In this document: positions 1 through 64,000 of the stretch, one piece after another
Layout of the letters: every line of letters begins with the position of its first letter
Position numbering within the stretch: position 1 is the first letter of the stretch
Source of the DNA: a virus
Lineage: Duplodnaviria > Caudoviricetes
Virus record (IMG/VR): IMGVR_UViG_3300021400_001148
Location: 64,001-128,000 of that record
DNA: 64,000 nt
Direction: 5' to 3' (one strand)
Position numbers and translations under genes: made by a program
Notes under the pieces: generated by a model
Databases searched by the model: none
What the model saw: the letters and a program-made list of their open reading frames with translations, nothing else
What the model was told of the DNA's origin: nothing

Positions 1-186
1 AAAGTTCTTAGAAAATATCTTCTTGCAACCAAAGACACCGTTCTTGCCGAGGCTTCCCCGTTTGACAGGGTATATGGAATTGGAATGCTGGCAGATTCAG
101 ATGCAAGGATTTGGTCCAATTGGAAGGGGCAAAATCTTCTTGGCTTTGTGCTGATGGAGGTCCGTGATTATCTGAGGAAAAAATGA
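1..186 (+). CDS. NADAR family protein (YbiA-like N-glycosidase/ADP-ribosylhydrolase), C-terminal part; 5' end outside window
   Basis: Frame 1, not in the ORF track, reads LLATKDTVLAEASPFDRVYGIG...WKGQNLLGFVLMEVRDYL*. This matches the NADAR EASP.D..WGIG / G.N.LG..LM.VR motifs. Confidence 0.85.
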   Translation, partial: KVLRKYLLATKDTVLAEASPFDRVYGIGMLADSDARIWSNWKGQNLLGFVLMEVRDYLRKK

Positions 187-389
187 GAGAGGATTCGCCA
201 AAAATAGATGACTGGTTCGTATATAACCGACAACTCCGTAGGGCTGGTGTTTCTTTGGGATGGGAGGAATATGACAGGAATTTTTATTATGCTCACGGAT
301 ACAGGGACGGCCCGCCACCAGATTGTCTTTTAATGAAATACAATGGCGTGTTAACGCGAGTCATTAAGATGGATGAGTTTGGCTTGTAG
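183..389 (+). CDS. hypothetical protein
   Basis: 68-aa ORF overlapping the NADAR stop (ATGA). Confidence 0.5.
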   Translation: MREDSPKIDDWFVYNRQLRRAGVSLGWEEYDRNFYYAHGYRDGPPPDCLLMKYNGVLTRVIKMDEFGL

Positions 390-392
390 TCT

Positions 393-435
393 TGCGCCTG
401 GAATCAAGACATTTGTGAAAGTATTTGTATATTTG
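393..435 (+). promoter_or_regulatory. bipartite promoter TGCGCC...TATATTTG
   Basis: TGCGCC at 393 and TATATTTG at 428; the latter matches the Bacteroidota -7 box TAnnTTTG. Confidence 0.75.
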
Positions 436-473
436 TAAAAAGAAACGAGAAACTTAATTTAAAACAAAATTTT

Positions 474-899
474 ATGAAGCGTTTTGCAGACATCAAGAAG
501 GGAGACTCAGTCTACCTTATTTTCATCAACAAGGCCAATGGCTTCGGCGAAAACATCTACGAGTACAAGGTTAAGAACATCCACGCAACCTACCGCGACC
601 GTTTCGGTGAGAAGGGCAAGATGGTGAACATGGCTGGTACCTATACCCTTGAGAATCCTCGTCACCGCTCAAGGTATCTCAGGAATCTCGAACTTTCTTT
701 CGGTCCCGGTAGCCAGTTCGACACAAAGATGACCGAAAGGTCTAAGTTCATGGCCTTCACCACCGAGGACGAGGCTTCCTCTTTCTTCTCACGTTGGGTG
801 GATGACCGTGTCAACGCCCTCAATGCTGAAATCAAGCGACTCCACAAGCGTGACGAGAAGAAATGCGTCCGCAAGTACAAGGGTGAAGATAATGCTTGA
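474..899 (+). CDS. hypothetical protein; N-terminus distantly like 12918 and 44351
   Basis: 141-aa ORF after a promoter; MKRFADIKKGD resembles F.ELK.GD. Confidence 0.7.
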   Translation: MKRFADIKKGDSVYLIFINKANGFGENIYEYKVKNIHATYRDRFGEKGKMVNMAGTYTLENPRHRSRYLRNLELSFGPGSQFDTKMTERSKFMAFTTEDEASSFFSRWVDDRVNALNAEIKRLHKRDEKKCVRKYKGEDNA

Positions 900-1074
900 G
901 TTTTCTTTTTATGTGGTTTTAATACCACTTTTTATTGTTTTTTATTTGTCAATCGACTGGCCTCGGCATCAACCGGAAAACAGGTGGCTCCGGGGCCTTT
1001 CAAAAATTTTTTTGGGAATTGTTTGGCCCGTTTCAAATATCGTGTTTTTGTTTCACCTTTTAATGAGAGATTAG
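892..1074 (+). CDS. small membrane protein
   Basis: ATG at 892; two hydrophobic segments, with IVWP motif. Confidence 0.5.
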   Translation: MLEFSFYVVLIPLFIVFYLSIDWPRHQPENRWLRGLSKIFLGIVWPVSNIVFLFHLLMRD

Positions 1075-1076
1075 GA

Positions 1077-1226
1077 ATGGCAAAGTACAAAGTTGAACTT
1101 AAAATGGTCTACTATGTAGACAATGTGGTAGACAAATATGATGCAATAGATGCAGCATATGGAAAACTTCTTGCCGGCGAAGAGGCTTTCCAGAAGGAAT
1201 GCAAAAGTGAACTAATTTCAGAATAG
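1077..1226 (+). CDS. hypothetical protein
   Basis: MAKYKVELKM..., packed between its neighbours. Confidence 0.5.
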   Translation: MAKYKVELKMVYYVDNVVDKYDAIDAAYGKLLAGEEAFQKECKSELISE

Positions 1227-1228
1227 GT

Positions 1229-2059
1229 ATGGATAAATATGGAGAAATACTCCTTCTTGGTCCCTGTAGGCTGAAGTGTTTTTATTGCCTCGGCCGCGAG
1301 ATGAAAAAAGCGGCCAAGATTTCTTGCCTTGGAAAGCACTTCACTGAGTGGCCAAACTTCAATGTTTTCATACAAACCCTTTTGGATGAGGGCATCGACA
1401 AGGTTTACATTTCATCTGTGAATACAGACCCGCTTCTTTACGGATATATCAGTGAATTAATCGACTTTCTTAATACAAAGTTTAAGTATGTCGGTATTCG
1501 TATTAATGCGGCAATGCTCAATATAACAAAATATAGTCTGCTTGATAAACTCACGGAAGAAATATCAATCTCCTTAAATTCTAACCGTATTGGAAGGAGT
1601 CTTAGGATAGCGGGGCCCGCAGCCGGTCAGGAATGGCGGAATCTTTGTGAATACCTCGACACCAAACCTGGAGAAAAGCATACTATCAGGTTAAGTATAG
1701 TTGTAAACCGGCATAATGAGGATTGCATTCCGGAAATACTTGGATTTATCAGGGATAAATACTCAAAGCAAGTACAATATGTACAACTGAGAAAAGTTTA
1801 CAAATACAAAGACAAACGGCATACAAAGGAAGATTGGGAAGCATTTGAAAATACGAAGCGATGGCTTGAAGACAACAGTAGTTCTCAGGATGGATTCTAC
1901 GAATCACGAGTCTTTTCCTTCGGTGGGCTTAAAGTCTCGCTTTGGGAGGATGTTTTCTCACCGAACAGCGTTAAATCATTGAACTATTTTCCGACGGGGT
2001 TAATATCGAGAAACCATCTGCTTGTTCCCGCTTTTGAAAATGAAGAAATCTCGGACTAG
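1229..2059 (+). CDS. radical SAM protein
   Basis: N-terminal CxxxCxxC (CRLKCFYC), TDPLLY and ISISLNS segments. Confidence 0.75.
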   Translation: MDKYGEILLLGPCRLKCFYCLGREMKKAAKISCLGKHFTEWPNFNVFIQTLLDEGIDKVYISSVNTDPLLYGYISELIDFLNTKFKYVGIRINAAMLNITKYSLLDKLTEEISISLNSNRIGRSLRIAGPAAGQEWRNLCEYLDTKPGEKHTIRLSIVVNRHNEDCIPEILGFIRDKYSKQVQYVQLRKVYKYKDKRHTKEDWEAFENTKRWLEDNSSSQDGFYESRVFSFGGLKVSLWEDVFSPNSVKSLNYFPTGLISRNHLLVPAFENEEISD

Positions 2060-2208
2060 TCTCCGGGGTTTCTTTTTAGTTGTGTATCATATAGGCAGTC
2101 GCATTATTGTGACTTTTTTTTGTATATTTGCAACGCGGGATTCATCCCAATGACTAAAGCCGTGAGTTTTTTCCCGTAATTATCATAAAAAAAAAACAAG
2201 GAATTAAT

Positions 2209-2982
2209 ATGGAGCCAATAAAACTTTTGAGAGGTGATGCGTGCGAGGAATTGAGATACATCAAAGACGAGTCCGTTGATTTGGTGGTGACGAGTCCGCC
2301 ATATGATAACTTGAGGAAATACAACGGTGCTGGCGATTCTTGGAACCACGAAAAGTTTGAATGCATTGCGCAGCAACTTGCCCGAGTCCTTAAAAAAGGC
2401 GGCGTGATAGTGTGGGTTGTAAATGATAAGACCGAAAAGGGGTCAAAAACTGGCACTTCTTTCCGCCAGGCACTTTATTTTAAAGATGTGTGTGGTCTGA
2501 ACATCAATGATGTTATGATATGGAATTTGACCAACCCTATGCCACAGGTGAAGCAGCCACGATATTCCCATAAGTTTGAGTATATGTTTGTTTTCTCAAA
2601 AGGTGCACCGAAAACATTCAACCCTATCATGAGGAAAACAAAATCTGGAGGAAAACTTTATGATTCAACGGCCAAGAATATGGGCGGAGAAAGCGGGCGT
2701 CATAAACTTACTTATACAATAAATTCCGAGGCTGTTGATTACAATATTTGGGATATAGCCGTTGCACAGAACAAAACACCACATCCTGCGGTTTTTCCCT
2801 ATGAGATACCATACCGCCACATCAAATCGTGGTCTAACGAGGGTGATGTCGTCCTCGACCCGTTTATGGGGAGTGGGACGACCGGATTGGCTGCGATGGA
2901 CCTCAATCGTAAATTTATTGGTATAGAAATTAATGAGGATTACTTCACTTTAGCAGAAAACAGAATCACCGCATACAGATGA
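2209..2982 (+). CDS. site-specific DNA amino-methyltransferase, beta class (m4C or m6A)
   Basis: TSPPY catalytic motif precedes HPAVFP and DPFMGSGTT; no cognate restriction nuclease nearby. Confidence 0.92.
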   Translation: MEPIKLLRGDACEELRYIKDESVDLVVTSPPYDNLRKYNGAGDSWNHEKFECIAQQLARVLKKGGVIVWVVNDKTEKGSKTGTSFRQALYFKDVCGLNINDVMIWNLTNPMPQVKQPRYSHKFEYMFVFSKGAPKTFNPIMRKTKSGGKLYDSTAKNMGGESGRHKLTYTINSEAVDYNIWDIAVAQNKTPHPAVFPYEIPYRHIKSWSNEGDVVLDPFMGSGTTGLAAMDLNRKFIGIEINEDYFTLAENRITAYR

Positions 2983-3779
2983 AAACTGAGGAAATGGAAA
3001 AAATAGAGAAGTTTTACACTGAAGTCTATAATGAGGATAATCGCCTTAGAAATTCTACTGATAGGAGACATCAAGTAGAGGCAATTACTAAAAATTGTTT
3101 GCTGAACAGTGTAATAACCCCTGGTGACTGCGTTGCTGAAATCGGGGCCGGGAAAGGTTTTTGGGTTGGAAAACTTCTTGATATGGGGTGTTCTGTGAAA
3201 GCCTTCGACCTTGTTGAAGAACATGTAAGCATACTTAATGAAAGATTTAGGGGGCATCCGCGTTTTCTTGGCGCCAAAGTTTTGAACATTGCGGAACGAC
3301 CTTCCTGCGATGGGAAAAAATATGATGCTGTACTATTGTCCGGCCCGCTTTACCACCTCAAAGGCGACACTGACCGTATAAATGCCATTAAAAATGCAAG
3401 TAGGATGGTACTTTCCATGGGATGGCTTCTCATAGATTATTTAAGTCCTGCCAATGCTGCGTTGGAGTATATTCTTTCAGACGAAAAATCACCGAATACC
3501 TTCTGTCTTGACAAACCGAAAGAAGAAAACTTGTTTTCTTATTGCGAACCAGAAGAAATGGATTGGCTCTTGGATAAAAGCGTTAAAAATAAAATGTTTG
3601 TGTCACACCACCCCCTTGACGGAATGTCACGACTTTTCAGCGAACGCCTTGAGCGGCTTTCAGAATCTTCTTGGAAAGACTATCTCGCTTTATTGTGGGA
3701 AAAGGCGAGTCATCCGGTCACTGGGAAAGAGCTCTGCCACTGGAGTGAACATAACCTCGTGAAAATGCAAATTTTATGA
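2979..3779 (+). CDS. class I SAM-dependent methyltransferase
   Basis: EIGAGKG motif I and YDAVLLSGPLYHL. Confidence 0.85.
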   Translation: MKTEEMEKIEKFYTEVYNEDNRLRNSTDRRHQVEAITKNCLLNSVITPGDCVAEIGAGKGFWVGKLLDMGCSVKAFDLVEEHVSILNERFRGHPRFLGAKVLNIAERPSCDGKKYDAVLLSGPLYHLKGDTDRINAIKNASRMVLSMGWLLIDYLSPANAALEYILSDEKSPNTFCLDKPKEENLFSYCEPEEMDWLLDKSVKNKMFVSHHPLDGMSRLFSERLERLSESSWKDYLALLWEKASHPVTGKELCHWSEHNLVKMQIL

Positions 3780-4078
3780 GTGAAGAAAAAAACTACAGCC
3801 GAATTAAACTTTGGATACTTAAGGCATTTTTAAACACCCGTGGATATTTGAGATACCTGAGACTTAAAAAGAATGTATCTTATTTTGGTGGAAGGAATAA
3901 CCGGCACGGGGTGTATATGGGGAAGAGAACCTTCTATGAGACATTCAATGTTACCGGGCCGGGATATTGCTATTGGGATTCGAAACCAATAGAATATAAG
4001 TTGTGGGAACTTGGAATGTGGAAATGGAAACGCGTTGGCAGTAGCAAGTTGCGCCGTACAAAACGGTGGACGAAATAG
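3776..4078 (+). CDS. hypothetical protein
   Basis: 100-aa ORF coupled to the upstream stop. Confidence 0.55.
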   Translation: MSEEKNYSRIKLWILKAFLNTRGYLRYLRLKKNVSYFGGRNNRHGVYMGKRTFYETFNVTGPGYCYWDSKPIEYKLWELGMWKWKRVGSSKLRRTKRWTK

Positions 4079-4092
4079 TTTTTGTATATTTG
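4050..4092 (+). promoter_or_regulatory. bipartite promoter
   Basis: TGCGCC at 4050, TATATTTG at 4085. Confidence 0.75.
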
Positions 4093-4096
4093 CCAT

Positions 4097-4603
4097 ATGA
4101 AAAAAATTCTTTTTATATTGATAACTCTAATGGCTGTGTCGTGTGTCAAAAACATACCCGACAACAACTCATGCCCTACCCCCGTCTTCCATTTTCTTGA
4201 AGAAGGGGAATACACGCTTATTGGTGGTGTAAAAACGAGGTATTCATTGTCCTTTTCCGGCAGCCCGACTGACGGTTATAATTGGGTTACGGAGTATAGT
4301 AGGGAAAAGGAGCCCGACCGGTTCTGGACAGTTCTCAATTACAACGATATTCCGACACTTAAAAAGAACTTTAGTGAACTGAATTATGTTGTAATGAATA
4401 TGGTCTTTGTTGAGGGGTGGAAGATTTCTGTCTATGACAATACTGGAAAAGCATTTGATTTTACACTGAGTCAAAAATACTGTGTTGATGGTGAGCGAAT
4501 TCTTGTACTTGCATCAGAGCAAAAAACAATTGAAATTCCACACACCTTCATTGCCAAGGCCAATTTTTACATTGAAGAATACATTAAAAACAGCAAACTA
4601 TGA
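4097..4603 (+). CDS. putative lipoprotein
   Basis: MKKILFILITLMAVSC is a signal peptide II with lipobox Cys. Confidence 0.7.
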   Translation: MKKILFILITLMAVSCVKNIPDNNSCPTPVFHFLEEGEYTLIGGVKTRYSLSFSGSPTDGYNWVTEYSREKEPDRFWTVLNYNDIPTLKKNFSELNYVVMNMVFVEGWKISVYDNTGKAFDFTLSQKYCVDGERILVLASEQKTIEIPHTFIAKANFYIEEYIKNSKL

Positions 4604-5139
4604 ATATAGCATTGGTAGCCCACGATGGGCGTAAAAATGAATTACTAGAGTGGGTTGAATATAATTTGGAAGAGTTGAAAAACCATAATTTATTTGCAAC
4701 AGGTACAACTGGAAAGTTAATAAAATCTATTTCAAAAGAATACATATTAAATGATTATACTCCAACACCACGAGATTATGATGATTATGATGGTAGATAT
4801 GGTTCTACTTATGAAGTACCACATTGGCCAACATATCCTTTAGCAGATAAAGTAACATGTCTTTTGAGCGGTCCACTTGGTGGTGACCAACAGATTGGTG
4901 CAATGATAGCAGAAGGAAAAATTGATGTTCTTATTTTCTTCTGTGATAATCTTATTATGCAAGGTCATCAAAATGATGTATCAGCACTTACAAGACTGGC
5001 TTCGCTTTACAATATAGCGTTTGCAACGAATAGGACTACAGCGGATATGATATTAACATCTCCTTTGCTGAACGATAAAAATTACAAGCGGATTTTGCCA
5101 CCGGCAATAGAAACATATCAAAACAGACAGATTATATGA
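4600..5139 (+). CDS. mgsA: methylglyoxal synthase
   Basis: IALVAHD.RK, ATGTTG, SGPLGGDQQIGA, FFxD...H..DV.AL.R and ATN..TAD motifs, plus an insertion of about 30 aa. Confidence 0.93.
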   Translation: MNIALVAHDGRKNELLEWVEYNLEELKNHNLFATGTTGKLIKSISKEYILNDYTPTPRDYDDYDGRYGSTYEVPHWPTYPLADKVTCLLSGPLGGDQQIGAMIAEGKIDVLIFFCDNLIMQGHQNDVSALTRLASLYNIAFATNRTTADMILTSPLLNDKNYKRILPPAIETYQNRQII

Positions 5140-5396
5140 CAGGAATCGATTTAATTTCCCAAGAACGGGACGAACAAATTTACAAGCACGGCTACACAGT
5201 AACCAAAGACCTCCAGTACAAAAAAGACGAACTTATCTATGGGGCGTATGCTTATTTAACTGCTGCGTTGAGCGGTGAAGGCATTCATTACTGGCCGTTT
5301 AATCCTGAATCTTTTAAAGAGGGGGACAGAGTTAGTTGCCTTAAAAAAGCCGGTGCATTCATTGCGGCGGAGTTGGACAGACTCTTGGCTAATTGA
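5136..5396 (+). CDS. conserved phage hypothetical protein
   Basis: I..ER..Q..K.G....D...WP....FK...L.KAGA.I.AELDR pattern, common in phages. Confidence 0.7.
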   Translation: MTGIDLISQERDEQIYKHGYTVTKDLQYKKDELIYGAYAYLTAALSGEGIHYWPFNPESFKEGDRVSCLKKAGAFIAAELDRLLAN

Positions 5397-5443
5397 TTGC
5401 ACCATTCATTACATTTAAATACAATTTTAACGTAATCAAAAAC

Positions 5444-5866
5444 ATGTGTTTAGTAGTCGACAACAAATTTCATCCCACCGGCAAACCATTAACTGCAGGT
5501 GAAAACATCATAGTGGGAAAAGTACTAGCCATCTCTTATACGGGTAGATATTTAACCCCTTACCGTTTTAAAGAGGTTCGTTTTCACAATGATGAATGCA
5601 AACTTAAAAAGGTGTCACTAGGCGTGAAAACCGAATATTTTATGGAGGCTTTCGCTTCTTCTCCCAAGTTGTTTTTTGAAGTTGAGGAAGGCTATCATGC
5701 TTACACTTCCTTACCAATTGCACGGAATTTTGTAAGACACAGCGCTAATGGGAATACTTGGAAAATTTTCGAGGCATATATTCCGAAGGGGGCAGAATAT
5801 TATGTTGGAGTGGCGGGGGATATTGTTTCCTCGGAAATGGTAATCACTAACAAAATGATAAATTAA
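5444..5866 (+). CDS. Met-Cys paralog family A, copy 1
   Basis: MCL..TPY..GYHAY..IPKG..GDIVS. Confidence 0.75.
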   Translation: MCLVVDNKFHPTGKPLTAGENIIVGKVLAISYTGRYLTPYRFKEVRFHNDECKLKKVSLGVKTEYFMEAFASSPKLFFEVEEGYHAYTSLPIARNFVRHSANGNTWKIFEAYIPKGAEYYVGVAGDIVSSEMVITNKMIN

Positions 5867-5867
5867 A

Positions 5868-6311
5868 ATGTGTTTAGTAATAAATAAAAAGTTTCACAAA
5901 TCATGGCTGTTTTCCAGACCAAAGCCGCTTGTTGCTAAAACCAATATACCAGTGTTCAAAATATTGTTACCAATTCGTAATTTATACATTACACCATTTC
6001 AAAGAGCACGTGTATTTTTTGATGCCGACGGTGTTGCGGAAGGTAAAAAGACTGCTTTAGGCTTACAGCATCGACGATTTGAGGGTGAGAGCTGGTGGGA
6101 AGTGAATGAAGGATATCATAGTTACACGAATTCTATTGATGGAAAAGCAGCACTTGTAGATACACCGAGCGGTTCAATCTTCAATGCTGTAATCCCAAAG
6201 GGAAGCCTATACTATATTGGGGAAAACGGGGATGTGGTTTCTGACCAATTAGTGATATTGTCGCATCAGTACAACGGCGAAGGATATGATTTTTACAATT
6301 ACTCTAAATAA
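5868..6311 (+). CDS. family A, copy 2
   Basis: MCL..TPF..GYHSY..IPKG..GDVVS. Confidence 0.75.
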   Translation: MCLVINKKFHKSWLFSRPKPLVAKTNIPVFKILLPIRNLYITPFQRARVFFDADGVAEGKKTALGLQHRRFEGESWWEVNEGYHSYTNSIDGKAALVDTPSGSIFNAVIPKGSLYYIGENGDVVSDQLVILSHQYNGEGYDFYNYSK

Positions 6312-6317
6312 AAACGC

Positions 6318-6605
6318 ATGACTGATTACGAACTTTACGAACCGCACATTGAAAAGGCGGCATCCGAATACGCCGAAAACATTTGCAGAGAGGCAAACCT
6401 TTCAAAGTTTACTTGCCCAGGAGTTGATTACGCGTGCCGTAATATGGCTTTGCGACTATTATTAGATGGAATCGCGAAGCCCGACGATATTCTTGCTTTT
6501 CTTAATAGGAACAGCGGGCGATACAAAGGAAAATATATGGATTTTTGGTGGAATGTTAATAATAAATATAGGGATTATGTGCTTGACAATAAAATCCAAA
6601 AGTGA
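6318..6605 (+). CDS. hypothetical protein
   Basis: 95-aa ORF within the array. Confidence 0.55.
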   Translation: MTDYELYEPHIEKAASEYAENICREANLSKFTCPGVDYACRNMALRLLLDGIAKPDDILAFLNRNSGRYKGKYMDFWWNVNNKYRDYVLDNKIQK

Positions 6606-7014
6606 AATGCAGCCTGAGCCAAAGGTTGCTGAAAAAGACATTAATGTGTATAAAGTACTTAGAAGGGAATTCCGGCTGGGAAAATCAAAGTTCATAACTC
6701 CATACATGGGTCTCAAAATAAATTTCAGTGACGGAAAATGGGTGGGAGATGTGGACACTTTGTACCCACTCGAAAGCAGTGAATATGATATGAGATGGGA
6801 AGTACATACCGGGCTTCACGCATACAAGACTAAAGTGGCTGCGCAAGCAGATGTTAGGAATAGTGAGATGTATTCTAATATATTTTTTCCTCATTGCAAC
6901 GATTACGAAATGGTCATATGCAAAGCCTACATACCAAAAGGTGCCCGCTATTACATTGGAACAAAGGATGACATTGTGTCCGATAGACTAGTAGTTGAAA
7001 ATGTTACTGTTTAA
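6577..7014 (+). CDS. family A, copy 3
   Basis: Start moved to MCL at 6577; GLHAY..IPKG..DDIVS. Confidence 0.75.
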   Translation: MCLTIKSKSEMQPEPKVAEKDINVYKVLRREFRLGKSKFITPYMGLKINFSDGKWVGDVDTLYPLESSEYDMRWEVHTGLHAYKTKVAAQADVRNSEMYSNIFFPHCNDYEMVICKAYIPKGARYYIGTKDDIVSDRLVVENVTV

Positions 7015-7063
7015 CGGAACTTTGGTAAATCCTTGCTGGTAAAACCCATTAATCCAAGCAATT

Positions 7064-7513
7064 ATGTGTCTAACAATTAACAAAAAATTTCACAAGTCGT
7101 GTTTCGTTTTGAAACCAAAACCTTTTATTGCTAAAAGCAATATACTGGTGTATAAGCTCCTAGAGTATAAAGATGGCAGATACAAAACACCTTATCAGAA
7201 AGCTCCAATATGGTTTAGTGGCGGCAAATGGGAGGGCTGGCAAACGATGTTTGGTATGTCATATTGTGCCGTTAGTGGCTTTAACTGGGAAGTGGATGAA
7301 GGTTTTCACAGTTATTGGACTGAAACCGCAATAAGTGATATCCAAAAAGCTGGTAGGGAGATTTTTTATGCCGTGATTCCAGAGGGGAGCAATTATTACA
7401 TTGGGACATATGGAGATGTTGTTTCAGACAGGTTGGTAATACTGAACCATGAATACAACGGCAAAGAATATTCTTTTAAGAATTGCAAGAAGATGGAAAT
7501 CGTAAAGAAATAG
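7064..7513 (+). CDS. family A, copy 4 (close paralog of copy 2)
   Basis: MCL.INKKFHKS...GFHSY..IPEG..GDVVS. Confidence 0.75.
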   Translation: MCLTINKKFHKSCFVLKPKPFIAKSNILVYKLLEYKDGRYKTPYQKAPIWFSGGKWEGWQTMFGMSYCAVSGFNWEVDEGFHSYWTETAISDIQKAGREIFYAVIPEGSNYYIGTYGDVVSDRLVILNHEYNGKEYSFKNCKKMEIVKK

Positions 7514-7519
7514 AGATTT

Positions 7520-7987
7520 ATGTGTCTTAGAATTAGCAGTCCCCCAATGGTGGCGAAGAATGATTTTGTGATTTTTAAAGAACTACTGAATACAAATAAC
7601 GAACACACATGGACTCCGTATCAATTTATGGGTGTCACTTTTTTTGACGGAGAAGCAGTACTAGGGAGTGACCTCAGAAGGGTAGGAAATACAGTTACAT
7701 GTGGTATCCACGCATTCAGGACTATAAAAAAGACATCAGGCTTTCGTCTATCCAAAAGAAATAATCGATGGAGCCGGCTGGACAATTTGCATATCGCCGT
7801 TATTCCAAAAGGTACGAAATACTATGTTGGAGCAAACAATGACATTGTCGCGGAATTTATGATTGTTTTTAATTACCTTGAGGATTTTATCGAAAGCAAG
7901 TATTATGATAAAGTCCGTGGGACATGGTATACCACACCTATAAAAAAAATTAAAGAAATTGTGGAAAGAGAAGTTGCCAGAGATTAA
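7520..7987 (+). CDS. family A, copy 5
   Basis: MCL..TPY..GIHAF..IPKG..NDIVA. Confidence 0.75.
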   Translation: MCLRISSPPMVAKNDFVIFKELLNTNNEHTWTPYQFMGVTFFDGEAVLGSDLRRVGNTVTCGIHAFRTIKKTSGFRLSKRNNRWSRLDNLHIAVIPKGTKYYVGANNDIVAEFMIVFNYLEDFIESKYYDKVRGTWYTTPIKKIKEIVEREVARD

Positions 7988-7988
7988 A

Positions 7989-8084
7989 ATCAACAATTTT
8001 ACCCAGAAAACGGTTTGAATATCGACAATTTTACCCAGAAAACAGTTTGAATATCGACAATTTTACCCAGAAAACAGTTTGAAT
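7989..8084. repeat. 3 x 32-bp tandem repeat (ATCGACAATTTTACCCAGAAAACAGTTTGAAT)
   Basis: Units start at 7989, 8021 and 8053; the first has two mismatches; there are no spacers. Confidence 0.95.
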
Positions 8085-8093
8085 AAACTAGGT

Positions 8094-8759
8094 ATGGAAA
8101 CTAAACTTTCAGCCACACTAATAAACAAGAAATCTCTTTTCATTATGGAAAGGGGTTCTGTCGTTTATGGGACTAATCATGAAGACAGCGATATTGACCT
8201 GATTGCCGTACTTCCGGATGAATATGGGTTGTTGATTGATGAAGTGATTAAAGTGTGTCGTTCAGAAAAATCTCACGGTGTTTGTGAGTTTCTTGATGGA
8301 AATACAGACTATGCTGTGATGACGGAATCCACTTGGAAGAGATTATTGAAAGACCATAATGTTATGGCAATAGAAGCCATCTACACACCGTGGAAGCACT
8401 TAAAAAGGGGAATTGTTTATATGATAGACACGAGGAGAAATTTCACTCTTGTCTTTTCCAAACTAAGAGAATCTTTTTCGAGAACAGCATCCAATTCGTG
8501 GGTAAAGGCGAAAAAGAAAATTGAGGTTGAGAGTGATTTGAAATCAGCACAAAAGTCTCTTTTCCATTCACTGAGAATATTAAATTTCGCCAAACAATTA
8601 TGCAAGTACCGCGATATTGTTAATTTTAGTGCAGCCAATGGATATTATGACGAAATTTTGGCGACAGAACCCAAAACATGGGAAAAATATGAAGAAAATT
8701 TTAAGAAAGAATACAACAAATTGCATTCTGATTTAAGGTCTCTTGCGCCTAAAAATTAG
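8094..8759 (+). CDS. Pol-beta superfamily nucleotidyltransferase
   Basis: GSVVYGT....SDID motif followed by a helical C-terminus (KSLFHSLRIL). Confidence 0.8.
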   Translation: METKLSATLINKKSLFIMERGSVVYGTNHEDSDIDLIAVLPDEYGLLIDEVIKVCRSEKSHGVCEFLDGNTDYAVMTESTWKRLLKDHNVMAIEAIYTPWKHLKRGIVYMIDTRRNFTLVFSKLRESFSRTASNSWVKAKKKIEVESDLKSAQKSLFHSLRILNFAKQLCKYRDIVNFSAANGYYDEILATEPKTWEKYEENFKKEYNKLHSDLRSLAPKN

Positions 8760-8786
8760 AGATTTAGAAGAAAACATGTATATTTG
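8744..8786 (+). promoter_or_regulatory. bipartite promoter
   Basis: TGCGCC at 8744, TATATTTG at 8779. Confidence 0.75.
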
Positions 8787-8803
8787 TAAAAAATAGGAAT
8801 AAT

Positions 8804-9709
8804 ATGGAAAAGAAAACTCAGACTTACACTAAAATCAACACCTTGTACCGTCGCTATGTAAACCTTAAGAACTACGATTTGCCGAACAAGGCGTGGATGG
8901 TATTCCAAAATAAGATAATCCTTGGCAGTTACTCTGATGATTATATGGGGTATATTAAGGATTTGAAATTCGACTGCTTCAGTAAAGTGGACGGCACGAA
9001 CAGTAAAATCGTTTACTTCCCCTCTACAGGCGAGTGTTTCTGTGGTGGTAAGACTGATAATGCTGATATTGTCGGTACTGGCCAGAAGGCATTCCTTGAT
9101 GAGATTATTGAAAGGATTAAGCCTATTCTTGCGGAGATTTTCCCTAAGGAGAGTGCTAAGTTCGCTCCTATGATGAATGATAAGAATCAGATAAAATATC
9201 TCAACAAGGATTTTTACGGAGAGGAAGTCGTTCCAGAAAAGAATGACATTTATGCTGTAATGGTTGAAGAAGTCCCTGTTTACATTTATGGTGAGTTCTT
9301 TGGTAAGAAGATTCAGGCCGGCGGAAACTATGATAAGGAGAAGAATCGTTTCTCTATCTTCGATATTTGTCAGCAGGGTTGGTGGGTTCCCATCGATATG
9401 CTGAATGATTATGCACAAAAGCTCGGGCTTGATGTTGTTCCATATATCGGACAGATGACCATTCCCGAGGCAGAAACCATGGTTAAAGTCGGATTTAAAA
9501 CAAGGGTTCCGAATGTCGCAAATCCAGACTACCTTGAGGAAGGCATAGTTGCCCGTCCGGTAGTTCCAATTAAAGACCCTCGCGGAAAACGGATTATTGT
9601 TAAAATTAAAACATGTGACTACCGAGAACTTCAAGATGCGATTTGTAAAGTGGGGATTGATGAGTATGAGAAGTTCAATGCGTGGTACAAAGAAAATGTT
9701 GAATCGTAA
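8804..9709 (+). CDS. RNA ligase (Rnl2-like adenylation domain)
   Basis: KVDGTN (motif I), YGEFFG (III), FDI (IIIa), EGIVAR (IV), KIK (V). Confidence 0.8.
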   Translation: MEKKTQTYTKINTLYRRYVNLKNYDLPNKAWMVFQNKIILGSYSDDYMGYIKDLKFDCFSKVDGTNSKIVYFPSTGECFCGGKTDNADIVGTGQKAFLDEIIERIKPILAEIFPKESAKFAPMMNDKNQIKYLNKDFYGEEVVPEKNDIYAVMVEEVPVYIYGEFFGKKIQAGGNYDKEKNRFSIFDICQQGWWVPIDMLNDYAQKLGLDVVPYIGQMTIPEAETMVKVGFKTRVPNVANPDYLEEGIVARPVVPIKDPRGKRIIVKIKTCDYRELQDAICKVGIDEYEKFNAWYKENVES

Positions 9710-10764
9710 TGGCTAGACTTACCAACATACCACTTATAGAAAAGATGATTTCAGAGGGATACATCACAGTGCAGAAGCATCCCTCTGAAGACATTTATAT
9801 TTACAAGTATTCCAAAGTTTGTGCGATTGCACATATGTGGAATGAAGCCACGTTGCAGTGCCGCGGAGTTATTACCGACAAGGACTACAATGTGCTTTCC
9901 CGCCCGTTTTCAAAATTCTTCAATTTAGAAGAGATAGAAGATGCTTCTATAATCCCGATGGGCGAGGCTACTGCATACGAGAAAATTGATGGTTCACTGG
10001 GTATCACCTATTGGATTGATGATGTTCCGTATCTTGCTACAATGGGTTCATTTACATCTGAGCAGGCAATTCACGGCACCAAGATTCTTCACAGTGAAAA
10101 ATACCGCAAACTGTGGGATTTCATGCGTACCAACCGTGGTTTCACTTTCCTATTTGAGATAGTGTACCCGGAAAACAGGGTAGTGGTGAATTATGGTGAG
10201 ACAGATGATATATTTCTTCTTGCAATCATCAACAATGCACACCCCGAAAATGAAATACCAATTGAACTCTATTCAAAGTATTTCCAGACACCGAAGTGCT
10301 ACGGCACATTTAAAAATTGGATTAATCTTCGTGAGGAGTTTGACGGCACTGGAAGGGAGGGGTTTGTGCTTAAATTTGAAAACGGATTCAGATTGAAGCT
10401 GAAATATAAGGATTATTTTCAAAATCATTTCCTGCGGACATATCTGACAAAGAAATCTATTTTTGATTTCTTTGAAGATGGCCGCCTCGACGAACTATAC
10501 AATCTCACTAATGATTTCGAGGAAGAAGACAAAATAATGGTGAAGTCCTACATTGAAGGATTTGAAAAAAGGCTCGAAGAGATTGAATCTGAGGCCAAGT
10601 CAGAGTATCGTGAATTTGAAACGGATAAGGAAGCGGCAGAGTATTTTAAAACTTGTAAGTGGCGGGCGATTCTTTTTGCAATGAGGAAGGGTAAACCGTA
10701 CAGGGAACTTATGATGAAGGTGCTTAGAGATGAAATTAAAAAGGAAACAAATGCGATTAGTTAA
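9709..10764 (+). CDS. RNA ligase, T4 Rnl1/RnlA-like
   Basis: CRG...RPFSKFFN, EKIDGSL, FEIVYPENRVVV.Y, EGFV and KLK motifs. Confidence 0.88.
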   Translation: MARLTNIPLIEKMISEGYITVQKHPSEDIYIYKYSKVCAIAHMWNEATLQCRGVITDKDYNVLSRPFSKFFNLEEIEDASIIPMGEATAYEKIDGSLGITYWIDDVPYLATMGSFTSEQAIHGTKILHSEKYRKLWDFMRTNRGFTFLFEIVYPENRVVVNYGETDDIFLLAIINNAHPENEIPIELYSKYFQTPKCYGTFKNWINLREEFDGTGREGFVLKFENGFRLKLKYKDYFQNHFLRTYLTKKSIFDFFEDGRLDELYNLTNDFEEEDKIMVKSYIEGFEKRLEEIESEAKSEYREFETDKEAAEYFKTCKWRAILFAMRKGKPYRELMMKVLRDEIKKETNAIS

Positions 10765-10801
10765 TTATACTGGAAAGTCATGTTTTCCTTCCGGAAGAAA
10801 T

Positions 10802-10844
10802 TGCGCCTGAAAAGTTGTGAACCTGAAAATTTTTCTTATATTTG
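10802..10844 (+). promoter_or_regulatory. bipartite promoter
   Basis: TGCGCC at 10802, TATATTTG at 10837. Confidence 0.75.
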
Positions 10845-10865
10845 CAATATAAAAACACAAGTGAC

Positions 10866-11291
10866 ATGTGCCAATACAACAACACAATTTCAGTAAGCAA
10901 TCAGCCGAGGAAAGTTTACAAGGTACTCCTCCGTCAATTTCGTGGGAACAAATTGCGATATGTTTCCCCCATTGCCAAAATGGAATATCCACTCAATACA
11001 GTGGTTGAAATTGGAACAACAAGGGAGCCTTGTAATCCCGTCCCCCATCAGATAACTAACGGCTTCATTCATGTTTTTCAAAACTTCATTGACGCAAAAG
11101 AATACATTGGGGAACTTAGAGATTGGGATTATTATTTTCACCTAGTTGGAAAGTTAATAATTGTTGAGTGTTCAATACCAAGCAACACACGGTGTTATGA
11201 TGGGATAACAAGCCTGTCATATGAACACCCCAAGCACCCCTCTGTTGCAACACGGGTTTTAGAAATTGGGAGCGTAATTTACGAAGGCTAA
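10866..11291 (+). CDS. family A, divergent copy 6
   Basis: MCQ..VYKV..SP..GFIH.F..IPS....G. Confidence 0.65.
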   Translation: MCQYNNTISVSNQPRKVYKVLLRQFRGNKLRYVSPIAKMEYPLNTVVEIGTTREPCNPVPHQITNGFIHVFQNFIDAKEYIGELRDWDYYFHLVGKLIIVECSIPSNTRCYDGITSLSYEHPKHPSVATRVLEIGSVIYEG

Positions 11292-11302
11292 AACAGAAAC
11301 TT

Positions 11303-12146
11303 ATGGAAAAAGAAGAACTACTGAGGCACGCACGAGCATTACATGAGTGTAGCCTAACCCCTGAAGATTTGAAAACCGCACTAGAGCAGAAATTCCCCGA
11401 ACTCAAGGAGAGTGAGGATGAGAGGATAAGGAAAGAATTATGGGAGTATTTCCATAATTTACAGTTAAGTAGTGATTGTGATTTTTCTCCATCGTTGACT
11501 ATTGATGATATTCTTGCCTACCTCGAAAGGCAGAAAGAGCGGAAGCCAGCAGAAAGTATATCGCAACTGACTGTTCAAGGCAAAGGTGTTTATAAAATCT
11601 GTCCTCGTTGTAAAGAGCGTATGGTGAGGGACGATAGTAAGGTTTATACCTCTATGCCACCACAATATGGCTATGAATGCCCTAAGTGTGGAGAGATGGA
11701 ATTTGATACGGTTATGTACGATAGTCCTGAAATGGAAGAGCAGAAGTCCACTGAGTGGAGTGAGGAGGATGAGAAGATGCTCATTGGAGTAATTGATACT
11801 ATCAAAGATGCCATTGCTGAATGTGATTGTGATGATGTTGGTGCCAGAGCAATGCTTATCTACGAAAAAGAATTGAACTGGCTTGAAAACCGTTTCAAAT
11901 CCCTCCACCCCCAGCCCGGCACTGTGCCCGTAGAAACTGCCACCAAATTTGGTGACATTGAGTATAAACGTGGAGTAAAAGACGGAATACAGAGCGAAAA
12001 AAAGCCATCATTGGAAGCCGAGCGAGGAGCAGATGGATGCACTGAGAAGGGTGGCCTATAGGATGGGCAATTCCTGTTTCGGAAAAACCTGGGCAAATGA
12101 TGAAAATCTACACAGCCTATATGTTGCACTTGAAAAAATGATATGA
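11303..12146 (+). pseudogene. family F modular protein with Zn ribbon; +1 frameshift in the A7 run at 11997-12003
   Basis: ESEDERIRK, CPRC/CPKC and WSEEDE motifs. Removing one A restores HHWKPSEEQMDAL...LEKMI*, matching the paralog C-termini. Confidence 0.7.
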
Positions 12147-12149
12147 GAT

Positions 12150-12671
12150 ATGGAATACATTGATGCAGATAAGTTGAAAGCCGAGATAGAACGGCTTGAT
12201 GAGGAATATAGGACGCTTCGTGTAAACGGAACCATAGAACAAGCAAAGGCGGCCGATTTAGTTGTACATGTGATTCACGGCCTTTCTAATTTCATTCGCT
12301 GTTTCCAGCAGGAGCAGCCGGATTTCAATGATGTTGACCCGAAGCGCCTTGTCCACTCGCATTACACTAAAGTGCGTGAAACAAAGACAGGAAGAGTGTT
12401 TTGGGCCGAGTATTCCATCGAGGCGGCCGAATGGTATGAGGCTGGTACTGGAAAGGCTTACTCCATTTCCGATGTGGAGATTGTAAAGGAGCAACTGGAG
12501 ATGGATTTGGAGAAATTCACCGAAAAGATAAAGACTTTCCAAGGAAGATATAAGCATCCCGAAATTGTATCAATAAAAGGTGCTATGGCATTTATGGCAA
12601 GGATGTTCTATCAGTATCCTAATGTAGCAAGACAGTGGTATGATAGTCTTCCAAAAGCAACAATGGATTAA
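12150..12671 (+). CDS. family B modular protein
   Basis: YIDADKL.AEIER..QQEQP..EMDLEK. Confidence 0.7.
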   Translation: MEYIDADKLKAEIERLDEEYRTLRVNGTIEQAKAADLVVHVIHGLSNFIRCFQQEQPDFNDVDPKRLVHSHYTKVRETKTGRVFWAEYSIEAAEWYEAGTGKAYSISDVEIVKEQLEMDLEKFTEKIKTFQGRYKHPEIVSIKGAMAFMARMFYQYPNVARQWYDSLPKATMD

Positions 12672-12683
12672 CTCAAGAGTATT

Positions 12684-12914
12684 ATGGTAACAAAAAAGCA
12701 AATATTAAAGGCACAGGAAGCGGCTATTGATGCAGAAGTAAGCCTTAACGCGGCACTGGGACACCTTGCGGCTCTTGCCAGTGAGGTTCTCGGAAAAGAA
12801 GTTGTGGCTGATTTATGTGGAGGCGACGAAATAGAATTTCGTTCGGTTGACAACTCGGGAGTTGCCGATGCCTTTGATACAATATTGATTGAAGACATTT
12901 TAAGGCTGCTTTAA
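12684..12914 (+). CDS. hypothetical protein
   Basis: 76-aa ORF in an operon-like run. Confidence 0.6.
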   Translation: MVTKKQILKAQEAAIDAEVSLNAALGHLAALASEVLGKEVVADLCGGDEIEFRSVDNSGVADAFDTILIEDILRLL

Positions 12915-12917
12915 ATT

Positions 12918-13253
12918 ATGGCAAAAACATTTTCGGAACTGAAAATAGGAGACCAGTTGTGGATATGGTGGCTTGACACCCTCCTACAAACAACTGTTAA
13001 GGACGTAAAGATTCCAGTCAAGTCTATTAATGGGGAATATCTTTATTTGCAAATTGAGACGGAGAAGGGGAGTTTTACCGCCTTTTCTGATGTCATGAAA
13101 TGTTCAGCCTTTGTCTACGGTACTGACGGATTGGAACACAAGATTATCGGAACATCCAAAGAAGCGGTACGCGACACGCTAAAGGAAAGCCTTGAATTCA
13201 AGAAAAAAGAGATAGAAATGAAAACAGAGTTGTGGCTCAAAAATTTTGATTAG
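12918..13253 (+). CDS. family I protein (paralog of 44351)
   Basis: FSELK.GD..W.WW...AFVYG.DG.E.KI.GTSKEAV. Confidence 0.7.
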   Translation: MAKTFSELKIGDQLWIWWLDTLLQTTVKDVKIPVKSINGEYLYLQIETEKGSFTAFSDVMKCSAFVYGTDGLEHKIIGTSKEAVRDTLKESLEFKKKEIEMKTELWLKNFD

Positions 13254-13255
13254 AA

Positions 13256-13765
13256 ATGTGTCTGTTTGTACATAATAACAATCCCATACCGTTAGTGGCT
13301 GAGAGGGATATCGAAGTTAAGAAAGTATTAGTCTCTGTGTTTAAAACCGTGGAGAACCACTGGCGCATAGGATGGAAACAGCAATACGAGACACCGTTTA
13401 CCAACACTCCTGTAGTTTTTGTTGACGGCAAAAGTGTGATGGAAGCCAAGTATCTGACCGGCGATGTGACTTATTTCGGTGATTCTAACCCCGTTAAGAA
13501 TGTGAATTTTTCGCTTCTCACTGAATCAGACAGAGAGAGAATACGCCCTGAGACGATTCAATGGGTGGATGTTTATCAAGGGATACATGCTTACATTGAC
13601 AGGGAGACTGTGCTCCGTGAGAGTTCATGGTTTTCGTCAACGGTGCGTGAGAACTACCAAATTTTTGATGCGGTAATACCGAAGGGTACCAAATATTTCC
13701 TTGGGACTGCGGGCGATGTTGTTTCTGAAAAACTAATTGTCTTCTACAACCGTGATTCTCTCTAA
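13256..13765 (+). CDS. family A, copy 7
   Basis: MCL..TPF..GIHAY..IPKG..GDVVS. Confidence 0.75.
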   Translation: MCLFVHNNNPIPLVAERDIEVKKVLVSVFKTVENHWRIGWKQQYETPFTNTPVVFVDGKSVMEAKYLTGDVTYFGDSNPVKNVNFSLLTESDRERIRPETIQWVDVYQGIHAYIDRETVLRESSWFSSTVRENYQIFDAVIPKGTKYFLGTAGDVVSEKLIVFYNRDSL

Positions 13766-13785
13766 AAATTTTGTATATTTGCAAT

Positions 13786-14505
13786 ATGAGAATAGATTTT
13801 ACACTAAAAGATTATTTAAAGCATCCTCGGAGGAAGGTTATAACCGGAGCCGGTGAACCGGTGAGGATAATCTGCGTGGATAAACCCGGGGAGTATCCTG
13901 TGGTGTTTTACGAAACTGAAGTATCTCACCCGATGCCGCTCGTTGCCAATGAGAAGGGGATGAACCCCTCCGATATGAAACAGTTATATTTCTTTGCTCC
14001 GGACCCGAAATTCAAGACCGGAGACTTCATTACCAGAGTCGGTTTTTCCGACAGGCGTGTTGTTGGTGTTGACAAATCGCAGATGATTTACGAGACAGTC
14101 AATGAACAGGACGTCACCAACCCCCTTCCTTTTGAAGAACAGGACAACTGGACTTTGGTGGAACTTACCGAATGGGAGAAATCTATTGTGCCGCTTCTTG
14201 GTAATAAATGCCCCCGCGTCTGCGATTTGAAGGCCACGGCTGTAAAACTCCTCAAGGCTCTGAATGCAAAACCGGACTATCCCCGTCCGGAGTCTGTGCA
14301 GGACGAACGGGACGAAGAAGAAGGCCTGTCAAAGAACTTGCTTGATTTACCAGAGTGGCATAAAGTGGGATACCTCGGGAGCGAGTTGAAGAATTTTTCC
14401 CTTGACGGAGAAGAACCCGACCTCTGGCTTTATCACGGCGGGTACAGAATCAGGGTCAAGGATTTGGTGGAAAAACTCCCCGGTAGAAACAAACTCGATA
14501 GATAG
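13786..14505 (+). CDS. family J protein (related to 21156)
   Basis: RIICVD..YPVV..DLPEW..L.EKLPG; preceded by TATATTTG at 13774. Confidence 0.65.
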   Translation: MRIDFTLKDYLKHPRRKVITGAGEPVRIICVDKPGEYPVVFYETEVSHPMPLVANEKGMNPSDMKQLYFFAPDPKFKTGDFITRVGFSDRRVVGVDKSQMIYETVNEQDVTNPLPFEEQDNWTLVELTEWEKSIVPLLGNKCPRVCDLKATAVKLLKALNAKPDYPRPESVQDERDEEEGLSKNLLDLPEWHKVGYLGSELKNFSLDGEEPDLWLYHGGYRIRVKDLVEKLPGRNKLDR

Positions 14506-14509
14506 AAAT

Positions 14510-14743
14510 ATGGTAACATTTTTTTTCGCAATTTTGGCGGTGTATATCATCACAGTGCCTATCCTTGGTGTATTGTACGGGGATAGGGACATTACCATCA
14601 GTTTCTGGTCGATACTCTCCCTGATTCTGCCGGTCGTCAACACTATTGTCCTTTTTTATATTTTAATCAAGAACCCCGGTAAAAGGAAACACTTAGGGAA
14701 AGGCTTGAGGACGTTCTTAAACGAACTGAATGGAGGGTGGTAG
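14510..14743 (+). CDS. small membrane protein
   Basis: Two hydrophobic helices. Confidence 0.55.
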   Translation: MVTFFFAILAVYIITVPILGVLYGDRDITISFWSILSLILPVVNTIVLFYILIKNPGKRKHLGKGLRTFLNELNGGW

Positions 14744-16864
14744 ATGGAAGTACTGGAAGGGAAGATACAGAACATTGTCTTTCGCAACGAGGAAGATGGC
14801 TTTACCATACTTAAAACGGACAATGACACTGTTGTAACCTGCAAAGGAATGATAAATCCTGTGCGGGGTGTGGCTTATACATTCTCAGGTGGATGGGGAA
14901 GGGATAAGTGGGGTACAAAATTCATCGCAGAAACTGCCGAGGAGAGTATACCCCAAAAACCAATTGATATCATCAATTACCTTTCATCAGGATTGGTGAA
15001 AAACATTGGCCCGGTTTATGCGAGGGCCATTGTGGAATATTTCGGGGCGGAAACATTCAAAGTTCTTGACAGTAAGTCAAAAGAACTGTTAAAAGTGAAA
15101 GGGATAGGCAAGGGCCGGGCGGAATCAATATGGAAATCGTGGGCCGAGCACAAGAACATCCGTGAACTCGTTTCATTTCTTCACGACTTGGAACTACCGG
15201 TCAGTTTCGCCGTCAAAGTGTACCGCCGTTATGGAAACTCAGCAATCGAAGACATAAAGGAGGACCCTTACAGACTTCTTGAGGAAATGGATGGCGTAGG
15301 CTTTGAGAAAGTTGACGCCCTCGCATTAAGGCTAGGTATAGAGCCAACAAATACCCGGAGGTGTGAGGCGGGTGTGATGTACATTCTTTCTGGGCGTGCA
15401 GAGGCCGGGGACACATACTGTGAAAAACAGCATCTTTTTCAATGGGTCTCGGAACTTCTGGGTGTGAGTCATGATGTTATTGCCCCGGTCATTTCAGAAA
15501 TGTGTGACAAACGTACATTGGTAGACGATGGTGAGGAAAGAATATTCAAGTCTTCCTTATGGTATGCCGAACAAAGGGTTGCAACAAAAATAAGGAAAAT
15601 ACTTGCCGAATGCACAATTGGGGTTTCCTGTAATATAGATACGATTCAGAAAGTAACCGGCTTGGAGTATGATGATGTTCAAAAAAATGGAATAAAAACC
15701 GTCCTCAATTCCGGCGTGTCAGTGGTGACTGGAGGACCGGGCACCGGAAAAACGACAATTCTCAAGGCTGTAATAGAGGCGTTGAAATCTGCCCATTATA
15801 AAATAGCCGCAGCAGCACCAACAGGAAAGGCCGCAAAGAGGATAAAAGAAGTCACTGGCGTTGAGGCCAGCACAATCCATCGGCTTCTCGGATATATTCC
15901 GGGGGAAGAAGATTATGAATACAACAACAGTAACTTTCTTCATTATGATGCCATCATATTGGATGAAGCCAGTATGATAAACATCCAACTTATGGATGTG
16001 CTTCTTGACGCCGTTTCTCCAACAACAAAACTTATTATCGTCGGGGATGTGGACCAGTTACCCCCAATTGGGCCCGGCAATGTTCTCTCAGACATCATTG
16101 CTTCCGGGGTGGTACCCACTGTTAAACTTACAAAAATCTACCGTCAGGCCGAGGGTTCGGACATCATAGTGAACGCTCACAGAATAAATTCCGGACAAAT
16201 GCCGGCTGTTCTCAATTCAAAACCCGGGACTGATTTCTTTTTTATTGAAAGTTCTCCAGCAACAACCCCGGAGATGATAGCGGATTTACTTGAAAAACGT
16301 CTTCCAGCGAAATATGATGTTCCTTCGGCTGACATACAAGTAATATGCCCCAAAAAAGCAGGTACCTGTGGAATAAATAACCTTAACAAGGTACTGCAGA
16401 GGAGACTTAATCCTACTGGGATACAGATAACTTTTGGTGACACCGTTTTCCGTATTGGTGACAGGATAATGCAGACAAAGAACAACTATGACAAGAATGT
16501 TTTCAATGGAGAAACTGGCATTATAACATCCATTGACCCAATGGAAAAAATCATAACCTCCGATTTTGACGGTCGCACAGTACAATATATGCCGGGAGAT
16601 TTCAATGAAATAGTTTTGTGCTACGCGATGACAATTCACAAGTCTCAAGGTTCGGAATTCCCTATTGTCATAATTCCAATTTTCATTGAAGCATATAACA
16701 TGTTGGAAAGGAATCTGTTGTACACGGCTGTAACCAGGGCGAAGAATATTTGTCTTATTGTTGGAATGAAAGAAATGATAAGAAAGGCTGTTGAAACGGT
16801 CACATCGGTAAGGAGAAACACTAATTTGAAAGAGAAACTTATGGGTGGTCGCCCCCACGAATAA
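14744..16864 (+). CDS. recD2: RecD2-like SF1B DNA helicase
   Basis: N-terminal OB/HhH region, GGPGTGKT, DEASM, GDVDQLP, IYRQ, TIHKSQGSE and LYTAVTRA; 706 aa. Confidence 0.95.
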   Translation: MEVLEGKIQNIVFRNEEDGFTILKTDNDTVVTCKGMINPVRGVAYTFSGGWGRDKWGTKFIAETAEESIPQKPIDIINYLSSGLVKNIGPVYARAIVEYFGAETFKVLDSKSKELLKVKGIGKGRAESIWKSWAEHKNIRELVSFLHDLELPVSFAVKVYRRYGNSAIEDIKEDPYRLLEEMDGVGFEKVDALALRLGIEPTNTRRCEAGVMYILSGRAEAGDTYCEKQHLFQWVSELLGVSHDVIAPVISEMCDKRTLVDDGEERIFKSSLWYAEQRVATKIRKILAECTIGVSCNIDTIQKVTGLEYDDVQKNGIKTVLNSGVSVVTGGPGTGKTTILKAVIEALKSAHYKIAAAAPTGKAAKRIKEVTGVEASTIHRLLGYIPGEEDYEYNNSNFLHYDAIILDEASMINIQLMDVLLDAVSPTTKLIIVGDVDQLPPIGPGNVLSDIIASGVVPTVKLTKIYRQAEGSDIIVNAHRINSGQMPAVLNSKPGTDFFFIESSPATTPEMIADLLEKRLPAKYDVPSADIQVICPKKAGTCGINNLNKVLQRRLNPTGIQITFGDTVFRIGDRIMQTKNNYDKNVFNGETGIITSIDPMEKIITSDFDGRTVQYMPGDFNEIVLCYAMTIHKSQGSEFPIVIIPIFIEAYNMLERNLLYTAVTRAKNICLIVGMKEMIRKAVETVTSVRRNTNLKEKLMGGRPHE

Positions 16865-16873
16865 ACCCATTAA

Positions 16874-16916
16874 TGCGCCTGAATTGGAAAACTCTCTTTC
16901 GAAATTTGTATATTTG
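16874..16916 (+). promoter_or_regulatory. bipartite promoter
   Basis: TGCGCC at 16874, TATATTTG at 16909. Confidence 0.75.
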
Positions 16917-16944
16917 CAATGCGGAATTCAAAAAAAAAAACAAT

Positions 16945-17652
16945 ATGACACGAAAAGACTTACAGGAAAGGTACAATATCATTGGCCACAATAAGGATGT
17001 GTCCCTTTACAGAAAGAGAGGTGAATATACATACGGTATCGGATATTGTGGAAACATTTCCCTGAAAAACGGTAAGGCAATATTCAACGGTGCTCAATAT
17101 ACACAAATTGAAAGCCTCGATGAAGCACTGCGCAAGTGGGAGAAGTCTTTGCCATATCCGGTTGACACATATAATCCCCTCATGCGTGAATCCGCAAGAA
17201 TCGAACAAAGGGTCACCTGGTATCTTACTGATAAAATGGGATTTAAACATCCAAGAGAAAATTGGAAAGATGAATACATAAAAAACATCGGGCCGAATTG
17301 TAGATTAAAATTTACACTTGAAAGGAGCCGGGATGATTTTGATGATATAAAAATCCAGATTGTTTCAGAATATGGTGGTGCCTTTTTCAGGTATGAGTTT
17401 GATAACGCCGAATCAGGAATAGCGGCGATTTCAACAATTATCAAAGAAAGTGTCTTGCAGATGGCGGCAGATATGGTTGACTGCCTGTCCGTTTGCCCGG
17501 ATGTGGAAGTTCCGAACATTGAGTCATATGTTAAAACGAACGAAAATATTTTCGGGTTTAAGGAGGTAAGTTTTAAAGATATGATGATTTCCCTGCTCGA
17601 GAAAGAGCTTGAAAAACTCAAAAACGAGAAACAACCAAAAACCAACGACTAA
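16945..17652 (+). CDS. hypothetical protein
   Basis: Start placed at the ATG after the promoter. Confidence 0.7.
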   Translation: MTRKDLQERYNIIGHNKDVSLYRKRGEYTYGIGYCGNISLKNGKAIFNGAQYTQIESLDEALRKWEKSLPYPVDTYNPLMRESARIEQRVTWYLTDKMGFKHPRENWKDEYIKNIGPNCRLKFTLERSRDDFDDIKIQIVSEYGGAFFRYEFDNAESGIAAISTIIKESVLQMAADMVDCLSVCPDVEVPNIESYVKTNENIFGFKEVSFKDMMISLLEKELEKLKNEKQPKTND

Positions 17653-17665
17653 ATTATTAACAACC

Positions 17666-18442
17666 ATGGATAAGACAATAGAAATTCCCGAGAATAAGAC
17701 AATAGAAATTCCCGAAGGCTATGAGGCCAGAATAGAGGGTAACAAGGTTATCCTCATGCAAATAGAGAGCGAGGATGAGAGGATAAGGAAGGAGTTGGTA
17801 TCTTTCATCCAGAAGGAAAAAGAGTATATGGAGTCTAAGGTAAAGCCGGAAAACAGCCCAAGACTTATGTTTCTTATAGATACTCTTGCCTACCTCGAAA
17901 GGCAGAAAGATAAAATGACTGCGGAAGAATATGAAAAATCGGAACCATTCCAACTGAAGTTAAAAACCCAATATGTTAACGGGTATCAGGATGGATTAAC
18001 ACAGAAGCAGAAGCCTGCAGATAATAGTGTGTACCCTCCGTCGCTTGAAGAAGCAATACAGCTTTACTATGGCACTTACGGAAATGGTAAAGGTGGATTT
18101 GACCACATCTCACTTCCTAAATTCCAAGATATTGTCAAGACCTTTGTGAAGGACTATGGCCAGAAGTTCACAGAGTGGAGCGATAAAGATAGGGAGTTCA
18201 TCAAGGATTTATGTAATCTTTTAGCAGCAATAGCAAAAAATAATTATGTGGGCTGTTATTATGCACCAGAACTGATAAATAAAATCCGCTCCCTTCGCCC
18301 TCAGCCTCACTGGAAGCCAAGTGAAGAGCAGATAGACCATTTGGCATACGCTTATACGCAACTAAAATTACAGAAGTGCTATGCACCTCATGTGTACGAA
18401 ACACTTGGTTCACTTTACGACGACCTTAAAAAACAACTTTAG
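17666..18442 (+). CDS. family F modular protein
   Basis: ESEDERIRK, EWSDKD, WKPSEEQ and LYDDLKK motifs; 24-bp duplication (KTIEIPE x2) at the 5' end. Confidence 0.7.
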   Translation: MDKTIEIPENKTIEIPEGYEARIEGNKVILMQIESEDERIRKELVSFIQKEKEYMESKVKPENSPRLMFLIDTLAYLERQKDKMTAEEYEKSEPFQLKLKTQYVNGYQDGLTQKQKPADNSVYPPSLEEAIQLYYGTYGNGKGGFDHISLPKFQDIVKTFVKDYGQKFTEWSDKDREFIKDLCNLLAAIAKNNYVGCYYAPELINKIRSLRPQPHWKPSEEQIDHLAYAYTQLKLQKCYAPHVYETLGSLYDDLKKQL

Positions 18443-18618
18443 TCTATGGATATTTTTTTTTAATTATGGTCAATACGGAAAGAGTAGATTTATGCTTGCC
18501 GTTCATGAAAAAATAATCGGTGGCGGTTCTCGTTGCATTTGGAAGACTACCTGCAAATGGCCGGAGGGCACACCTATGAAGGTTCTTGAAGACAAGTTAA
18601 GGGCAAAAGCAAATAAAC

Positions 18619-19128
18619 ATGGATATTTTGAAACAACATATTGGACACTACATTGACGCAGACAAACTGATTGCACTTATAGATGCAAAACTTGAAGATT
18701 TGGGATTGAGTGGTTCTGTTTGGGTTGGAAGAAGTGTTCTCCAAGATTTAAAAAATAATATAATTACTTCTCTCCAGCAGGAGATGCTGGAAACATCAAA
18801 TAATTTGGTAGATGTCGACGCAGTAAGGGATGATTTTATGACGGAAGTCTATCGTGTACTTGATGCTGACCCCACAAATGATAGAGCGAATGCAATAATT
18901 AACGCATTTGATTCTTTGCCGACAATCTCTCAGGAACAGCCGGAGGTGGATTTGGAGAAAATAGAAAAAGCATCATACAAAGTCTTTCCTGCCAAGAAAA
19001 AACTTGGCGTCGAAAAAATCAAATACCCCAATCGAGAAGATGAAAACTTTTCCAAACGAGAAATATGGAAAGATGGTGTTATATGGGCAATATACAGCCT
19101 GAACAGAAATGTAAGAAAGGAGGATTAA
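18619..19128 (+). CDS. family B modular protein
   Basis: YIDADKLIA..SLQQE..QEQPEVDLEK..NVRKED. Confidence 0.7.
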   Translation: MDILKQHIGHYIDADKLIALIDAKLEDLGLSGSVWVGRSVLQDLKNNIITSLQQEMLETSNNLVDVDAVRDDFMTEVYRVLDADPTNDRANAIINAFDSLPTISQEQPEVDLEKIEKASYKVFPAKKKLGVEKIKYPNREDENFSKREIWKDGVIWAIYSLNRNVRKED

Positions 19129-19322
19129 GGTATATGCAATGGAAAGAATTAAAATGGTATAAGGCAGATAAGGATTATTCTTTTTCCTTTGTTAGATGCC
19201 TTGTTATTGCTAAAAATGGAAATGTAGTAATAAGAAACAATGCTAAAAAAGGTGAGCACTATATTCCACTGCCAATCATAGAAGATTTACCAAAAGATTA
19301 ACGCAAGAAAGGAGGCAACCAA

Positions 19323-19535
19323 ATGAGTTGGTATTTGATTGTATTGTTGATTATATTCTACATAGTAATGTGGATTATTACAACTATTGCTTTTGCACGA
19401 TGGGCAAAAAGTTCTGATTCGGGATGGCTTATAATAGGAGCAATATGGCCTTTAACTTTTATATGTATTCCTTTAGTAGCAGTGATTCTGTTTGTTGACA
19501 AGATTGCCAATAAGTACGGTTATAAGGAGAAATAA
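19323..19535 (+). CDS. small membrane protein
   Basis: Two TM segments, IWPL motif; similar in type to 43551. Confidence 0.6.
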   Translation: MSWYLIVLLIIFYIVMWIITTIAFARWAKSSDSGWLIIGAIWPLTFICIPLVAVILFVDKIANKYGYKEK

Positions 19536-19537
19536 CT

Positions 19538-19732
19538 ATGCAAGTTAAAATAGATTTTTCAGAAGATTGCAAAGCAAACAATTATAGTCTAGAGAGACCT
19601 GGCACCTATGCAATTTATGTTCGTAAAAACTGCTTCCATAAATGGAAACAAATACAATCATATGCAGATGTTTCACTTGCACTCTATGAGTTTCGCAAAC
19701 TAAAAGAGGCGGCACATGCGATTGAGCTCTAA
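19538..19732 (+). CDS. hypothetical protein
   Basis: 64-aa packed ORF. Confidence 0.5.
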   Translation: MQVKIDFSEDCKANNYSLERPGTYAIYVRKNCFHKWKQIQSYADVSLALYEFRKLKEAAHAIEL

Positions 19733-19752
19733 CGTAAGAAAGGAAAAATAAC

Positions 19753-19968
19753 ATGAAAGCACCAGAAAAAGTTTATATTGATGACTTGGCTGTTGTCAAT
19801 GATTGTGCCACGAAAATATCGTTAAAACAACTTCCAAACTTTTCCGAATATATCCGCAAGGACGCTCTGCTGGAGTGGGCGAAAACGGAGAGGGCAAAGT
19901 GCTCCAATGAAACTCATCCGTATGCACAATTTATGAATGTCGTTATTAACAAACTCAACTCAAAGTAA
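19753..19968 (+). CDS. family H protein (paralog of 43118)
   Basis: P.K.Y...EYIRKDALL.WAK. Confidence 0.65.
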   Translation: MKAPEKVYIDDLAVVNDCATKISLKQLPNFSEYIRKDALLEWAKTERAKCSNETHPYAQFMNVVINKLNSK

Positions 19969-19969
19969 T

Positions 19970-20758
19970 ATGACAAAAATTAAAATCCAAATAAAGAACC
20001 GCTGGACGGGTTCTATCCTGTTCGAGTATGAGAAGGAGAACAACACTATTAAGGATACCATTACAGAAGCGGTTAAGAGATGTGCAAACCTCCGTGATGC
20101 AGACCTTCGTTATGCAAACCTCAGTGGTGCAATTCTCAATGGTGTAGACCTCATGAGTGCAGACCTCTGTTATTCAGACCTCAGTGGTGCAAAACTCAGG
20201 TATTCAGACCTCAGTTACACAGACCTCCGTGGCGCAGACCTCAGTGATGCAGACATCAGTAGCACACATCTCCGTAGCGCATTCCTCCGTGGTGCAAAAC
20301 TCCGTGGCACAGACCTTAATGATGCAGACCTCGTTGGTGCAGACCTCGTTGGCGCAGACCTCAGTGACACAGACCTCCGTACCACAGACATCCGTGGTGC
20401 AAAACTCCGTGGCGTAAAAGGAAGCCCCTATGCCCCCCTCGCCTGCCCCTCTGATGGAGCATTCGTAGGCTGGAAGAAAGCCGAGGACAAGCTAATTAAG
20501 TTGCTCATTCCCGAAGATGCAAAGCGAAGCTCTGCAACCACGCAGAAGTGTCGCTGCAGTAAAGCACAGGTGCTTGAAATCACCGACCTTGACGGAACAA
20601 ACCCTGTGACTGAACTGAAACATGATGCTTATGACCATATCACTACTTACAAGGTTGGAGAAATAGTGTTCCCAGATAGTTTCGATGAGAATAGATGGAA
20701 TGAGTGTTCTCATGGAATTCACTTCTTTATCAACAAACAAGACGCAATAGACTATTAA
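19970..20758 (+). CDS. pentapeptide-repeat protein with C-terminal DUF5758-like domain
   Basis: A(D/N)Lxx repeats followed by CPSDGAFVGWKK...KCRCSKA...NECSHGIHFF. Confidence 0.85.
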   Translation: MTKIKIQIKNRWTGSILFEYEKENNTIKDTITEAVKRCANLRDADLRYANLSGAILNGVDLMSADLCYSDLSGAKLRYSDLSYTDLRGADLSDADISSTHLRSAFLRGAKLRGTDLNDADLVGADLVGADLSDTDLRTTDIRGAKLRGVKGSPYAPLACPSDGAFVGWKKAEDKLIKLLIPEDAKRSSATTQKCRCSKAQVLEITDLDGTNPVTELKHDAYDHITTYKVGEIVFPDSFDENRWNECSHGIHFFINKQDAIDY

Positions 20759-21159
20759 TGGTACACGCAAAAGAATTAATGCTTGGTGACTGGGTAAAGA
20801 AAGGAAATTTATTCGGTCGAGTGCTCGATATCGAGCAAAGGGAAAAATATGCCATTGTTGGCGTGGAGTTCGAGAGTGGGTATGATGTTTATGATGAAGA
20901 CGAATTAGACCCAGTTCCCCTCACACCCGAAATCTTGGAGAAAAACGGGTTTGGTTTCACCCGAAGCGACAATACGGATTCGGTGTGGAATGGTTGGTGG
21001 ATTTATAAGGGGCTTGAGTTGGCAACAGCATGTCTCGATAGAGAAGGGAATTGGCCTTGCTTCATTAACATATATGATTCAAACATAAAGTGTGAATATG
21101 TTCACCAACTCCAGCACGCATTAAAAATTGCTAAAATCGAAAAAGAAATTGAAATATGA
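20758..21159 (+). CDS. family E protein (paralog of 48730)
   Basis: EL..GDWV..P.PLTPEILEKNGF..YVH.LQ.AL...IEKEI. Confidence 0.7.
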   Translation: MVHAKELMLGDWVKKGNLFGRVLDIEQREKYAIVGVEFESGYDVYDEDELDPVPLTPEILEKNGFGFTRSDNTDSVWNGWWIYKGLELATACLDREGNWPCFINIYDSNIKCEYVHQLQHALKIAKIEKEIEI

Positions 21160-21800
21160 GAATACCTTTTGATATTAAGTACCGTCCGCAAATTGAAAGT
21201 AGAGAATATAAGGTAGAAACAAGAGATGGAAAGCCTACCAGAATTGTTTGTTGGGACATGGATAGCTACAACCCTATTGTTGCATTGGTAGCAAATTATC
21301 CAAACTATGATGGAAGCCTTAGTGAGCATATTTTTTCATATAGCATGGATGGACATTATAGTGCTACATGCTCCAGCGATGAAGACCTTTTTATTGTCAC
21401 GCCGGAGCCGGAAATGACGGCGTTTGAGAAAAAAGTTTACGCGTATTGCGATGGTAAAACCGTAGGCGAAGAACTAATAAAAAGAATTGCTAAAGAACTC
21501 CTTGACTATGCAAGAAAAGAACTTGAGCCAGAAGTATTAGAAAGACTTGAAGTTGCTTATAAGAATCAAGATGAGGTTGTTTATGAGAACGGGAAAAGAG
21601 ATGGCCAAGCCGAAGCCTTGAAGGACTTGCCGAGGTGGATGAAATGGGATACCAATAAAATATTTGATGATTCCAGATATGTTCTTATTCATACTACTGA
21701 TTTTAATATTTCGTCTGATATGCTCTTATACGACACTATTACAAAACGTGCAATTTTCGTTTCAGACCTTAAGAAACTTCCCGGTTTTAAGGAGGATTGA
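21156..21800 (+). CDS. family J protein
   Basis: RIVCWD..PIVAL..LKDLPRW..LKKLPG. Confidence 0.65.
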   Translation: MRIPFDIKYRPQIESREYKVETRDGKPTRIVCWDMDSYNPIVALVANYPNYDGSLSEHIFSYSMDGHYSATCSSDEDLFIVTPEPEMTAFEKKVYAYCDGKTVGEELIKRIAKELLDYARKELEPEVLERLEVAYKNQDEVVYENGKRDGQAEALKDLPRWMKWDTNKIFDDSRYVLIHTTDFNISSDMLLYDTITKRAIFVSDLKKLPGFKED

Positions 21801-22054
21801 ATATGCCAGCAATAGTAGGACATGATTATTCGTGGTGGGTTGATTACTCGTGGTCTTATGAGGTATTTGACGAGGAAAGCCATTCTTGGGTTTCAGAGCA
21901 TAGCTTTGAGGGTGAACGATTTGCCTGCCGGAAAAAAGACATCAAGAAAGAGGCGAAGGAACGAATTAAGGAGTGGGAACTTTGTGGAGTGCAATACAGA
22001 AATCTCAAAGTTCATATTGATGATTGCTATATGACAACCGCTTGCGAATGTTAA
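21797..22054 (+). CDS. hypothetical protein
   Basis: Packed ORF; true start may be the ATG at 21803. Confidence 0.55.
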   Translation: MNMPAIVGHDYSWWVDYSWSYEVFDEESHSWVSEHSFEGERFACRKKDIKKEAKERIKEWELCGVQYRNLKVHIDDCYMTTACEC

Positions 22055-22067
22055 AAGGAGGACAGCC

Positions 22068-22373
22068 ATGAGTAAAAGAGCAGAGGCTGCTGCCATGGAA
22101 GCCTATCCGCCAATATACACTACGGTCAAAAGGCATGCGAAAAGGGTTCAAAGTGAAAGAATAGATACACACCAGCCAGCGAGAGCTATATTTCAGCAGG
22201 GCTATGAGAAGGCCGAGAAAGACACGATAGAAAGAGCTGTTTCTTGGTTAATTAAAAATGCGGATTATTACATAGGCAGCATGGAGGTCAGTAGGTGCTT
22301 ACCAATTAAATATCATGTCTCATGCGCTTGCTGGGCTGACCTTAAAGCATTTATAGAGGAAGACAATGGATAG
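22068..22373 (+). CDS. hypothetical protein (related to 22366)
   Basis: RA..AA...YP...F.QGYE.A.KD. Confidence 0.6.
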   Translation: MSKRAEAAAMEAYPPIYTTVKRHAKRVQSERIDTHQPARAIFQQGYEKAEKDTIERAVSWLIKNADYYIGSMEVSRCLPIKYHVSCACWADLKAFIEEDNG

Positions 22374-22662
22374 AGCAGCAAAGGTAGCCTTAAAGATGTA
22401 CCCTCTCGACAAATTCGATGGAGAAATCGGTGATTCCATGAGAGCCGCGTGTTTCGTCGGTTATGCGCAAGCGATGTATGACCTTACACTGACTTGGGAG
22501 GATGTGAAGAATCTTGACCATTTGCTGCACGATGCCGACTTTGAAAACGGCAGGGCTGAGTCTTTGGGAAAGGAGATTCTCTTTGATGGTGATGAGGGAT
22601 TCTACGGAGAGGTTTTGAAACGCTTTAACGAACAGAGAAAGAAAGAATTAATTAATGGATAA
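22366..22662 (+). CDS. hypothetical protein
   Basis: RAA..A...YP...F.GY.QA..DL.LTWED. Confidence 0.6.
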   Translation: MDRAAKVALKMYPLDKFDGEIGDSMRAACFVGYAQAMYDLTLTWEDVKNLDHLLHDADFENGRAESLGKEILFDGDEGFYGEVLKRFNEQRKKELING

Positions 22663-22865
22663 GAAACAAAAACATACTGATAGAGAATTGTTGGAAATGT
22701 TAGTTGAAGCCATTGATTATTCGTTTCTAAAAACCAATGGTGAATACGACAAAGCACTGACATATCCAGTCATTGACAAAGTGCGATACATTAAAAATCA
22801 AATTGGGGCTGAAAAGTTTTTCGGAGTTTAAAACTTCTTTTGCCACGAACGAAAATTAAATTACT

Positions 22866-23177
22866 ATGCTTATACCAATTTTTATCCATATAAAAGAAAA
22901 ATCTGACGAGGAGATTCGCGAGGAAATGGCTCGTGAAGCTAAATGGCGTAAAATGATAGAGGAGGATGATGCACGGCGGCGTGCTCGTGAGCGTGAAGAA
23001 AAGGAGAAAGAAGAATACGAAAAAGAAAAGAGAAAAAGAGTAATCAGCGAAGAATACGAACAACTCAGGTATAGGGATGAGTGGGAAACACTCATCTTAC
23101 CTGAAGGGTGGAGCATCTTTGGGCAAAGATGTTTCAGTCCCATATCATTGTTTTATGAGGGTGAAATGCCCGTTTAA
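22866..23177 (+). CDS. charged coiled-coil hypothetical protein
   Basis: E/R/K-rich centre. Confidence 0.55.
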   Translation: MLIPIFIHIKEKSDEEIREEMAREAKWRKMIEEDDARRRAREREEKEKEEYEKEKRKRVISEEYEQLRYRDEWETLILPEGWSIFGQRCFSPISLFYEGEMPV

Positions 23178-23188
23178 AAATTTTCGCC

Positions 23189-23587
23189 ATGGACAAGAAA
23201 GTAAAAAACTTTGTTGAAGAATACAACAAGAGAATAGATTGGAATAAGGACATCCGCGACAGCCTTAATCTTGATTTCATTCCAATTCACACGGATATAA
23301 TCAAGAGTTACCTCACCACAAAAAAATTGGATAAGGAAGAATATGATTTGGAAAATGCCTTGTTTTATACCTATGATGATGGGTTAATGGAACTGCAGGT
23401 TTTCAACAAAACATATTATGATAGACATTACTTTTGGGTTCGGCCATATGAAACGGACGCTGAGAATTCATACAAAACGGAGACGATTGAATATATTAAG
23501 GGGGCAATTAACAAACGTTTGGAAGAGTTGCAACCATTCATTGCTGAAGAAAAGGAATTGTTAAAAATTAAAGAAAAGCTGTCATGA
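23189..23587 (+). CDS. hypothetical protein
   Basis: 132-aa ORF. Confidence 0.6.
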   Translation: MDKKVKNFVEEYNKRIDWNKDIRDSLNLDFIPIHTDIIKSYLTTKKLDKEEYDLENALFYTYDDGLMELQVFNKTYYDRHYFWVRPYETDAENSYKTETIEYIKGAINKRLEELQPFIAEEKELLKIKEKLS

Positions 23588-23841
23588 CAAAAGAAGAAAT
23601 GGTAAATGCTTACTACACAAATGGTGATGGTGGGCGAAATTATGAAGAAGCACAGAAACTAATCAAAGAAGCAATGGAGAATGGGGAACCATATGTCTAT
23701 CTCCCTGGCAAAAATGGTAGTAGGGGTGAGTTCATTTGGGCAGCAACAGAAGAAACGATTGCGAGGCTTCGTAAAGATGGCTTTGACATTGATAAAGTAT
23801 GGGACCCGTGGGAATATTGGTCGGTTGAATGGGGGTATTAG
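23584..23841 (+). CDS. hypothetical protein
   Basis: 85-aa ORF coupled to the upstream stop. Confidence 0.6.
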   Translation: MTKEEMVNAYYTNGDGGRNYEEAQKLIKEAMENGEPYVYLPGKNGSRGEFIWAATEETIARLRKDGFDIDKVWDPWEYWSVEWGY

Positions 23842-23843
23842 TT

Positions 23844-24305
23844 ATGACACTGGAAGAAAAACAACTGCTACTTAAAGACCTTTGTGCAAGGTTGCCGTAT
23901 GGAGTAATCGTTGACTACAAGGAAAATGAATTTGAGGTTCCACATTGGAAAATAACCACCATTTACCCAGAAACATTGAGTGGGTGGATTGGCTATGACA
24001 AGAAAGTCGGGGCAGGTTCTGAAAGCGGTAGCAGACCTTTTAACATTGGGGAAGTCAAACCATATCTTCGCCCAATGTCAAGTATGAGTGAAAAAGAAAA
24101 AGATGAACTTGCACTTATTGGAGATAAAGATTTTCAATCTGTTAGGGAATGGTATAATGCCGAATACATGAATGAAACTGGCACTCCTTGTCCAGTTACT
24201 TCCGGAAAAGTAGATTACTGTAATAAAAATCACCTTGACTATCGTGGTCTTATCACTATGGGCCTTGCTCTTGAAGCACCTAAGGGAATGTATAAAACTC
24301 AATAG
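23844..24305 (+). CDS. family C protein
   Basis: EEKQLLLKDLCARLPY..KPYLRPMSSM..DYRGLI.MGLALEAP.GMYK. Confidence 0.75.
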   Translation: MTLEEKQLLLKDLCARLPYGVIVDYKENEFEVPHWKITTIYPETLSGWIGYDKKVGAGSESGSRPFNIGEVKPYLRPMSSMSEKEKDELALIGDKDFQSVREWYNAEYMNETGTPCPVTSGKVDYCNKNHLDYRGLITMGLALEAPKGMYKTQ

Positions 24306-24308
24306 AAC

Positions 24309-24548
24309 ATGAAGAAATTTATTTTTATCACATTGATGGCTGCCGCCTTATGCTCATGCGATAATGTAGTTGAAAAAATGACTCCGGGAACTCCAGAGTC
24401 ATTGATTTCAGACACAAAATTAGTTGAGTTGACTTTTGAAGGATATTCACATCAGTTCGTCTACAATCACTCATATATTGGAGCCGGTGTATATGATGTT
24501 GAAATCGTGCATTGGCCAAGTTGTAAGTATTGCCAAGAGAATAAATAA
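24309..24548 (+). CDS. small lipoprotein
   Basis: MKKFIFITLMAAALCSC lipobox; C-terminal HWPSCKYC. Confidence 0.6.
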   Translation: MKKFIFITLMAAALCSCDNVVEKMTPGTPESLISDTKLVELTFEGYSHQFVYNHSYIGAGVYDVEIVHWPSCKYCQENK

Positions 24549-24974
24549 ATGATTGCAAAAGATTACATTAGTTTTGAGGCTGCCAAACTCTTGAAAGAGA
24601 AAGGGTTTGATTATCCTACAGAAACAGGCTACAATGAAGATGGACATACGATAGAAAGGGCTTGCAACATCGGCGAGCGTTCTATATACGGTGACGCTTA
24701 TAACTGGAACAAAGAGGAAATATATTACTCTCGTCCAACACTGTGGGAAGCGATGAGGTGGCTGAGGAGGGTTCGCAAACTGTACATTGAAATTCGTATT
24801 ATGAACTTTTCAATCTCTAAGAGTTATGATGTTCCGAAATATTACTGGATAGTCCTCGACGCCGAAAAAGTTAAATGGTTAGATGAATCTACGTGTTACA
24901 CGCCAAAAGGCTTTGACACTTTTGAAGAATCTTGTGAATCTGCCGTAAAGCATTGCCTTGAAAAACTGATTTAG
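24549..24974 (+). CDS. family D protein
   Basis: DY.SFE.AKLLKEKGFD..PTL..A..WLR..CE.A...CLE.LI. Confidence 0.75.
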   Translation: MIAKDYISFEAAKLLKEKGFDYPTETGYNEDGHTIERACNIGERSIYGDAYNWNKEEIYYSRPTLWEAMRWLRRVRKLYIEIRIMNFSISKSYDVPKYYWIVLDAEKVKWLDESTCYTPKGFDTFEESCESAVKHCLEKLI

Positions 24975-24977
24975 GAT

Positions 24978-25457
24978 ATGTACACAGAAAAAAACATAAA
25001 ACTCGCCCTGAACTATATGAAGGAGCAGGGAATATTGGAAGAGCGGGTTCCTCACTGTATGAAGTTGACACTGGCCGACTTCGTGAGAGAAGTACTTGAA
25101 TATGGGTGTTTCAGGGAAGACTGTCTGACAAATCCGGAAGTGTTGGTGCAGACTGTAAGGGATGTGGCAAGAACAATGTCCGAGAATCTGTTTGAGGATT
25201 ATAAAAGCGACGAGACCCTCGAATGGGGAAAATTCGATAAAGACCTTTTCAGGCGGATTAGATGTTGGCTCGATTCCTCTTTTCCCACATATAAGGATTC
25301 AATAGTCTGCGGGCAGTCCGATGCTTCCGCCTTGCACCCCATCACCGGGGGATATGTAAAAATCAAAGAGTCAGACCGGAACGTCAAAGTACCCGAAAAA
25401 GGGTATATTTTTGCTGGCGGAACACAAACCATAATGCCCGACGATTCGTTTCAGTAG
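24978..25457 (+). CDS. hypothetical protein
   Basis: 159-aa ORF. Confidence 0.6.
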   Translation: MYTEKNIKLALNYMKEQGILEERVPHCMKLTLADFVREVLEYGCFREDCLTNPEVLVQTVRDVARTMSENLFEDYKSDETLEWGKFDKDLFRRIRCWLDSSFPTYKDSIVCGQSDASALHPITGGYVKIKESDRNVKVPEKGYIFAGGTQTIMPDDSFQ

Positions 25458-25497
25458 AAGATACCTGTTGATTACCCCAAAAGCGACGGAAAACTTT

Positions 25498-25540
25498 TGC
25501 GCCGAGAGTAAATGACTCTCGGACTTTTTTTGTATATTTG
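25498..25540 (+). promoter_or_regulatory. bipartite promoter
   Basis: TGCGCC at 25498, TATATTTG at 25533. Confidence 0.75.
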
Positions 25541-25627
25541 CGATGTTAACAATTGGAAATATATTATTCACAAGATGTGGAATTTACGCCGGCATCAGGT
25601 CGGTACAGTAGACAGGAGACTGAGAAC

Positions 25628-26167
25628 ATGTGTTTGACAATAAATACATACCACCATTACGACGAAGAAACCGGGGGGATGAAGCCCCTTACTGCAGACC
25701 GCCCCATAGCGGTTTTCAAGATATTGCAGAGAGATTACTCTCCTCTTGACCTTGGGTATACCTACCATACCCCGTTCAGGTATTTCCCGGTAGATTTTCA
25801 CGGGAATATCTGTGAAATGGAAAGCTCAATGAACATACGCTGTCACTTTGAGAATTACACAGTGGAAGAGGGAATTCATGCCTGTCTCACCTACGGGGAG
25901 GCAAAGGAATTTATATCATCCCGATGTGGCCCGAGATGTTGCATTGTCCTTGCGGTCATTCCGGAAAACACCCCGTTTTATGTCGGGGAAGACGGTGACA
26001 TTGTCAGTGAGAAGATGAACATATACCGCATCTTTCAGTTCGAGGACCCGGGGATGGAAGTTGAGATATACGGAAAGAAGGTACAGATATTCGTTGACTG
26101 GTGGCGCAGGCAAAATCTATCAGAGGAACTCCAGAAGGAACTGGCAGGCCTTGGCCGGCGGATATGA
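25628..26167 (+). CDS. family A, copy 8
   Basis: MCL at 25628; TPF..GIHAC..IPE..GDIVS. Confidence 0.75.
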   Translation: MCLTINTYHHYDEETGGMKPLTADRPIAVFKILQRDYSPLDLGYTYHTPFRYFPVDFHGNICEMESSMNIRCHFENYTVEEGIHACLTYGEAKEFISSRCGPRCCIVLAVIPENTPFYVGEDGDIVSEKMNIYRIFQFEDPGMEVEIYGKKVQIFVDWWRRQNLSEELQKELAGLGRRI

Positions 26168-26203
26168 TTTGCACCGAGAAAAAAATTAGAACAATATCGT
26201 AAT

Positions 26204-26701
26204 ATGTGTCTTATAGTTAAAAACAGAAGTGGCATACCGCTCGTCGCGAAGGAAGACATCATGGTGCACAAATACATCAAGATGCTCAACCTCAGTGAAA
26301 AACTGGTTTTATACACCACACTTTATATGGACAAAAAAGTGGAGTTCGATAAGGACGGAATATGTATTCTTGAGGTTCCGGAAATGTGCGGGTATGTCAC
26401 GTTGAGTGGGCTTGGAAATATCAACTGCCGTTTTCCGCACAAAACCGACCACTACACCCACCCCGTTGCCTGTGTTATTGTGGAGCAAGGCATACATTCA
26501 TATGCAGTCGACAGTGCTGTGTACCATCACCCTTTCCGCTTTAGCCCGCAGTCGATAATGAAGTGCGTGGCCATAATCCCGAAAGGGACAAGGTACTTTG
26601 AAGGAATCAACGGTGATATGGTCTCTGAGAAACTCATCATATTCAAAGACGGGATGGAGACCTACTACAAAGCACCACAAATAGTACAGTGGACGATATA
26701 A
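26204..26701 (+). CDS. family A, copy 9
   Basis: MCL..GIHSY..IPKG..GDMVS. Confidence 0.75.
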   Translation: MCLIVKNRSGIPLVAKEDIMVHKYIKMLNLSEKLVLYTTLYMDKKVEFDKDGICILEVPEMCGYVTLSGLGNINCRFPHKTDHYTHPVACVIVEQGIHSYAVDSAVYHHPFRFSPQSIMKCVAIIPKGTRYFEGINGDMVSEKLIIFKDGMETYYKAPQIVQWTI

Positions 26702-26718
26702 AACATGAGGTATAAACT

Positions 26719-27738
26719 ATGGGTATTGAAGAAAAAGCAAAAGCATACGACCATGCATTAGAAGTCTTGCATAAGTATGATGGCGCGAGTATTATGTTTA
26801 CGCAAGACTTAAAAGAAGAAATGTTTCCGGAACTCAAGGAGGGTGAGGACGAGAGGATAAGGAACTCTTTGCTTGAGTTTCTTGACGATTTTTGGCATAT
26901 GGGAAAAAATGCTAATTTCGATAAATGGGGCAAGGCTGATTGTGCTGACTGGATTTTATACCTCGAAAAGCAGAAAGAAGGCAAGGAATATGTTTTCAGC
27001 CCATTGGCTGGTGTTGATATAACTACTGCTGCAGAGGAGGCAATCAGAAGGACAAAAAAGGGAGAGCATCTTGTTCTTGCATTTAATGGAGCATATATTC
27101 CGGTTATGAAAGGTAATAATGCAAAGGAGATTGTGGATTTCTATTATGCATACATCGAAAACCAGAAAGGGCAGAAGCTCGCAGAGTGGAGCGAGGAAGA
27201 GAAAGAAAGAATAAGGCAAAACGGTCGTCTGGATGTATGCTATAATCCCGAAAAATACGGATTATGTCATAAAATAGAGTGGAGCGAGGAAGATAGAGAA
27301 AATTTTGAGTGGTTTGACAAATTCTTCCGTGCTGAATCAGTAATAGCCGGAGGTAAAGATATTCCACAAGACAAATACCTTTGGTTCAAATCCCTCCGTC
27401 CACAACCAAAACAAGAGTGGAGCGAGGAGGATGAAGTAAAGATAAAAGTTCTTGACTCAATCATTAGGTATATCATCAAAGTTATAGACAAGGATGTACT
27501 TGAAGGATTCGGCACTAATTATGAAGAGTTATTTTCTTGGCTCAAATCCCTCCGCGGACGTCTAAAGCCATCGAGCAATTGGAAGCCCACCGAGGAGCAG
27601 ATGCGTTGTTTATTGGATTGCGTTCTCAAAGAAAATGGAAAACAATATCTTGATGGATGTGATAAACATCGTATTCTTAAGTCACTTTTTAATGAGCTTC
27701 AAAAACTAATTGATTGGGACGATATAGATGTTGACTAA
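26719..27738 (+). CDS. family F modular protein
   Basis: FPELKE.EDERIR, three EWSEE(D/E) modules, WKPTEEQM. Confidence 0.7.
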   Translation: MGIEEKAKAYDHALEVLHKYDGASIMFTQDLKEEMFPELKEGEDERIRNSLLEFLDDFWHMGKNANFDKWGKADCADWILYLEKQKEGKEYVFSPLAGVDITTAAEEAIRRTKKGEHLVLAFNGAYIPVMKGNNAKEIVDFYYAYIENQKGQKLAEWSEEEKERIRQNGRLDVCYNPEKYGLCHKIEWSEEDRENFEWFDKFFRAESVIAGGKDIPQDKYLWFKSLRPQPKQEWSEEDEVKIKVLDSIIRYIIKVIDKDVLEGFGTNYEELFSWLKSLRGRLKPSSNWKPTEEQMRCLLDCVLKENGKQYLDGCDKHRILKSLFNELQKLIDWDDIDVD

Positions 27739-28191
27739 AAAATAGGCATTTATAAATAAAGAATTGCTAATACGGAAACAGATATGAAACAGAATTATTT
27801 TACCCCAAGAGATAGGGGACATGTAGAAGAAATCAATATGTCTCTCTCACAATTAGAAAGAGACTATAAACTTGATTTGAGTTCTGAAAAGGAATGGCTT
27901 GATGGACTAAATGAAAGGTTCGGTAAGCCTTTGACAAGGGTAACAGAATGAAGTGCGGTAATAATTACCGCAAATAGAAACTAAAATAAGAAGATATGTC
28001 AAAGATTGATTGTAGAAACCGCTTAAAAAACGGCTGTTGTATTTTAACGGGTGGTGAATGCACACACGAAACATGTACTATCAAAGAGCCTGAATTAGAT
28101 ATTTCAGAGGAAGCCGACGTCTATCTTGAATTGCACCGAATTATGAGTGAAGAAGGCGGGGATTAAGCAGCCATTTCCATGAGGGAAAAAT

Positions 28192-29067
28192 ATGGAGCCA
28201 AATAGCAAAAATTATCATAATATGGAACTAGATAGCAAATATGAAGAAGCCCTTGAGAGGGCAAGAAAGGGGATGCCGATAGACGAGGTGTTCCCCGAAC
28301 TCAGGGAGAGTGAGGATGAGGAGATAAGGAAAGCGTTAGTAAATTTTTTTAAGAATACTCATGATTGGGTAAATCTTAAATATGATGGAAGCCAAATAGT
28401 TGCCTACCTCGAAAAGCAGAAAGAGCAGAAATCTTTGAACATTAGTGCTGCATCGGAATGGCTGAGGAAGCATGTTTGTCGCTATATGAATTCGGAGTAT
28501 AACGAGTTCCACAAAAGTGTAGAATACGATGGCAGTATTGACGAAGAAAGGCTTATCAATGATTTTGAGGGGGCAATGCAGAAAGAGCAGAAGCCCGCAG
28601 AATGGAGCGAGGAGGATGAAAGGTTATTGAATATCATTATAGACATTCTTGACAAAGAAGAGCATAATGGACATTTAATGCGTAACGACCTTAAGGCTTG
28701 CATCAAATTACTCAAATCCCTCCATCCCCAGCCAAGCCCACAGTTGAGCACAAATCATACCGTGTGGCACAATGCGAGCGAAGAAAAGCCTACAAAATTA
28801 CCCATAATTCATATATGGTATCACGGAAACAGAGTTAATGCGGTTACTCACGAAGATACTTGTCTTCAAGCAGAACTTGATGACATAAACTTCCAGCCGG
28901 ATGATAAATGGGCTTACGTTGAAGATTTGCTGAATGTTCAGCCTCATTGGAAGCCGAGCGAGGAGCAGATGAAAGCGCTGAAAGATGTGATTAATAGGGC
29001 ACTTTTGACTTGCAGACAACAGGTCCCATTAGAATCACTTTACAACGACCTTCAAAAACTACTTTAG
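28192..29067 (+). CDS. family F modular protein
   Basis: FPELRESEDE.IRK, EWSEEDE, WKPSEEQM, SLYNDLQKL. Confidence 0.7.
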   Translation: MEPNSKNYHNMELDSKYEEALERARKGMPIDEVFPELRESEDEEIRKALVNFFKNTHDWVNLKYDGSQIVAYLEKQKEQKSLNISAASEWLRKHVCRYMNSEYNEFHKSVEYDGSIDEERLINDFEGAMQKEQKPAEWSEEDERLLNIIIDILDKEEHNGHLMRNDLKACIKLLKSLHPQPSPQLSTNHTVWHNASEEKPTKLPIIHIWYHGNRVNAVTHEDTCLQAELDDINFQPDDKWAYVEDLLNVQPHWKPSEEQMKALKDVINRALLTCRQQVPLESLYNDLQKLL

Positions 29068-29070
29068 CCT

Positions 29071-29385
29071 ATGAAATACATTGACGCAGACAAACTGATT
29101 GCCGAGATAGAAAGGCTCGACAAGGTAAGCAAAGAAACAATGAGGTCCCCATCTGGTGTAGGTCTTGAATTTGCATTTGGGATTTCAGCAGGATATGCAG
29201 ACGTATTAAAACTCATCGCCTCTCTCCAGCAGGAGCAGCCGGAGGTGGATTTGGAGAAAGAAATTGAACAATACACAATCGGCTTTATTGGAGAACTTAG
29301 AAACTATAAAGATTGGACTCCAAGAATTGCTCGGTTCGCCCGCTACTTCTACGAACTTGGATTTAACGCAAGAAAGGAGGAATAG
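29071..29385 (+). CDS. family B protein
   Basis: MKYIDADKLIAEIER..SLQQEQPEVDLEKE..FYELGFNARKEE. Confidence 0.75.
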   Translation: MKYIDADKLIAEIERLDKVSKETMRSPSGVGLEFAFGISAGYADVLKLIASLQQEQPEVDLEKEIEQYTIGFIGELRNYKDWTPRIARFARYFYELGFNARKEE

Positions 29386-29387
29386 AT

Positions 29388-29804
29388 ATGCCATACGAAA
29401 TCAATGGAGTCAGTATTTGTATAGAGCGAGAATATTTGCGGGATGGACAGTTTCAGGACTTAATGTCTTATTATGATGACGATGGTACTTGTTTCTCAGA
29501 CTTTGACATAACAAACGAAGATATATATGAAGTCGAGAATCCGTGTTTTCTTTCTGACATTTTTGTTTTCCAAAAGAAGCGCTTTAATCATTTTATTTAT
29601 GGAGATATTGAAACTATTTGTTTCATAAAACTAAATGACAGGAATAAGATAGAAGAAATTGGGTTTGACTTTTCTTCAAGATTCCATTTAGAAAAAGATA
29701 AAACATACAAAAAAGCAACGGCACTACACAAAATTCCATTTCTTTTAATTGGTGATGAAATGTGGCTTAATGCAAGAAAGAAGAAAGTAAATGAAATACA
29801 TTAA
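29388..29804 (+). CDS. hypothetical protein ending in an NARK-type junction
   Basis: Body unrelated to family B, but C-terminal LNARKK. Confidence 0.6.
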   Translation: MPYEINGVSICIEREYLRDGQFQDLMSYYDDDGTCFSDFDITNEDIYEVENPCFLSDIFVFQKKRFNHFIYGDIETICFIKLNDRNKIEEIGFDFSSRFHLEKDKTYKKATALHKIPFLLIGDEMWLNARKKKVNEIH

Positions 29805-30090
29805 CACAGATAGACTGATTGCTGAGATAGAAAGACGAAAGAAAGAGAGAAGAGAATTTGTACAAAAGCGCGGGCTTTCGTCTCTTGGTAATGCTGCTCA
29901 AATTAGGGCAAACGAAGATGAGGAGATTCTTTCCCTCATCGTATCTCTCCAGAAGGAGCAGCCGGAGGTGGGTTTAGAGGAAGAAGTTAAGAGGTGGAAG
30001 GATAAACACGGAGTGGTTGGTATGGATGATTTGTGGCTCAAATTTGCATGTCACTTCTACGAACTTGGCCTTAACGCAAGAAAGAAATGA
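29791..30090 (+). CDS. family B protein
   Basis: MKYINTDRLIAEIERRKKE..EQPEV..FYELGLNARK. Confidence 0.75.
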   Translation: MKYINTDRLIAEIERRKKERREFVQKRGLSSLGNAAQIRANEDEEILSLIVSLQKEQPEVGLEEEVKRWKDKHGVVGMDDLWLKFACHFYELGLNARKK

Positions 30091-30250
30091 GTAACTATTA
30101 TTGTTTGTATTGTGAGTATTACAAGCCGACACAATGCGGTTCAGAAAATACCGAGCCGGAGGGTATATGTTGCAATCCGGACACGGCAATAGACCGTGTA
30201 TATGGTCATGAATGTTGTGAATACTATGACGCAAGAAAAGAGGAAAGTAA

Positions 30251-30967
30251 ATGAAATACATTGATGCAGATAAACTGAAAGTTAAGATAAAGGGGCTACA
30301 ATGCGAGCAAGGGTTTGATACCGGAGAGGCGGAAAGTGCCTATCAACTTGCTACAAAAGACATTCTTGTTTTCATTGACTCTCTCCAGCAGGAGCAGCCC
30401 GCAGAGTCTGACGTGATAAAAGGTGGAGACTTTATTAGCGATGGGAAAAGAGTCTTTCTTGTTCTTGCAAATGTGGAAGAAAGAAATCTCGGAGAAACAG
30501 GCTCAACCTTCTGCGAAGGTCATATTCTCGGCGTTGATGGTGTTGTGTATTGTAATGGGGACAACTTTATAAAGTTTAAGCGAGCAACCTCGAATGAAAG
30601 AGCAAAGTTTATTCATGATTTGAAGGTCGGGGTTGAACTTAAAGAGCAGCCGGCAGAGTGGAGCAAGGAAGATGAGATATTCTTGGGGGTCTGCAAGAAT
30701 GCCCTCAGTAAATATGAGCGTTCTGATAAGTGGGATGCCAGCATCATTTCAGAGTGGCTTGAAAATCGCCTCAAATCCTTCCGTCCCATGCCAAAGCAGG
30801 AGCAGCCGGAGGTGGATTTGGGGAAGTTTGATAAGGATGTGACTAAAATTTGGGGTAGATGTGCAGCCGAACCAAATGATTCAATCGCTTGTCTTCATAT
30901 TGAAACTTTTAATGAAGTTGCTCGCCATTTCTACGAACTTGGTTTTAATACAAGAAAGGGGGATTGA
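30251..30967 (+). CDS. family B/F chimera
   Basis: Family B termini enclose an F-type EWSKEDE...WLENRLKS.RP module. Confidence 0.7.
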   Translation: MKYIDADKLKVKIKGLQCEQGFDTGEAESAYQLATKDILVFIDSLQQEQPAESDVIKGGDFISDGKRVFLVLANVEERNLGETGSTFCEGHILGVDGVVYCNGDNFIKFKRATSNERAKFIHDLKVGVELKEQPAEWSKEDEIFLGVCKNALSKYERSDKWDASIISEWLENRLKSFRPMPKQEQPEVDLGKFDKDVTKIWGRCAAEPNDSIACLHIETFNEVARHFYELGFNTRKGD

Positions 30968-30968
30968 T

Positions 30969-31145
30969 ATGGCACATTGGTTTAAATGCCCTCATTGTGG
31001 TAGGGGCGTTTGTGATGAAATGGGCGAAAATCTCGTGGATTACGAAGAGGGTCTGTATAGATGTACCGAATGTGGTGGTATTATATCCACTGATGATGAT
31101 ACGATAGACTATGAAGAATATGCAAAAATTGAAAATCTAATATAG
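30969..31145 (+). CDS. small zinc-ribbon protein
   Basis: CPHC...CTEC. Confidence 0.6.
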   Translation: MAHWFKCPHCGRGVCDEMGENLVDYEEGLYRCTECGGIISTDDDTIDYEEYAKIENLI

Positions 31146-31177
31146 TTATAATGCAAGAATGGCAAATTCTAAAAACA

Positions 31178-31201
31178 AAGGGGTGGTTAATTCCACCCCT
31201 T
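31178..31201. terminator. hairpin between convergent transcription units
   Basis: AAGGGGTGG-TTAATT-CCACCCCTT with A/T-rich flanks. Confidence 0.7.
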
Positions 31202-31206
31202 ATTCG

Positions 31207-31497
31207 TTAAGGTATAAACAGCCATACCAAAGCCCCCACCACATTGTATAAGAAACAAACGTACCATTTGATGGGCCAGTTAATATCAACGTCTTTTGTA
31301 TGGCTCTTCCATAAGCCTAAAAGATATAAGGCATTGTGGGTTGCCCATTCGAATTTCATTGATATTCTTTTACGATGCTGAAAAACAAGGCACTCAGGAT
31401 GCTCTTTCTCAACGTCATCAAGTATCGCATCAAAGTTTTTCTTGGAAACCCCGTACGAGTCGTCAATGTGAATGTTGTTGGGTGTTACTGTTATCAT
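31207..31497 (-). CDS. hypothetical protein with C-terminal TM segment
   Basis: EWATHN motif, hydrophobic tail. Confidence 0.6.
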   Translation of the reverse strand: MITVTPNNIHIDDSYGVSKKNFDAILDDVEKEHPECLVFQHRKRISMKFEWATHNALYLLGLWKSHTKDVDINWPIKWYVCFLYNVVGALVWLFIP

Positions 31498-31525
31498 ATT
31501 TTTTGAATGTTTTACTTTTATTCCG

Positions 31526-31611
31526 TTAGATGCTTATTACCTGACTGTTTGCAGGCTGATAGGTAACAGGGATGATGTCTATCTGCAATCTATTACTTGA
31601 AGACGTTCCCT
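31526..31611 (-). pseudogene. orphan copy of the 3' end of the 34643-36157 gene
   Basis: Encodes GTSSSNRLQIDIIPVTYQPANSQVISI* versus GTSSSNRLQIDITPQIGATASVTYQPADSQIINI*; an in-frame stop precedes it. Confidence 0.75.
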
Positions 31612-31636
31612 ACAAAATTGCAAATAATAACTATAA

Positions 31637-31948
31637 TTACGGGAGGCCCGATGAATTTGTAAGTTCTACAACCGTAGGAACACCGTTCACAAACGAACTA
31701 AACATCAGTGCGTCGTGATTAGCACCATAACGTGTGACTAATTCCGATGATATCGCATACAGTGTATTATTGTTAGAATATTGCCAACGAGTGACAGGTA
31801 TTTCTTCTACATTATTTCCACTTTTTAAATAAAGAATGGGAGGGGCATTTGTTAAGTCGGACATATCAAATCCCTCGCCAACCTCAACAAGACTACATCT
31901 ATAAGAATCTGTTACTACTGGTGGTACTACTGGGTCTATTACTGGCAT
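31637..31948 (-). CDS. hypothetical tail-region protein
   Basis: AGGAGG upstream of the ATG. Confidence 0.6.
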   Translation of the reverse strand: MPVIDPVVPPVVTDSYRCSLVEVGEGFDMSDLTNAPPILYLKSGNNVEEIPVTRWQYSNNNTLYAISSELVTRYGANHDALMFSSFVNGVPTVVELTNSSGLP

Positions 31949-31961
31949 ATCGTTTCCTCCT

Positions 31962-32102
31962 TTAATTTGTGGAGCTTCCGCCCTCGTGATTTGATATTTT
32001 TATTATCTCTACTGTAATGTAATTGAGGTTCTCTTCCGGCTCAGTGATTTCCTCTTTTGCGTTTCCTACTAATATCTCTCCAAAGTATATCTTTCCTGTC
32101 AT
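31962..32102 (-). CDS. 46-aa protein with KIYFGEILV motif
   Basis: Manual translation MTGKIYFGEILVGNAKEE...; not in the ORF track. Confidence 0.5.
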   Translation of the reverse strand: MTGKIYFGEILVGNAKEEITEPEENLNYITVEIIKISNHEGGSSTN

Positions 32103-32105
32103 ATG

Positions 32106-32516
32106 TTATTTCCATTTTTTATTCTTGTAGTCATAATCGGAGAACATAATACCTCCCATAGCATAATCAATATCACTTGCTGACATAGATTCTATTTGTT
32201 CAAGACTACGCTTATTGTCCGGGCTGCCGAGTCCAATCTCAGTAAGATTCTTAGCCCGCATAAACTCAAGAATCTTAAGACGCTGCTCATCGGATAAAAC
32301 ATAAATCTGCCAGGATTTTGCAACGCGTAACAAGGAATACTTTACATAGCCATACCTCTCAATTACCGAACTTTGATATCCGTGGTCTTGAGCAATCTGA
32401 GCCGCAATCTTTTCGTGGTCAGAAGAACCATAGATATAGTCGGAATATCCCCACACCTCTCCATCGGGGGCTATCCATCCAATTTCTGTTTTTGTTATAT
32501 CTTTTAATATTTCCAT
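32106..32516 (-). CDS. hypothetical protein (GWIAPDG motif)
   Basis: GWI.PDG...H pattern; packed between its neighbours. Confidence 0.6.
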   Translation of the reverse strand: MEILKDITKTEIGWIAPDGEVWGYSDYIYGSSDHEKIAAQIAQDHGYQSSVIERYGYVKYSLLRVAKSWQIYVLSDEQRLKILEFMRAKNLTEIGLGSPDNKRSLEQIESMSASDIDYAMGGIMFSDYDYKNKKWK

Positions 32517-32517
32517 A

Positions 32518-33717
32518 CTATTTTGCAATATTTTCTCTAAATTTCACATAATCAACCGTCTCTTCGATTGGAATAGTCTGTTCTCCAAGACGCAAGCCAT
32601 TATACCACTTTCTATCAATCATACCCTCATATGCATCAAAAGGAACTATTTCCCTCTCTTGCTTGACATATTTCATTGCGGGATACGTTCTTACATCCTG
32701 AATCGGGTAAAGATTCGAATACCTGCAAGAAGTAAGAATACCATTAGCATAGAGATTCATATGATAATCGGTAATAAGATTATAGTATTCAACCTCTTCC
32801 TGAATAGTTTCTGCGGATACTACTTTCACAATCATTCCGTTTTGCCTGAATGTATGTTTACCAACCATGTCAACAGCATAAGTGAAAGCATTATCTTCTA
32901 AACACAGAAGTCTATGGCATTTTCCGTTAGAACCGACAAGATTCAAAATAGTACCATCTGAAAGAGTTATCTTGTGATACTCGTTTGTAACCATTGCTTT
33001 CGATATCCAGAGAGGTTTAGCACTTGCCACCTTGCCGTTATCGAAATCCCATACAAGAAGGTTATCATCATATGTGATATCTTCAACATTTTTCTTTACT
33101 CCATCAGATAGAGTAATTTTTGTTCCCCGGACAAAACATGGGCAATAACCATATTGAATCCAAAAACTATCAAATTCGTATGAGCCATCTTGAAAATGCC
33201 AACCGATATGAATATATCTCAAAGAATTACTCCATGAGGCAACAGCGCTCCCACCAAACTCACACCCATATGTTTTTCCATCAGTGAGGAAATCAAATAT
33301 GGTTCGATTAACCACAATATTCTTGGTCTCAACCTCAGTAATAAAAGGATTTGCTATTTGAGTTGTGCTTGTTTGCGTTGAACTATACCTAAAAGTATTA
33401 TAGGGCGAGTTTTCATTACATATAGCCTCTATACCTACACATAGGAAAGTAGCCCCAATTGGTTCTTCACTAAACTGATAAGTATGTGTGAACGATGGAT
33501 GATTTGTATCATACCCTGTAAAATCAGTAGCAACAATAATCCTTCCGTTTAGTTTGTTTAGCACCTTACTGCTACCCCCACCACCTCCACCACTTACATT
33601 CACCACAGCCTGTTCATACTCGCTGACATCGTGAGTTCCGTTCTCGGTAATGGTTACGCTACCTTCACTTGGCTTAGACACCAAGATATCACCTAAATAT
33701 ATTTTTCCTTTACTCAT
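32518..33717 (-). CDS. tail-associated protein with Hint (intein-like) domain
   Basis: CFVRGTKITLSDG..K.VEDI (block A) and YYNL......YANGILTS (blocks F/G); N-terminal ITENGTHDV repeat. Confidence 0.75.
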   Translation of the reverse strand: MSKGKIYLGDILVSKPSEGSVTITENGTHDVSEYEQAVVNVSGGGGGGSSKVLNKLNGRIIVATDFTGYDTNHPSFTHTYQFSEEPIGATFLCVGIEAICNENSPYNTFRYSSTQTSTTQIANPFITEVETKNIVVNRTIFDFLTDGKTYGCEFGGSAVASWSNSLRYIHIGWHFQDGSYEFDSFWIQYGYCPCFVRGTKITLSDGVKKNVEDITYDDNLLVWDFDNGKVASAKPLWISKAMVTNEYHKITLSDGTILNLVGSNGKCHRLLCLEDNAFTYAVDMVGKHTFRQNGMIVKVVSAETIQEEVEYYNLITDYHMNLYANGILTSCRYSNLYPIQDVRTYPAMKYVKQEREIVPFDAYEGMIDRKWYNGLRLGEQTIPIEETVDYVKFRENIAK

Positions 33718-33811
33718 TATTGTATCTCCTGTTCCGTGTTATATCCATAATTAATCCCGTGTTTTTTCCTATAAGAATATTTCCGAAATATGCTTTTTCT
33801 AATGTACTCAT
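33710..33811 (-). CDS. 33-aa ORF with KAYFGNILI motif
   Basis: Manual translation; overlaps the start of the next gene. Confidence 0.4.
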   Translation of the reverse strand: MSTLEKAYFGNILIGKNTGLIMDITRNRRYNNE

Positions 33812-33826
33812 TGTTACTTTACTTGA

Positions 33827-34426
33827 TTAATCCTCTGTTAAATAGAATGTTATTAAATCTGAAGAATTTACAGTGAAATAGCTTGACATAACGCTTTCTG
33901 CATTAAGAATAGGTAAACTCTTTGATTGCACAGTTATCGTTTGGCTCGATATTTTAGAACCAGTTTTGCTAATAACTATGTCTATCACACTATTGTTATA
34001 ACTAAAATAGTAAGACGTGGGTTCACCCTGCCCTAAAATATTACTTAGAAAATCATAAACACCTTCAATTGTTGCAGTGTAAGTGCCAGAAGCGCTCGTT
34101 CCAGCCGAGTTAACAACACATGCTACGTTCTCATACCATCCAACGATAGGGTCATCTTGTGTACCTGTACCGGTAAGTGGAAAAGGGTTTGGTTTAACTA
34201 TATATAAAGTAGTAGCATCCTTCGTGGTAAGAGCGGCATATTCACTTTCAGTAAGTGCTACTATAGAACTTACGCCATGTGAAGTAAAAGCGTTTATTTT
34301 ATTTAACAAAGATTGTATAACTTCATGAAGTGGGCTAGATGAGTCAGGATTATTTCCAGTATAATCACCGACGCCCTTAATATATACATCACCATTGAAT
34401 CCCTGATTTCCTGTTAATTTACTCAT
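33827..34426 (-). CDS. tail-fibre-associated protein
   Basis: LTESEYAALTTKDATTLYIV motif; NGDVYIKGVGDYTG module shared with the 1900-aa protein. Confidence 0.65.
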   Translation of the reverse strand: MSKLTGNQGFNGDVYIKGVGDYTGNNPDSSSPLHEVIQSLLNKINAFTSHGVSSIVALTESEYAALTTKDATTLYIVKPNPFPLTGTGTQDDPIVGWYENVACVVNSAGTSASGTYTATIEGVYDFLSNILGQGEPTSYYFSYNNSVIDIVISKTGSKISSQTITVQSKSLPILNAESVMSSYFTVNSSDLITFYLTED

Positions 34427-34432
34427 ATCTTA

Positions 34433-34612
34433 TTACACGTTTTTTTCTTTTTCCTTATTATCTTCAGGGTTGGGATTGTCTACTTCTTCATAGTTTTCAA
34501 TGCTGTCGGCATCTCCCAAATCCAAGCCATTGCCCATAATGAAACCATCTGCCTTGCGACGGAATACTTTTCCCTCATTACAGTAATATTGTCTGTTGTT
34601 TTCTGTTTTCAT
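34433..34612 (-). CDS. 59-aa putative tail-fibre chaperone
   Basis: Manual translation MKTENN..EGKVFRRKADG..LG..DSIENYEEVD; lies directly after a fibre gene. Confidence 0.55.
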   Translation of the reverse strand: MKTENNRQYYCNEGKVFRRKADGFIMGNGLDLGDADSIENYEEVDNPNPEDNKEKEKNV

Positions 34613-34642
34613 ATCTTTTGAATGTTCTATTTCCCTTTATGG

Positions 34643-36157
34643 CTAGATGTTTATTATCTGACTGTCTGCTGGCTGATAGGTAACACTTGCTGTTGCACCA
34701 ATCTGAGGAGTGATGTCTATCTGTAATCTATTACTTGAAGATGTTCCCTTCACACCCAAGCCAATCTTAATGTTTCTACAATAGTTTGTACTACTTGTTG
34801 TTCCTGTGCAGTAGGCATTAACATTTTGAACGCCATTTTCAACAATGAGATATTCTATGTAACCCTTTGTTTGTGCTGATGTTGTGGCACCCGTTGCATT
34901 GCCAGTGATGAACCATTGAACAGATTCACCGAAGGTGCTGGAGTGGCAATGGTCCCCAAAGGTGTTGGAGACGCAGCTGTTTCCAAAGGTGTTGTAGTAG
35001 CAGAAGTACCCAAAGGTATTACCGTTGCAGTTTGCCCCAAAGGTGTTGGATAAGCATCTGCTCGCAAAAGTGTTGGTGCTGCATCTGTTTCCAAAAGCGT
35101 TGGACTGGCAGTCGTTTCCAAAAGTGTTGGACTGGCAGTCGTTTCCAAAAGTGTTGGAGTGGCAGCCGTTTCCAAAAGTGTTGGAGTGGCAGCTGTTTCT
35201 AAAAGTGTTGGAGTTGCAGCTGTTTCCAAAAGTGTTGGAGTAGCAGAAGTGCCCAAAGGTATTACTGTTGCAGTTTGTCCCAAAGGTGTTGGAGACGCAG
35301 TTGTTTCCAAAGGTGTTGTAGTAACAACTGTGTCCAAAGGTGTTGGAGTAGCAACCACTTTCAAGCCTATTCGCATAGCATCCATAAAATGCACCATCTC
35401 TAAATTCATATGTTGATATAAAGCAGTTATTACTCAAAGCAAATGTAAATGATGACGGACTGTCAGGGTACAACTCATAAGGACTAAAACTTTCAATCTT
35501 ATTATCAAAAACACCATTATACTGACCTTCATCATTCGGCAATGCCTGTCCAACGATTGAAAGGTCTTCTATTTCATCATGCGCATTTATCCAAGTAAAT
35601 GTATAATACCAATAAGTCGTAGCAGTATCAACAGTGATACCTTTCGCACCATTTATTGAATATTGGCCTACCAAATCCGGTGCTTTCTGACAAGCAGTGA
35701 TTTTATATCTTGGGAACTGAATGTTCTTAAAGTCATAAGGACACTCATTATTCCACTCATCTTTCATATAGTAGATAACGCCACGCCCAGTCGCACCGGT
35801 AACGGCCCAATAAAATCTCTTATCATCATTGTCCAGACTATATTTAATCTCCCAAGCGTTTAGATTTGCACCGGCAGATGAGAAATATGTATCCCCTTCG
35901 TGCAGACAAGCCCTTGCGTTCTCGTTGAGTGTATGGTTATCGTCAGCAACGACAATAATATCAAACTGATGTCCTGCTGACTGAGTATCTTCTTGCACAG
36001 TTGTACAATTATAATCTGTTATACGATACTGCGTGCCCTTTACTAACTTTTTGGAATCTCTGAGGGATACCAACTCACTCCACGTAACGTCTTTTAATAT
36101 AAGTTTTTCAGTCACGCTTTTCAGTGAATCAATAACGAATTGTCTAATTGATGGCAT
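34643..36157 (-). CDS. tail fibre/receptor-binding-like protein with 11-aa NTFGxxC repeats
   Basis: W.EL..LRD...L..G.QYRITDY, NNECPYDFKNIQF and about 13 NTFG repeats (33-bp units, ~34930-35350). Confidence 0.7.
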   Translation of the reverse strand: MPSIRQFVIDSLKSVTEKLILKDVTWSELVSLRDSKKLVKGTQYRITDYNCTTVQEDTQSAGHQFDIIVVADDNHTLNENARACLHEGDTYFSSAGANLNAWEIKYSLDNDDKRFYWAVTGATGRGVIYYMKDEWNNECPYDFKNIQFPRYKITACQKAPDLVGQYSINGAKGITVDTATTYWYYTFTWINAHDEIEDLSIVGQALPNDEGQYNGVFDNKIESFSPYELYPDSPSSFTFALSNNCFISTYEFRDGAFYGCYANRLESGCYSNTFGHSCYYNTFGNNCVSNTFGTNCNSNTFGHFCYSNTFGNSCNSNTFRNSCHSNTFGNGCHSNTFGNDCQSNTFGNDCQSNAFGNRCSTNTFASRCLSNTFGANCNGNTFGYFCYYNTFGNSCVSNTFGDHCHSSTFGESVQWFITGNATGATTSAQTKGYIEYLIVENGVQNVNAYCTGTTSSTNYCRNIKIGLGVKGTSSSNRLQIDITPQIGATASVTYQPADSQIINI

Positions 36158-36588
36158 TATCTTGTCTCCTTATACTTTTTAAACGCTTTTTCTTTTTGTC
36201 CTGCTGTAAGGAAAAAGCCATTATTTTCAATGTAAGATTCATATATTATTTTTTCATATGCATGTTTTTCGTCAATTTCATCGAATTTTCCACTAAACTC
36301 TTTTAAGTCTTCGATTGTAAAGCCGAGGTATTCGACGAACTCCGGTACCAGAAATTTACCCGCCACCATTGGGAGTTTCGAGTTCTTCACATCTTTTTTG
36401 AAATCGTCTTTTGACATGTTTCTAAAAAAGAAAACATCTTTACCATGAAGTCCTCTACATTGGATAGAATTCCCTTTAAACGAGAATGTATCCATGATAC
36501 ATAATTCATCCACATCTTTCGGCTCAAACCCATCCATGCCACCAAAAAACACGCAACTGCCTATTCTAAAAGTTTTAATCGGTTTCAT
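36157..36588 (-). CDS. hypothetical protein, possible nucleotidyltransferase fold
   Basis: IGS.......KDVDE motif. Confidence 0.5.
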   Translation of the reverse strand: MKPIKTFRIGSCVFFGGMDGFEPKDVDELCIMDTFSFKGNSIQCRGLHGKDVFFFRNMSKDDFKKDVKNSKLPMVAGKFLVPEFVEYLGFTIEDLKEFSGKFDEIDEKHAYEKIIYESYIENNGFFLTAGQKEKAFKKYKETR

Positions 36589-36599
36589 AACTTTTCATT

Positions 36600-39500
36600 C
36601 TATTCAATCGCAATTATTGTTGAATACTTATTCGAGGGGTCCTCCCCTTCATAGTCACCCACACCTTCACCTTCTATCCACCTTACGACAAATGGACTAT
36701 ATGGTGTATTGATGTTATGTCCATCACATTCAAGAGTATGTGGATACAGGTCTTGGTATGTCATGTCCATTGGTAATAAACCGCCGTACATGTTTGAGCT
36801 ACCATCTGCGTAAAATTTGTATTCCACTCCCTCATATTCCACTGTTACTCCAACATCTTCCCAATATTGGTCGGGGTTATCATTATCTCTCACTGCTTGT
36901 ATGTAGTTATCCATTGTATCAACTCCGGCGTTATGCATTGACATGTACAAGCCATACTCATGGAAATCATCAAAATATATTTTTGCTATCGCAGAAGAAT
37001 GTTCTTGAATTGGTGTGCTTGAGTATTCCAATGTTTTAACGCATATTAACCTATAATCTACGTCAAGGTTATCGGTATATATATCACCCATCTCGTCCGG
37101 ACTACCATTAAATACAACAGCAAAAGGACAATAATGGTTATTCACGTTTGCTTCCATAGAGTTATTGTACAATGTTGTGTAGTCAAGATTTTTCGGTGCC
37201 AAGGCGTATATACTGTTTCGATTTTCGCCAGCGTTAAATCCCACCCACACGCGATATTCCGCGCCTTCATATTCCATAACATTGCAAGTCGGCATAAATA
37301 TATTCGTTCCCACATGGTCGGCGGCACTCATATTGTTGCAAACATCAGAGATATATTCCTGAATATTATTATAGCCAGATTCCTCTGCATATGTATTGCC
37401 ACCTTGTCCATCTTCAAAGTCATCAATATATAACGCGGCTATGTATCCACCACTAGCATCACCTTCGGTTCCTAAAATATAATCTAATTCAGACAATGAT
37501 AAACTTCTTATTTCACTTATATCGGCAAAGATTTTTTGCAAACTGTTATTAGAAGAAGGATTTGTCCCATTGTATCCACCAACCCCATAGAGGTAAGCGT
37601 TACCGTTCTGCATTATTTCAAAGGCGTTTTTGGTATCCGCCGTAGACGTACCAATACCAATAGAATGCTGAGTATTTCCTGAGTGACCGTAATCGAGTGA
37701 AAAAGTGTTGGATTTATTGAAATATCCCTCTGCATGCTCAAAAAGGTTCCGTGTTGTTGTGTTGGCACCTTCCGCATGAGAATAACCTCCGTTTGCTGTT
37801 GTACGATAACCTTCCGCATGAGAACAAGTGGCACTTGCTTTTGTGCGGTCACCTTCTGCATGAGAGGTATACCCGCTCGCCCTTGTGATATTTCCTTCGG
37901 CATGGGAAAAATTACCACTTGCAATTGTGGCGACTCCTTCCGCATGAGAATTCTCACCACTTGCGATTGCGCCATTACCTTCTGCATGAGAGGTATACGC
38001 GCTCGCCCTTGTGTTATTTCCTTCGGCATGGGAAAAATTACCACTTGCGATTGCGCAATAACCTTCTGCATGAGAGGTTGTTCCAGATGCAGTGGTGTCT
38101 TGTCCTTCTGCGTGAGAATACCAACCGAGTGCCTTGACAGACAATCCTTCCGCATGGGAATAATTACCGGCAGCATAATTGGCACTATCTGTGTCCATGG
38201 ATTCAGTATAATATTCAACCCCGGTGCTTAATGTCGCGCCACTCGCATTGAATAATACACCAAATATGTAAGTTTCGTCAACTTGTACTTCGGAGTCACA
38301 AAATACTGCATCAGTTATGACAGCAATTGGATGCTCGTGGTCACTATTTAAGTATACCATTGAACCGTCACGGGGACTATTCCAATCTCCCCAAAAATAA
38401 TATTCGAAAGACCTACCATAATGTTGCTGGATTGCCTGTTTTTCGTTATCGGTAAGTTCGGTTATTTGTGATTCAATGGTACTAATTTCACCGGAGCCTT
38501 CAGCGACCGCAAATTCACCCGACGCGATTGAATTACTTCGGCGCAATACAGCACTATGTTCACCCGTTCCCGCTTCAAATACATTCCCAGTATCCAAATT
38601 TCCAGAACCGAGGATTGAAACCCCATTAACAGTCTTGATATTTGTTCCACTGACGAGAGTATCTTGCTTCCCACTCACGACATTTTGCAATGTATTTGAG
38701 GTGCTTGCTGTTGCATTGGTACCATCATAACCACCGACGCCATATAAGTAAGTGTCACCATTCTGCATTATTTCAAAGGCATTCTTAGTATCAGCAGTTG
38801 ATGCACCAATGCCTATCGAATGTTGCGTGTTACCTGAATCGCCGTAGGTGTTAGAGGATTTATTGGATTTGTTGTAGCGTCCCTCTGCGTGTTCAGCCTC
38901 GTTTTGGGCTGTCGCATGTTCCCCTTCTGCATGAGAGCCGTATCCGGATGCCGTTGTCCCGACTCCTTCTGCATGAGAGCCGTATCCGGATGCCGTTGTC
39001 CCGACTCCTTCTGCATGAGAGCAGTATCCGAATGCCTTTGTCTCGTCTCCTTCTGCATGAGAGCATGTGTTGGATGCTGTCGTGTAACTACCTTCCGCAT
39101 GAGAGGATACCCCAGATGCTGTTGTGTGGTCACCTTCTGCATGAGAACCTGACCCGGATGCTGTCGCATGTTCCCCTTCTGCATGAGAGCCTGACCCGGA
39201 TGCTGTTGTTGCATTGCCTTCCGCATGCGATGCTCTACCAGTGGCGAAAGTTTTTTCACCTTCCGTATGTGATGCGATTGCTTGTGCTAGTGTTGCATTT
39301 CCTTCTGCATGAGCATAAGCACCAACTTTGGTATATGTTCCACCACTTAATGTGTTCTGGCTATCATTTCCACCAGTCTTTGTGTTAAATCCTTCGGTGT
39401 GTGAATCCTGCCCAGTAGCTTGTGTATTTTCACCTTCTGCATGTGCAGCCTGATTTAAGCTCATGGAACCTTGTCCTTCTGCGTGAGAGTAAAAGGCAAC

Positions 39501-42305
39501 AGCTTGTGTGTTATATCCTTCTGCGTGACCTGCTCTTCCTTTAACAAGCGTATACCATCCCTCCGCATGTCCTTGCATAGCTTGAACTTTAACCTGGTAG
39601 CCCTCGGCGTGTCCTTCTTCTTCGAGAACCTCATTTGAAAGTCCTTCCACATGCGAATAATTCCCGGAAGCTACATTTTGTTTTCCTTCAACATGAACAC
39701 CCTTTACGACAATACCATTCTTGGATATTTTATTACGGCAACCCTCCACATGAGAATAAGGGGCTTCTATAATAACGTTTCCTTGACCCTCAACATGTGA
39801 GCCCGTAGACTTTGTGTTGTAAAGTGAACCATCTGATGATGGTGGAACTTTTGTCGTATCACTGCCAAGATAATTGAGAGCACCTTCTATATGTGCATAA
39901 TTGCTTTCAACTGTATTTGTATATCCTTCTGCATGCGATGCGGTTCCAGAAGCCTCGGTTGATTGTCCTTCGGCGTGTGATGCAATTCCTGATGCTGTCG
40001 TTCCCGAACCTTCAGCAACTGAACTAACTCCACTTGCTACCGCACCACTTCCTTTCTGCTGAACACTATTTTCGCCGGAACCCGATTCCCAAAGAGAATC
40101 ATTTTCTAAAGATTTGATAACCTCCTGAACTGTTTTAGATGGTTTTGTTTCATCGGTTTTTAAATTGTTTCCTTCATAATCCCCAATACCATATAGATAG
40201 GCATCGCCATTCTGCATGATTTCGAAAGCATTTTTTCTATTAGCATCATCTCTACCTATACCTACTGAATGTTGCGTATTTCCTGAAGAGCCATAAATGT
40301 CTGAATGCTTGTTGGATATATTGTAGATTCCCTCTGCATGCTCAGTCTCGTTTTGGGCTGTTGTATTATACCCTTCTGTATGAGAGTTGTATCCGGATGC
40401 GGTGGTGTTTTCTCCTTCTGCATGAGAGGTTGTTCCGGATGCTGTTGTATTAAACCCTTCCGCATGAGAGTGGTATCCGGATGCGGTGGTGTTTTCTCCT
40501 TCTGCATGAGAGGTTGTTCCGGATGCTGTTGTGTGGTCACCTTCTGCATGAGAGTGGTATCCGGATGCCGTTGTATTATACCCTTCTGCATGAGAATCAT
40601 CTCCAGTTGCATTTGTTGTATTACCTTCAGCATGAGAGTTGTATCCGGATGCGGTGGTGGAACTACCTTCTGCATGAGAGTGGTATCCGGATGCCGTTGT
40701 ATTATACCCTTCTGCATGAGAATCATCTCCAGTTGCATTTGTTGTATTACCTTCAGCATGACTTGCACTACCTAACGCAGTAGTACCAATGCCTTCACTA
40801 TGTGATGCGTAACCTTTTGAGCCTGAATTTGATGAATAATAATTTACTTGAGAAATTATAAATTCAACATTCGCAGTCTTTTTATTCCCAATTCCTAATT
40901 TTTCAGATAATTGAAACCATTTTGAACCACCAGTGTATACAGCTGTTACTGTTATTCCTCTATCCGAAACATCAACCCCATTTAATTTGTATAGCATACA
41001 GCCTACTGAATAGACATCCGCAGCTGATGTACCTTCAGTTGTTTGATACAATCTAGTTTCCGTTGCAGCGGCTTTTATTGTGTCACTAATTGGTTGACCT
41101 GTTACTATAATTTTATAGCCAATCCCTTCAGCATGAGAATACCTACCTTCTGCTCTGGTATAACCTCCCTCTGCGTGCGAACCAACTCCCTGCGCAACAG
41201 TTTCAACTCCTTCAGAGTGAGATGATGCACCCTTTGCAGAATTGCTAAATCTACATTTTACATTAACGAATTCGTCCCCTTCTGTATCATTTGGAATATA
41301 ATCAGATAGATTAAGGTAGGTAGATATGCCATCTTCAGCTTCAATATTCTCAATATAAATAATTTTATCAAAATCTACAGTAGATGCACCAATGTTCAAA
41401 TGGCACAAATCGCCTGCATTTTGAACAAGAATGTATCTAGCAGATTCTCTATCAATTCGACGTAATGTTACCAATACTTCAGATTCGTGTTCATAGCCTC
41501 CCTCTTTATGAGAGCCATATCCTGTAGCAGAACCGCCTCTACCTTCGGAATGTGCAGCAGTTCCTACTGAGTAAGTACTATACCCTTCAGCATGTGCACC
41601 ATTACCATTAACTTTAGTTTGAAAACCTTCTGAATGAGCACCCTCTCCTTTCTCTACTTTGGTATAATATCCTTCAGAATGAGAAGAATTACCGGCGGCG
41701 ATTGCCCCAATACCCTCCGAGTGACTTCCGGAACCTTCTGACTTTGTTCCAAGACCTTCCGCATGAGCCCCACGGCCTGATGCCTCTGTATAAATAATAG
41801 TCTGTTCTCCTGTTTCTTTCCAATTACTATCATCAGTTACTGCTATAGAACCTTCTGCATGAGCTCCTTGACCTGATGCGTTTGTACCAATACCTTCGGC
41901 ATGTGATTTTTCACCACTTGCTTGAGTCTGTTGAGTATCTATGGTTCTTTCATCATCTTTGCCTTGGTGATATAATATCGAAGTACCACCATTCTCTGCA
42001 TGTGAATCTAAGCCTGATGCTATTGTTTCATGACCTTCGGCAACACTATTATCTCCACCAGCAACTGCCCCGGTTCCTTTTTGCTGAACACTATTTTCAC
42101 CAGAGCCTTTTTCCCAAATATCCTCTCGGGGCCCAAAAGTAACTATTTCATCACTGTCATTTTTAATAAACAAACCCTCCGTTCCTTCGTGGTAGTTCAG
42201 CGCTATTTCACCGTACTCTAAATCTATTGGTTGGGGAATTTTTCCTTCCCCTTCTGAAAGTGTTTCGTTGGAGCGTTTTAGCAATACAGTATATTTTTTT
42301 GCCAT
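36600..42305 (-). CDS. ~1900-aa tail fibre/adhesin with SHAEG (YadA-head-like) repeats
   Basis: N-terminal LKRS..P...L.YGEIALNY anchor. Blocks of 14-aa SHAEG..T.ASG repeats are closed three times by TQHS.GIG...KNAFEIMQNG.AYLYG. Alternative start at 42323. Confidence 0.8.
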   Translation of the reverse strand: MAKKYTVLLKRSNETLSEGEGKIPQPIDLEYGEIALNYHEGTEGLFIKNDSDEIVTFGPREDIWEKGSGENSVQQKGTGAVAGGDNSVAEGHETIASGLDSHAENGGTSILYHQGKDDERTIDTQQTQASGEKSHAEGIGTNASGQGAHAEGSIAVTDDSNWKETGEQTIIYTEASGRGAHAEGLGTKSEGSGSHSEGIGAIAAGNSSHSEGYYTKVEKGEGAHSEGFQTKVNGNGAHAEGYSTYSVGTAAHSEGRGGSATGYGSHKEGGYEHESEVLVTLRRIDRESARYILVQNAGDLCHLNIGASTVDFDKIIYIENIEAEDGISTYLNLSDYIPNDTEGDEFVNVKCRFSNSAKGASSHSEGVETVAQGVGSHAEGGYTRAEGRYSHAEGIGYKIIVTGQPISDTIKAAATETRLYQTTEGTSAADVYSVGCMLYKLNGVDVSDRGITVTAVYTGGSKWFQLSEKLGIGNKKTANVEFIISQVNYYSSNSGSKGYASHSEGIGTTALGSASHAEGNTTNATGDDSHAEGYNTTASGYHSHAEGSSTTASGYNSHAEGNTTNATGDDSHAEGYNTTASGYHSHAEGDHTTASGTTSHAEGENTTASGYHSHAEGFNTTASGTTSHAEGENTTASGYNSHTEGYNTTAQNETEHAEGIYNISNKHSDIYGSSGNTQHSVGIGRDDANRKNAFEIMQNGDAYLYGIGDYEGNNLKTDETKPSKTVQEVIKSLENDSLWESGSGENSVQQKGSGAVASGVSSVAEGSGTTASGIASHAEGQSTEASGTASHAEGYTNTVESNYAHIEGALNYLGSDTTKVPPSSDGSLYNTKSTGSHVEGQGNVIIEAPYSHVEGCRNKISKNGIVVKGVHVEGKQNVASGNYSHVEGLSNEVLEEEGHAEGYQVKVQAMQGHAEGWYTLVKGRAGHAEGYNTQAVAFYSHAEGQGSMSLNQAAHAEGENTQATGQDSHTEGFNTKTGGNDSQNTLSGGTYTKVGAYAHAEGNATLAQAIASHTEGEKTFATGRASHAEGNATTASGSGSHAEGEHATASGSGSHAEGDHTTASGVSSHAEGSYTTASNTCSHAEGDETKAFGYCSHAEGVGTTASGYGSHAEGVGTTASGYGSHAEGEHATAQNEAEHAEGRYNKSNKSSNTYGDSGNTQHSIGIGASTADTKNAFEIMQNGDTYLYGVGGYDGTNATASTSNTLQNVVSGKQDTLVSGTNIKTVNGVSILGSGNLDTGNVFEAGTGEHSAVLRRSNSIASGEFAVAEGSGEISTIESQITELTDNEKQAIQQHYGRSFEYYFWGDWNSPRDGSMVYLNSDHEHPIAVITDAVFCDSEVQVDETYIFGVLFNASGATLSTGVEYYTESMDTDSANYAAGNYSHAEGLSVKALGWYSHAEGQDTTASGTTSHAEGYCAIASGNFSHAEGNNTRASAYTSHAEGNGAIASGENSHAEGVATIASGNFSHAEGNITRASGYTSHAEGDRTKASATCSHAEGYRTTANGGYSHAEGANTTTRNLFEHAEGYFNKSNTFSLDYGHSGNTQHSIGIGTSTADTKNAFEIMQNGNAYLYGVGGYNGTNPSSNNSLQKIFADISEIRSLSLSELDYILGTEGDASGGYIAALYIDDFEDGQGGNTYAEESGYNNIQEYISDVCNNMSAADHVGTNIFMPTCNVMEYEGAEYRVWVGFNAGENRNSIYALAPKNLDYTTLYNNSMEANVNNHYCPFAVVFNGSPDEMGDIYTDNLDVDYRLICVKTLEYSSTPIQEHSSAIAKIYFDDFHEYGLYMSMHNAGVDTMDNYIQAVRDNDNPDQYWEDVGVTVEYEGVEYKFYADGSSNMYGGLLPMDMTYQDLYPHTLECDGHNINTPYSPFVVRWIEGEGVGDYEGEDPSNKYSTIIAIE

Positions 42306-42360
42306 AGAATAAATGATTTTCATATAAATATCTGCTGAAAAAAAATTCTCGCATCTTCAT

Positions 42361-42505
42361 TTGACATACTCCCACGAATGAATTCGTGGGATTCTTAAGG
42401 TTTTACAAACACCGCGGCCCGATTTATTTTGTCCCCTAGTTTGTCGATGCCCCGACGAAGTATATTTCTGGCGGCATTCAGGTCCCTGCCGTGGGACTTC
42501 CCAGA
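42361..42505 (-). mobile_element. IS200/IS605 remnant: tnpB 3' end plus right end/omegaRNA scaffold
   Basis: Minus strand encodes HGRDLNAARNILRRGI (TnpB RuvC-III-like), then the hairpin AATCCCACGAAT-TC-ATTCGTGGGAGT, ending in TCAA. Confidence 0.75.
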
Positions 42506-42534
42506 CAATAACTAATCCACCGGCTTCAGAAAGA

Positions 42535-42577
42535 TGCGCCAGAATCCGGGAGGAAATTGAAATTATTTGTATATTTG
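42535..42577 (+). promoter_or_regulatory. bipartite promoter
   Basis: TGCGCC at 42535, TATATTTG at 42570. Confidence 0.75.
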
Positions 42578-42639
42578 CAACACGGGACTAAAGTAGTGGG
42601 TTTTCTCCCGTAATTATCATAAAGAAAGGAGGAAAATAA

Positions 42640-42948
42640 ATGAAGTACATTAACACAGATAGACTGATTGCTGAGATAGAAAGGCGAAAGAAAGAGATTT
42701 TTGAAATTGGCGATGACACATTTGAGAACAGATGGGTTTGTGGCTCACTTGATGGTATCAAAGCATTTGCCATATCTCTCCAGCAGGAGCAGCCGGAGGT
42801 GGATTTCGAGAAGGAATTAAAAAACGAGAGGACTAAATTATTGGATGCGTTTGGTCCAATGAACGGAGAGCAATGTCTTGCTATTAGGAATTTTGCTCGT
42901 CACTTTTACGAACTTGTTAAAACCGCAAGAAAGGAGGAAAGTAAATGA
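42640..42948 (+). CDS. family B protein
   Basis: First 19 aa identical to 29791; SLQQEQPEVDFEKE..FYEL..ARKEE. Confidence 0.75.
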   Translation: MKYINTDRLIAEIERRKKEIFEIGDDTFENRWVCGSLDGIKAFAISLQQEQPEVDFEKELKNERTKLLDAFGPMNGEQCLAIRNFARHFYELVKTARKEESK

Positions 42949-43117
42949 AATACGAAGCTGAAGGTATCGTAACAGATGCAGGTGGTCTTTTTGGATATGA
43001 TGTAGCCGCGTTTACGTTTGATGAAAACCACACATACATCGTGCTCCTTCCTCACGTAGAAGGCGGCAAGTGGGGTGACAAAGTTAAATTAACAATTACC
43101 AGAGAGAGCAAATAACC

Positions 43118-43372
43118 ATGACAAGAGAAGAGGCAATACAGAAGTTAACACCTTTCATCCCGTATAAGATTTATGTGCCTCAACATAATATTGAAGCAGG
43201 GAATATTCAAGAATTGAACGAACTTATTGTAGCAGGTTCAACGGAATACATTCGCAAGGACGCTCTGCTGGATTGGGCAAAAGAACAGGCTTCTATCACT
43301 GAGAAACTTAATGGCAAAGGCGCTATGTTGAAAGCGTGGGATAGTTTAATTGATAAAATCGAATCGCTATGA
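43118..43372 (+). CDS. family H protein
   Basis: EYIRKDALLDWAK. Confidence 0.65.
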   Translation: MTREEAIQKLTPFIPYKIYVPQHNIEAGNIQELNELIVAGSTEYIRKDALLDWAKEQASITEKLNGKGAMLKAWDSLIDKIESL

Positions 43373-43550
43373 CACAAGAAGAAAGATATAAAGAGGCAAT
43401 GGCATTTATTGATTCAAACAAAATGTCTCATTTCAGTGAATCATACGGACCGGATTGCCGAGTATATAAAGACCGTACAGATGTTGTTAGTGTTAATGTT
43501 GCTAAACTTGCCGTGGATATAGCGTTAGGTAAATTATAATTTCATTATAT

Positions 43551-43742
43551 ATGGTATTTTGGATTATTTTGTCAATCATTGCATATTCATTGTTAGGAAC
43601 AATGATTTGTGCTAAGATTGGTGTATTATGTGACAGCGATAATTTTTTGGGATTGGATGATTTTTTGGCATTGATTGTTGATACTATATTGATTGCCTCC
43701 TGGCCATTGACGCTTATATTTCATTTTTTATTGGAGGATTGA
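43551..43742 (+). CDS. small membrane protein
   Basis: Two TM segments, SWPL motif. Confidence 0.55.
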   Translation: MVFWIILSIIAYSLLGTMICAKIGVLCDSDNFLGLDDFLALIVDTILIASWPLTLIFHFLLED

Positions 43743-43747
43743 GAGTT

Positions 43748-44143
43748 ATGACACAAGAAGAAAAAAAATTACTGCTGAAAGACCTTTGCGCGAGGTTGCC
43801 TTATGAGCCACACATCTACATTAAAGCCGGAAAAGCACATGCAGATATTGTGCTGAACGGGACACATATTCACGACTGGATGACGGTTCCATCATGTCAA
43901 AACATAACCATCAAACCATATCTTCGTCCAATGTCAACTATGACTGGGGAAGAGAGAAAATATTATATCCACCTTCTTAATTTAACAAAATCTGACAGAA
44001 TTGTAATATCAAAGGACGGATTAGGAACATCAGGAGCAGAGGATATTATTGATTATCTCAATGCACATTACCTCGATTTTCGTGGTTTAATCCCTATGGG
44101 ACTTGCTCTTGAAGCGCCTAAGGATATGTATAAAACCGAATAA
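43748..44143 (+). CDS. family C protein
   Basis: Family C termini. Confidence 0.75.
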   Translation: MTQEEKKLLLKDLCARLPYEPHIYIKAGKAHADIVLNGTHIHDWMTVPSCQNITIKPYLRPMSTMTGEERKYYIHLLNLTKSDRIVISKDGLGTSGAEDIIDYLNAHYLDFRGLIPMGLALEAPKDMYKTE

Positions 44144-44154
44144 AATTTCTGTAG

Positions 44155-44346
44155 ATGAAAATAAAAGTAAACAAGAATCAGTGGCTTGACGATTACATTG
44201 CAGGAAATTGGGCACGCGAAATGCGGGATTACGATTTGAGTGTTACCCCTAACCACAATACGGGCGAATTTAAAATGGAGGATGTTACACCTGAACAGTT
44301 AATGGATTACATCAATAAAGGCTACGGAATTAAAATAAACTGCTAA
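44155..44346 (+). CDS. hypothetical protein
   Basis: 63-aa packed ORF. Confidence 0.5.
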   Translation: MKIKVNKNQWLDDYIAGNWAREMRDYDLSVTPNHNTGEFKMEDVTPEQLMDYINKGYGIKINC

Positions 44347-44350
44347 GGCT

Positions 44351-44716
44351 ATGGGCAAGAAATTTTCAGAGTTGAAGGCGGGCGATTCTGTGTGGGTTTG
44401 GTGGTATAGTGAATTGTACGAATATGGACTTCACGAAATTCGTTCTGCTAAGATATTTTTGCTTACTGATGATGGGAAAGTAGAACTGAAACCGTCAGGA
44501 GAAATGTTAATGTCTTTAAACGGTGGCGGCGAATATGTAATACGCAACGACGAAAGCAACTATGAAGCATTTGTTTATGGATGTGATGGTCATGAATATA
44601 AAATTTTCGGCACGTCCAAGGAAGCAGTAAAAAACCTACTTCAAGAAGTTTTAACAAAAGACATAGAAAAAATTGAAGCCGACAAACAAAAATGGCTAGC
44701 CGAATTTGATAAATAA
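44351..44716 (+). CDS. family I protein
   Basis: Paralog of 12918. Confidence 0.7.
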   Translation: MGKKFSELKAGDSVWVWWYSELYEYGLHEIRSAKIFLLTDDGKVELKPSGEMLMSLNGGGEYVIRNDESNYEAFVYGCDGHEYKIFGTSKEAVKNLLQEVLTKDIEKIEADKQKWLAEFDK

Positions 44717-44720
44717 CACG

Positions 44721-45509
44721 ATGAGAATATTATGCATACTGCAAAACGCATGGGGTGACAGGGAACTTCCCATTACATTTATTCCCAATCCCTTCAATAA
44801 AAGCGCAAAAACCATCAGGAAAATGGTGGGTGACAACTTTTTTATGTTTTCCAACACAACCGATGTGGTAACGAAGACCTCAAGGGAAAAACCAAAACCC
44901 AATTACGAACACTTTGAAAAGGTGATAAAAAGGATAAAGTACTTCGACATGGTCCTCGTATGTGGAAAACAGGCGGAGGAAACAGTAAATAAATATATGA
45001 CGGAAATTGAATCGCAGGGAAAGCCAATTATGTTTGTTCCTCATCCTGCGGCCAGAAACCTCACTAACGCGAAATGTGAGGAAATTAGAGAACAAATAAA
45101 GAAATACGAAAAGTCCATGACACAAGAAGATAAACAACTATTACTTAAAGACCTTTGTGCAAGGTTGCCGTATATTACATATTATGACTTATCATACTAT
45201 GGGCATAAAACACGAGCCGTTTTACAAGAGCTTATAACAACAAAAGACCCATTAAAAAGTCTTGTAAAAGTTAACACCGTTGTCAGTCCAATTCCTTATG
45301 AGAATATCAAGCCTTATCTCCGTCCAATGTCAAGTATGACCGAGGAAGAGAAAAATGAATATTTTGGCAGAATAACAACAAATAGTCTTATTGAAACATT
45401 TTCACAACGAGTTATTGATTGGCTTAATACGCATCACTTTGACTATCGTGGTTTGATACCTATGGGACTTGCTCTTGAAGCACCAGAAGGAATGTATAAA
45501 AACGAATAA
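44721..45509 (+). CDS. UDG-superfamily-like domain in frame with a family C module (own ATG at 45117)
   Basis: ILCILQNAW..VLVCGKQA..PHPAAR followed by MTQEDKQLLLKDLCARLPY. Confidence 0.6.
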   Translation: MRILCILQNAWGDRELPITFIPNPFNKSAKTIRKMVGDNFFMFSNTTDVVTKTSREKPKPNYEHFEKVIKRIKYFDMVLVCGKQAEETVNKYMTEIESQGKPIMFVPHPAARNLTNAKCEEIREQIKKYEKSMTQEDKQLLLKDLCARLPYITYYDLSYYGHKTRAVLQELITTKDPLKSLVKVNTVVSPIPYENIKPYLRPMSSMTEEEKNEYFGRITTNSLIETFSQRVIDWLNTHHFDYRGLIPMGLALEAPEGMYKNE

Positions 45510-45741
45510 GCATGTTTTGGATTTATGTACTCATAGTCGTAGGATTATTATTAGGCTTATATCTTTCGTATAGAGCATTGAAGTCCGACACCGATGAAGA
45601 GGCAGTATCTTTTTGTTTCTTAAGTGGGGCAATTCTTGGTTTTTCCATTCTCGGAATAATAGGAATAATATCAAGTTAATAAGGAAAATGGGATTTGATG
45701 AAGAGTGTGCTTGTTTATATGATTTGGTAAAAATATAGGAT

Positions 45742-46065
45742 ATGGAAAAGGAACGTAAAAAATATGTAGACAATGATGTCTTTGTGTTTGACTGCGTATT
45801 GAAATGGGATTTGTCAAGAATCAATGATATAACCATCTATACAAAGCCTTTCCCTTCAAAGGGGTTTGTTGCAATGGAAGAAGAACTTGATGCGGCAGAA
45901 AAAACCGTCAGGGAAAAGTATTTCACACAGGAAAGAATCAATGAACTGAAACAAGAACTGATTCAAAAAATACAGGAGTGTGAAAACCCATTTGAAATCT
46001 CTTGTGTGGATATGGATGGGGGTTACAATGTTACAGAAGATATGTTGTTTGATGTAGAAAAGTAG
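45742..46065 (+). CDS. hypothetical protein
   Basis: 107-aa ORF. Confidence 0.55.
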   Translation: MEKERKKYVDNDVFVFDCVLKWDLSRINDITIYTKPFPSKGFVAMEEELDAAEKTVREKYFTQERINELKQELIQKIQECENPFEISCVDMDGGYNVTEDMLFDVEK

Positions 46066-46067
46066 AT

Positions 46068-46529
46068 ATGGTTACAGAAGACTACGTTAATTTTGAGGTA
46101 GCCAAACTCCTTAAGGAAAAGGGATTTGACGGGCCATGCTATAAAGTGTGGGAATCACATGGTGACTCGCAGACTCTTGTGGGGGCATCATGGTTTGCCG
46201 AAGGTGAAACAGTTGTTAACAGGGAATCAGTAGATGCTGCTGCTAAACAGTATGCTTATGAATATAACCTTAACAATAATGTTGAGGGATATTTGGCCCC
46301 AACCCTTCAAATGGTAATGAAGTGGCTGAGGGAAGTTCATAATCTGCACTGTTGTATTGACTACGATTTTGTTCTTGAGTGGTATTGTCAGATTACAAGT
46401 CTCAAAGAAACAGTTGAATATGACGATTTGGAAATGAAGCACTATCACCCCGATAAAGTTAATAGTTTCTCTTCGCCAGAAGAAGCCTGTGAAGTAGCAA
46501 TTAAATATTGTCTTGAAAATTTAATTTAG
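46068..46529 (+). CDS. family D protein
   Basis: Family D termini. Confidence 0.75.
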   Translation: MVTEDYVNFEVAKLLKEKGFDGPCYKVWESHGDSQTLVGASWFAEGETVVNRESVDAAAKQYAYEYNLNNNVEGYLAPTLQMVMKWLREVHNLHCCIDYDFVLEWYCQITSLKETVEYDDLEMKHYHPDKVNSFSSPEEACEVAIKYCLENLI

Positions 46530-46531
46530 AT

Positions 46532-46906
46532 ATGGCACAAGAAGAAAAACAATTACTACTCAAGGACCTTTGTGCAAGGTTGCCATATGAAACTATGTTT
46601 TATTCTGATAGATATGGAGAAGAATGTCTACTTAGTATTGACTTAGAGTATAACAAAGTCAATGAATTGTACTCATTAGAAGAAATTAAGCCCTATCTCC
46701 GTCCTATGTCAAGTATGACTGAGGAAGAAATAAACGAGTTTATCCTAATATCGGACACCGTGCTTTGGCTGGGTGATAAGAAGTCGACCAGTATATTAAG
46801 CCTTGAACAAATAGACTGGCTTAACGCTCATCACTTTGACTACCGTGGATTGATTGAAAAGGGCGTGGCCCTTGAAGCTAAAGAAGGAATGTATAACATC
46901 AAATAG
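46532..46906 (+). CDS. family C protein
   Basis: Family C termini. Confidence 0.75.
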   Translation: MAQEEKQLLLKDLCARLPYETMFYSDRYGEECLLSIDLEYNKVNELYSLEEIKPYLRPMSSMTEEEINEFILISDTVLWLGDKKSTSILSLEQIDWLNAHHFDYRGLIEKGVALEAKEGMYNIK

Positions 46907-46908
46907 TT

Positions 46909-47124
46909 ATGGAAGAAAACCTTACAAGATTAGAAGACTTTAACAATGCAGGGCAAGTCCTTGAATATAAAGGATATGTTATTAGTACTGACTATGACTC
47001 TGATTGTGACAACTATTGGAGAATACAAATTTGCAAACAGAATGGTGAACTAGTTAAATGTGGCGTTTATAGATATGAACTTGAACATATATTGGATAAA
47101 TTACCAGATTTAACTAAATCGTAG
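46909..47124 (+). CDS. hypothetical protein
   Basis: 71-aa packed ORF. Confidence 0.55.
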   Translation: MEENLTRLEDFNNAGQVLEYKGYVISTDYDSDCDNYWRIQICKQNGELVKCGVYRYELEHILDKLPDLTKS

Positions 47125-47131
47125 AAAAATT

Positions 47132-48082
47132 ATGACACAGGAAGAAAAGCAAATATTGTTGATTGACCTTTGCGCAAGGTTGCCTTATGGGGTTAAAGTA
47201 AAAATAACTAATGAGGGTGTTCTATCGGTTGATAGTGAAAAAGGAACTCTTGATGGTAAAGAAATCATGAGTGATGACTGCTTCACTATTAAATGTGATA
47301 AGGATAGTTGGATATTGTCATATGATGAATTCAAACCTTATCTCCGTCCAATGTCAAGTATGACTGAGGAAGAGAAGTGGGAATCTATTGATATTAAGAA
47401 AGGGGAATGCAACGGCTGTGTTCTTACTGGAAAAGGTGACCCAAATACAGAATTTATGCTAGTTGATTTCTATAATAAGCATCACCTTGACTATCGCGGA
47501 TTGATTCCTATGGGAATTGCTCTTGAAGCCCCGGGGAAATGTATGAAAATATATAAAAACAAACAGAATATGACAAGAGAAGAAAATATCACCGTTCCTC
47601 GCTGGTTTCTCGAAACAGTGGAAGATACGCTTCGGATTCAGAACAATATCAACCTTGATAAAAGTACCGGGGAAACCTGTCAGGACCGAAATGTAAAAGA
47701 ATCTCTCAACGGATTGCGAAAACTTTTGAGAGGCGAAGAACTAACCGGGGGAGAAAGATTGGAAAAGTTACAGCCCTCCCTTCCCTCCAATCTGGACGAG
47801 GCAGCAGAAGAAACAGCCAAAAAATATTATTGTTCGTGTTTGGAAAAGCACAATGAAACCGGCATTTGCGATGGGTGCGAAAATGTAAAACTATCTTTCA
47901 AGGCCGGTGCCGAGTGGATGGCCGGACAGGGATATGTCGATACTCACGCAGTGATAAATGAATATAGAGATTGGGGTGACGGGTTTGCAAATCTGGAACT
48001 TGCCATTGCCACCAATGATGATTTCTTTGAAGATTGGCAAGAACCGAATGAAATAATCATCCAAATCCGAAAGAAACAGTAA
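47132..48082 (+). CDS. family C gene joined to a family G gene (ATG at 47570) by a 1-nt deletion near 47535
   Basis: The paralog ending (G)MY..* survives out of frame (stop at 47556); the second half has QPSLPSNLDEAA..FKAGAEWMAGQG. Confidence 0.7.
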   Translation: MTQEEKQILLIDLCARLPYGVKVKITNEGVLSVDSEKGTLDGKEIMSDDCFTIKCDKDSWILSYDEFKPYLRPMSSMTEEEKWESIDIKKGECNGCVLTGKGDPNTEFMLVDFYNKHHLDYRGLIPMGIALEAPGKCMKIYKNKQNMTREENITVPRWFLETVEDTLRIQNNINLDKSTGETCQDRNVKESLNGLRKLLRGEELTGGERLEKLQPSLPSNLDEAAEETAKKYYCSCLEKHNETGICDGCENVKLSFKAGAEWMAGQGYVDTHAVINEYRDWGDGFANLELAIATNDDFFEDWQEPNEIIIQIRKKQ

Positions 48083-48084
48083 CC

Positions 48085-48411
48085 ATGAGAACAAAACCCA
48101 TACATCCCGATGAAGAACTTTTTACAAAGTCCGGCTTAAGTTATGAGCGTATCCCCATCCCAACAGCCGTAACAAAAATACTTAGGCGGAAGGTGGGAGA
48201 TAAGGTATTAATTTGCCACTATGCGAGAAATACGCACGACACGGCTGTATTGAACTATGTGAGTTTCAATGAGGGATTTTTACACCAATATGCAGGCTAT
48301 AGTTTCGGTATATCCCCGGGGCAAACACTAAAAGAAAAACTCATTATAGTGGCAGAGAATATTGCTGAGACTTGGCCGGAATATGCAGTAAGAAAACGAA
48401 AGAAACAGTAA
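48085..48411 (+). CDS. hypothetical protein
   Basis: Ends in KKQ* like both neighbours. Confidence 0.6.
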   Translation: MRTKPIHPDEELFTKSGLSYERIPIPTAVTKILRRKVGDKVLICHYARNTHDTAVLNYVSFNEGFLHQYAGYSFGISPGQTLKEKLIIVAENIAETWPEYAVRKRKKQ

Positions 48412-48413
48412 CC

Positions 48414-48614
48414 ATGACAAAAAGCGAGTTATCAATACTTGAAAATGCATTGAAAGAAATACAAGACAAAGAACACGAATGTTTCCGGCAGATGGCTTAT
48501 CTTAAAGAACACAAGTTTGAAATGGAACGAGCCGCCATATCTTATAAGCAAGAGGCGTATAACAATAGCTGGCTAATTCTTTCATTCGCAATAGATAAAT
48601 TAAAGAAACAGTAA
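48414..48614 (+). CDS. hypothetical protein
   Basis: Ends in KKQ*. Confidence 0.6.
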   Translation: MTKSELSILENALKEIQDKEHECFRQMAYLKEHKFEMERAAISYKQEAYNNSWLILSFAIDKLKKQ

Positions 48615-48729
48615 CCAAGGGCGCGGAATGCGAGATAGATGAATAATGGCATAAGTATTAAGTCAGTCGCGACGCATATCTCGAACGCGCCCTTTTTATT
48701 AACCCGGCGAAAGCCTAAAAGAGAAAAAG

Positions 48730-49131
48730 ATGATTAAAGTTACTGAACTTCAAATAGGAGATTGGGTGCAGAATCCGCTTGGATGGAAGGCACAAGTACA
48801 GTCTATTAGATATGTGAACACCATCAAAGATGAGTGGGAGTGGCTGGTTAAGATTGGAATCAATAATGAAACATTTCAAGACCATTTATCATTAACCGAA
48901 ATAGAGCCTATCCCCTTAACGCCCGAAATCTTGGAGAAGAACGGATTTTCATGCCGTGGTGTCTGGTGTCTTCCTGGTGAAGATTTGGGCCTTCGGCAAG
49001 ACGGAGACAGTTGGGGGCTACTCTCATATTACGCCGAATATGATGCTTTGGCGTTTTGCCATATCAAATATGTCCACGAACTTCAGAACGCCCTTCGGCT
49101 TTGTGAGATTGAAAAAGAAATCAAATTATAG
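48730..49131 (+). CDS. family E protein
   Basis: Paralog of 20758. Confidence 0.7.
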   Translation: MIKVTELQIGDWVQNPLGWKAQVQSIRYVNTIKDEWEWLVKIGINNETFQDHLSLTEIEPIPLTPEILEKNGFSCRGVWCLPGEDLGLRQDGDSWGLLSYYAEYDALAFCHIKYVHELQNALRLCEIEKEIKL

Positions 49132-49204
49132 TATATATCTTTGAAAACTATATTCAGATTACAATTATGACAATGGTTAAATATAGACGTTAATTTAGAA
49201 TAAT

Positions 49205-49606
49205 ATGATTGTTGAAGATTATGTCAGTTTTGAGACTGCGAAACTCCTGAAGGAAAAGGGATTTGATGAACCTTGCCATTGTTTGTGGAATAATCCTCAT
49301 GGCACCCCTTATAATTCTATCGATTGTATGATGACGACCTATGAAGATATAGACCCCGAGGTTGTCCATCATTGGTATCTTTGTCCAACCCTCCAAATGG
49401 CAATAAAGTGGTTGAGGGAAAAACATTTAATTTTCTTCGACATTTTCCACATTATCGGAGACATTGAAGATGGCGAAGAGTTCCAAATAGGGGTTTATGA
49501 AAAAACAAGCACGGATACATACACTTGGAAAAATTGGATTAAAGGAGAAACATACGAAAAAACCTATGAAAAAGCAATCCAATATTGTCTTGAAAATTTA
49601 ATTTAG
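49205..49606 (+). CDS. family D protein
   Basis: Family D termini. Confidence 0.75.
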   Translation: MIVEDYVSFETAKLLKEKGFDEPCHCLWNNPHGTPYNSIDCMMTTYEDIDPEVVHHWYLCPTLQMAIKWLREKHLIFFDIFHIIGDIEDGEEFQIGVYEKTSTDTYTWKNWIKGETYEKTYEKAIQYCLENLI

Positions 49607-49608
49607 CC

Positions 49609-49974
49609 ATGACAAGAGAAGAAGCTATTGAGACTATAAAGGATATTTGTCTCACGACAGAACAGTTAACACACATTGAGGAAGCATTGGAGTGTTTGCT
49701 CTCCCAGCCCTCCCTTCCCTCCAACCTTGATGAGGCGGCAGAGAAGAACTTTGAAACCATGAAGGTTCTTGAACACGAAAACATCTTTGAAGAAACCCAC
49801 AATAGAATCTTCAAATCCGGGGCAGAGTGGATGGCGGGGCAGGGATATACAACAGAAAAAACGGTTAATAGAACGCCTCTTAACGGACCAGCTGGAATAT
49901 GCTTGAATCTTCACGATTCCACCGGCTTTAAGATTGGCGACAAAGTAATCGTTCAAGTCAGAAAGAAACGCTAA
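49609..49974 (+). CDS. family G protein
   Basis: QPSLPSNLDEAAE..FKSGAEWMAGQG..VQVRKK. Confidence 0.7.
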   Translation: MTREEAIETIKDICLTTEQLTHIEEALECLLSQPSLPSNLDEAAEKNFETMKVLEHENIFEETHNRIFKSGAEWMAGQGYTTEKTVNRTPLNGPAGICLNLHDSTGFKIGDKVIVQVRKKR

Positions 49975-50532
49975 TTTCCGTATTCTCCGTAACACCATTT
50001 TAACGGAATAATAAAGATGCGGACTTTTTCCGTGAATAGAATAGTATGAAGTCGGTGTTTCCCCGGGGTACGGATGTGGTTGACAGTCAGGATGTTATGC
50101 GGAAGCGCTTTGGGGGCCCCGGGGAAAAATAGGGGAAGAAAGTGGAAGAAAATGGAAAAAAGTGGAAAAATTGGCCTTCCGAACTGCGGCTCGTGCGGCC
50201 GCGACCCCCTGGAAACAGTAAAAAATTATTAAGTTACGAAAAAAAATCGACATATCCCCGGGGCCCGGCGCAATTCAATCAGCGGCGAAGTCCTTTCCGC
50301 ATTCAGCACATTTTATCGGAATATATTCTGCACAATATTTTATTTTTGTATATTTGTATAACCCCGGGGGTCCGGCAGTTTCCTTTTCCCCTGACCGGTA
50401 TTATTCCCCGGGGTTTTTATTATAATGGAATACGTTCGGCTACATAAGGCTGCAATTGTCAAAAGGTCGAAAAATCATCTATAGGAAATTCCGGAAAAGA
50501 GGGTATTTTATTGTCAAAAGGTCGAAATTCAG

Positions 50533-50778
50533 ATGAAGTCCAAGTTCAAGATAGGAATGGAATCCCCGGGGGTTGTGATTGACACCACCTCTTGGGGATA
50601 TTCCCCCGGGGCGGGTGTGGATGTATTTTACCCACAGTGGATGAGGGCGGTTCTTTCTCCCCGGGGCGTGAACGACATCGGTGCCATATGGTTGTTCGGG
50701 GAAAGTATGAAAATGACCGGCCACGGGGATGTGTTCATCTTCAGGAACCAGAACCGGCTTAAGTACTACGGGAAATGA
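50533..50778 (+). CDS. hypothetical protein
   Basis: 81-aa ATG ORF. Confidence 0.45.
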   Translation: MKSKFKIGMESPGVVIDTTSWGYSPGAGVDVFYPQWMRAVLSPRGVNDIGAIWLFGESMKMTGHGDVFIFRNQNRLKYYGK

Positions 50779-50963
50779 GAAAGGTTGACAGTCCCTCTGG
50801 TTTTAGGAGGATTTTCGAAGTCGGGGTGAAATATATTTTCGACCCGTATTTCTGGTACTATTCCCGGTACGAGCCTCCGCAGGATGAAAATCCCAATTCT
50901 TTCAGGGACTGGAACAGATTTTCAGAGCGGTGGTAATATTTATAGAGGATAAAACTTTTATAT

Positions 50964-51149
50964 ATGCCAGAAAGGGTTTTCAGTGGACTTATGATTGCAT
51001 TCGGGCTTGGGGGTGTGTTCTATTCCCTCGCGCATCTTATGCTTGTCAATCCCATCGCCGGGGTTGTCGGTTTCCTTGTGAGTATGATTGTGGCGATACT
51101 GGGTCTGGACGACAGTGCGAAGAACGACGAACGCAACGGGAAAAAATAA
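50964..51149 (+). CDS. small two-TM membrane protein
   Basis: Two hydrophobic helices and a charged tail. Confidence 0.55.
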   Translation: MPERVFSGLMIAFGLGGVFYSLAHLMLVNPIAGVVGFLVSMIVAILGLDDSAKNDERNGKK

Positions 51150-51472
51150 CAGATTGAAACTTTTTTTGAATTTTTGCTTACGATTTTTTATTTTTTCGTA
51201 AGTGAATTTTTTGAAAACTGTAAGCAAAAAGGGGCTAACCTGAGAAAGGCTGGTCCCTTAATATTTTTTCGGTGTGTCGTGCATCCGTCTGAAGACATTG
51301 AGGCATTGGATGCTCCAGTTTATGAAATATACCTCCCGGGGGTTGGCGTTCATATATCCGCGGGAGACAAGTGCTCTTCTGGTGTTGAACATCTTGCTCC
51401 TGAGACTGATGGTATCTATCCCCGGGGAATCCGGTGTGCGGACACAGTGCCGGTAGAAAAATTCAATGTTTC

Positions 51473-51715
51473 TCATATTCTGTTTGGTTGGTCCCTGTGT
51501 ATCTTGTTTTCCGGGCGGTGCATTTTCCTGAACTCGTTGAGGTATTGGAGCGAGTAGTTTACGAAATAATGTGCCCCGGGGTCTTTGTTTTTGTCCCACC
51601 ACAGCATCTGGGAAGGAAAGACGAAAAGGCGGCCGTACCAATATTCTATGCCTATGCTTGCAGGGGAATCCATTGAATGTCCGGCGTGCTTGTTTGCAAA
51701 TTCAATCCATCTCAT
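51473..51715 (-). CDS. hypothetical protein
   Basis: One of a run of small Trp-rich coupled ORFs (51258-51911). Confidence 0.5.
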   Translation of the reverse strand: MRWIEFANKHAGHSMDSPASIGIEYWYGRLFVFPSQMLWWDKNKDPGAHYFVNYSLQYLNEFRKMHRPENKIHRDQPNRI

Positions 51716-51911
51716 AATAATAGTCTTCCGTGTGCTGGTCTACCCATTCCGGGTTTCTTGTCCGTGGCCAGTTGGGGCCGAGTCCAAGTGCGATGTCCCC
51801 GGGGTACTGGATAAAAGAAAAGCGCTCCCAGAAGAAAATATCATCGGGAGTGCTGTCGAAGAGGCTGTCCTCGGGGAAATATCTTGCCGGCGATTCTGGG
51901 CCCCTTTCCAT
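51702..51911 (-). CDS. hypothetical protein
   Basis: Coupled small ORF. Confidence 0.5.
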   Translation of the reverse strand: MERGPESPARYFPEDSLFDSTPDDIFFWERFSFIQYPGDIALGLGPNWPRTRNPEWVDQHTEDYYYEMD

Positions 51912-51913
51912 TG

Positions 51914-52420
51914 TTACTTCCTGTGCAGGGCTTCTACTGCCATTATTGAATAGGCCGCAAGGTCCCTCAGCGTGTCTTCAATGCTTTCGTCCTTGACCTT
52001 CTGTTCAACCCCGGGGGATGTAAGGGTCTTCAGCCTGCGGTACTTGTCGCCGATACGCATAACATATGAATTGATGCCGAACTCCTTGTAGGATTCATAT
52101 GCAGCGTCACCGTAATCGTTGTTCTTCCGTTCGTGGAGGTCCATAATCTCACGGGCGATGGTGTCAAATGTGAGGATGCGATTCGTCTGGAAATCTGCTT
52201 TGGCTGCGGCGACTCCCTCATCGGAAATTCTTTCCTTGTCAGGGCCACAGCTCTCCCAAGGGCGGTAGGTGGCGTATTCCTCCCACCATTTTTTTCCTTC
52301 AAGCGTTGGAGATTCCTTCACTTCCGCCTCTGGTGCCACATAGGGCTTCCCTGATTTGTCTTCCTCTACCGGCACATTCCAGTATCTCGGTGTGTTTGCA
52401 TTAAGTTTATTCTTTACCAT
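51914..52420 (-). CDS. DUF1599 / nucleotide-modification-associated domain protein
   Basis: KNNDYGDA...RI.DK..RL..L......DESIEDTL.DLA.Y. Confidence 0.8.
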   Translation of the reverse strand: MVKNKLNANTPRYWNVPVEEDKSGKPYVAPEAEVKESPTLEGKKWWEEYATYRPWESCGPDKERISDEGVAAAKADFQTNRILTFDTIAREIMDLHERKNNDYGDAAYESYKEFGINSYVMRIGDKYRRLKTLTSPGVEQKVKDESIEDTLRDLAAYSIMAVEALHRK

Positions 52421-52520
52421 ACTTTGTTTGTATTTTTTGTGGACCCCGGGGACGGTGACACTCCGCCTTACGCCCGGTAAAAGCCGGGGCTTCATAAACC
52501 AAAAGCCTCCCGGGGTTGTT

Positions 52521-53366
52521 TTATTCCAGCACTGTTATCGCACTGGGAGGGATGTTGTCGAAAGTGTAGACCGCCTGATACTGTCTGGGGTCATAGTAGA
52601 ACCTTGCCCCGGGGACTGCGGCCACATCTATTTCAAGCTGTACGAAAGTATCCCCCTCCGGATTCTTCTCCTTAAAATAAAATTCGGGTTGTATGGCGTT
52701 TTTCTTGGTGAAGAAATATATCCTCGATGTGTCGGCCTTCACATTCTCCGGTTTGAGCAGGGTCTCGTTTTCTCCCTTGGTGTGCCCGCCGAAGCCTTTC
52801 CACTGGCTCAGTTTGGGGTTGAGGCCGATGCGGAGGATTTTCTTCAGATGGCGGGTCTTGCAGAAATGGTAGAGTTTTCCCAGTTTCCGTACCTCGTCGG
52901 TAAGGTCCTCGGTGAACTTCTTCTCGAGCGAGACTGTCAGGCATCTCCCCCCGGGGATTCCCGAAAAACTTGAAACCCGTTCACTGACATATGCCCAGCC
53001 GAAATCCTGTGCACGGCTGATGGCTTTCCACTTGATGGTCTCCTCCATTTCCTGATTGGTTATGTGGATGATGATATGATTCTTATCCCCGGTAATCAGG
53101 ATGAACCCGTTGTACTCCCCCGGGGTGTATTCACTGGGGGTGTATTCATTGATGGGGCTCAGGTTGAGGAGACTGCACAGGTGCTTTACCAGCATTTCCG
53201 CGGGGTAGGTCCTCAACACCGCCTCGTCCAGCGCAAGAAGCGGGGCGTATTCCATCTTCGCCATATCCTCATCCAGTGACACCGGCCTGAGCCTTCCTCC
53301 GGTTATCATCTCCCCGGGGAAACCTCTGACCTCGCCGGTCTTTTCATCTATTCTTGCTTTTTCCAT
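52521..53366 (-). CDS. protein with C-terminal KptA/Tpt1-like ADP-ribosyltransferase fold
   Basis: LYH.......IL..GL.P, RIYF, LEID and YTFDNIPP.AI motifs; start placed after the TATATTTG box at 53374-53381. Confidence 0.6.
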   Translation of the reverse strand: MEKARIDEKTGEVRGFPGEMITGGRLRPVSLDEDMAKMEYAPLLALDEAVLRTYPAEMLVKHLCSLLNLSPINEYTPSEYTPGEYNGFILITGDKNHIIIHITNQEMEETIKWKAISRAQDFGWAYVSERVSSFSGIPGGRCLTVSLEKKFTEDLTDEVRKLGKLYHFCKTRHLKKILRIGLNPKLSQWKGFGGHTKGENETLLKPENVKADTSRIYFFTKKNAIQPEFYFKEKNPEGDTFVQLEIDVAAVPGARFYYDPRQYQAVYTFDNIPPSAITVLE

Positions 53367-53521
53367 CTCTATGCAAATATACAAAAAATATTTGGAATTG
53401 TGAATAAAAGACCCCGGGGGAAAGATGCCTTTATTAAAAAAAAGCGCACGATGGAGAACATACTTCACGGTTAAAATTAAATTCGCCCCCTGCTTGTGCC
53501 TACTACTTTCTTTCGACATTA

Positions 53522-53564
53522 TAAAGATACGAAAAATATTACTGACTTTACCGGCCTCGGCGCA
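53522..53564 (-). promoter_or_regulatory. bipartite promoter (variant box TATCTTTA)
   Basis: TGCGCC 35 nt upstream of the box. Confidence 0.6.
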
Positions 53565-53674
53565 ATAAAGCCCCCGGGGGGAAATAATACGCCCACACTT
53601 CGGCGCAGGTTGGAGTCTAGTTTCTGCGGTTGGGGTCACTGCTCCGCAAGTATGGCTACTTCCTTTCACCAGTA

Positions 53675-53717
53675 CAAAGATAGCAAAAAAATCTGAGAAC
53701 CCCGGGGACTGGGCGCA
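53675..53717 (-). promoter_or_regulatory. bipartite promoter
   Basis: TGCGCC and TATCTTTG, 35-nt offset. Confidence 0.7.
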
Positions 53718-53745
53718 AGGTGCGCTGCTGAAAAATGCGCTGCTG

Positions 53746-53828
53746 AAAAAAAAAAGAAGCCCGACATCTCACGACGGCGGACTTCCGAATAAATGTAAAT
53801 AATGATACTAGTAAATAATGATAAAAGT
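53746..53828 (-). ncRNA. candidate ~85-nt small RNA
   Basis: Lies between the 53834-53876 promoter and the terminator GAAGTCCG...CGGGCTTC-T9; contains TATCATTATTTAC twice. Confidence 0.5.
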
Positions 53829-53833
53829 CAGTA

Positions 53834-53876
53834 CAAATATACAAAAAAATTTTCAGACTTTGCCGTGTACGGCGCA
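53834..53876 (-). promoter_or_regulatory. bipartite promoter
   Basis: TGCGCC and TATATTTG, 35-nt offset. Confidence 0.75.
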
Positions 53877-53881
53877 GCCCG

Positions 53882-54703
53882 CTACATCTCGTCAAGCGGT
53901 TTCTGGGGAACACCGTCCAGAACCGGAAGGTCCCTGTCCTGACGGGCCTTGACAATCGCACGCCCGAAGTTACGGTAATAGGATTTCAGTACCTCGTCGT
54001 AGATTTTCTTGAACTGCCCCGGGGATACTTTGTATTTCTTCAACTCCAGTTCGGTACGCTTGTCGGAAAGGAAATCCTCCTTGTTGTCGTTGAGGTATTT
54101 GATGTTCCGGTATACCACTGTACTTTTAAGAGCCTTCTCTTCTTCTTCCGGGGATTTAGCCTGAAGAACAGCGGCGTAGATATTGTTGATATTGGCGTCG
54201 GTCTCCGCTTTCTCGTAGTAGTAAAAGACAAAGGCCACGGCTCGCGGAATCAAGCTCATGCTGGCGAGACTGGCAGTAGCTGTCCGGTATATATTCTCGT
54301 CACGGACCAAGTTCGGCCTGATTCCGGAAGCGTGCTGGAATGCGTGGTGGAGTTCGTGCTGAAGGTTCAGGGAACTGATGAGTTTCTTCTCACTGACGAT
54401 ATACCCGGAGTTGAGGTAGATGCTCTTCGTGGCTTGGTTGTAACTGGAGTTCATGCCACCCCAGGAACTCGCACGCTGGTAGTCGGCCATAGTCTGGAAC
54501 GGAACGACCCTGTATACCACGGGGATTTCAATTTCTTTCCCCGGGGTTTTTATAGTCGCCCACTCATATCCAGTCAGGGTGTCACTTATCGGAGGATTGC
54601 TCTTGACTTTCTCGGATATCGCCTTCCAGATTCTTCCGGCCTCCGAGGCGACACTGTCATTCACCCCGAGTTCCTCGTTGATGTACTGTTTGATTTCTTC
54701 CAT
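53882..54703 (-). CDS. HExxH zinc-peptidase-like protein
   Basis: LQHELHHAFQ with a downstream E (AETDAN). Confidence 0.65.
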   Translation of the reverse strand: MEEIKQYINEELGVNDSVASEAGRIWKAISEKVKSNPPISDTLTGYEWATIKTPGKEIEIPVVYRVVPFQTMADYQRASSWGGMNSSYNQATKSIYLNSGYIVSEKKLISSLNLQHELHHAFQHASGIRPNLVRDENIYRTATASLASMSLIPRAVAFVFYYYEKAETDANINNIYAAVLQAKSPEEEEKALKSTVVYRNIKYLNDNKEDFLSDKRTELELKKYKVSPGQFKKIYDEVLKSYYRNFGRAIVKARQDRDLPVLDGVPQKPLDEM

Positions 54704-54706
54704 GTA

Positions 54707-55201
54707 TCAGTTATTCGGGTTTGTCCAGCCCCGGGGGATGTCCGTGTAGGCATCGCCCCTGAGCTGCTGCTTCCGCCAGTCGGAGGTATAGTGGTAGACC
54801 TGCCCCCGGGCCGCCTTCAATGTTTTCTCATATGCCCGTCTGCACTCTTCCTTCGCCGCATTGACAAACTCCGGGGCCTTGTCGTTGAGGAACGCGTCGG
54901 AGTCAATCATATTGTAGGCCTTGCAGTAAAAAGCCGCAAAGTATCCGTCGCTCGGTGCCTTGGCGTATGCCTCAACAACTTTCTCCCACTCGTCGTTTAT
55001 GCTCTTCACATACCGTTTCTTGCCCTCGTCACCGGTCTTGTGTTCTGTCACGGTAGCACTGTAAACGACGGAACCTATGCATATCACGAACTCCCTGTAG
55101 GTTTCAGCATACACATAGTTGAAGTTGAGGTGCTCGTGCTGTGACTTCCCCGGGGTGAGGAAGAGCAGGAGAGAAATTATGGAGAGGATTGTTCTTTTCA
55201 T
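54707..55201 (-). CDS. exported hypothetical protein
   Basis: Signal peptide MKRTILSIISLLLFLTPG. Confidence 0.6.
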   Translation of the reverse strand: MKRTILSIISLLLFLTPGKSQHEHLNFNYVYAETYREFVICIGSVVYSATVTEHKTGDEGKKRYVKSINDEWEKVVEAYAKAPSDGYFAAFYCKAYNMIDSDAFLNDKAPEFVNAAKEECRRAYEKTLKAARGQVYHYTSDWRKQQLRGDAYTDIPRGWTNPNN

Positions 55202-55249
55202 GCGTTGAGGTAAAATGTGGGACTCAAACGAGTACCAATAGCGCCGGTA

Positions 55250-55558
55250 TCAGAGGTCCTCCGGCTTCTCGAGGGTTTTCATCTCCGCAAGGATGCGGGT
55301 ACGGTCGGCGGCGGTGAGGGTGGGCCGTGCGACAGGTCTTGTGTGTGGGCCGGCGGGGTTGGGGTCGTGCGGTGGACGGGTGTCTTCTTTTTTCCCCGGG
55401 GTGTTCCCTTCATCGTGAGTCACCTCCCGGTGTATGGTAAGCACTTCGTCCTCTATCACATTGACCTCGTCCTTTACATAGTCCAGTTCTGACTTAAGCA
55501 GATAGTATAATACTATTGCAAGGGCAATTATAATTGCCAGAGAATACACGGTGTTCAT
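55250..55558 (-). CDS. membrane-anchored hypothetical protein
   Basis: Start moved to MNTVYSLAIIIALAIVLYY. Confidence 0.55.
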   Translation of the reverse strand: MNTVYSLAIIIALAIVLYYLLKSELDYVKDEVNVIEDEVLTIHREVTHDEGNTPGKKEDTRPPHDPNPAGPHTRPVARPTLTAADRTRILAEMKTLEKPEDL

Positions 55559-55559
55559 A

Positions 55560-55868
55560 CTACTCTTCCGCGGGCCTCCACATCCCTCCTGAATAACGCT
55601 GGGTGTTGAGGATACCCAGAAACTCCTCCGGGGTGGCATATGAAACTCTCTCCCGGAGCACCCCGTAACCGTTGAAGGAAGTCCTCTCCTTGACAAAGCA
55701 GGCCCCGGGGTATCCGTCCCCTCCCCTGTAATAAGTAATGCAGTCATATCCCAGACTCTTCCTCTGGTTGTCTGAAAGGTAGAGGGTTGTAGCGTGGGAC
55801 ATCTCATATTCCCCGCAGCCGCTCTTGGCAATGATATTATCAATAATGGTGATACAAGAATTAGTCAT
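55560..55868 (-). CDS. hypothetical protein
   Basis: 102-aa packed ORF. Confidence 0.5.
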   Translation of the reverse strand: MTNSCITIIDNIIAKSGCGEYEMSHATTLYLSDNQRKSLGYDCITYYRGGDGYPGACFVKERTSFNGYGVLRERVSYATPEEFLGILNTQRYSGGMWRPAEE

Positions 55869-55870
55869 GT

Positions 55871-56575
55871 TTATTCTTCTAAGAGTTTTTTTAATTCAGC
55901 AGTCTTCTTTGGTAGCCCTAATTTTTCAATATGCTTTCTGATACTGGTTTCACTAACCCCTAATTCCCTAGATACAGCACTACGGTTGTAATCGTTCTCT
56001 TTTAATATTTTTATAAATTCTTCGTCACTTAAATTTATTTTGGCTCTTTGCTTTGATGCGCAAGAAAGACAATATATTGCTGCCTTTGTTTTGACCTCTC
56101 TCCCACAGATGGGACAATACTTTTTTTCTTTTTTACTTACCCCACAATAATTTTCTGTTTGGCTGTGGCAGTTGGGACATAAGATTTGCAAGTTTTCTAA
56201 TCTATTATCTTTATGGTTACCGTTTTTATGGTGTAACTGACACACCAGTGGTTTTCCTTGCCATTCACTAACACCGCATATCTCGCATTTATTCTCCTTA
56301 AAACCGTCCTTAATTAATCTGCTTTTTAATTTCGAAGAAGTAATGAATGTGCCATCTATAGTCAAGTATTCCTCGGTTTTTTTCTGTAGTTTTGGAATTT
56401 CTTTGGGGTGGAAAGTGAAATGCTGATTTGTGATATTGTACAATTCCATTTTCCTTTTAAGTGTACTAACATTATTTCCTTGGCATGGAATTCCTAATTT
56501 CCGCAAAGTTTCTTGATAAGAAAAACTGGCATTCACTGCCGCTCTTATGTCGCTTTCATTCCAATTGTATTTCAT
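55871..56575 (-). CDS. free-standing HNH endonuclease with Zn ribbon and C-terminal HTH
   Basis: CEICG..LHHKNGNHKDNRLENLQILCPNCH, CPICG..CLSC and SAVSRELGVSETSIRK. Confidence 0.9.
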   Translation of the reverse strand: MKYNWNESDIRAAVNASFSYQETLRKLGIPCQGNNVSTLKRKMELYNITNQHFTFHPKEIPKLQKKTEEYLTIDGTFITSSKLKSRLIKDGFKENKCEICGVSEWQGKPLVCQLHHKNGNHKDNRLENLQILCPNCHSQTENYCGVSKKEKKYCPICGREVKTKAAIYCLSCASKQRAKINLSDEEFIKILKENDYNRSAVSRELGVSETSIRKHIEKLGLPKKTAELKKLLEE

Positions 56576-56593
56576 ATTTTAACACTATTTAAG

Positions 56594-56665
56594 TTGCCCC
56601 ACCCCGAGTTGAACAGGGATTACTGGTGCCAAAAACCAGTGTAATTACCGTTATACGATAGGGCA
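56594..56665 (-). tRNA. tRNA-Gln(UUG), CCA not encoded
   Basis: Acceptor TGCCCTA/TGGGGCA; anticodon arm CTGGT-TTTTGGC-ACCAG; T-loop GTTCAA. Confidence 0.85.
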
Positions 56666-56727
56666 GTCAGTTATAAATAGTGTTAGTACGAATTTTTTTT
56701 ACTTTATTTACAAACATTTTAGTGTTG

Positions 56728-57264
56728 TGGTCCCTGCAGGACTTGAACCTGCGACCCACTGATTCGTACCACTATAGCTTTCGCTACCAAAATATTGGGT
56801 CTCCCACCCAAGAATCGCTTGTTACAGCTTATTTTGTTTGTGGTCTGGACTCTATCTTAACCATATTGAAATCTTGCAAGATATAAAGTATGACTTAATG
56901 CTGGGTCTCACAGCCATCGGCCACATAGGTTCTCTTTCCTCATACTCTATAATTTCAACTTAGGTTCCTCCTGTATAGTCTCTACACACTGTCTATAAAC
57001 TTAACCGTCTATTATCATTTAAGAAATTCGAACAACTTACAATTTCCATAGATAATATGGAGAACTTAATTTTTTACGGTTAAAGTTTAATAACATTGGC
57101 TCGGTATTAGCATGAGCGAGGTTCATCCATATGATGATTTTCTTAACCTTCTTTTAGCTTTAACCGAATTAGGGAGGTTCTACATCCGGAGTTTCCCCCG
57201 GTGCATACAATTTCTTTTTTCAAAGAACTAATCAGTTGCTCTGACCAACTGAGCTTAAGGGACC
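56728..57264 (-). tRNA. intron-split tRNA; anticodon uncertain, possibly degenerate
   Basis: 5' half GGTCCCT..AGCTCAGTTGGTCAGAGCAACTGA (57264-57232); 3' half AATCAGTGGGTCGCAGGTTCAAGTCCTGCAGGGACCA (56764-56728). Confidence 0.8.
56765..57228 (-). ncRNA. group I intron (IC3-like), no ORF
   Basis: Core elements P AATTCGG, Q AATACCGAGCC, R GTAGAGACTATA, S AAGATAGAGTCC; ACCAC/GTGGT pairing; terminal G. 5' boundary uncertain by a few nt. Confidence 0.85.
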
Positions 57265-57271
57265 ATCTATG

Positions 57272-57727
57272 TTACTCGCCGTCAGCGATGCGGTCGATGT
57301 ATCTTTCATTGTGTTCCGCCACACCGTTCGCTTTCCTGTCGAACTCCCTTATCTGGGAATAGAACTCGCCCAATACATCCTGAAGGTCGGCCAGCCTCTT
57401 CCTCAGGGACTTCACAGCATTCAGATAGGCATTCCTCTCGGCCTTGGCGCGGGAAATCCTCTTGCCCTTTTCCACATCGAAGGTATCCCCCGGGGCTACA
57501 GTAGCGTATCCTCTGGCAGTTCCAGTGACATCCCCACCCGTCATACGCTTTCCGTCAATCCATCCGTAAAAGTAAAGCCCCTCCATGATGTTGGTTATGG
57601 GACGAGGCAGTATCGCCTGATAATCGATGACAGTCACAACCAGATTCTTCTTCTCGTCGACATAAGTCTTGGGAGCGTAGGTCCGCAGCTTGATGCTGTT
57701 GCGGTTAAATTTGGTAAACTTCTTCAT
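57272..57727 (-). CDS. conserved phage hypothetical protein
   Basis: P.D.FDVEKGKRISRAKAE motif. Confidence 0.65.
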   Translation of the reverse strand: MKKFTKFNRNSIKLRTYAPKTYVDEKKNLVVTVIDYQAILPRPITNIMEGLYFYGWIDGKRMTGGDVTGTARGYATVAPGDTFDVEKGKRISRAKAERNAYLNAVKSLRKRLADLQDVLGEFYSQIREFDRKANGVAEHNERYIDRIADGE

Positions 57728-57754
57728 ATTTTTTCTCTTTTAAATTTCTTTCTG

Positions 57755-57797
57755 CAAATATACAAATAAATTCCGGAATAATGCCCAGAGTGGCGCA
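57755..57797 (-). promoter_or_regulatory. bipartite promoter
   Basis: TGCGCC and TATATTTG, 35-nt offset. Confidence 0.75.
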
Positions 57798-57900
57798 ATA
57801 TCGTACTCAAACGAGTCCTAAACCGCTTATATAGAGATGGTTATCATAGTTTTTGCACAATTTTCAAAGGGTATTATAACAGTGCAAATTACTATATTGT

Positions 57901-58146
57901 CTAGCAAACCCTTAGGATGGTAATGTTGAAAGGATTCGGCGATGTGCTCTTGACTGTCATGCTCTCCCCCGGGGAAAGAGCCTCAACCCTTTCCTGTGAA
58001 ACCCCGAGGACGAAGAAAGTCAGTTCATCCTCCCCCGGGGACACCGAGAGACTGGTCACCATAACTCCAGACGGGCCGTTCGGGGTCACGACAATATACT
58101 CCTTCCTCCCCTCTCCGTGGGACTGGAAATAAACATTCTCAATCAT
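57901..58146 (-). CDS. hypothetical protein
   Basis: 81-aa ORF. Confidence 0.55.
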   Translation of the reverse strand: MIENVYFQSHGEGRKEYIVVTPNGPSGVMVTSLSVSPGEDELTFFVLGVSQERVEALSPGESMTVKSTSPNPFNITILRVC

Positions 58147-58448
58147 AGTTCCTAGATTTTACGGTAACGGAAATCCACCCCGGGGTTTCGCTCCTCGAGT
58201 TGCTTCTTGATGGCCTGTGCGTCAGACCTCCAGTCACAGCAAGCAACCATTGTCCACTTGCCTGCATCGTCATTGTATCTGCTTACGATGTACATATTAA
58301 TACCTGTGCAAAATGGTTTCTTCGAAAGTTGCGTTGAGGCCCTGCCCCACCAGTCTGTAGTAGTAGTCCCTCGCGGTGGCATAGTCCTCAAATGTGGTGG
58401 GCTCATACCCGTCAGCGGTGCAGTCCACGAGATATCCGGTTACTGTCT

Positions 58449-58709
58449 TCATACCCACCTCCCCTTTGAATTGCGTCCGTATACCCTTTCCAGCATATAG
58501 ACATCGTCAAAGAGGTTCTCCGGCTTGTCCACTCCGTCACCTCGCAGGTCCGAGACTTTCTTTAGACGCCTCTTCAAAATACAGATGCCGGTGTTAACCA
58601 GATTTTTGTCAATCAGCCAGTCGGCATATACCTTTGCACCCTTCAGAGTGCTTTTGATGGCGTAGACGACACTGCCCGCGCCCTCAACCACATAAATGAA
58701 ATTGCCCAT
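58449..58709 (-). CDS. hypothetical protein
   Basis: AGGAGG upstream of the ATG. Confidence 0.6.
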   Translation of the reverse strand: MGNFIYVVEGAGSVVYAIKSTLKGAKVYADWLIDKNLVNTGICILKRRLKKVSDLRGDGVDKPENLFDDVYMLERVYGRNSKGRWV

Positions 58710-58801
58710 ATAGTTTCCTCCTTCTTTTAAGCCTCCGGGGGAAAATGGTACTCAGATGAGTCCGAGCCCCGGGGTATATGTAACATTTTTGTTTCTTACC
58801 G

Positions 58802-59035
58802 CTAAATATCCTCAACAATCTCCGCCCCGGCCATGCCATACCTGAGAAACTTTCCGTCAGACAGTATTCCGTCCCCGGGGAATTTCCCGTACTTCAAAGA
58901 CACATGTTTCCACAGTCGCCGGAGAAATACCTTTGCTTCCCCGATGGTGCGCAAGTGAACCCTGTCAGCGGTGCAGTATTCACGGAGGCGGGCTCTCTCC
59001 CACTCCGGCCCGCATAACTCTATCCTTGCCTTCAT
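58802..59035 (-). CDS. hypothetical protein
   Basis: Coupled ORF. Confidence 0.55.
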   Translation of the reverse strand: MKARIELCGPEWERARLREYCTADRVHLRTIGEAKVFLRRLWKHVSLKYGKFPGDGILSDGKFLRYGMAGAEIVEDI

Positions 59036-59298
59036 GCCACAATCCTCCCCCAGAGTTTTCTTACATCACCGGCACTCATCCTGCTCCAGTCCACGCCCCA
59101 CATCACATCAGAACCATACCAAGGTCTGCACTGCAAACCCAGGAGGTCACCGGCCCATACCATAGAATAGGCTTGAAACTTTGTGTGCTTGCGGTCTCTG
59201 AGCTGTTTCCCGAAATCCGCGACAACAGTCTCCACACCAGGCTGACAGCGAAGATGGTTCTCTATCTCCGCCACCATAATGTTTTTTGTAATCCTCAT
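59032..59298 (-). CDS. hypothetical protein
   Basis: Coupled ORF. Confidence 0.55.
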   Translation of the reverse strand: MRITKNIMVAEIENHLRCQPGVETVVADFGKQLRDRKHTKFQAYSMVWAGDLLGLQCRPWYGSDVMWGVDWSRMSAGDVRKLWGRIVA

Positions 59299-59299
59299 A

Positions 59300-59614
59300 T
59301 TATGAATACATTAAAGCCAGTACCTCGTCGGCAACCGTACCGAGGTCATAATAGATTTTCGTCCCGTCCATGCAGGTCAGCCACACCACCTCGCTCACAT
59401 CATCCCGAACCTGCCTCGCGATGTCCGCGGTCTTCTTGTCGAAGGCATAAAACGAGGTCGCTCCCCCGTGCCCGTCATTTGACACCCGTCCGATGGGCGT
59501 CCCGTCACAAACAAGTGTGGCAATGTAATCGCAGGTCTCTTCCGAGTGGATGCCGAACTCAACATCCCTCAAGGCGAACATATGCCCGCCAATGTACTTG
59601 AATCTCTTTTTCAT
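59300..59614 (-). CDS. conserved phage hypothetical protein
   Basis: SEET....A....DG..IG..SNDGHGG motif. Confidence 0.65.
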   Translation of the reverse strand: MKKRFKYIGGHMFALRDVEFGIHSEETCDYIATLVCDGTPIGRVSNDGHGGATSFYAFDKKTADIARQVRDDVSEVVWLTCMDGTKIYYDLGTVADEVLALMYS

Positions 59615-59633
59615 ATCTTGTTCTTCTTTGTTA

Positions 59634-59676
59634 CAAAGGTACAAAAAACTCTCCGGACTATGGCGGATTTGGCGCA
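59634..59676 (-). promoter_or_regulatory. bipartite promoter
   Basis: TGCGCC and TACCTTTG, 35-nt offset. Confidence 0.75.
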
Positions 59677-59920
59677 GCGTATGCGGATGTTACAAAAGTG
59701 GTGTTTACAAATGTAACATTCGAAAATGTAACATAAGTAATTGTTACAGAGGAAGTTATAAAAAAATATATTAAGTTACGAAAAAATTTTGAAACATCCC
59801 CCGGGGTAGGCGCAAGGAGGAAATGTCGGCACAAACAACTAATATAACAAAAAAATTTGGGACCCCCGGGGAGTTAGGCGCAAAAGTGGCAGCCCCGCTT
59901 GCGCCTAAAAAGAAAACGGG

Positions 59921-60115
59921 TCAGACCCGTTTCTTCTTCCGGCCGCGTGTTTTTTTCTCACTGCCTATTTCAGTTATTTTCTTTTTCTTCTCGTCCCATT
60001 TGTAGTGAGGGGTTTTGAAATAATCCAAACTTTTTTTATACCAATTTGGCAGGTTTGGCATCCGCCCGCACCCGACACGCAACATCGCATCGTTTATTTC
60101 CTTTTCAGTAAACAT
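59921..60115 (-). CDS. basic hypothetical protein
   Basis: K/R-rich tail. Confidence 0.5.
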   Translation of the reverse strand: MFTEKEINDAMLRVGCGRMPNLPNWYKKSLDYFKTPHYKWDEKKKKITEIGSEKKTRGRKKKRV

Positions 60116-60336
60116 TATTTTATCCTCCTTATTTTGCTTTCAGCCACCCTCAGAATTCCGTTGATACGGGAATCGTCCTCAACGAAGAATCCGATGTAAT
60201 CTTCATTTTTGTGTTCCTCTGCGTAGGCAACAGCATCGTCACCGGTTTTCTTTATATACAGCCAATAGTTTTCGGCCGGCAGGTTGTGATATCGCCTTGC
60301 AATATCAACCGCAGTGCGGACATTTGCTGTTATCAT
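60115..60336 (-). CDS. hypothetical protein
   Basis: Coupled ORF. Confidence 0.55.
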   Translation of the reverse strand: MITANVRTAVDIARRYHNLPAENYWLYIKKTGDDAVAYAEEHKNEDYIGFFVEDDSRINGILRVAESKIRRIK

Positions 60337-60896
60337 TTGACGTATTCAATTGATTCGGGAATATCAAGGGCGAAGTCCTCCGCATCCCAATACCTACCAT
60401 CTGACATGCCGTTGAGGAATTCAAGTTGCGCCTGCTCATAAATTTCCTTGTCTTCTTCGGGCCCAACAAACTTGAAGTGCTCGTCAAACTCCTCACCCCA
60501 TTCTGCAATTTCGCTCATATAGGGGTCGATAACCCTCTCGCATTCGAAAGAGAAATAGTTCTCATCATTCGCGGGGCAGAAGAAAGGATACTGGTCTTCC
60601 ATAGTCTCCCGTGCATGTTCCCAACATACAACATCGCCACTGTTTACGGTCCTGAACTCCGGGGCGTACTGGTAGACATAAACATTCTCGACAGACCACT
60701 CTTTCTCCTTGCTGAGCAGTTCCTCGTTGCAGGCCATACCGAAAAGGTCTTTCAATTCAGAGTCATTTGCCGGAACGGCTGAAAGAACGATATTGTCATC
60801 GGCCTGATTTCCGTCAATCCATTTTACCCTGCCGATAACCCCGTGGCGATAATCGTATACAAGTTCACCCTTTGTTAATTCATGATGTCTTTTCAT
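60333..60896 (-). CDS. acidic hypothetical protein
   Basis: Start after the promoter; YPFFCP..DEN.F.FE motif. Confidence 0.65.
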   Translation of the reverse strand: MKRHHELTKGELVYDYRHGVIGRVKWIDGNQADDNIVLSAVPANDSELKDLFGMACNEELLSKEKEWSVENVYVYQYAPEFRTVNSGDVVCWEHARETMEDQYPFFCPANDENYFSFECERVIDPYMSEIAEWGEEFDEHFKFVGPEEDKEIYEQAQLEFLNGMSDGRYWDAEDFALDIPESIEYVK

Positions 60897-60916
60897 AACT
60901 TTTTCCTTTTGTATTA

Positions 60917-61014
60917 CAAAGATAAGGAAAACATTTGATACTTTATTTGTTTTGGCGCAGCGAGGGCAGCCACCCTTGCGCCTAAAAGAAAATGGTACTC
61001 GTCTGAGTACCATT
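60917..61014 (-). promoter_or_regulatory. repeated junction: hairpin, GGCGCA..TGCGCC inverted repeat, promoter
   Basis: Related copies at 59876, 61773, 62490 and 63516. Confidence 0.75.
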
Positions 61015-61714
61015 ATCCCCATAGGTTGTGAGTAACTTCTTTCATCTTCTCGATACGAGGGCCCCAAGTCTTTTCAAATTCCGCGTTTTGATATTCATAT
61101 CCGCGGCGGAGAGACCTTGATGCCTGCATCCGTGATATGTAGGCCTCTTCGTTGGTTGTCTTATAAACCTTGTAGGGCTTGTTGGTGTTGAGGCGGCAGT
61201 CCCATGTGGTGACATCTGCTTTTTCCAGTGTACTCTGATTGAGCTTCACCACCCACTTGTGGTTACCATAGTCAAGCACACAGATATAGACTGTAGCCAT
61301 GGTCTTGCGCTGTTTGCGTTCAGCATCCCTTGCGACCATATCGGCATTCACCTTACAGTCCTGCCTTGAGTCGCACCGCTGAATATCCATCCCGTGTTTC
61401 TTACCCACAAGATACGCCTTGTTCTCCCACCGCCATCCGTGGTGTTCATAAGGCCAACCCATCACATTGCACCAAAGGTGGCACATTTCGTGCAGGAGCA
61501 CCTTGAGGTATTCCTTTTCAGGAACATCGTAGTAATCGGAAATCTTGATGGTGTGAATGCCATAGGCTTCCGGTTTGTGCTGGCCGAGCATATGATAGGT
61601 GTGAGTTATCTTAAACCTGATACGGCTGACAGGCGGGAGGTCATTGTTGAAATCTTCCGCATTGTATTTCTCGTACCAACTTTTAAGTGTGTCAATTGTG
61701 AGTTTGAATTGCAT
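61013..61714 (-). CDS. SprT-like zinc metalloprotease
   Basis: YN...F...LP...VLLHEMCH......HG..W. Confidence 0.8.
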   Translation of the reverse strand: MQFKLTIDTLKSWYEKYNAEDFNNDLPPVSRIRFKITHTYHMLGQHKPEAYGIHTIKISDYYDVPEKEYLKVLLHEMCHLWCNVMGWPYEHHGWRWENKAYLVGKKHGMDIQRCDSRQDCKVNADMVARDAERKQRKTMATVYICVLDYGNHKWVVKLNQSTLEKADVTTWDCRLNTNKPYKVYKTTNEEAYISRMQASRSLRRGYEYQNAEFEKTWGPRIEKMKEVTHNLWG

Positions 61715-61735
61715 AGTCCTTTTCTTTTTGTTACT

Positions 61736-61833
61736 CAAAGATACAAAAAAAAGTCCGAGACGTCCAAACATTAGGCGCAACCGCGGCAGCCACCCTTGCG
61801 CCTAAAAAAAAAATACGGGCCGAAACCCGTATG
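61736..61833 (-). promoter_or_regulatory. repeated junction with promoter (36-nt offset across an A run)
   Basis: ATACGGG/CCCGTAT hairpin, AGGCGCAA..TTGCGCCT and TATCTTTG. Confidence 0.75.
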
Positions 61834-61834
61834 T

Positions 61835-62428
61835 TTAAAACTCTTTCTGATAGTTGATTGCCACTTCCTTGTTTTCATCGTCGGTGGCATTTGCACACGC
61901 ATCGAAAATCAGCCAAGCAAGTTTGCGGTCGCGGGATGCAGTGCGGTGTTCCTCTTCAGTGTCATCCACAAACATCTCGTCCCACCACATATTGATTGCG
62001 GTGTCGCTGAGTTTTCTAAGTTGCTCCTTGATGCTTTCATCTTGTTTGAGCTCATCAATGTCAGCATCGCACGGACCGGAATGATATCCCTTTTCAATCT
62101 GTGCGGGGGTAAGGATGAGGTCAATAGGGAATGAGGAGCCACTTGAAACCATATAGGCAAGACCAAGACTCACGAGATAATCGTACTCTGTGATAACCTT
62201 TTCTTCGTGGTTATCATCCCCGAAAATGGTGTCAATTTGGGCGTCTTCCCTTGAGCCGTAGGCAACCCAATCCCCGTCCTTGTCCGCCCATTCAAACGCA
62301 CGGCCGGTCTTTTCGTTGATGATAACAAAATTGACTTTGGAATCCTCAATGTATTCGTTTATACTCTTACCGAGGCTATTTGCCTTGTCCTTGAGCAGTG
62401 TGTAAATTTTCTGTGAAAGTCCTAACAT
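61835..62428 (-). CDS. acidic hypothetical protein
   Basis: Start after the promoter. Confidence 0.65.
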   Translation of the reverse strand: MLGLSQKIYTLLKDKANSLGKSINEYIEDSKVNFVIINEKTGRAFEWADKDGDWVAYGSREDAQIDTIFGDDNHEEKVITEYDYLVSLGLAYMVSSGSSFPIDLILTPAQIEKGYHSGPCDADIDELKQDESIKEQLRKLSDTAINMWWDEMFVDDTEEEHRTASRDRKLAWLIFDACANATDDENKEVAINYQKEF

Positions 62429-62453
62429 GATTCTGTCCTTTTTGATTACATCA

Positions 62454-62550
62454 CAAAGATAGTATTTAATTTCGTGATGGTGTTGGATTAGGCGCAAAGC
62501 CGGCAGCCACCCCTGCGCCTAAAAGAAAACCCCGGTGTGCTCCGGGGTAT
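62454..62550 (-). promoter_or_regulatory. repeated junction with promoter
   Basis: ACCCGG/CCGGGGT hairpin, inverted repeat, TATCTTTG at 35-nt offset. Confidence 0.75.
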
Positions 62551-62553
62551 CCT

Positions 62554-63006
62554 CTATCGCATAAATTGGATGATGGTTTCAAGGTCGGTGTCATCAGCCA
62601 CCTTCATCAAATAATCATAGGAATATTTGTCCCAATCGAAATCGCTGAGGTAGACTTCTTCCGTGCCGTTGAAAATTTCCTTGTCCACCATTTCTTCCCA
62701 GTCCCGATAATAGAGGGCTTTCATAACCCAGCCGAGTTTATCCCAAGGGGCGGTGGCGAAAATCTTGTTTATTTTCTCGACAAGTTCGGGGTTGTGCCCG
62801 TTAGTGGTGTCCATTGCGTTGGAAATCCTTGTACAAGCAACCTGCCCAGAAGAAAGATTGTCAAAAATTTCGGCCTCGAAAAAAGTATCCCTTGAAGCAT
62901 CCACCATGTATCTTGCTTTCTCAATAGCATCACTCCTATTTTTTGCACTGACAATCTTATTTACCTGCGTGTTGTAAAAAAGTGTTACGCTGTAGAGTTG
63001 TTCCAT
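62554..63006 (-). CDS. acidic hypothetical protein
   Basis: 150-aa ORF. Confidence 0.6.
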   Translation of the reverse strand: MEQLYSVTLFYNTQVNKIVSAKNRSDAIEKARYMVDASRDTFFEAEIFDNLSSGQVACTRISNAMDTTNGHNPELVEKINKIFATAPWDKLGWVMKALYYRDWEEMVDKEIFNGTEEVYLSDFDWDKYSYDYLMKVADDTDLETIIQFMR

Positions 63007-63009
63007 TTT

Positions 63010-63303
63010 CTATTCCTCCTCTTCATCATTGTTTTCGTCTTCATCCTCATCTTCGTCCTGAGGGCCGTATTCATATTCTTCCCAGTTGTCGTAGCCGAGG
63101 TGCTGAGCAATGAAATTCCTTTCAAACCAAAGGAAATCATTGATTGCAGTTTTAGTCGGTGGTTCATCGCTATCGCAAAAGCATTCGTCAATGAACGATT
63201 CTACGGAATCCACATCGCCTTTTTCGATAAGAGTGTCGAGGGTGTCTCTTCCACCGCTCCAAGCCTCGAAGTGCTCAAGGTCTGTTTCCACCAAGTATTT
63301 CAT
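63010..63303 (-). CDS. very acidic conserved phage protein
   Basis: FEAWSGG.DTL...T.INDFLWFE and a D/E-rich tail. Confidence 0.65.
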   Translation of the reverse strand: MKYLVETDLEHFEAWSGGRDTLDTLIEKGDVDSVESFIDECFCDSDEPPTKTAINDFLWFERNFIAQHLGYDNWEEYEYGPQDEDEDEDENNDEEEE

Positions 63304-63479
63304 ATGCTTTTTACTGCTTTGATTAAACTTTTCTTAAAGTACTCCCGTGCGTATTTGGCAATAGCCTTTTTCTTCGCACTTGCAAGGTCTTTGGCCTCGA
63401 TGGTGTAGGTCTCGCAAGGCCCGTAGTGGTAATCCACAAAAATTTCGAATGTCTTCATATCTTGTTCCCTTTTGTATTA

Positions 63480-63580
63480 CAAATATAGTGAATGTATTTC
63501 AGAGATTGTCCGGCCAGGCGCAAAGTGGGCAGCCGACCTTGCGCCTAAAAGAAATGCCCCGGGAAAAGGAGCCCCGGGGC
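63480..63580 (-). promoter_or_regulatory. repeated junction with promoter
   Basis: GCCCCGGG/CCCGGGGC hairpin, inverted repeat, TATATTTG at 35-nt offset. Confidence 0.75.
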
Positions 63581-63600
63581 GAAACAAAAAGAACAAGACA

Positions 63601-63927
63601 TTACACTGTGTTCCAAATACTCCAGTGTATTTCATCATCGTATTTGAGGGCATCATTCCAGAGTTGCTCCAGATGGTGTGCCCAAGCCTGAAACTGCGGG
63701 GACATCGTTTCCAAATTCACTTTCCTGCCAAGAGAGACATTTGCAAAGGAATCAACATCACTCCAATTGCACCGGATTACACTTCCATCACTCGCCTGCG
63801 AACAGCCGACATAAGTTCCGGCAAGCCCCTCTCTCTTCCGAAGTTTTTTGTTGAGGGGAAAATAAAGGGAATATTCATCAACGTATCCCTCGTATTGTTT
63901 AGGTGCTCGGTAAAGTCTTATTTTCAT
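63601..63927 (-). CDS. hypothetical protein
   Basis: LGRKV......P motif; 108 aa. Confidence 0.6.
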   Translation of the reverse strand: MKIRLYRAPKQYEGYVDEYSLYFPLNKKLRKREGLAGTYVGCSQASDGSVIRCNWSDVDSFANVSLGRKVNLETMSPQFQAWAHHLEQLWNDALKYDDEIHWSIWNTV

Positions 63928-64000
63928 TTCTCAGTTGTCTTAAGTGGCAATAAATAAACTCAAGGTCATCGGTTGACAATTGTCCCATACCACACTGTCT

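Follow-up and report, generated by a model that had tools for sequence, protein, structure and literature searches.

Little is known about gene timing in phages of Bacteroidota, and a short DNA element that recurs at a fixed distance from likely promoters in one such phage raises the question of what the element does and which protein reads it. The source is a 355-kb, T4-like virus of rumen Bacteroidales in which gp23, gp20 and PolB are present; the window analysed here is a 64,000-nt stretch of its genome. An earlier note had paired the hexamer TGCGCC with the Bacteroidota −7 box and proposed a binding site for a phage activator. Our analysis indicates that the hexamer probably belongs to an upstream promoter element specified by the phage, with a phage factor as its reader and the host core as the polymerase.

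Hexamer, −7 box and spacing

The pattern TGCGCC-N29/30-TAnnTTTG has 15 matches in the window, compared with 0.03 expected from 100 shuffles. All seven plus-strand pairs that the earlier note had placed 35 nt apart are exact matches with N29, as are seven of its eight such pairs on the minus strand; in the eighth (53564/53529) the box reads TATCTTTA, with one mismatch, and the pair 61779/61743, described with a 36-nt offset, matches with N30. A genome-wide gapped-motif scan, which the note had suggested, yields 68 sites in the complete phage genome (354,809 bp), 65 with a gap of 29 and 3 with a gap of 30. The whole-genome histogram for gaps 0–60 holds one further match, at 21, and none at any other gap, and the reversed-pattern control gave 0 matches for the hexamer with N29/30 and three scattered single matches across all gaps. 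A chance origin of the pair is ruled out by the shuffles, the reversed control and the histogram. For TAnnTTTG by itself the count in the window is as expected (62 versus 62.4); TGCGCC is enriched (32 versus 14.8). Nearly all 68 genomic copies lie immediately 5′ of an ORF. We call these promoters class A, and those of the window are listed here together with imperfect copies; the cassette type follows below.

393..435, plus strand: class A, TGCGCC-N29-TATATTTG; precedes a 141-aa ORF (474–899)
4050..4092, plus strand: class A; ATG 4 nt 3′ of the box, 168-aa ORF, mRNA predicted to be leaderless
8744..8786, plus strand: class A; precedes two RNA ligase genes (8804–9709, 9709–10764); identical in five strain variants
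10802..10844, plus strand: class A; hexamer, box and spacing constant in strain variants, spacer with 3 substitutions
16874..16916, plus strand: class A; hexamer abuts the stop codon of a RecD2-like helicase gene (TAA-TGCGCC)
25498..25540, plus strand: class A; the hairpin of an intrinsic terminator (CCGAGAGT/ACTCTCGG) and its T run lie within the 29-nt spacer
42535..42577, plus strand: class A; a conserved stem-loop, either leader or small RNA, comes next; genome position 348211, minus strand, has a nearly identical copy
53675..53717, minus strand: class A, box TATCTTTG
53834..53876, minus strand: class A, exact TGCGCC-N29-TAnnTTTG match
57755..57797, minus strand: class A; precedes a 151-aa ORFan
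59634..59676, minus strand: class A, box TACCTTTG; precedes a 104-aa ORFan
53522..53564, minus strand: near-copy, TGCGCC-N29-TATCTTTA, one box mismatch
59771–59814, minus strand: decayed copy

The Bacteroidota −7 element TAnnTTTG (TAHHTTTG) extends from T−12 to G−5, and transcription starts 4–5 nt 3′ of it (PMC6847099). The box here is this element, so that the 29-nt gap to T−12 puts TGCGCC at about −47 to −42, with its centre at −44.5. An ATG lies exactly 4 nt 3′ of the box in 14 promoters, nine of class A and five of a second class, B, which would fix the start-site register; this position is what would be expected of leaderless mRNAs predicted to start there. Across the 68 sites the nn of TAnnTTTG is never G, and the box is followed by T or C, then A. 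When strain variants were compared for substitutions, 0/426 aligned hexamer positions and 0/568 box positions had changed, with 1.2% changed elsewhere. A hidden −10-like element 17 bp 3′ of the hexamer was rejected, as no conserved hexamer occurs at that position.

Class B promoters and promoter cassettes

Boxes without the hexamer, which the earlier note had set apart, indeed form a separate promoter class:

2123..2130, plus strand: class B, TTTTTTTTG-TATATTTG, without hexamer or −33 TTTG; followed by a stem-loop RNA matching that at 42578
13774..13781, plus strand: class B; ATG 4 nt 3′ of the box, mRNA predicted to be leaderless
50349..50356, plus strand: class B
53374..53381, minus strand: class B

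The class B core is TTTTTG-TATATTTG, in which TTTG abuts the box. Class A promoters outside the cassettes have this very core, so that such a promoter resembles class B plus a site. TTTG at −33 (19–21 nt 5′ of the box) is found in 1/59 class A and 0/48 class B promoters of this phage and in 1/223 class A promoters from metagenomes; in the relative G003 it occurs in 32/76 promoters (42%). Across the 355-kb genome, one short element divides the promoters into clear classes.

About half of the class A copies head small, self-contained ORFan cassettes consisting of terminator, dyad, promoter and conserved leader. Units of terminator stem-loop and promoter are repeated between small variable genes at 59.6–64 kb of the window and at 124–150 kb of the genome. 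Those of the window are:

60917..60982, minus strand: cassette-type class A, GGCGCA-N5-GGCTGCC-N5-TGCGCC-N29-TATCTTTG; 3′ of the preceding unit's T run
61736..61802, minus strand: cassette-type class A, 30-nt spacer; precedes a SprT-like gene
62454..62519, minus strand: cassette-type class A
63480..63545, minus strand: cassette-type class A
59839..59905, minus strand: decayed cassette copy with full dyad and TGCGCC, box TATATTAG, 30-nt spacer containing hairpin and T run (59839–59882 is the hexamer-to-box part)

The dyad GGCGCA-N17-TGCGCC is limited to about 36 cassettes in this phage; other lineages have GGGCWGCCC-N4-TGCGCC and lack the distal GGCGCA arm. That the dyad arms pair into a hairpin, in RNA or in DNA, was rejected: the variant arms AGCGCA, TGCGCT and GGCGCG are never compensated, so selection does not act on a hairpin, and the lineages without a distal arm contradict that reading too. 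Outside the cassettes, single hexamers (32/68 copies) lie 5′ of ordinary genes, where many run into the stop codon of the preceding gene or have a terminator within their spacer, still with a gap of 29. The boxes contain GCGC and GCWGC, typical C5-methyltransferase sites, and GCGC is depleted elsewhere in the phage genome.

Occurrence in other genomes and candidate readers

The motif occurs 0–7 times per genome in 201 Bacteroidales genomes, near the control and hence at background, and a host promoter element is ruled out in the sample of these genomes and 5 candidate-host metagenome-assembled genomes. Likewise, 15 related T4-like jumbo phages (seven complete) contain no real sites. These phages instead have the −33 TTTG with lineage-specific extensions, TTTGGCCA in G008, ATTTGGAA in G012 and TTTTGTTT in G003, at the canonical position. 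Because the element is absent from likely hosts and sister viruses, the virus probably supplies its own factor for steering RNA polymerase. The arrangement recurs in 34 rumen metagenome loci without nucleotide similarity to this phage, where the motif core GCGCC was counted 219 times at gap 29, 3 times at gap 30 and once at gap 28; rumen metagenome arrays have the same cassette layout, with the regulatory unit in common and the genes not. In one lineage, L483, TGCGC(C/T) stands together with a canonical TTTGG at −33. Scans of viral contigs gave just single chance matches to the motif among the matches listed and six chance matches to the dyad, all in high-GC phages, and searches of IMG/VR for loci related to sigma248, the helicase and the sigma339-clade alignment found none. 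In the literature searched, neither TGCGCC nor any element at −45 is connected with promoters of Bacteroidota or of phages.

No RNA polymerase gene was detected in this phage, so the host core polymerase must serve, as the earlier note had assumed. Its proposal of a phage activator gains from the rigid, phage-specific element without −33; the protein searches did not supply a binding factor. At a threshold of E≤1, the MotA/AsiA sequence families PF09158, PF09114 and PF09010 match nothing in the complete genome, although structural analogues may be encoded; a Pfam scan of 27 phage proteins revealed no DNA-binding domain, and the proteins common to GCGCC-positive contigs and absent from negative genomes make a short list with no recognisable DNA-binding domain. 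Two genes of the phage do code for RpoD-like sigma factors, both with regions 1.2, 2 and 4; a third, weak region-2 match (17.5 bits) is below the cut-off. One of them, sigma339 (339 aa; genome 169686–170705, minus strand), aligns with RpoD along its length and has a diverged −35-reading helix in region 4.2, GPMRVKQ versus TRERVRQ in host sigma-A. The changed positions correspond to R584, E585 and R588 of E. coli, residues that read the −35 element. Given two RpoD-like sigmas, one with an altered −35-reading helix, host RNA polymerase plus an activator is not the sole option. No fourth promoter class for the phage sigmas emerged when k-mers in the remaining intergenic regions were searched crudely, which is weak evidence given the rough ORF calling.

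We tentatively prefer a reader that is a dedicated activator, separate from sigma, whose site would lie a turn of the DNA upstream of the vacant −33 position. In this model, a phage-specific class of promoters would have (T/A)GCGCC as its upstream half. The RNA polymerase core of the host, with a sigma reading the −7 box TAnnTTTG, would initiate 4–5 nt 3′ of the box, and a phage-encoded DNA-binding factor on GCGCC at −47 to −42 would take the place of the −33 TTTG contact. Lying one helical turn upstream of sigma region 4, the factor would recruit or stabilise the polymerase, like a class II activator or T4 MotA, and the rigid 29-bp spacer would follow from a fixed protein–protein geometry. 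The 5–6-bp site would be read by the factor as a monomer-sized unit, to which cassette arrays would add the upstream box GGGCWGCCC and, in this phage, also the inverted GGCGCA arm. When infection begins, the host holoenzyme would use class B promoters (TTTTTG-TATATTTG) without help, class A promoters would be turned on or boosted after the factor appears, and late genes would have TATTTAT promoters. The sequences themselves show the element, its spacing, phage specificity and conservation, and the lack of −33; start site, protein binding, activation and timing are inferred from them.

The spacing in E. coli sigma-70-type promoters is 17 bp. In Bacteroidota, −33 and −7 are separated by 19–21 bp (PMC6847099). 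At 29 bp in 65/68 sites and 30 bp in 3/68, the spacer here is outside the 16–21-bp sigma-type range, and 29 bp exceeds sigma-70-type spacings by 8–12 bp. This length and the dyad-type boxes of the cassettes may, tentatively, speak for a separate factor over sigma region 4, and so perhaps do the co-occurrence of the element with −33 TTTGG in L483 and the 4.2 helix, which varies in GCGCC-positive lineages (PMRVKQ, PARVVQ, KTRIMQ, PTRVQQ) while the DNA element does not. The class B cores of class A promoters outside the cassettes count on the same side. Against a separate factor, a single 5–6-bp site with strict spacing is also typical of a sigma −35 element, no candidate DNA-binding protein came to light among the proteins scanned, and the two phage RpoD-like sigmas have no other promoters assigned.

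The main rival, which we consider unlikely, is that sigma339 replaces host sigma-A on the host core, region 2 reading the −7 box and the altered 4.2 helix reading GCGCC. The corresponding cascade, in which host sigma would serve class B, sigma339 class A and a gp55-like factor TATTTAT, seems improbable to a like degree. Its RpoD-like alignment with regions 1.2, 2 and 4 and its changed helix suit sigma339 to this role, and the very different 4.2 helices of its orthologues in relatives parallel the different upstream elements of G008, G012 and G003. Contigs of the sigma339 subclade have (T/A)GCGCC-N29-box promoters, and in one lineage the sigma gene is preceded by tandem class B and class A promoters, although such co-occurrence may be mere shared ancestry. 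With a class B promoter in front of its gene, sigma339 could be made early in this phage, and there is a precedent in group 2 jumbo phages, which are thought to redirect host polymerase via their own sigmas (PMC7824862). However, GCGCC lies about 12 bp upstream of the region 4 position, the linker between regions 3 and 4 of sigma339 is no longer than that of the host, and the relatives' lineage-specific elements sit at the canonical −33. The helix residues differ among GCGCC-positive lineages with an unchanging DNA element, and dyad-type extra boxes are unsuited to a monomeric region 4. 

It is plausible, though rather uncertain, that the phage clade rewrote its promoter grammar, dropping −33 throughout and adopting GCGCC at −45. 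The reader would be a phage factor, perhaps together with an RpoD-like sigma of the phage, and the whole a second, independent sigma appropriation. Region 4 of the phage sigma would then no longer read DNA in the host manner, and the system would target the unusual Bacteroidota polymerase and be packaged in hundreds of mobile gene cassettes.

It is very unlikely that GCGCC is instead an operator, insulator or recombination signal of mobile cassettes, as proposed for PeSL, and not an initiation signal. GCGCC would then stay beside promoters because the whole terminator–promoter unit moves together, and the many copies heading ORFan cassettes, which match the PeSL/PmSL architecture (PMC4122927), and the metagenome arrays that share their regulatory unit and not their genes agree with this. 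The single hexamers outside cassettes nevertheless keep exactly 29 bp, which suggests polymerase contact, and the spacers between GCGCC and box have a pairwise identity of only about 36%, so that mere copying of DNA does not account for the unit; the uncompensated dyad arms also speak against it. Least probable, and highly doubtful, is an UP-like element read by the host alpha C-terminal domain after phage modification or via a host factor. The position −47 to −42 is that of the proximal subsite of UP elements in E. coli, and the phage is T4-like; T4 Alt and ModA ADP-ribosylate alpha. But known UP elements are A/T-rich, unlike GCGCC, and host genomes lack the arrangement, which makes unmodified host proteins unlikely readers.

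If the preferred activator model is true, the element would give engineers of Bacteroides and Prevotella a promoter that is orthogonal and can be switched, and it would be a sequence tag for the early or middle genes of this phage clade in metagenomes. It would also exemplify the co-evolution of promoter grammar with transcription factors across sister phages (TTTGGCCA, ATTTGGAA and TTTTGTTT at −33 versus GCGCC at −45).

Comparison with known systems

The T4 MotA box (TGCTT) lies at −30, where it replaces the −35 element in place. T4 middle promoters, which depend on MotA/AsiA, resemble class A in belonging to a T4-like phage, in serving a subset of non-late genes, in their short phage-specific box at fixed spacing, and in keeping a host-type downstream element without the host upstream one. 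The analogy drawn by the earlier note holds for the logic only: GCGCC lies at −47 to −42 and is unrelated in sequence, and this phage has RpoD-like sigmas and neither a MotA nor an AsiA homologue. Class II activators, of the lambda PRM type, bind a 16–22-bp dyad centred near −42 (−41.5) and contact sigma region 4. As here, the site is just upstream of the −35 position, with rigid spacing and a weak or incomplete core promoter; the site here, in contrast, is mostly a single one of 5–6 bp centred at −44.5. The literature searched describes neither class II-type activation on Bacteroidota polymerase nor any activator-type or sigma-appropriation system for the sigma-ABfr polymerase.

Phage sigma cascades (SPO1 gp28, phiEco32 gp36 and group 2 jumbo phages, PMC7824862) share with this phage sigma-70-family proteins, the lack of a phage polymerase and, presumably, distinct temporal promoter classes. 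The promoters of these cascades have 16–18-bp spacers and their own −10 elements, whereas class A has the host −7 box and 29 bp. The PeSL/PmSL cassettes of T4-type phages (Arbiol 2010, PMC2839356; Comeau 2014, PMC4122927) are, as here, repeated terminator–promoter composites between small ORFans in a plastic region, with units that differ between lineages, and PmSL, the Mot-box version, indicates that activator-type promoters can be cassette-packaged too (PMC4122927). PeSL promoters, however, are near-consensus at −35 and −10, whereas the promoters here lack −33 and have a new box at −45, and the element also heads ordinary, non-cassette genes. The Bacteroidota sigma-ABfr promoter, finally, has the −7 element of class A and class B, and the distance from box to start is predicted to be equal; that promoter has TTTG at −33, whereas here there is either an abutting TTTG (class B) or GCGCC at −45 (class A).

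A promoter element coupled to the −7 box

The phage is T4-like and its record is complete (354,809 bp with terminal repeats, the window being bases 64001–128000). Within the window, our scan supports the earlier note's pairing of the hexamer TGCGCC with TAnnTTTG, the Bacteroidota −7 box: TGCGCC-N29/30-TAnnTTTG matches 15 times, against 0.03 expected. One listed pair, 53564/53529, is present but has one mismatch in its box, and two decayed copies of the unit lie near 59.8 kb. The genome-wide gapped-motif scan that the note proposed returned 68 exact copies, against 0 for the reversed control; among gaps of 0–60 nt between TGCGCC and box, 29 occurs 65 times, 30 three times, 21 once and all others never. 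TAnnTTTG taken alone is no more frequent than chance, so the signal is the coupling of hexamer to box.

Nearly all copies stand immediately upstream of a same-strand ORF, and 64 of the 68 fall within a single arc of the circular map (327–354 kb plus 0–150 kb). The 150–327 kb block, which holds the other 4, contains the gp23, gp20, PolB and nrdD genes, and many of its genes have a TATTTAT motif 20–35 nt upstream of the ATG. The otherwise plus-strand early region is interrupted by a minus-strand block with the gene for a 1907-aa protein bearing YadA-head repeats (window 36600–42323, minus), probably an adhesin-like fibre.

In Flavobacterium johnsoniae, the −7 element extends from T−12 to G−5, transcription starts 4–5 nt downstream of it, and leaderless mRNAs are uncommon (PMC6847099). 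In 14 promoters of the phage, 9 with the hexamer (class A) and 5 without, the ATG lies exactly 4 nt past the box (TATATTTG-CAAT-ATG), which fits predicted leaderless mRNAs starting at the A of the ATG. Examples are:

Window 4093–4099, ATG 4 nt past the box
Window 13782–13788, ATG 4 nt past the box
Genome 13197, 17012, 34047 and others, ATG 4 nt past the box

The start register taken from these boxes would place TGCGCC at −47 to −42. A TTTG at the canonical −33, 19–21 nt upstream of the box, accompanies 1 of 59 class A promoters and none of the 48 T-rich boxes that lack the hexamer; a related phage, G003, has it at 32 of 76 boxes. Since it is nearly absent from both groups of this phage's boxes, the phage has two non-late promoter types, neither with a −33. 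Class A carries GCGCC at −45, and the hexamer-less class B has TTTG directly adjoining the box (TTTTTG-TATATTTG; about 35–48 copies, depending on the filter). The class B core is also present in class A promoters other than the cassette promoters, which have extra upstream boxes and lie between small ORFan genes; in these it is mostly absent and the box is frequently TATCTTTG.

Cassettes, nested terminators and neighbouring features

The minus strand at 124–150 kb, which includes window 60.9–63.5 kb, holds about 36 copies of the cassette form, GGCGCA-N5-GGCWGCC-N5-TGCGCC, placed downstream of the preceding unit's T run; the remaining 32 promoters have single hexamers. Strong conservation is limited to the hexamer and the T/C just before it, and the spacer sequence is free. 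Maintenance of the dyad as a hairpin was ruled out, as variant dyad arms lack compensating changes. In 13 copies (9 single-hexamer and 4 cassette promoters), a terminator-like hairpin with a T-rich tail sits within the 29-nt spacer, its stem often beginning inside the hexamer, so that a terminator and the promoter following it overlap. The spacer length is thus kept at 29 even where it houses a terminator. Such nested terminators include:

Window 25498–25540, terminator nested in the spacer
Genome 17012, 19375, 27233, 51310, 54350, 172784 and 202516, terminators nested in the spacer

Three promoters are directly followed by a recurring stem-loop some 50 nt long (CGGGAyTCAyCCC..CTAAAGyyGTG..TTTTyTCCCGTAATTATCATAAA), a predicted conserved leader or small RNA for which Rfam gave no match in the window at gathering score. 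Its positions, and that of a tRNA gene, are:

Window 2131–2190, stem-loop
Window 42578–42640, stem-loop
Genome 248.5 kb, plus strand, stem-loop
Genome 348.1 kb, minus strand, stem-loop
Window 56594–56665, minus strand, tRNA gene (Rfam RF00005, 51 bits)

GATC is missing from the 355-kb genome (about 1000 expected) and likewise from relative G001 (58 kb); in the phage genome, CCWGG has 0.3 of its expected frequency and GCGC is depleted outside promoter elements, which hold 101 of its 307 occurrences; this composition looks like restriction avoidance.

Distribution among hosts, relatives and metagenomes

In keeping with the earlier note, the element is not a feature of the host-type genomes searched: 201 genomes sampled across the order Bacteroidales contain 0–7 matches each, and the phage has 192 per Mb. 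The nearest relatives of the phage's IS1595 transposase (≤82% identity) are in ruminant Bacteroidales MAGs, and five such MAGs, chosen as host-type genomes through these relatives, gave 0–2 matches each, equal to their controls. Among 16 IMG/VR relatives (major capsid protein 55–87% identical; 7 complete, 295–412 kb), no TGCGCC-type site was found except one chance match. With the core relaxed to GCGCC the outcome was likewise negative, bar one convincing AGCGCC-N29-TATATTTG in a 58-kb late-region fragment, the closest of these relatives. Relatives with an RNA ligase 81–86% identical have canonical −33/−7 promoters, and sister phages carry a −33 TTTG at the canonical distance with a lineage-specific extension (L221–L239, L322–L357):

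Phage G003, extended −33 element TTTTGTTT
Phage G008, extended −33 element ATTTGGCCA, 38 copies
Phage G012, extended −33 element AATTTGGAA

In strain variants (97–100% identical), 0 of 426 aligned hexamer positions and 0 of 568 box positions are changed, with change rates of 0.6% in spacers and 1.2% elsewhere, these counts not being independent. In one variant (L286:2763–5139), about 2.4 kb is inserted relative to window 3910–3912, a short way before the class A promoter at 4050; the insert has genes for a resolvase/MerR-type protein and for an IS605 OrfB/TnpB-like protein.

When JGI metagenomes were scanned for the cassette form, more than 100 stretches matched. We found 2–17 promoters in each of 34 stretches with no blastn similarity to the phage, nearly all from rumen samples as judged by record names. 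At least 118 of the metagenome promoters lie outside the search pattern and are therefore unbiased observations. In the 34 stretches, the gap from GCGCC to box is 29 nt in 219 cases, 30 nt in 3 and 28 nt in 1, and the preceding base is T (136), A (64), C (9) or G (2); metagenome spacers share about 36% pairwise identity. The metagenome cassettes read GGGCWGCCC-N4-TGCGCC, the inverted GGCGCA arm being peculiar to this phage, and promoters overlapping an upstream gene end have AGCGCC, often sharing the stop codon. Cassette leaders are conserved too (TAnTGTAATCAAAAAGGAAnnATATG) among arrays without common genes (L378, L406, L409, L423), suggesting a translation-initiation or RNA signal that they have in common.

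Candidate readers and known systems

Searches of the phage found no beta-type RNA polymerase domain. The phage encodes two RpoD-like sigma factors, which fits the 'group 2' jumbo phages of Iyer et al. (PMC7824862), and has a third, weak sigma region-2 match. The 248-aa factor, sigma248 (genome 337220–337966, plus; L009:1354–2100, plus), has regions 1.2, 2 and 4 and no region 3; its region 2.4 and 4.2 helices are host-like, and orthologues are present in 7 of 7 complete relatives searched. The 339-aa factor, sigma339, also has regions 1.2, 2 and 4, and a class B promoter lies upstream of its gene. Its 4.2 helix, which would read the −35, is GPMRVKQ, the host sigma-A equivalent being TRERVRQ and those of sister-phage orthologues TSERIRQ, DEMTINQ, TDAGVNN and TKERVRQ. 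In G003, G008 and G012, the differing −33 extensions and differing 4.2 helices may reflect sigma–promoter co-evolution.

Direct reading of GCGCC by sigma339 itself is best argued from contigs with the nearest sigma339 subclade (40–56% identical), which have (T/A)GCGCC-N29-box promoters and no −33. However, region 4 on the flap would call for a spacer about 12 bp shorter, the sigma339 linker is of normal length, and the helix residues vary between GCGCC-positive lineages; moreover, one lineage has the hexamer together with a canonical TTTGG at −33, and the cassette forms have dyad-type boxes in addition. We favour, on balance, a separate candidate factor adjoining sigma region 4, possibly acting together with sigma339. 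Among 27 phage proteins examined as readers, including class A-driven ORFans, sigma339 neighbours and proteins common only to GCGCC-positive contigs, none gave a DNA-binding domain in a Pfam scan. Divergent from the sigma339 gene, with a TATTTAT (late-type) motif upstream, is the gene for a very acidic 154-aa protein with a CxCPxC..CxC cluster (genome 170786–171250, plus; L010:2082–2546, plus). GCGCC-positive contigs were the only source of homologues found for this protein, and neither Pfam nor PHROG gave a match; that it could be a late anti-sigma is pure speculation.

No comparable promoter arrangement in Bacteroidota was found in the literature searched. The TGCGCC-box unit represents a genuine and strongly non-random class of promoter that is of a new kind and specific to a phage clade, its mechanism being one that we infer. 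The analogy to T4 middle promoters and their MotA box, drawn in the earlier note, holds for the logic: the host downstream element is retained, a phage box replaces the upstream element and a putative temporal class is marked. It fails for position, sequence and proteins, with neither MotA nor AsiA found in the phage, and the GCGCC promoters are therefore not members of the T4 middle-promoter family. Their cassette half matches the architecture of PeSL/PmSL of T4-type phages, and the position of GCGCC, adjoining the −35, resembles class II activation and that at lambda PRM.

Follow-up and report, generated by a model that had tools for sequence, protein, structure and literature searches.

How do families of small phage genes keep their ends while the segments between them become unrelated? 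This question is raised by a window of 64,000 nucleotides, bases 64001-128000 of the complete 354,809-bp genome of a rumen phage, in which an earlier note had described multi-copy genes with fixed ends and exchangeable middles and had taken the conserved blocks for the recombination joints of a combinatorial diversification system.

Small-Protein Families in Two Arrays

All-against-all blastp recovered five paralogous families of small proteins in the window and, together with self-blastn, confirmed that the multi-copy families with fixed ends are real. We named the families A to E; these letters belong to the present analysis and are not those of the earlier note. No Pfam match and no named PHROG match was obtained for families A-E, and their folds had no match among solved structures. 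Together with further copies elsewhere, they account for ~33 genes in the complete genome, and they co-occur in arrays of related 300-410-kb phages; a family-D profile matched 9288 representatives of 50%-identity clusters (E-value <=0.001). The genes lie in two plus-strand arrays, one at ~5.4-31 kb of the window and the other at 42.6-50 kb, and every family copy is a complete ORF, with no silent cassettes. The interval originally given, 11303-49974, does not hold for family A, which starts upstream at 5393, and it also covers an unrelated minus-strand block (31207-42323) that encodes a 1907-aa YadA-head-repeat protein. The members of family A, assigned by blastp like those of the families listed below, were as follows.

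5393..7987 (+), five tandem family A genes (starting at 5393, 5868, 6466, 7064, and 7520), phrog_13450, upstream of the earlier interval
13256..13765 (+), family A gene
25553-26167 and 26204-26701 (+), two family A genes

Family A proteins showed 30-50% identity along their whole length, and their synonymous sites were saturated. Family A has the behaviour of any old paralog family, is to be kept separate from the others, and provided the control for the comparisons below.

Organization of the Family C, D, and E Genes

Families C, D, and E encode small single-domain proteins in which two variable segments, V1 and V2, lie between conserved blocks.

12150..12671 (+), family C gene whose middle is longer, MKYIDADKL ... 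QQEQP ... FY-type end
29071..29385 (+), family C gene
29791..30090 (+), family C gene
30251..30967 (+), family C chimera, C ends with a B-type module
42640..42948 (+), family C gene that opens the second array
23829..24305 (+), family D gene, constant-V1-constant-V2-constant layout
43739..44143 (+), family D gene
44706..45509 (+), fusion of an extra N-terminal domain with a family D domain in the C-terminal half (45117-45509)
46532..46906 (+), family D gene, source of the fold model
47132..48082 (+), fusion whose N-terminal half is a family D domain (47132-47560) and whose C-terminal domain is also present in gene 49609
49609..49974 (+), paralogue of the C-terminal half of gene 47132, paired with it by blastp
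24549..24974 (+), family E gene, phrog_12005, unknown function
46068..46529 (+), family E gene
49205..49606 (+), family E gene
12918-13253 and 44351-44716 (+), further two-copy family, 37% identity

The structural core is made up of the conserved blocks, which in the model of family D (gene 46532, pLDDT 86.6) were the helices and strands predicted with confidence; V1 and V2 were less confident. The N-terminal domain of gene 44706 showed weak similarity to the UDG superfamily. A stretch at 46479-46589, which runs from the 3' block of the E gene at 46068 into the 5' block of the D gene that follows, recurs in other phages at 81-86% identity. A promoter-like word, TAnnTTTG, was also observed at 42570, by the family C gene at 42640. 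The gene at 30251 had been described as a chimera of B ends around an F module; the mosaic of terminal blocks and foreign module stands, with the QEQP linker doubled on either side, but in the present letters the ends are C and the WSKED...LKSFRP insert is B-type.

Modular Family B Genes

Family B proteins consist of small, predominantly helical modules strung together by conserved linkers (ESEDERIRK, YLEKQKEQKP, AEWSEEDE, LKSLRPQP, and HWKPSEEQM).

11303..12061 (+), family B gene, linkers ESEDERIRK, YLERQKE, and EWSEED around a CxxC...CxxC zinc-ribbon-like insert
17609..18442 (+), family B gene holding the left end of a 9.5-kb strain difference, after base 18244
26719..27738 (+), family B gene, with the right end of that difference at its last 8 codons (~27713)
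28192..29067 (+), family B gene, modelled as linker-joined helical-hairpin modules

The three WSEE modules previously noticed in gene 26719 were found at residues 157, 188, and 234. In gene 11303, an A7 run at 11996-12002 precedes the last module (HWKPSEEQM..., to ~12146), which is out of frame. The coverage of family B by its homologues was mosaic; the 2863 homologues of gene 28192 carried no names, and many of them matched single modules only.

Independent Assortment of the Variable Segments

We compared V1 and V2 across 198 family D domains from this genome and 78 related-phage loci in IMG/VR, and defined a discordant pair as one with >60% identity in one segment and <30% in the other. Among these domains, 34 pairs shared V1 but not V2 and 37 showed the reverse, whereas the 24 concordant pairs were all the same gene in near-identical phages. 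In 156 domains sampled without redundancy from a library of 1.84 billion proteins, there were 6 and 11 discordant pairs and 0 concordant ones. Family E gave at least 15 and 4 discordant pairs versus 10 concordant, and family C gave 3-4 and 3 versus 3. Genes of the window took part in this pattern: gene 29071 was identical to L046:8688-9002 in V1 (100% protein identity) and just 13% identical in V2, and the D domain of gene 44706 matched L005:10001-10405 at 79% in V1 and 17% in V2. The opposite combination was observed for gene 46532 with L001:7753-8190 (V2 92%, V1 12%) and for gene 47132 with L027:10001-10396 (V2 85%, V1 20%). In families C, D, and E, the two variable segments therefore assort independently of each other, and the related genomes are mosaic rather than colinear in these segments.

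The segments varied in length (V1, 21-76 aa; V2, 11-57 aa), and their replacement was clean. Loci L007:9968-10378 and L041:9968-10435 were ~98% identical in DNA except in V2, which comprised 57 and 117 nt, respectively, could not be aligned, and had its edges exactly at the M and C blocks; the pattern recurred between gene 46532 and L001 and between the domain at 45117 and L005. In 59 cassette-sharing pairs, the cassettes had a dN/dS of 0.17, indicating purifying selection, and a dS of 0.66 versus 1.15 in the flanking blocks, so that by this measure the shared cassettes are younger than their flanks. Blocks beside a shared cassette were barely more alike than background (0.75-0.80 vs. 0.69-0.70), and thus the exchange tracts were very short or the events old. 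Within a genome, cassette sharing was observed in a single pair (L068:10001 and L068:19350), and none was seen among the copies of this phage. These results demonstrated that variable segments and modules alike are discrete cassettes under functional constraint, that they are replaced whole, with breakpoints in the blocks, and that replacement occurs between paralogues and, above all, between related phages.

Conserved DNA Blocks and Their Codons

All five DNA words quoted in the earlier note were present at the places it implied, on the plus strand only.

TCTCTCCAGCAGGAGCAGCC at 29221, 30380, and 42775 (+)
GACCTTTGTGCAAGGTTGCC at 23877, 45150, and 46565 (+)
CGTCCAATGTCAAGTATGAC at 45321 and 47345 (+)
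GAGTGGAGCGAGGA at 27184, 27277, and 27415 (+)
TGGAAGCCGAGCGAGGAGCAGATG at 12012 and 28948 (+)

By simple arithmetic, ~0.002 repeated exact 20-mers are expected by chance in 64 kb of random sequence. In self-blastn, terminal blocks of 57-64 bp were 84-91% identical, compared with 60-66% for whole genes. The description of the blocks as nearly identical in DNA is accurate for selected 20-60-bp stretches in 2-3 copies, but not across all copies, whose synonymous block sites have diverged considerably (pS 0.45-0.72), and the unbroken identity usable for recombination is often just 20-30 bp. Among the copies of this genome, block pS was 0.45 in C and 0.57 in D; between genomes it was 0.71, and in family A 0.81-0.84. 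Because between-phage pS reaches 0.71, most of the DNA similarity of the blocks stems from conserved residues. Codon homozygosity in the blocks, however, exceeded the expectation derived from codon usage in family D (0.53 vs. 0.42), family E (0.57 vs. 0.48), and family C (0.63 vs. 0.50), whereas the control family A did not depart from it (0.363 vs. 0.355). Rare codons were fixed in blocks, such as the Leu codon CTC (8% usage), present in 124 of 194 sequences, and GC3 in the family-C blocks was 0.50 versus 0.26 expected. At synonymous sites, the blocks of C, D, and E have therefore diverged less than the saturated control. Together with V1/V2 assortment and the clean replacements, this codon conservation bears out the idea that the blocks in C, D, and E are exchange boundaries and the middles swappable cassettes. 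The two patterns that the earlier note had named as counting against exchange, equally diverged synonymous sites and colinear arrays in relatives, were both looked for, and neither was observed.

A 9.5-kb Difference between Close Strains

18245..27712 (no strand), stretch absent from a 99.6%-identical strain (L163, L079)

L163 and L079 were 99.6-100% identical to this phage through base 18244, beyond which a diverged copy of 27713-28097 continues and joins the family-B genes on either side into an in-frame fusion. The junction lies in the variable part of a family-B gene, with ~11 bp of imperfect microhomology and no named linker. Clustered SNP patches also separated this phage from L163, including inside a RecD2 gene.

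Recombination Machinery and Alternative Explanations

14744..16864 (+), RecD2-type helicase, among the arrays

Pfam confirmed RecD2 within the array, but its suggested role in exchange is unsupported, the link being one of position alone. The complete genome encodes no reverse transcriptase, serine recombinase (resolvase/invertase), or tyrosine recombinase/integrase, but it does encode a UvsX-like recombinase, which argues for ordinary homologous recombination. Since the copies are also full ORFs rather than silent cassettes, the dedicated system of the earlier proposal finds no support, and neither does its suggested function in host takeover or counter-defence. A programmed device (a retroelement, site-specific recombinase, or RecD2-dependent pathway) that reshuffles cassettes frequently during every infection cycle would fit a turnover that is fast relative to point mutation, as in the swap inside 98%-identical genes and the 9.5 kb between strains, as well as the rare codons and raised GC3 of the joints. 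Nevertheless, we regard it as very improbable given the missing enzymes, the complete ORFs in place of one expression site with silent cassettes, the blocks that are all direct repeats on a single strand, and the same arrangement in four independent assemblies of this phage. That the mosaics are assembly artefacts, with contigs jumping between paralogues or strains at shared blocks, is extremely improbable. The comparison sequences are almost all short-read metagenome assemblies, and exact repeats of 20-30 bp can confuse small k-mers; however, the genes of the window were identical in those four assemblies, which came from different sources, the L163/L079 junction was present in two independent assemblies, the discordant pairs came from different samples and recurred in the independent protein library, and chimeras would not lower cassette dS below that of the flanks.

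Ordinary tandem paralogues, in which duplication and point mutation left the ends to protein need and the middles to drift or positive selection, describe family A exactly, and between-phage block pS is high in C, D, and E too. As an account of the other families this is quite unlikely, in view of the discordant V1 and V2 histories, the exchange of cassettes of different length inside nearly identical genes, and the youth and constraint of shared cassettes; moreover, the phage's own D and C copies have a block pS of 0.45-0.57 yet unalignable middles, for which point mutation at a dN/dS of 0.17 is insufficient. It is unlikely, too, that recombination is an incidental by-product of the conservation of block peptides that themselves act, for instance as sites of protease processing, as docking motifs, or as packaging tags in the B linkers. 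These linkers are short, charged, and Pro- and Glu-rich, they lie between independently folding modules, and they join unrelated domains (the zinc-ribbon-like insert in gene 11303; the WDGH domain, PF25311, in relatives); pool-wide synonymous conservation is also no more than moderate. Such a function is compatible with cassette exchange and not exclusive of it, but it leaves unexplained the position-specific fixation of rare codons across many phages and the lower block pS among the copies of this genome.

Overall, these are probably accessory arrays whose cassettes swap by homologous recombination at the conserved blocks. We propose that exchange would occur by ordinary homologous recombination during co-infection, that the phage's own UvsX-like recombinase probably acts on the short stretches of identity in the blocks, and that repeated exchange through the blocks may have kept their synonymous sites less diverged than those of the control family.

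Comparison with Known Systems

In the antigenic variation of Neisseria pilE/pilS and Borrelia vlsE, conserved DNA blocks guide gene conversion from silent cassettes into an expression site. The families described here likewise have variable mini-cassettes framed by conserved DNA blocks, but they are complete ORFs in operons, lack a single expression site, and have been seen to exchange between phages over evolutionary time rather than to switch within a clone.

In the gp38 tail-fibre adhesins of T2/T6-type phages, conserved glycine-rich motifs alternate with hypervariable segments (Trojet et al. 2011, PMC3157838, which cites Tetart et al. 1996 and 1998). Like C, D, and E, gp38 is a small protein with a core of short motifs, a constant-variable-constant-variable-constant layout, and recombinational shuffling, although no sequence similarity was found. 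The C, D, and E genes lie outside the tail module. Furthermore, gp38 is one gene per phage, whereas the genes here come in several copies (5-9 per genome, with as many as 19 domain matches within a single 20-kb locus), five different families stand side by side here, and the variable parts are long and under purifying selection.

The hyperplastic regions of T4-type phages are shuffled by means of PeSL promoter/stem-loop cassettes (Arbiol et al. 2010, PMC2839356). There as here, the regions hold small genes that are non-essential and of unknown function, near-identical phages differ in them through insertions, deletions, and replacements, and short repeated sequences mediate exchange; the 9.5-kb difference is of that kind. 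The T4-type joints, however, are intergenic and regulatory, and whole genes are exchanged, whereas here the joints are coding blocks and part of a protein is exchanged. Recombination drives mosaicism in phages (De Paepe et al. 2014, PMC3945230), and homologous recombination is extensive in gut Lak megaphages (Devoto et al. 2019, PMC6784885). Phage-encoded recombinases and co-infection give rise to such mosaics, and the SNP patches of this phage against L163, RecD2 included, reflect the same general process. Those papers describe genome-wide admixture; scaffold families with exchangeable cassettes are absent from them.

Taken together, the two plus-strand arrays are a plastic accessory region of this 355-kb phage. 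The proteins may serve as scaffolds for binding, with variable surfaces turned toward host or defence factors, and, if so, the huge number of combinations would reflect selection for diversity.

Small-Protein Families in the Plus-Strand Arrays

The source record is a single contig of 354,809 bp with direct terminal repeats, rated 100% complete in IMG/VR; the phage genome has a G+C content of 41% and approximately 489 ORFs according to a simple greedy ORF picker. The genes considered here sit in two plus-strand arrays of small genes, outside the minus-strand block that lies between them:

~5.4-31 kb and 42.6-50 kb, plus strand: arrays of small, tightly packed genes
31207-42323, minus strand: block separating the two arrays, which includes the YadA-head-repeat gene
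36600-42323, minus strand: YadA-head-repeat protein, 1907 aa

The YadA-head-repeat gene contains long internal DNA repeats (37560-38170, 38715-39325, and 40164-40760; 63-71% identity), and the nearby gene 34643-36157 has tandem repeats of its own. Directly upstream of the first family B gene, at 8804-10764, two RNA ligase genes lie side by side, the first of their types being PF09414 and the other T4 Rnl1 (PF09511).

The earlier note had described multicopy gene families in this region, and an all-against-all blastp comparison indeed gave clear families, which we lettered independently of that note. The DNA words that it quoted were all present, in two or three copies each and on the plus strand only.

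Table. Small-protein families in the window
Family A: phrog_13450; eight copies
Family B: four multi-module genes; linkers ESEDERIRK, YLEKQKEQKP, AEWSEEDE, LKSLRPQP, and HWKPSEEQM
Family C: five genes; MKYIDADKL...SLQQEQPEVDLEKE...FARHFYELG
Family D: five domains; MTQEEKQLLLKDLCARLPY...KPYLRPMSSMTEEE...DYRGLIxxGLALEAP
Family E: phrog_12005; three genes
Two-copy pairs: two

The consensus of family D consists of three conserved blocks (N, M, and C) and two variable segments of variable length, V1 (21-76 aa) and V2 (11-57 aa), which are unalignable among members; families E and C have the same layout. The chimeric gene 30251 was confirmed as a B-type module between family C ends, with the QEQP linker duplicated on both sides, and gene 26719 carries three WSEE modules, as had been stated. 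No family reached the Pfam threshold, including any of 125 family D members. Approximately 33 of the 489 ORFs of this genome belong to the families.

A search of IMG/VR with the family D profile recovered 150 relatives, many of them on contigs of 300-410 kb, and the contigs that were retrieved came from metagenomes apparently of rumen type. In 78 related loci (L001-L078), 199 family D domain matches were observed, with up to 19 in one 20-kb locus, and the same loci also carry members of families A, B, C, and E; thus, the five families travel together in giant-phage arrays. Against 1.84 billion cluster representatives (proteins standing for 50%-identity clusters), the profile matched 9288 proteins at an E-value up to 0.001 and 1209 at 1e-30. 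Family B had 2863 homologues, all unnamed, and many of these matched only one or two of the query modules, at 60-87% identity.

Several further features of the arrays were observed. At 46479-46589, the 3' block of a family E gene and the 5' block of the next family D gene form one 111-bp unit, which is conserved at 81-86% identity in distant phages (loci L002, L033, and L043); conservation of this junction suggests that the paired E and D genes may also be transferred together. An N-terminal domain at 44706-45116, which is joined to a family D domain, resembled the uracil-DNA glycosylase superfamily only weakly and below threshold (PF03167, E-value 0.0056). Fixed ends with a different middle were also seen outside the named families: the gene at 27996-28166 (56 aa) and its counterpart at 10724-11242 of the variant locus L163 (172 aa) begin with the same 34 residues and match again over a C-terminal stretch of 21 residues (71% identity), and the latter gene contains a Cys-rich insert of 64 residues.

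Independent Assortment of the Variable Segments

The conserved blocks had been proposed to act as joints between exchangeable middles, for which a comparison with related phages, mosaic versus colinear, served as a test. We divided each family D domain at the boundaries of its N, M, and C blocks and determined the identities of V1 and of V2 on their own in all 19,503 pairs. V1 was more than 60% identical with V2 below 30% in 34 pairs, and the reverse was observed in 37 pairs; concordant pairs numbered only 24, all of which were the same gene in near-identical phages. The outcome was mosaic: V1 and V2 assort independently. Two examples were also displayed as DNA alignments, namely, gene 46532 compared with L001:7753-8190 (V2 92%, V1 12%) and domain 45117-45509 compared with L005:10001-10405 (V1 79%, V2 17%); in a third, gene 47132 and L027:10001-10396 share V2 at 85% and V1 at 20%. 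The clearest swap was found between L007:9968-10378 and L041:9968-10435, whose DNA agrees at ~98% from a point ahead of the start codon through to the stop; only V2 differs, with unrelated segments of 57 and 117 nt lying between ...ATGTCAAGTATRACTGATGAAGAAAAGAARGAAT (left) and ATYGATTGGCT... (right). In this pair and in the family D pairs that involve window genes, the breakpoints fall in or beside conserved motifs.

Families E and C behaved like family D in the V1/V2 comparison; for example, the family C gene 29071 and L046:8688-9002 have 100% identical V1 segments and V2 segments that are 13% identical. A further, independent sample of 156 domains, drawn without redundancy from the representative library, contained 6 and 11 discordant pairs of the two kinds and 0 concordant pairs. 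At 60% identity, this sample contained 150 V1 types and 145 V2 types, so that almost every domain has types of its own. Within a single genome, one pair with a common V1 and different V2 was observed (L068:10001 and L068:19350). The discordant pairs, together with the clean replacement of V2 between blocks, thus upheld the view of conserved joints and exchangeable cassettes.

The age and selection of the cassettes were assessed in 59 distinct cassette-sharing pairs. The shared cassettes showed a dN/dS of 0.17, which indicates purifying selection, and their dS (0.66) was lower than that of the flanking conserved blocks (1.15). A cassette younger than its frame is predicted by transfer and forbidden by divergence in place. 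Among this phage's own copies, the middles are 10-27% identical and differ in length, with a block pS of 0.45 in family C and 0.57 in family D; these values, in conjunction with the dN/dS and dS of the cassettes, show that the unrelated middles did not arise by point mutation.

Codon-Level Conservation of the Blocks

The earlier note had characterized the blocks as nearly identical in DNA and had named the divergence of their synonymous sites as a criterion for its interpretation. In a self-blastn comparison, terminal blocks of 57-64 bp showed 84-91% identity, compared with 60-66% over the rest of the same genes. At identical block residues within the genome, the same codon was used at a frequency of 0.80 in family C, 0.58 in family D, and 0.61 in family E, where 0.30-0.40 was expected, but family A showed no excess (0.35 vs 0.36 expected). 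Across all phages, the observed and expected codon homozygosities of the block columns were 0.53 and 0.42 in family D, 0.57 and 0.48 in family E, and 0.63 and 0.50 in family C, compared with 0.363 and 0.355 in family A. The synonymous sites of the blocks are therefore more conserved than codon usage predicts in families C, D, and E but not in family A, although the effect is moderate (block pS between genomes of 0.71 vs 0.84 in family A). The excess is confined to a few columns, rare codons among them, and includes the fixed codons CTC for Leu (124/194; 8% usage), CGT for Arg (116/~196; 11% usage), and GAG for Glu (104/126; 25% usage); the codons in excess spell two of the previously quoted words, GACCTTTGTGCAAGGTTGCC and CGTCCAATGTCAAGTATGAC.

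The same-codon fraction of family D differed little between the within-genome (0.52) and between-genome (0.50) comparisons, which argued against within-genome gene conversion as the main cause of block similarity. Given this near equality and the pS between genomes, near identity in DNA does not extend to the blocks in general. The blocks are conserved as peptides, and on top of this their DNA shows additional conservation, real but incomplete, that is common to the whole phage pool; beyond this pool-wide conservation, there is extra similarity among this genome's own copies of families C and D, which alone stand out in this respect. The family C blocks and the family B linkers favour G/C-ending minority codons (GAG, CAG, AGC, CCC, AGG, TTC, and TAC), and the GC3 of family C was 0.50 against an expected 0.26, a bias seen both in the window and in L001-L078. 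As a general mark of joints, however, GC-biased codons failed in families D (0.30 vs 0.30) and E (0.27 vs 0.25).

A Strain Variant Lacking 9.5 kb of the Array

Close relatives of both arrays were absent from 50,697 GenBank phages searched by megablast, and RecD2 (14744-16864), a standard RecD2, found no close relative in IMG/VR. With RecD2 as the query, the metagenome collection yielded only L079, which is the same phage, and no other match exceeded 42% identity. Two independent assemblies, L163 (13.5 kb) and L079 (3.5 kb), matched the window at 99.6% and 100%, respectively, up to the following point:

18244: left junction, inside the family B gene 17609

Beyond this junction, both carry an 83-96% identical version of window positions 27713-28097, so that the window is longer by 9.5 kb (18245-27712), a segment containing members of families A, B, D, and E and a pentapeptide-repeat gene. 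The product of the latter (19937-20758) has a C-terminal DUF5758, and its repeat region is also a tandem array at the DNA level (20078-20419). In the short form, two family B genes are fused in frame (...AAIAKNN|GNDIHVG*). At the junction, which falls within a variable part, imperfect microhomology amounts to only ~11 bp, and use of a named linker is thus not demonstrated. The arrangement of the window itself was reproduced exactly in four other assemblies, which argues against assembly artefacts.

The present phage and L163 differ at 33 points over 9.5 kb, and the differences are clustered, with 10 in 13184-13250 and 13 in 15466-15670, inside RecD2. This clustering is a mark of short recombination patches throughout the genome, not in the families alone, and the patches are short tracts acquired from unsampled relatives; the patch at 13184-13250 was tested as a copy of the paralogue 44351-44716 and proved not to be one. 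Past the junction, L163:9216-13353 carries genes absent from this genome (a protein of 134 aa, a 295-aa protein, and others), and L163 ends with an IS1595-family transposase on the opposite strand. Another assembly, L159 (ERZ28612966 scaffold_12), is the same phage, being 100% identical over 20.4 kb; its scaffold measures 362,907 bp compared with 354,809 bp here, and the 8-kb excess could be a terminal repeat or a real variant.

The family B gene 11303 has lost its last module through a +1 frameshift at a run of seven A's (11996-12002):

11985-12146: region of the frameshift and the lost last module of gene 11303

With six A's, the frame would continue via HWKPSEEQMDALRR...LEKMI to just before gene 12150. 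The same A7 run was found in the independent assembly L163, and the run may represent a fixed lesion, a tract subject to phase variation, or a site of slippage.

Predicted Structures

The family D model was confident (pLDDT 86.6, pTM 0.79). In this model, the conserved blocks correspond to a helix (3-19), a strand (52-57), two helices (64-73 and 91-99), and the C-terminal stretch; the regions that separate these, V1 and V2, were modelled with lower confidence. No PDB entry was matched by Foldseek at an E-value up to 0.001 (best E 1.1), and no solved structure by VIA-align wide (best Z 2.2); in the ESM Atlas, the model returned only unnamed viral clusters and one cluster with DUF6794. A feature search of the same atlas with family E gave unnamed viral clusters only, and the matches in a fold search with the family B model were all helical and non-specific. 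In that model, helical hairpins follow one another in a chain, one module being disordered, and each hairpin starts at a WSEED or KPSEEQ linker and ends at LKSL or LYxDLxKL. Relatives use these linkers to connect other domains, WDGH (PF25311) being one example, and gene 11303 has a zinc-ribbon-like insert between them. The proteins are putative scaffolds or strings that would present exchangeable folded surface elements. Their architecture, their diversity, and the purifying selection on the cassettes suggest that they are probably binding proteins directed against variable host or defence targets.

Mechanism and Relation to Known Systems

The conserved blocks had further been attributed to a combinatorial diversification system, with RecD2 lying within the array. 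The complete genome, however, had no match to a reverse transcriptase (PF00078), a resolvase/invertase (PF00239), or a tyrosine recombinase (PF00589), so that a dedicated system found no support, and RecD2 is linked to the exchange by position alone. The suggested role in host takeover or counter-defence found no support either. The phage does encode a RecA-fold protein that matches a PHROG family of UvsX-like recombinases; the quoted blocks are confined to the plus strand, self-blastn detected direct repeats within the arrays, and each copy in the families is a complete ORF that runs from start to stop codon within a tightly packed operon. Homologous recombination of the general kind, acting between relatives that infect the same cell and at times between paralogues, would be the simplest mechanism. 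Among gut megaphages, extensive recombination has been documented for the Lak phages (PMC6784885), and temperate phages show mosaicism driven by recombinases (PMC3945230).

Of the described systems, the gp38 adhesin of T2/T6-type phages (PMC3157838) comes closest; like families D, E, and C, it has short conserved motifs between hypervariable segments and recombination breakpoints in or beside those motifs. There is no sequence homology, however, the blocks here are not glycine-rich, and the Foldseek and VIA-align searches revealed no fold in common. The present families are multicopy, and their place in plus-strand arrays of small genes, outside the minus-strand block with the YadA-head-repeat gene, does not appear to be a tail-fibre setting. 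A diversity-generating retroelement relies on a reverse transcriptase and on a template repeat and a variable repeat that match in length but diverge at adenines, whereas here PF00078 was unmatched, lengths differ, and the segments are unalignable. Shufflons and other invertible-segment systems combine a site-specific recombinase with inverted repeats, neither of which was observed (PF00239 and PF00589 unmatched; repeats direct). Antigenic variation from silent cassettes involves one expressed locus and promoterless partial copies, but all copies here are complete ORFs. In the PeSL shuffling of T4 hyperplastic regions (PMC2839356), the joints are intergenic promoters with stem-loops, whereas the present joints are coding blocks, and only five intergenic TAnnTTTG words were found on the plus strand of the whole window; as in those regions, small accessory genes are gained, lost, and replaced between near-identical phages (L163/L079). 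The TAnnTTTG words, taken as promoters, point to a probable host among the rumen Bacteroidota. With regard to polymorphic toxin/immunity cassettes, which pair a recognizable toxin domain with a neighbouring immunity gene, Pfam and PHROG scans of representatives revealed no toxin family.

A broader interpretation is that the co-located families A-E form a combinatorial repertoire of binding proteins, carried and shared by phages, with thousands of cassettes in circulation among rumen jumbo phages and with joints kept recombination-competent by DNA-level selection; the fixed rare codons and the GC-rich codons of family C and the family B linkers would then be a sign of such selection. We consider this interpretation unlikely. 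If the interpretation were true, the evolvability of the repertoire would itself be a selected trait, and the logic would resemble that of the var or vls repertoires of pathogens, but spread over a virus population.

Significance of the Families

Several per cent of the genes in giant gut and rumen phages are given over to these families; the family D profile alone detects more than 9000 representatives of 50%-identity clusters, and no family has a name or a known fold. A limited literature search found no published description of these families or of comparable multigene families in jumbo phages, which is weak evidence of absence. The interest of the finding, which we judge to be moderate to good, rests on the size and anonymity of the families and on the cleanness of the cassette signal. 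As scaffolds with independently exchangeable cassettes under purifying selection, these "hypothetical proteins" become a defined problem, namely, what their variable surfaces bind. They also constitute a natural and very large collection of cassette swaps that small stable scaffolds have tolerated, a resource of interest to protein engineers. In addition, they provide a tractable setting for the question of whether recombination maintains short coding joints or whether such joints are maintained for the sake of recombination.

Follow-up and report, generated by a model that had tools for sequence, protein, structure and literature searches.

A repeated gene junction with an extended Shine-Dalgarno-like core recurs at mosaic breakpoints in rumen phages

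Bacteroidia are the textbook case of ribosomes that hide their anti-Shine-Dalgarno tail, and to our knowledge just one or a few host genes in this class exploit a very long Shine-Dalgarno (SD) sequence. Repeats that bracket genes in one orientation are familiar from integrons, which encode the IntI tyrosine recombinase together with the array and whose attC sites, imperfect inverted repeats, can fold. In Cluster K mycobacteriophages, start-associated sequences (SAS) are repeats that are short and asymmetric, stand in one orientation 3-8 bp before the starts of some non-structural genes that belong to different families, and are conserved across related phages; they join an SD core to conserved positions unable to pair with 16S rRNA, and sometimes enclose the stop of the upstream gene (PMC3203893). 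In T4-type phages, promoter-early stem-loop (PeSL) cassettes place a promoter and a terminator hairpin, as a short repeated expression signal, between small non-essential genes. Close relatives differ by genes gained, lost or replaced through recombination between the copies, with no dedicated recombinase; mini-circles have been shown for these cassettes (PMC2839356). Ribosomes of Bacteroidia reportedly make no use of SD sequences when they initiate, and the extended SD of rpsU (bS21), with at least 9 contiguous bp and less than -13 kcal/mol in an SD-avoiding genome, has an autoregulatory role (PMC9976891). Termination-reinitiation coupling is described at ATGA and short-spacer gene pairs, in which the upstream stop overlaps or adjoins the next start and an SD lies inside the 3' end of the upstream gene; in that survey Bacteroidetes alone made no use of SD even in reinitiation at overlapping pairs (PMC6728339).

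The window analysed here is a 64,000-nucleotide (64-kb) stretch of a complete, terminally repeated phage genome of 354,809 bp. Nine sites in the window match the 16-nt, purine-rich, asymmetric motif AAYGCAAGAAAGGAGG with at most three mismatches, and they are the same nine that the first-pass annotation had listed. Every one lies on the + strand at a gene end, shortly 5' of a start codon. The expectation from shuffles of the window is 1.27 +/- 1.17 sites, and nine was not reached in any of the 100. Across the whole genome (at most two mismatches), + strand copies are confined to one region. We regard the motif as probably a composite gene junction that carries an extended SD and serves as a shared module for recombination, not as a recombinase site. 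The copies, two related sites and the genes that they adjoin are as follows.

Junction copy 1, 19108..19123, + strand: last codons of B1 (NVRKED) and putative ribosome site for the 55-aa gene 19134-19301
Junction copy 2, 19300..19315, + strand: exact 16-mer, non-coding; its first two bases also belong to the TAA of 19134-19301
Junction copy 3, 19731..19746, + strand: degenerate (three mismatches), weakened core, non-coding
Junction copy 4, 29365..29380, + strand: exact; B2 tail (FNARKEE) and putative ribosome site for the 138-aa gene 29388-29804
Junction copy 5, 29769..29784, + strand: in-frame tail of the non-B 138-aa gene, ahead of the B3 ATG (29791)
Junction copy 6, 30073..30088, + strand: B3 tail (NARKK), core truncated
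Junction copy 7, 30228..30243, + strand: in-frame tail of the Cys-rich gene (DARKEESK)
Junction copy 8, 30947..30962, + strand: B4 tail (NTRKGD), ahead of the ATG of the zinc-ribbon-like 58-aa gene 30969-31145
Junction copy 9, 42922..42937, + strand: B5 tail (TARKEESK), with an exact 29-nt junction into the non-B gene 42945-43115
Leader site, 42622..42639, + strand: purine core plus spacer as putative B5 ribosome site, -16.3 kcal/mol
Decayed junction, 12670..12686, + strand: after the family-B-like gene 12150-12671; about ten first bases recognisable, purine core deleted
B1, 18619..19128, + strand: family B, 169 aa, divergent
B2, 29071..29385, + strand: family B, 104 aa
B3, 29791..30090, + strand: family B, 99 aa
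B4, 30251..30967, + strand: family B, 238 aa, with extra modules
B5, 42640..42948, + strand: family B, 102 aa
Non-B 138-aa gene, 29388..29804, + strand: between copies 4 and 5
Non-B Cys-rich 55-aa gene, 30087..30254, + strand: between copies 6 and 7

The conserved core, (A)AGAAAGGAGG, is purine-rich and is sited 6-8 nt 5' of the next ATG. Read in frame, the motif encodes a short charged tail, LNARKEE, its first five bases being the Asn-Ala codons of the family-B tail. Copies 1, 4, 6, 8 and 9 form the C-terminal codons of B1 to B5, and copies 5 and 7 end the two non-B genes. Where the motif is coding, the stop of the upstream gene is found between core and ATG or overlaps the latter as ATGA, as it does where copy 6 meets the start of the Cys-rich gene, a form also found at the related locus L009. 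Where the motif is non-coding, its first two bases are shared with the upstream TAA. Copy 2 lies 7 nt 5' of the ATG of a membrane-protein gene (19323-19535; -16.3 kcal/mol), and copy 3 stands after the stop of 19538-19732 and ahead of the ATG of 19753-19968. The leader site has neither an upstream open reading frame nor the first five bases of the motif. At the decayed junction, the orthologous positions of loci L118 and L153 carry the full motif.

The first-pass annotation had called the motif frame-independent. This is true of copies 2 and 3, which are non-coding, but copies 5 and 7 share the frame of the family-B tail and are therefore not frame-shifted, against what its title implied. It had also reported three copies that continue into the next start. 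A 29-nt junction of this kind, for which no occurrence is expected, is exact at 42925 and has one mismatch at 30231, where it extends into the B4 start (30251); the third, at 29772, is a version 1 nt shorter, and the 138-aa gene consequently reads 14 nt into B3. The first three codons (MKY) of the non-B gene 42945-43115 are the same as in family B.

The small four-helix proteins of family B are found in phages of rumen Bacteroidales and form a large family without a name; neither it nor its neighbours match a Pfam family. An identical copy of the B2 protein is found on another contig, the closest relative, and a blastn search with positions 28000-31300 of the window returned no match among GenBank phages.

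The core AGAAAGGAGG pairs over 10 contiguous bp with the 3' tail of 16S rRNA, as judged against six Prevotella-family 16S genes, which bears out the earlier description of a Shine-Dalgarno-like core. The strongest four of 448 start regions in the phage, at -16.3 kcal/mol, are all motif copies. In pairing length and energy the core is like the rpsU extended SD of Bacteroidia, and so is its setting in a genome that otherwise avoids SD sites, an avoidance measured here on the phage genome and not on the host (PMC9976891). It differs in that rpsU is one host gene, whereas the motif forms a family of phage junctions, mostly a few bases from an upstream stop. In this respect the junctions resemble termination-reinitiation pairs, to whose absence of SD use in Bacteroidetes they would be an exception (PMC6728339).

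The host is probably a Bacteroidales bacterium, as suggested by the eight Bacteroidales MAG contigs that are the only genomes found with family B, by the SD-avoiding phage genome and by a host-like phage bS21. Since SD sequences are reported to be unused in Bacteroidia and Bacteroidetes, the proposed translational role is unexpected in such a host and stands as a prediction from sequence; the core would act through the 16S rRNA tail. The phage bS21 has the C-terminal region and the Tyr54 that hold the 16S tail, and the idea of a bS21 variant that frees this tail is therefore unsupported. Only one of five other large family-B phages encodes bS21.

T4 RegB is an endoribonuclease that cleaves SD sequences, and an enzyme of this kind, a phage translational repressor or a CU-rich phage small RNA might each recognize the purine motif as an RNA target other than the 16S tail and thereby co-regulate accessory genes. 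We consider this unlikely. That the motif accompanies only some small accessory genes, in a genome otherwise without SD sites, would agree with it, as would the report that ribosomes of the likely host do not read SD (PMC9976891), and a hairpin near the genome end presents a CU-rich loop complementary to the core. However, this hairpin, the candidate for an anti-SD-like small RNA, is not conserved in five related large phages and was rejected; its fold is no better than that of shuffles (z = -1.6), and a RegB-family search, whose own control was silent, gave no match. The core stands at the distance from the ATG expected of an SD and complements the last 10 nt of 16S rRNA exactly, again as an SD should.

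The conservation of the composite junction was followed through 52 loci, namely the window and 51 related IMG/VR loci chosen for carrying family B. An exact 16-mer scan of IMG/VR had returned 97 matches, of which the real junctions are a subset; most of the others are unrelated conserved sequences or chance, and the loci were therefore gathered through family B instead. They contain 51 distinct motif copies, every one on the coding strand. Family-B tails account for 25 and in-frame tails of other gene families for 14; another nine are non-coding just 3' of a stop, and three have no open reading frame end nearby. The motif is thus almost never found within genes (48 of the 51 copies are at gene ends), and the genes flanking it on both sides belong to many families. 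Among the 12 non-coding copies, the purine core is retained in 11-12, which upholds the earlier proposal of conservation at the DNA/RNA level, beyond the peptide. The proposal does not extend to the whole motif: bases 3-5 are retained in 8-10 of the 12, and the first five bases, kept chiefly because they are the Asn-Ala codons of family B, have drifted in non-coding copies. Synonymous-site conservation was ruled out as a sign of tail-specific RNA selection, being seen in all conserved islands of family B.

The same survey bears on whether the tail, ...LNARKEE, is a functional C-terminal peptide, such as a binding or targeting tag, of which non-coding copies would be decayed remnants. A large share of the copies, 39/51, is read in the same frame, and the tail is conserved across many family-B homologues. 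In the 138-aa family, the tail begins with Trp-Leu/Ile in all 19 homologues and most have the NxRKEE part; the residue that follows Asn varies (A/T/V/I/L) while RKEE persists in most of the 19. In view of these homologues, the tail may also have a peptide role. In an AlphaFold2 model of B2, which has four helices, the tail is predicted to be the end of the last helix, but the final four residues have a pLDDT of 55. Further evidence makes the tag improbable as the explanation of the motif: the nine post-stop copies and two intergenic ones keep the purine core as well as coding copies do, the leader copy at 42622 has no upstream frame to encode a tail, the next ATG stands at a fixed distance of 6-8 nt in 45 of the 51 copies, and some family-B members stop ahead of the two Glu codons and nevertheless keep the DNA.

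AGGAGG-type sites are common in many phages, and the motif might be no more than an ordinary strong ribosome site of an SD-using host, repeated through paralogy and chance; a 16-mer pair in 64 kb is by itself not very improbable. The genome speaks against this, and we consider such a reading very unlikely. Words of 5 nt resembling an SD occur in about 11% of the 448 start regions vs 9% inside genes, and weak SD-like sites at -6 kcal/mol are depleted before starts (71 start regions vs 95 mock regions). The confinement of family B to Bacteroidales MAG contigs and the recurrence of the motif on both sides of unrelated genes across many phage contigs argue against it as well.

In the comparison of related loci, 24 of 169 endpoints from HSPs that span 200 nt or more lie in the junction zone vs 2.6 +/- 1.6 at random (about nine times), although motif-bearing ends are 45 of 665 gene ends; this enrichment partly reflects similarity islands that end at gene ends, in loci selected via family B. 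In L145, a 127-aa gene lies between two genes that abut in L134; two motif copies bracket the insert, and homology at the right copy begins at the first base of the motif. In the window, similarity to L134 begins at 19298, by copy 2. [B2 + 138-aa gene] and [B tail + Cys-rich gene] form two units whose order in the window is reversed in L009, with HSP ends at the junction, and a 96% match between L111 and the window is limited to the stretch from mid-linker to junction. Breakpoints of gain, loss and reordering between related phages are therefore found at the motif, as the first-pass annotation had anticipated. Family B has other islands of conserved DNA, and crossovers occur there too; the motif is therefore not the sole site of recombination.

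The picture of a cassette boundary in the first-pass annotation consequently holds for the mosaic breakpoints but not for a dedicated insertion system. Neither a tyrosine recombinase (PF00589; control positive in 14/14 genomes) nor a serine recombinase (PF00239) was matched in the complete 354,809-bp genome, which leaves an integron reading unsupported; ERF was not found in the phage genome, and a RecA/UvsX-like ORF is present. An integron-like site-specific cassette system with the motif as attachment site is largely refuted and scarcely credible, for although direct copies bracket promoter-less single genes in one orientation, as attC/attI do, and units are permuted between relatives, no integrase is encoded, exchange points also fall in other conserved islands, and the asymmetric motif, a coding and ribosome-site sequence without dyad symmetry or imperfect inverted repeat, has 0/51 inverted copies and no attC-like hairpin or folded single-strand site.

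Recombination at a shared translation-start module fits better than an integron. What the sequences show directly is the junction anatomy with its fixed spacing, the capacity of the core to pair, the presence of non-coding copies and mosaic breakpoints at the motif; the recombination pathway, general homologous or short-homology, is inferred. The junction unit probably arose in tandem family-B arrays and is now common to neighbouring genes of at least six other families. As a near-identical DNA block between otherwise unrelated neighbour genes, it would let general homologous or short-homology recombination insert, delete and reorder whole genes, and the outcome of recombination between copies would resemble a cassette array.

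The composite junction is like SAS (PMC3203893) in being a short, one-orientation repeat a few bases 5' of starts (6-8 nt in 45/51), before a subset of non-structural genes of different families in related phages, and in its SD core, its additional conserved positions that cannot pair with 16S rRNA and the occasional upstream stop inside the repeat. The likeness is one of position and logic: the motif does not match the Cluster K consensus, a G/C-flanked 13-mer from another host phylum and another phage group, descriptions of SAS mention neither an encoded conserved protein tail nor mosaic breakpoints, and the host lineage of the present motif is reported not to use SD at all. With PeSL (PMC2839356) it shares the repeated signal between small genes and the indel or replacement ends within repeats (L145/L134, window/L009, 24/169 endpoints) with no dedicated recombinase. 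Whereas PeSL delimits transcription units by promoter and stem-loop, the motif is a translation start/stop junction in polycistronic runs; its copies lie within tight or overlapping gene runs, with no hairpin in the sequence.

A broader role for the composite junction is possible but more doubtful, namely that these phages, in SD-blind Bacteroidales, maintain a translation channel of their own whose module doubles as a portable exchange joint. Small accessory genes would be led by the 10-bp extended SD within a few bases of an upstream stop and would be translated only by ribosomes with a free 16S tail. Such ribosomes could be terminating 70S that reinitiate, or bS21-short ones; bS21 is encoded by the phage itself. 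The junction module would also be the joint with which phages trade such genes.

Taken together, the large rumen phages of this clade carry a 10-bp SD at many junctions and avoid SD sites elsewhere in their genomes. These junctions offer a test case of whether the hidden 16S tail is usable during reinitiation or phage infection. They also indicate that a translation signal which is partly coding and common to neighbour genes can act as a gene-shuffling linker in phage accessory regions, and the junction may thus be to translation what the PeSL cassettes of T4-type phages are to transcription.

All nine sites listed for the junction motif in the first-pass annotation were recovered when the 16-mer was allowed three mismatches or fewer, all on the + strand, against 1.27 ± 1.17 copies in shuffled sequence; none of 100 shuffles attained nine. 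The window spans bases 64001-128000 of a complete, terminally repeated phage genome of 354,809 bp, and a whole-genome scan showed that the + strand copies are confined to this region. Five copies form the last codons of family-B paralogues, two terminate unrelated genes and are read there in the family-B frame, and two are non-coding, their first two bases overlapped by the upstream stop codon TAA (motif copies all on the + strand):

18619-19128, family-B gene B1, ending in a motif copy
19300, non-coding motif copy
19731, non-coding motif copy
29071-29385, family-B gene B2, ending in a motif copy
29388-29804, 138-aa gene unrelated to family B, ending in a motif copy
29791-30090, family-B gene B3, ending in a motif copy
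30087-30254, Cys-rich 55-aa gene unrelated to family B, ending in a motif copy
30251-30967, family-B gene B4, ending in a motif copy
42640-42948, family-B gene B5, ending in a motif copy

The motif does end unrelated genes, as had been claimed; its supposed independence of reading frame holds for the non-coding copies at 19300 and 19731, but not for the 138-aa and Cys-rich genes, which keep the family-B frame. A start codon lies within a few bases downstream of every window copy. Three copies had been described as running on into the next start, and the 29-nt junction that does so, with none expected, is exact at 42925 and carries one mismatch at 30231; the form at 29772 is one base shorter. 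A decayed junction, with its first bases retained but its purine core deleted, was also seen at 12670-12686, after a family-B-like gene (12150-12671); the related loci L118 and L153 have the full motif at the orthologous position.

B2 has more than 1000 metagenomic homologues, all without a name or a Pfam family, and among genome assemblies family B occurs only in eight contigs of rumen Bacteroidales/Prevotella-type MAGs. An AlphaFold2 model (mean pLDDT 78) comprises four helices, with the tail as the low-confidence end of the last. Alignment of the family revealed a conserved N-terminus, mid linker and C-terminus, the last ending ...HFYELGLNARKEE, and protein conservation thus partly accounts for the motif within family B. 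Synonymous sites of the tail are near-invariant (AGA 18/18, GCA 18/18 and AAC 17/18, against background codon frequencies of 0.29, 0.37 and 0.38). The other conserved islands are likewise near-invariant at synonymous sites, although some third positions vary freely, and because this conservation is common to all islands the argument fails to single out the tail. The mid linker (SLQQEQPEVDLEKE; window 29218-29262, and near 18770, 29940, 30375, 30795 and 42780) is conserved at synonymous sites and includes GGAGGTG, which matches the 16S tail over 7 nt; GTG and TTG codons come next, in frame.

A survey of the window and 51 IMG/VR loci found via family B (two mismatches or fewer) yielded 51 distinct copies, all on the coding strand. 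Family-B tails account for 25; another 14 are in-frame tails belonging to genes of at least six other families, among them the 135/138-aa family, the Cys-rich family and an 88-aa membrane protein; nine are non-coding, with the motif start overlapped by a stop; and three lack a nearby ORF end (two in intergenic start regions, one chance-like). In the 12 copies of the last two classes, the purine core is retained in 11-12 and bases 3-5 in only 8-10, which bears out the earlier proposal of conservation at the DNA/RNA level. The next ATG lies 6-8 nt 3' of the motif in 45 of the 51 copies. Moreover, the core recurs with the same spacer at 42622-42639, ahead of B5, without an upstream ORF and without the first five bases. 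Core retention, ATG spacing and this leader copy together indicate that constraint acts on the purine core and its set spacing from a start codon, and the motif's first bases are the Asn-Ala codons of the family-B tail, inherited by descent. The RKEE part is retained in most of 19 homologues of the 138-aa protein, where the preceding residue is A, T, V, I or L.

Some 55 nt upstream of B5 there is a -7 box of Bacteroides type (TATATTTG; window 42560-42640), and the leader from this promoter to the purine-core copy could form a 6-bp stem. Two further groups of sequences unrelated to family B contain the exact 16-mer: in one, widely distributed and conserved, it stands directly 3' of a stop codon (next bases CGTGACATCAG...), and in a second group of IMG/VR loci it lies inside a short ORF. 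The loci concerned are L025, L030, L037, L048, L059, L060 and about 15 more in IMG/VR.

Related loci are mosaic at the junction. In L134, an 88-aa gene abuts an 84-aa gene via a single junction, and in L145 a 127-aa gene is inserted between the same two, flanked by two junction copies; at the right-hand copy, homology to L134 begins at the motif's first base and the sequence upstream is unrelated. In L009, the B2-plus-135-aa unit is preceded by a block that extends from a B-gene tail through the Cys-rich gene; in the window this block follows the unit instead. HSPs between L009 and the window (88.5% and 82% identity) stop in the junction or within the opening codons of the next B gene. The 96% match between L111 and the window is confined to the stretch from the B2 mid linker to the junction, with different genes beyond, so that the mid linker too is a point of crossover. 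Around the membrane-protein gene, the window and L134 become similar at 19298, the motif start, and the upstream genes differ. The non-B gene 42945-43115 has only the junction and its first three codons (MKY; 42945-42953) in common with family B, as though a former B gene had undergone a crossover shortly after its start. Overall, inter-locus HSPs with a length of 200 nt or more and an identity of 78% or more have 169 endpoints, 24 of them in the junction zone; random placement gives 2.6 ± 1.6, and 9 at most in 500 trials. This enrichment is to be read knowing that the loci were chosen for carrying family B and that conserved islands stop at gene ends anyway. The motif is borne by 45 of 665 gene ends, and crossovers also fall in the family-B linker and HFYELG codons. 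Several other paralogous small-gene families (window 43748-49606; L110, L134, L148, L150, L152) likewise have short DNA-conserved islands in a patchwork between phages; one family begins MTQEEKQLLLKDLCARLPY... and another includes ...DYVSFE.AKLLKEKGF....

The suggested cassette boundary is thus upheld as to DNA/RNA conservation and breakpoints on the motif, but not as a dedicated cassette system: searches of the complete phage genome for a tyrosine recombinase, a serine recombinase and ERF found none. An integron-like system is not supported, since the genome lacks both types of recombinase and the motif, which is asymmetric, never occurs inverted. A RecA/UvsX-like ORF is present, and recombination between short shared sequences is the economical reading.

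The Shine-Dalgarno (SD)-like character ascribed to the core was substantiated, since six Prevotella-family 16S genes end in the exact complement of its 10 nt. SD-like words are not commoner before starts than inside genes of the phage (11% vs 9%), and its 16S-tail pairing energies match the pattern described for Bacteroidia: weak sites are rarer before starts (71 vs 95 in mock regions at -6 kcal/mol), whereas a few very strong sites are in excess (12 vs 3 at -12; 4 vs 0 at -14). The top four of 448 start regions, each at -16.3 kcal/mol, are all motif copies. In one survey, Bacteroidetes were the only group to use SD neither for initiation nor for reinitiation (PMC6728339), and the ribosomes of Bacteroidia are reported to keep the 16S tail sequestered and to disregard SD sequences, except for the extended SD of rpsU (9-13 bp), which is read by ribosomes lacking bS21 (PMC9976891). 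Judged by sequence, the junction qualifies as an extended SD by the published criterion, where none is expected, and we infer that the core acts through the ribosome. In coding copies the upstream stop lies between core and ATG or overlaps the latter as ATGA, a layout that would suit termination-reinitiation.

The phage encodes its own bS21 (63 aa; G000:C1:132061-132213 in phage genome coordinates, - strand), about 4 kb past the window end, with an A-rich start region lacking an SD; of five other large phages with family B, just one has the gene. The protein is colinear with Prevotella-family bS21, and because it retains the tail-holding C-terminal region and Tyr54, a variant that frees the 16S tail is not supported. 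Its host-like character adds to the case for a Bacteroidales host. A search of the phage for an anti-SD-loop RNA gave one weak hairpin with a 22-nt CU-rich loop complementary to the junction core (fold z-score -1.6); conservation of the hairpin was not seen in five related phages. In the same region (G000:C1:353200-353660, locus L178), the hairpin is preceded by a GOLLD-like match (Rfam RF02032, E = 1e-14) that adjoins a tRNA, falls short of the gathering score and has its 5' end cut.

The start-associated sequences of Cluster K mycobacteriophages are like the motif in position and logic: they form an asymmetric repeat, of unknown function, that contains an SD core and stands a few bases ahead of the start codons of some non-structural genes (PMC3203893). 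The motif's evolutionary consequence recalls that of the PeSL cassettes of T4-type phages, in which repeated expression signals recombine and small genes are reshuffled (PMC2839356). Unlike either of these, the motif is a junction for translation and at the same time codes for a protein tail, and its phages appear to infect a lineage that does not use SD. The junction is chiefly of interest as an apparent extended SD in a setting blind to SD signals, a reading open to direct test.
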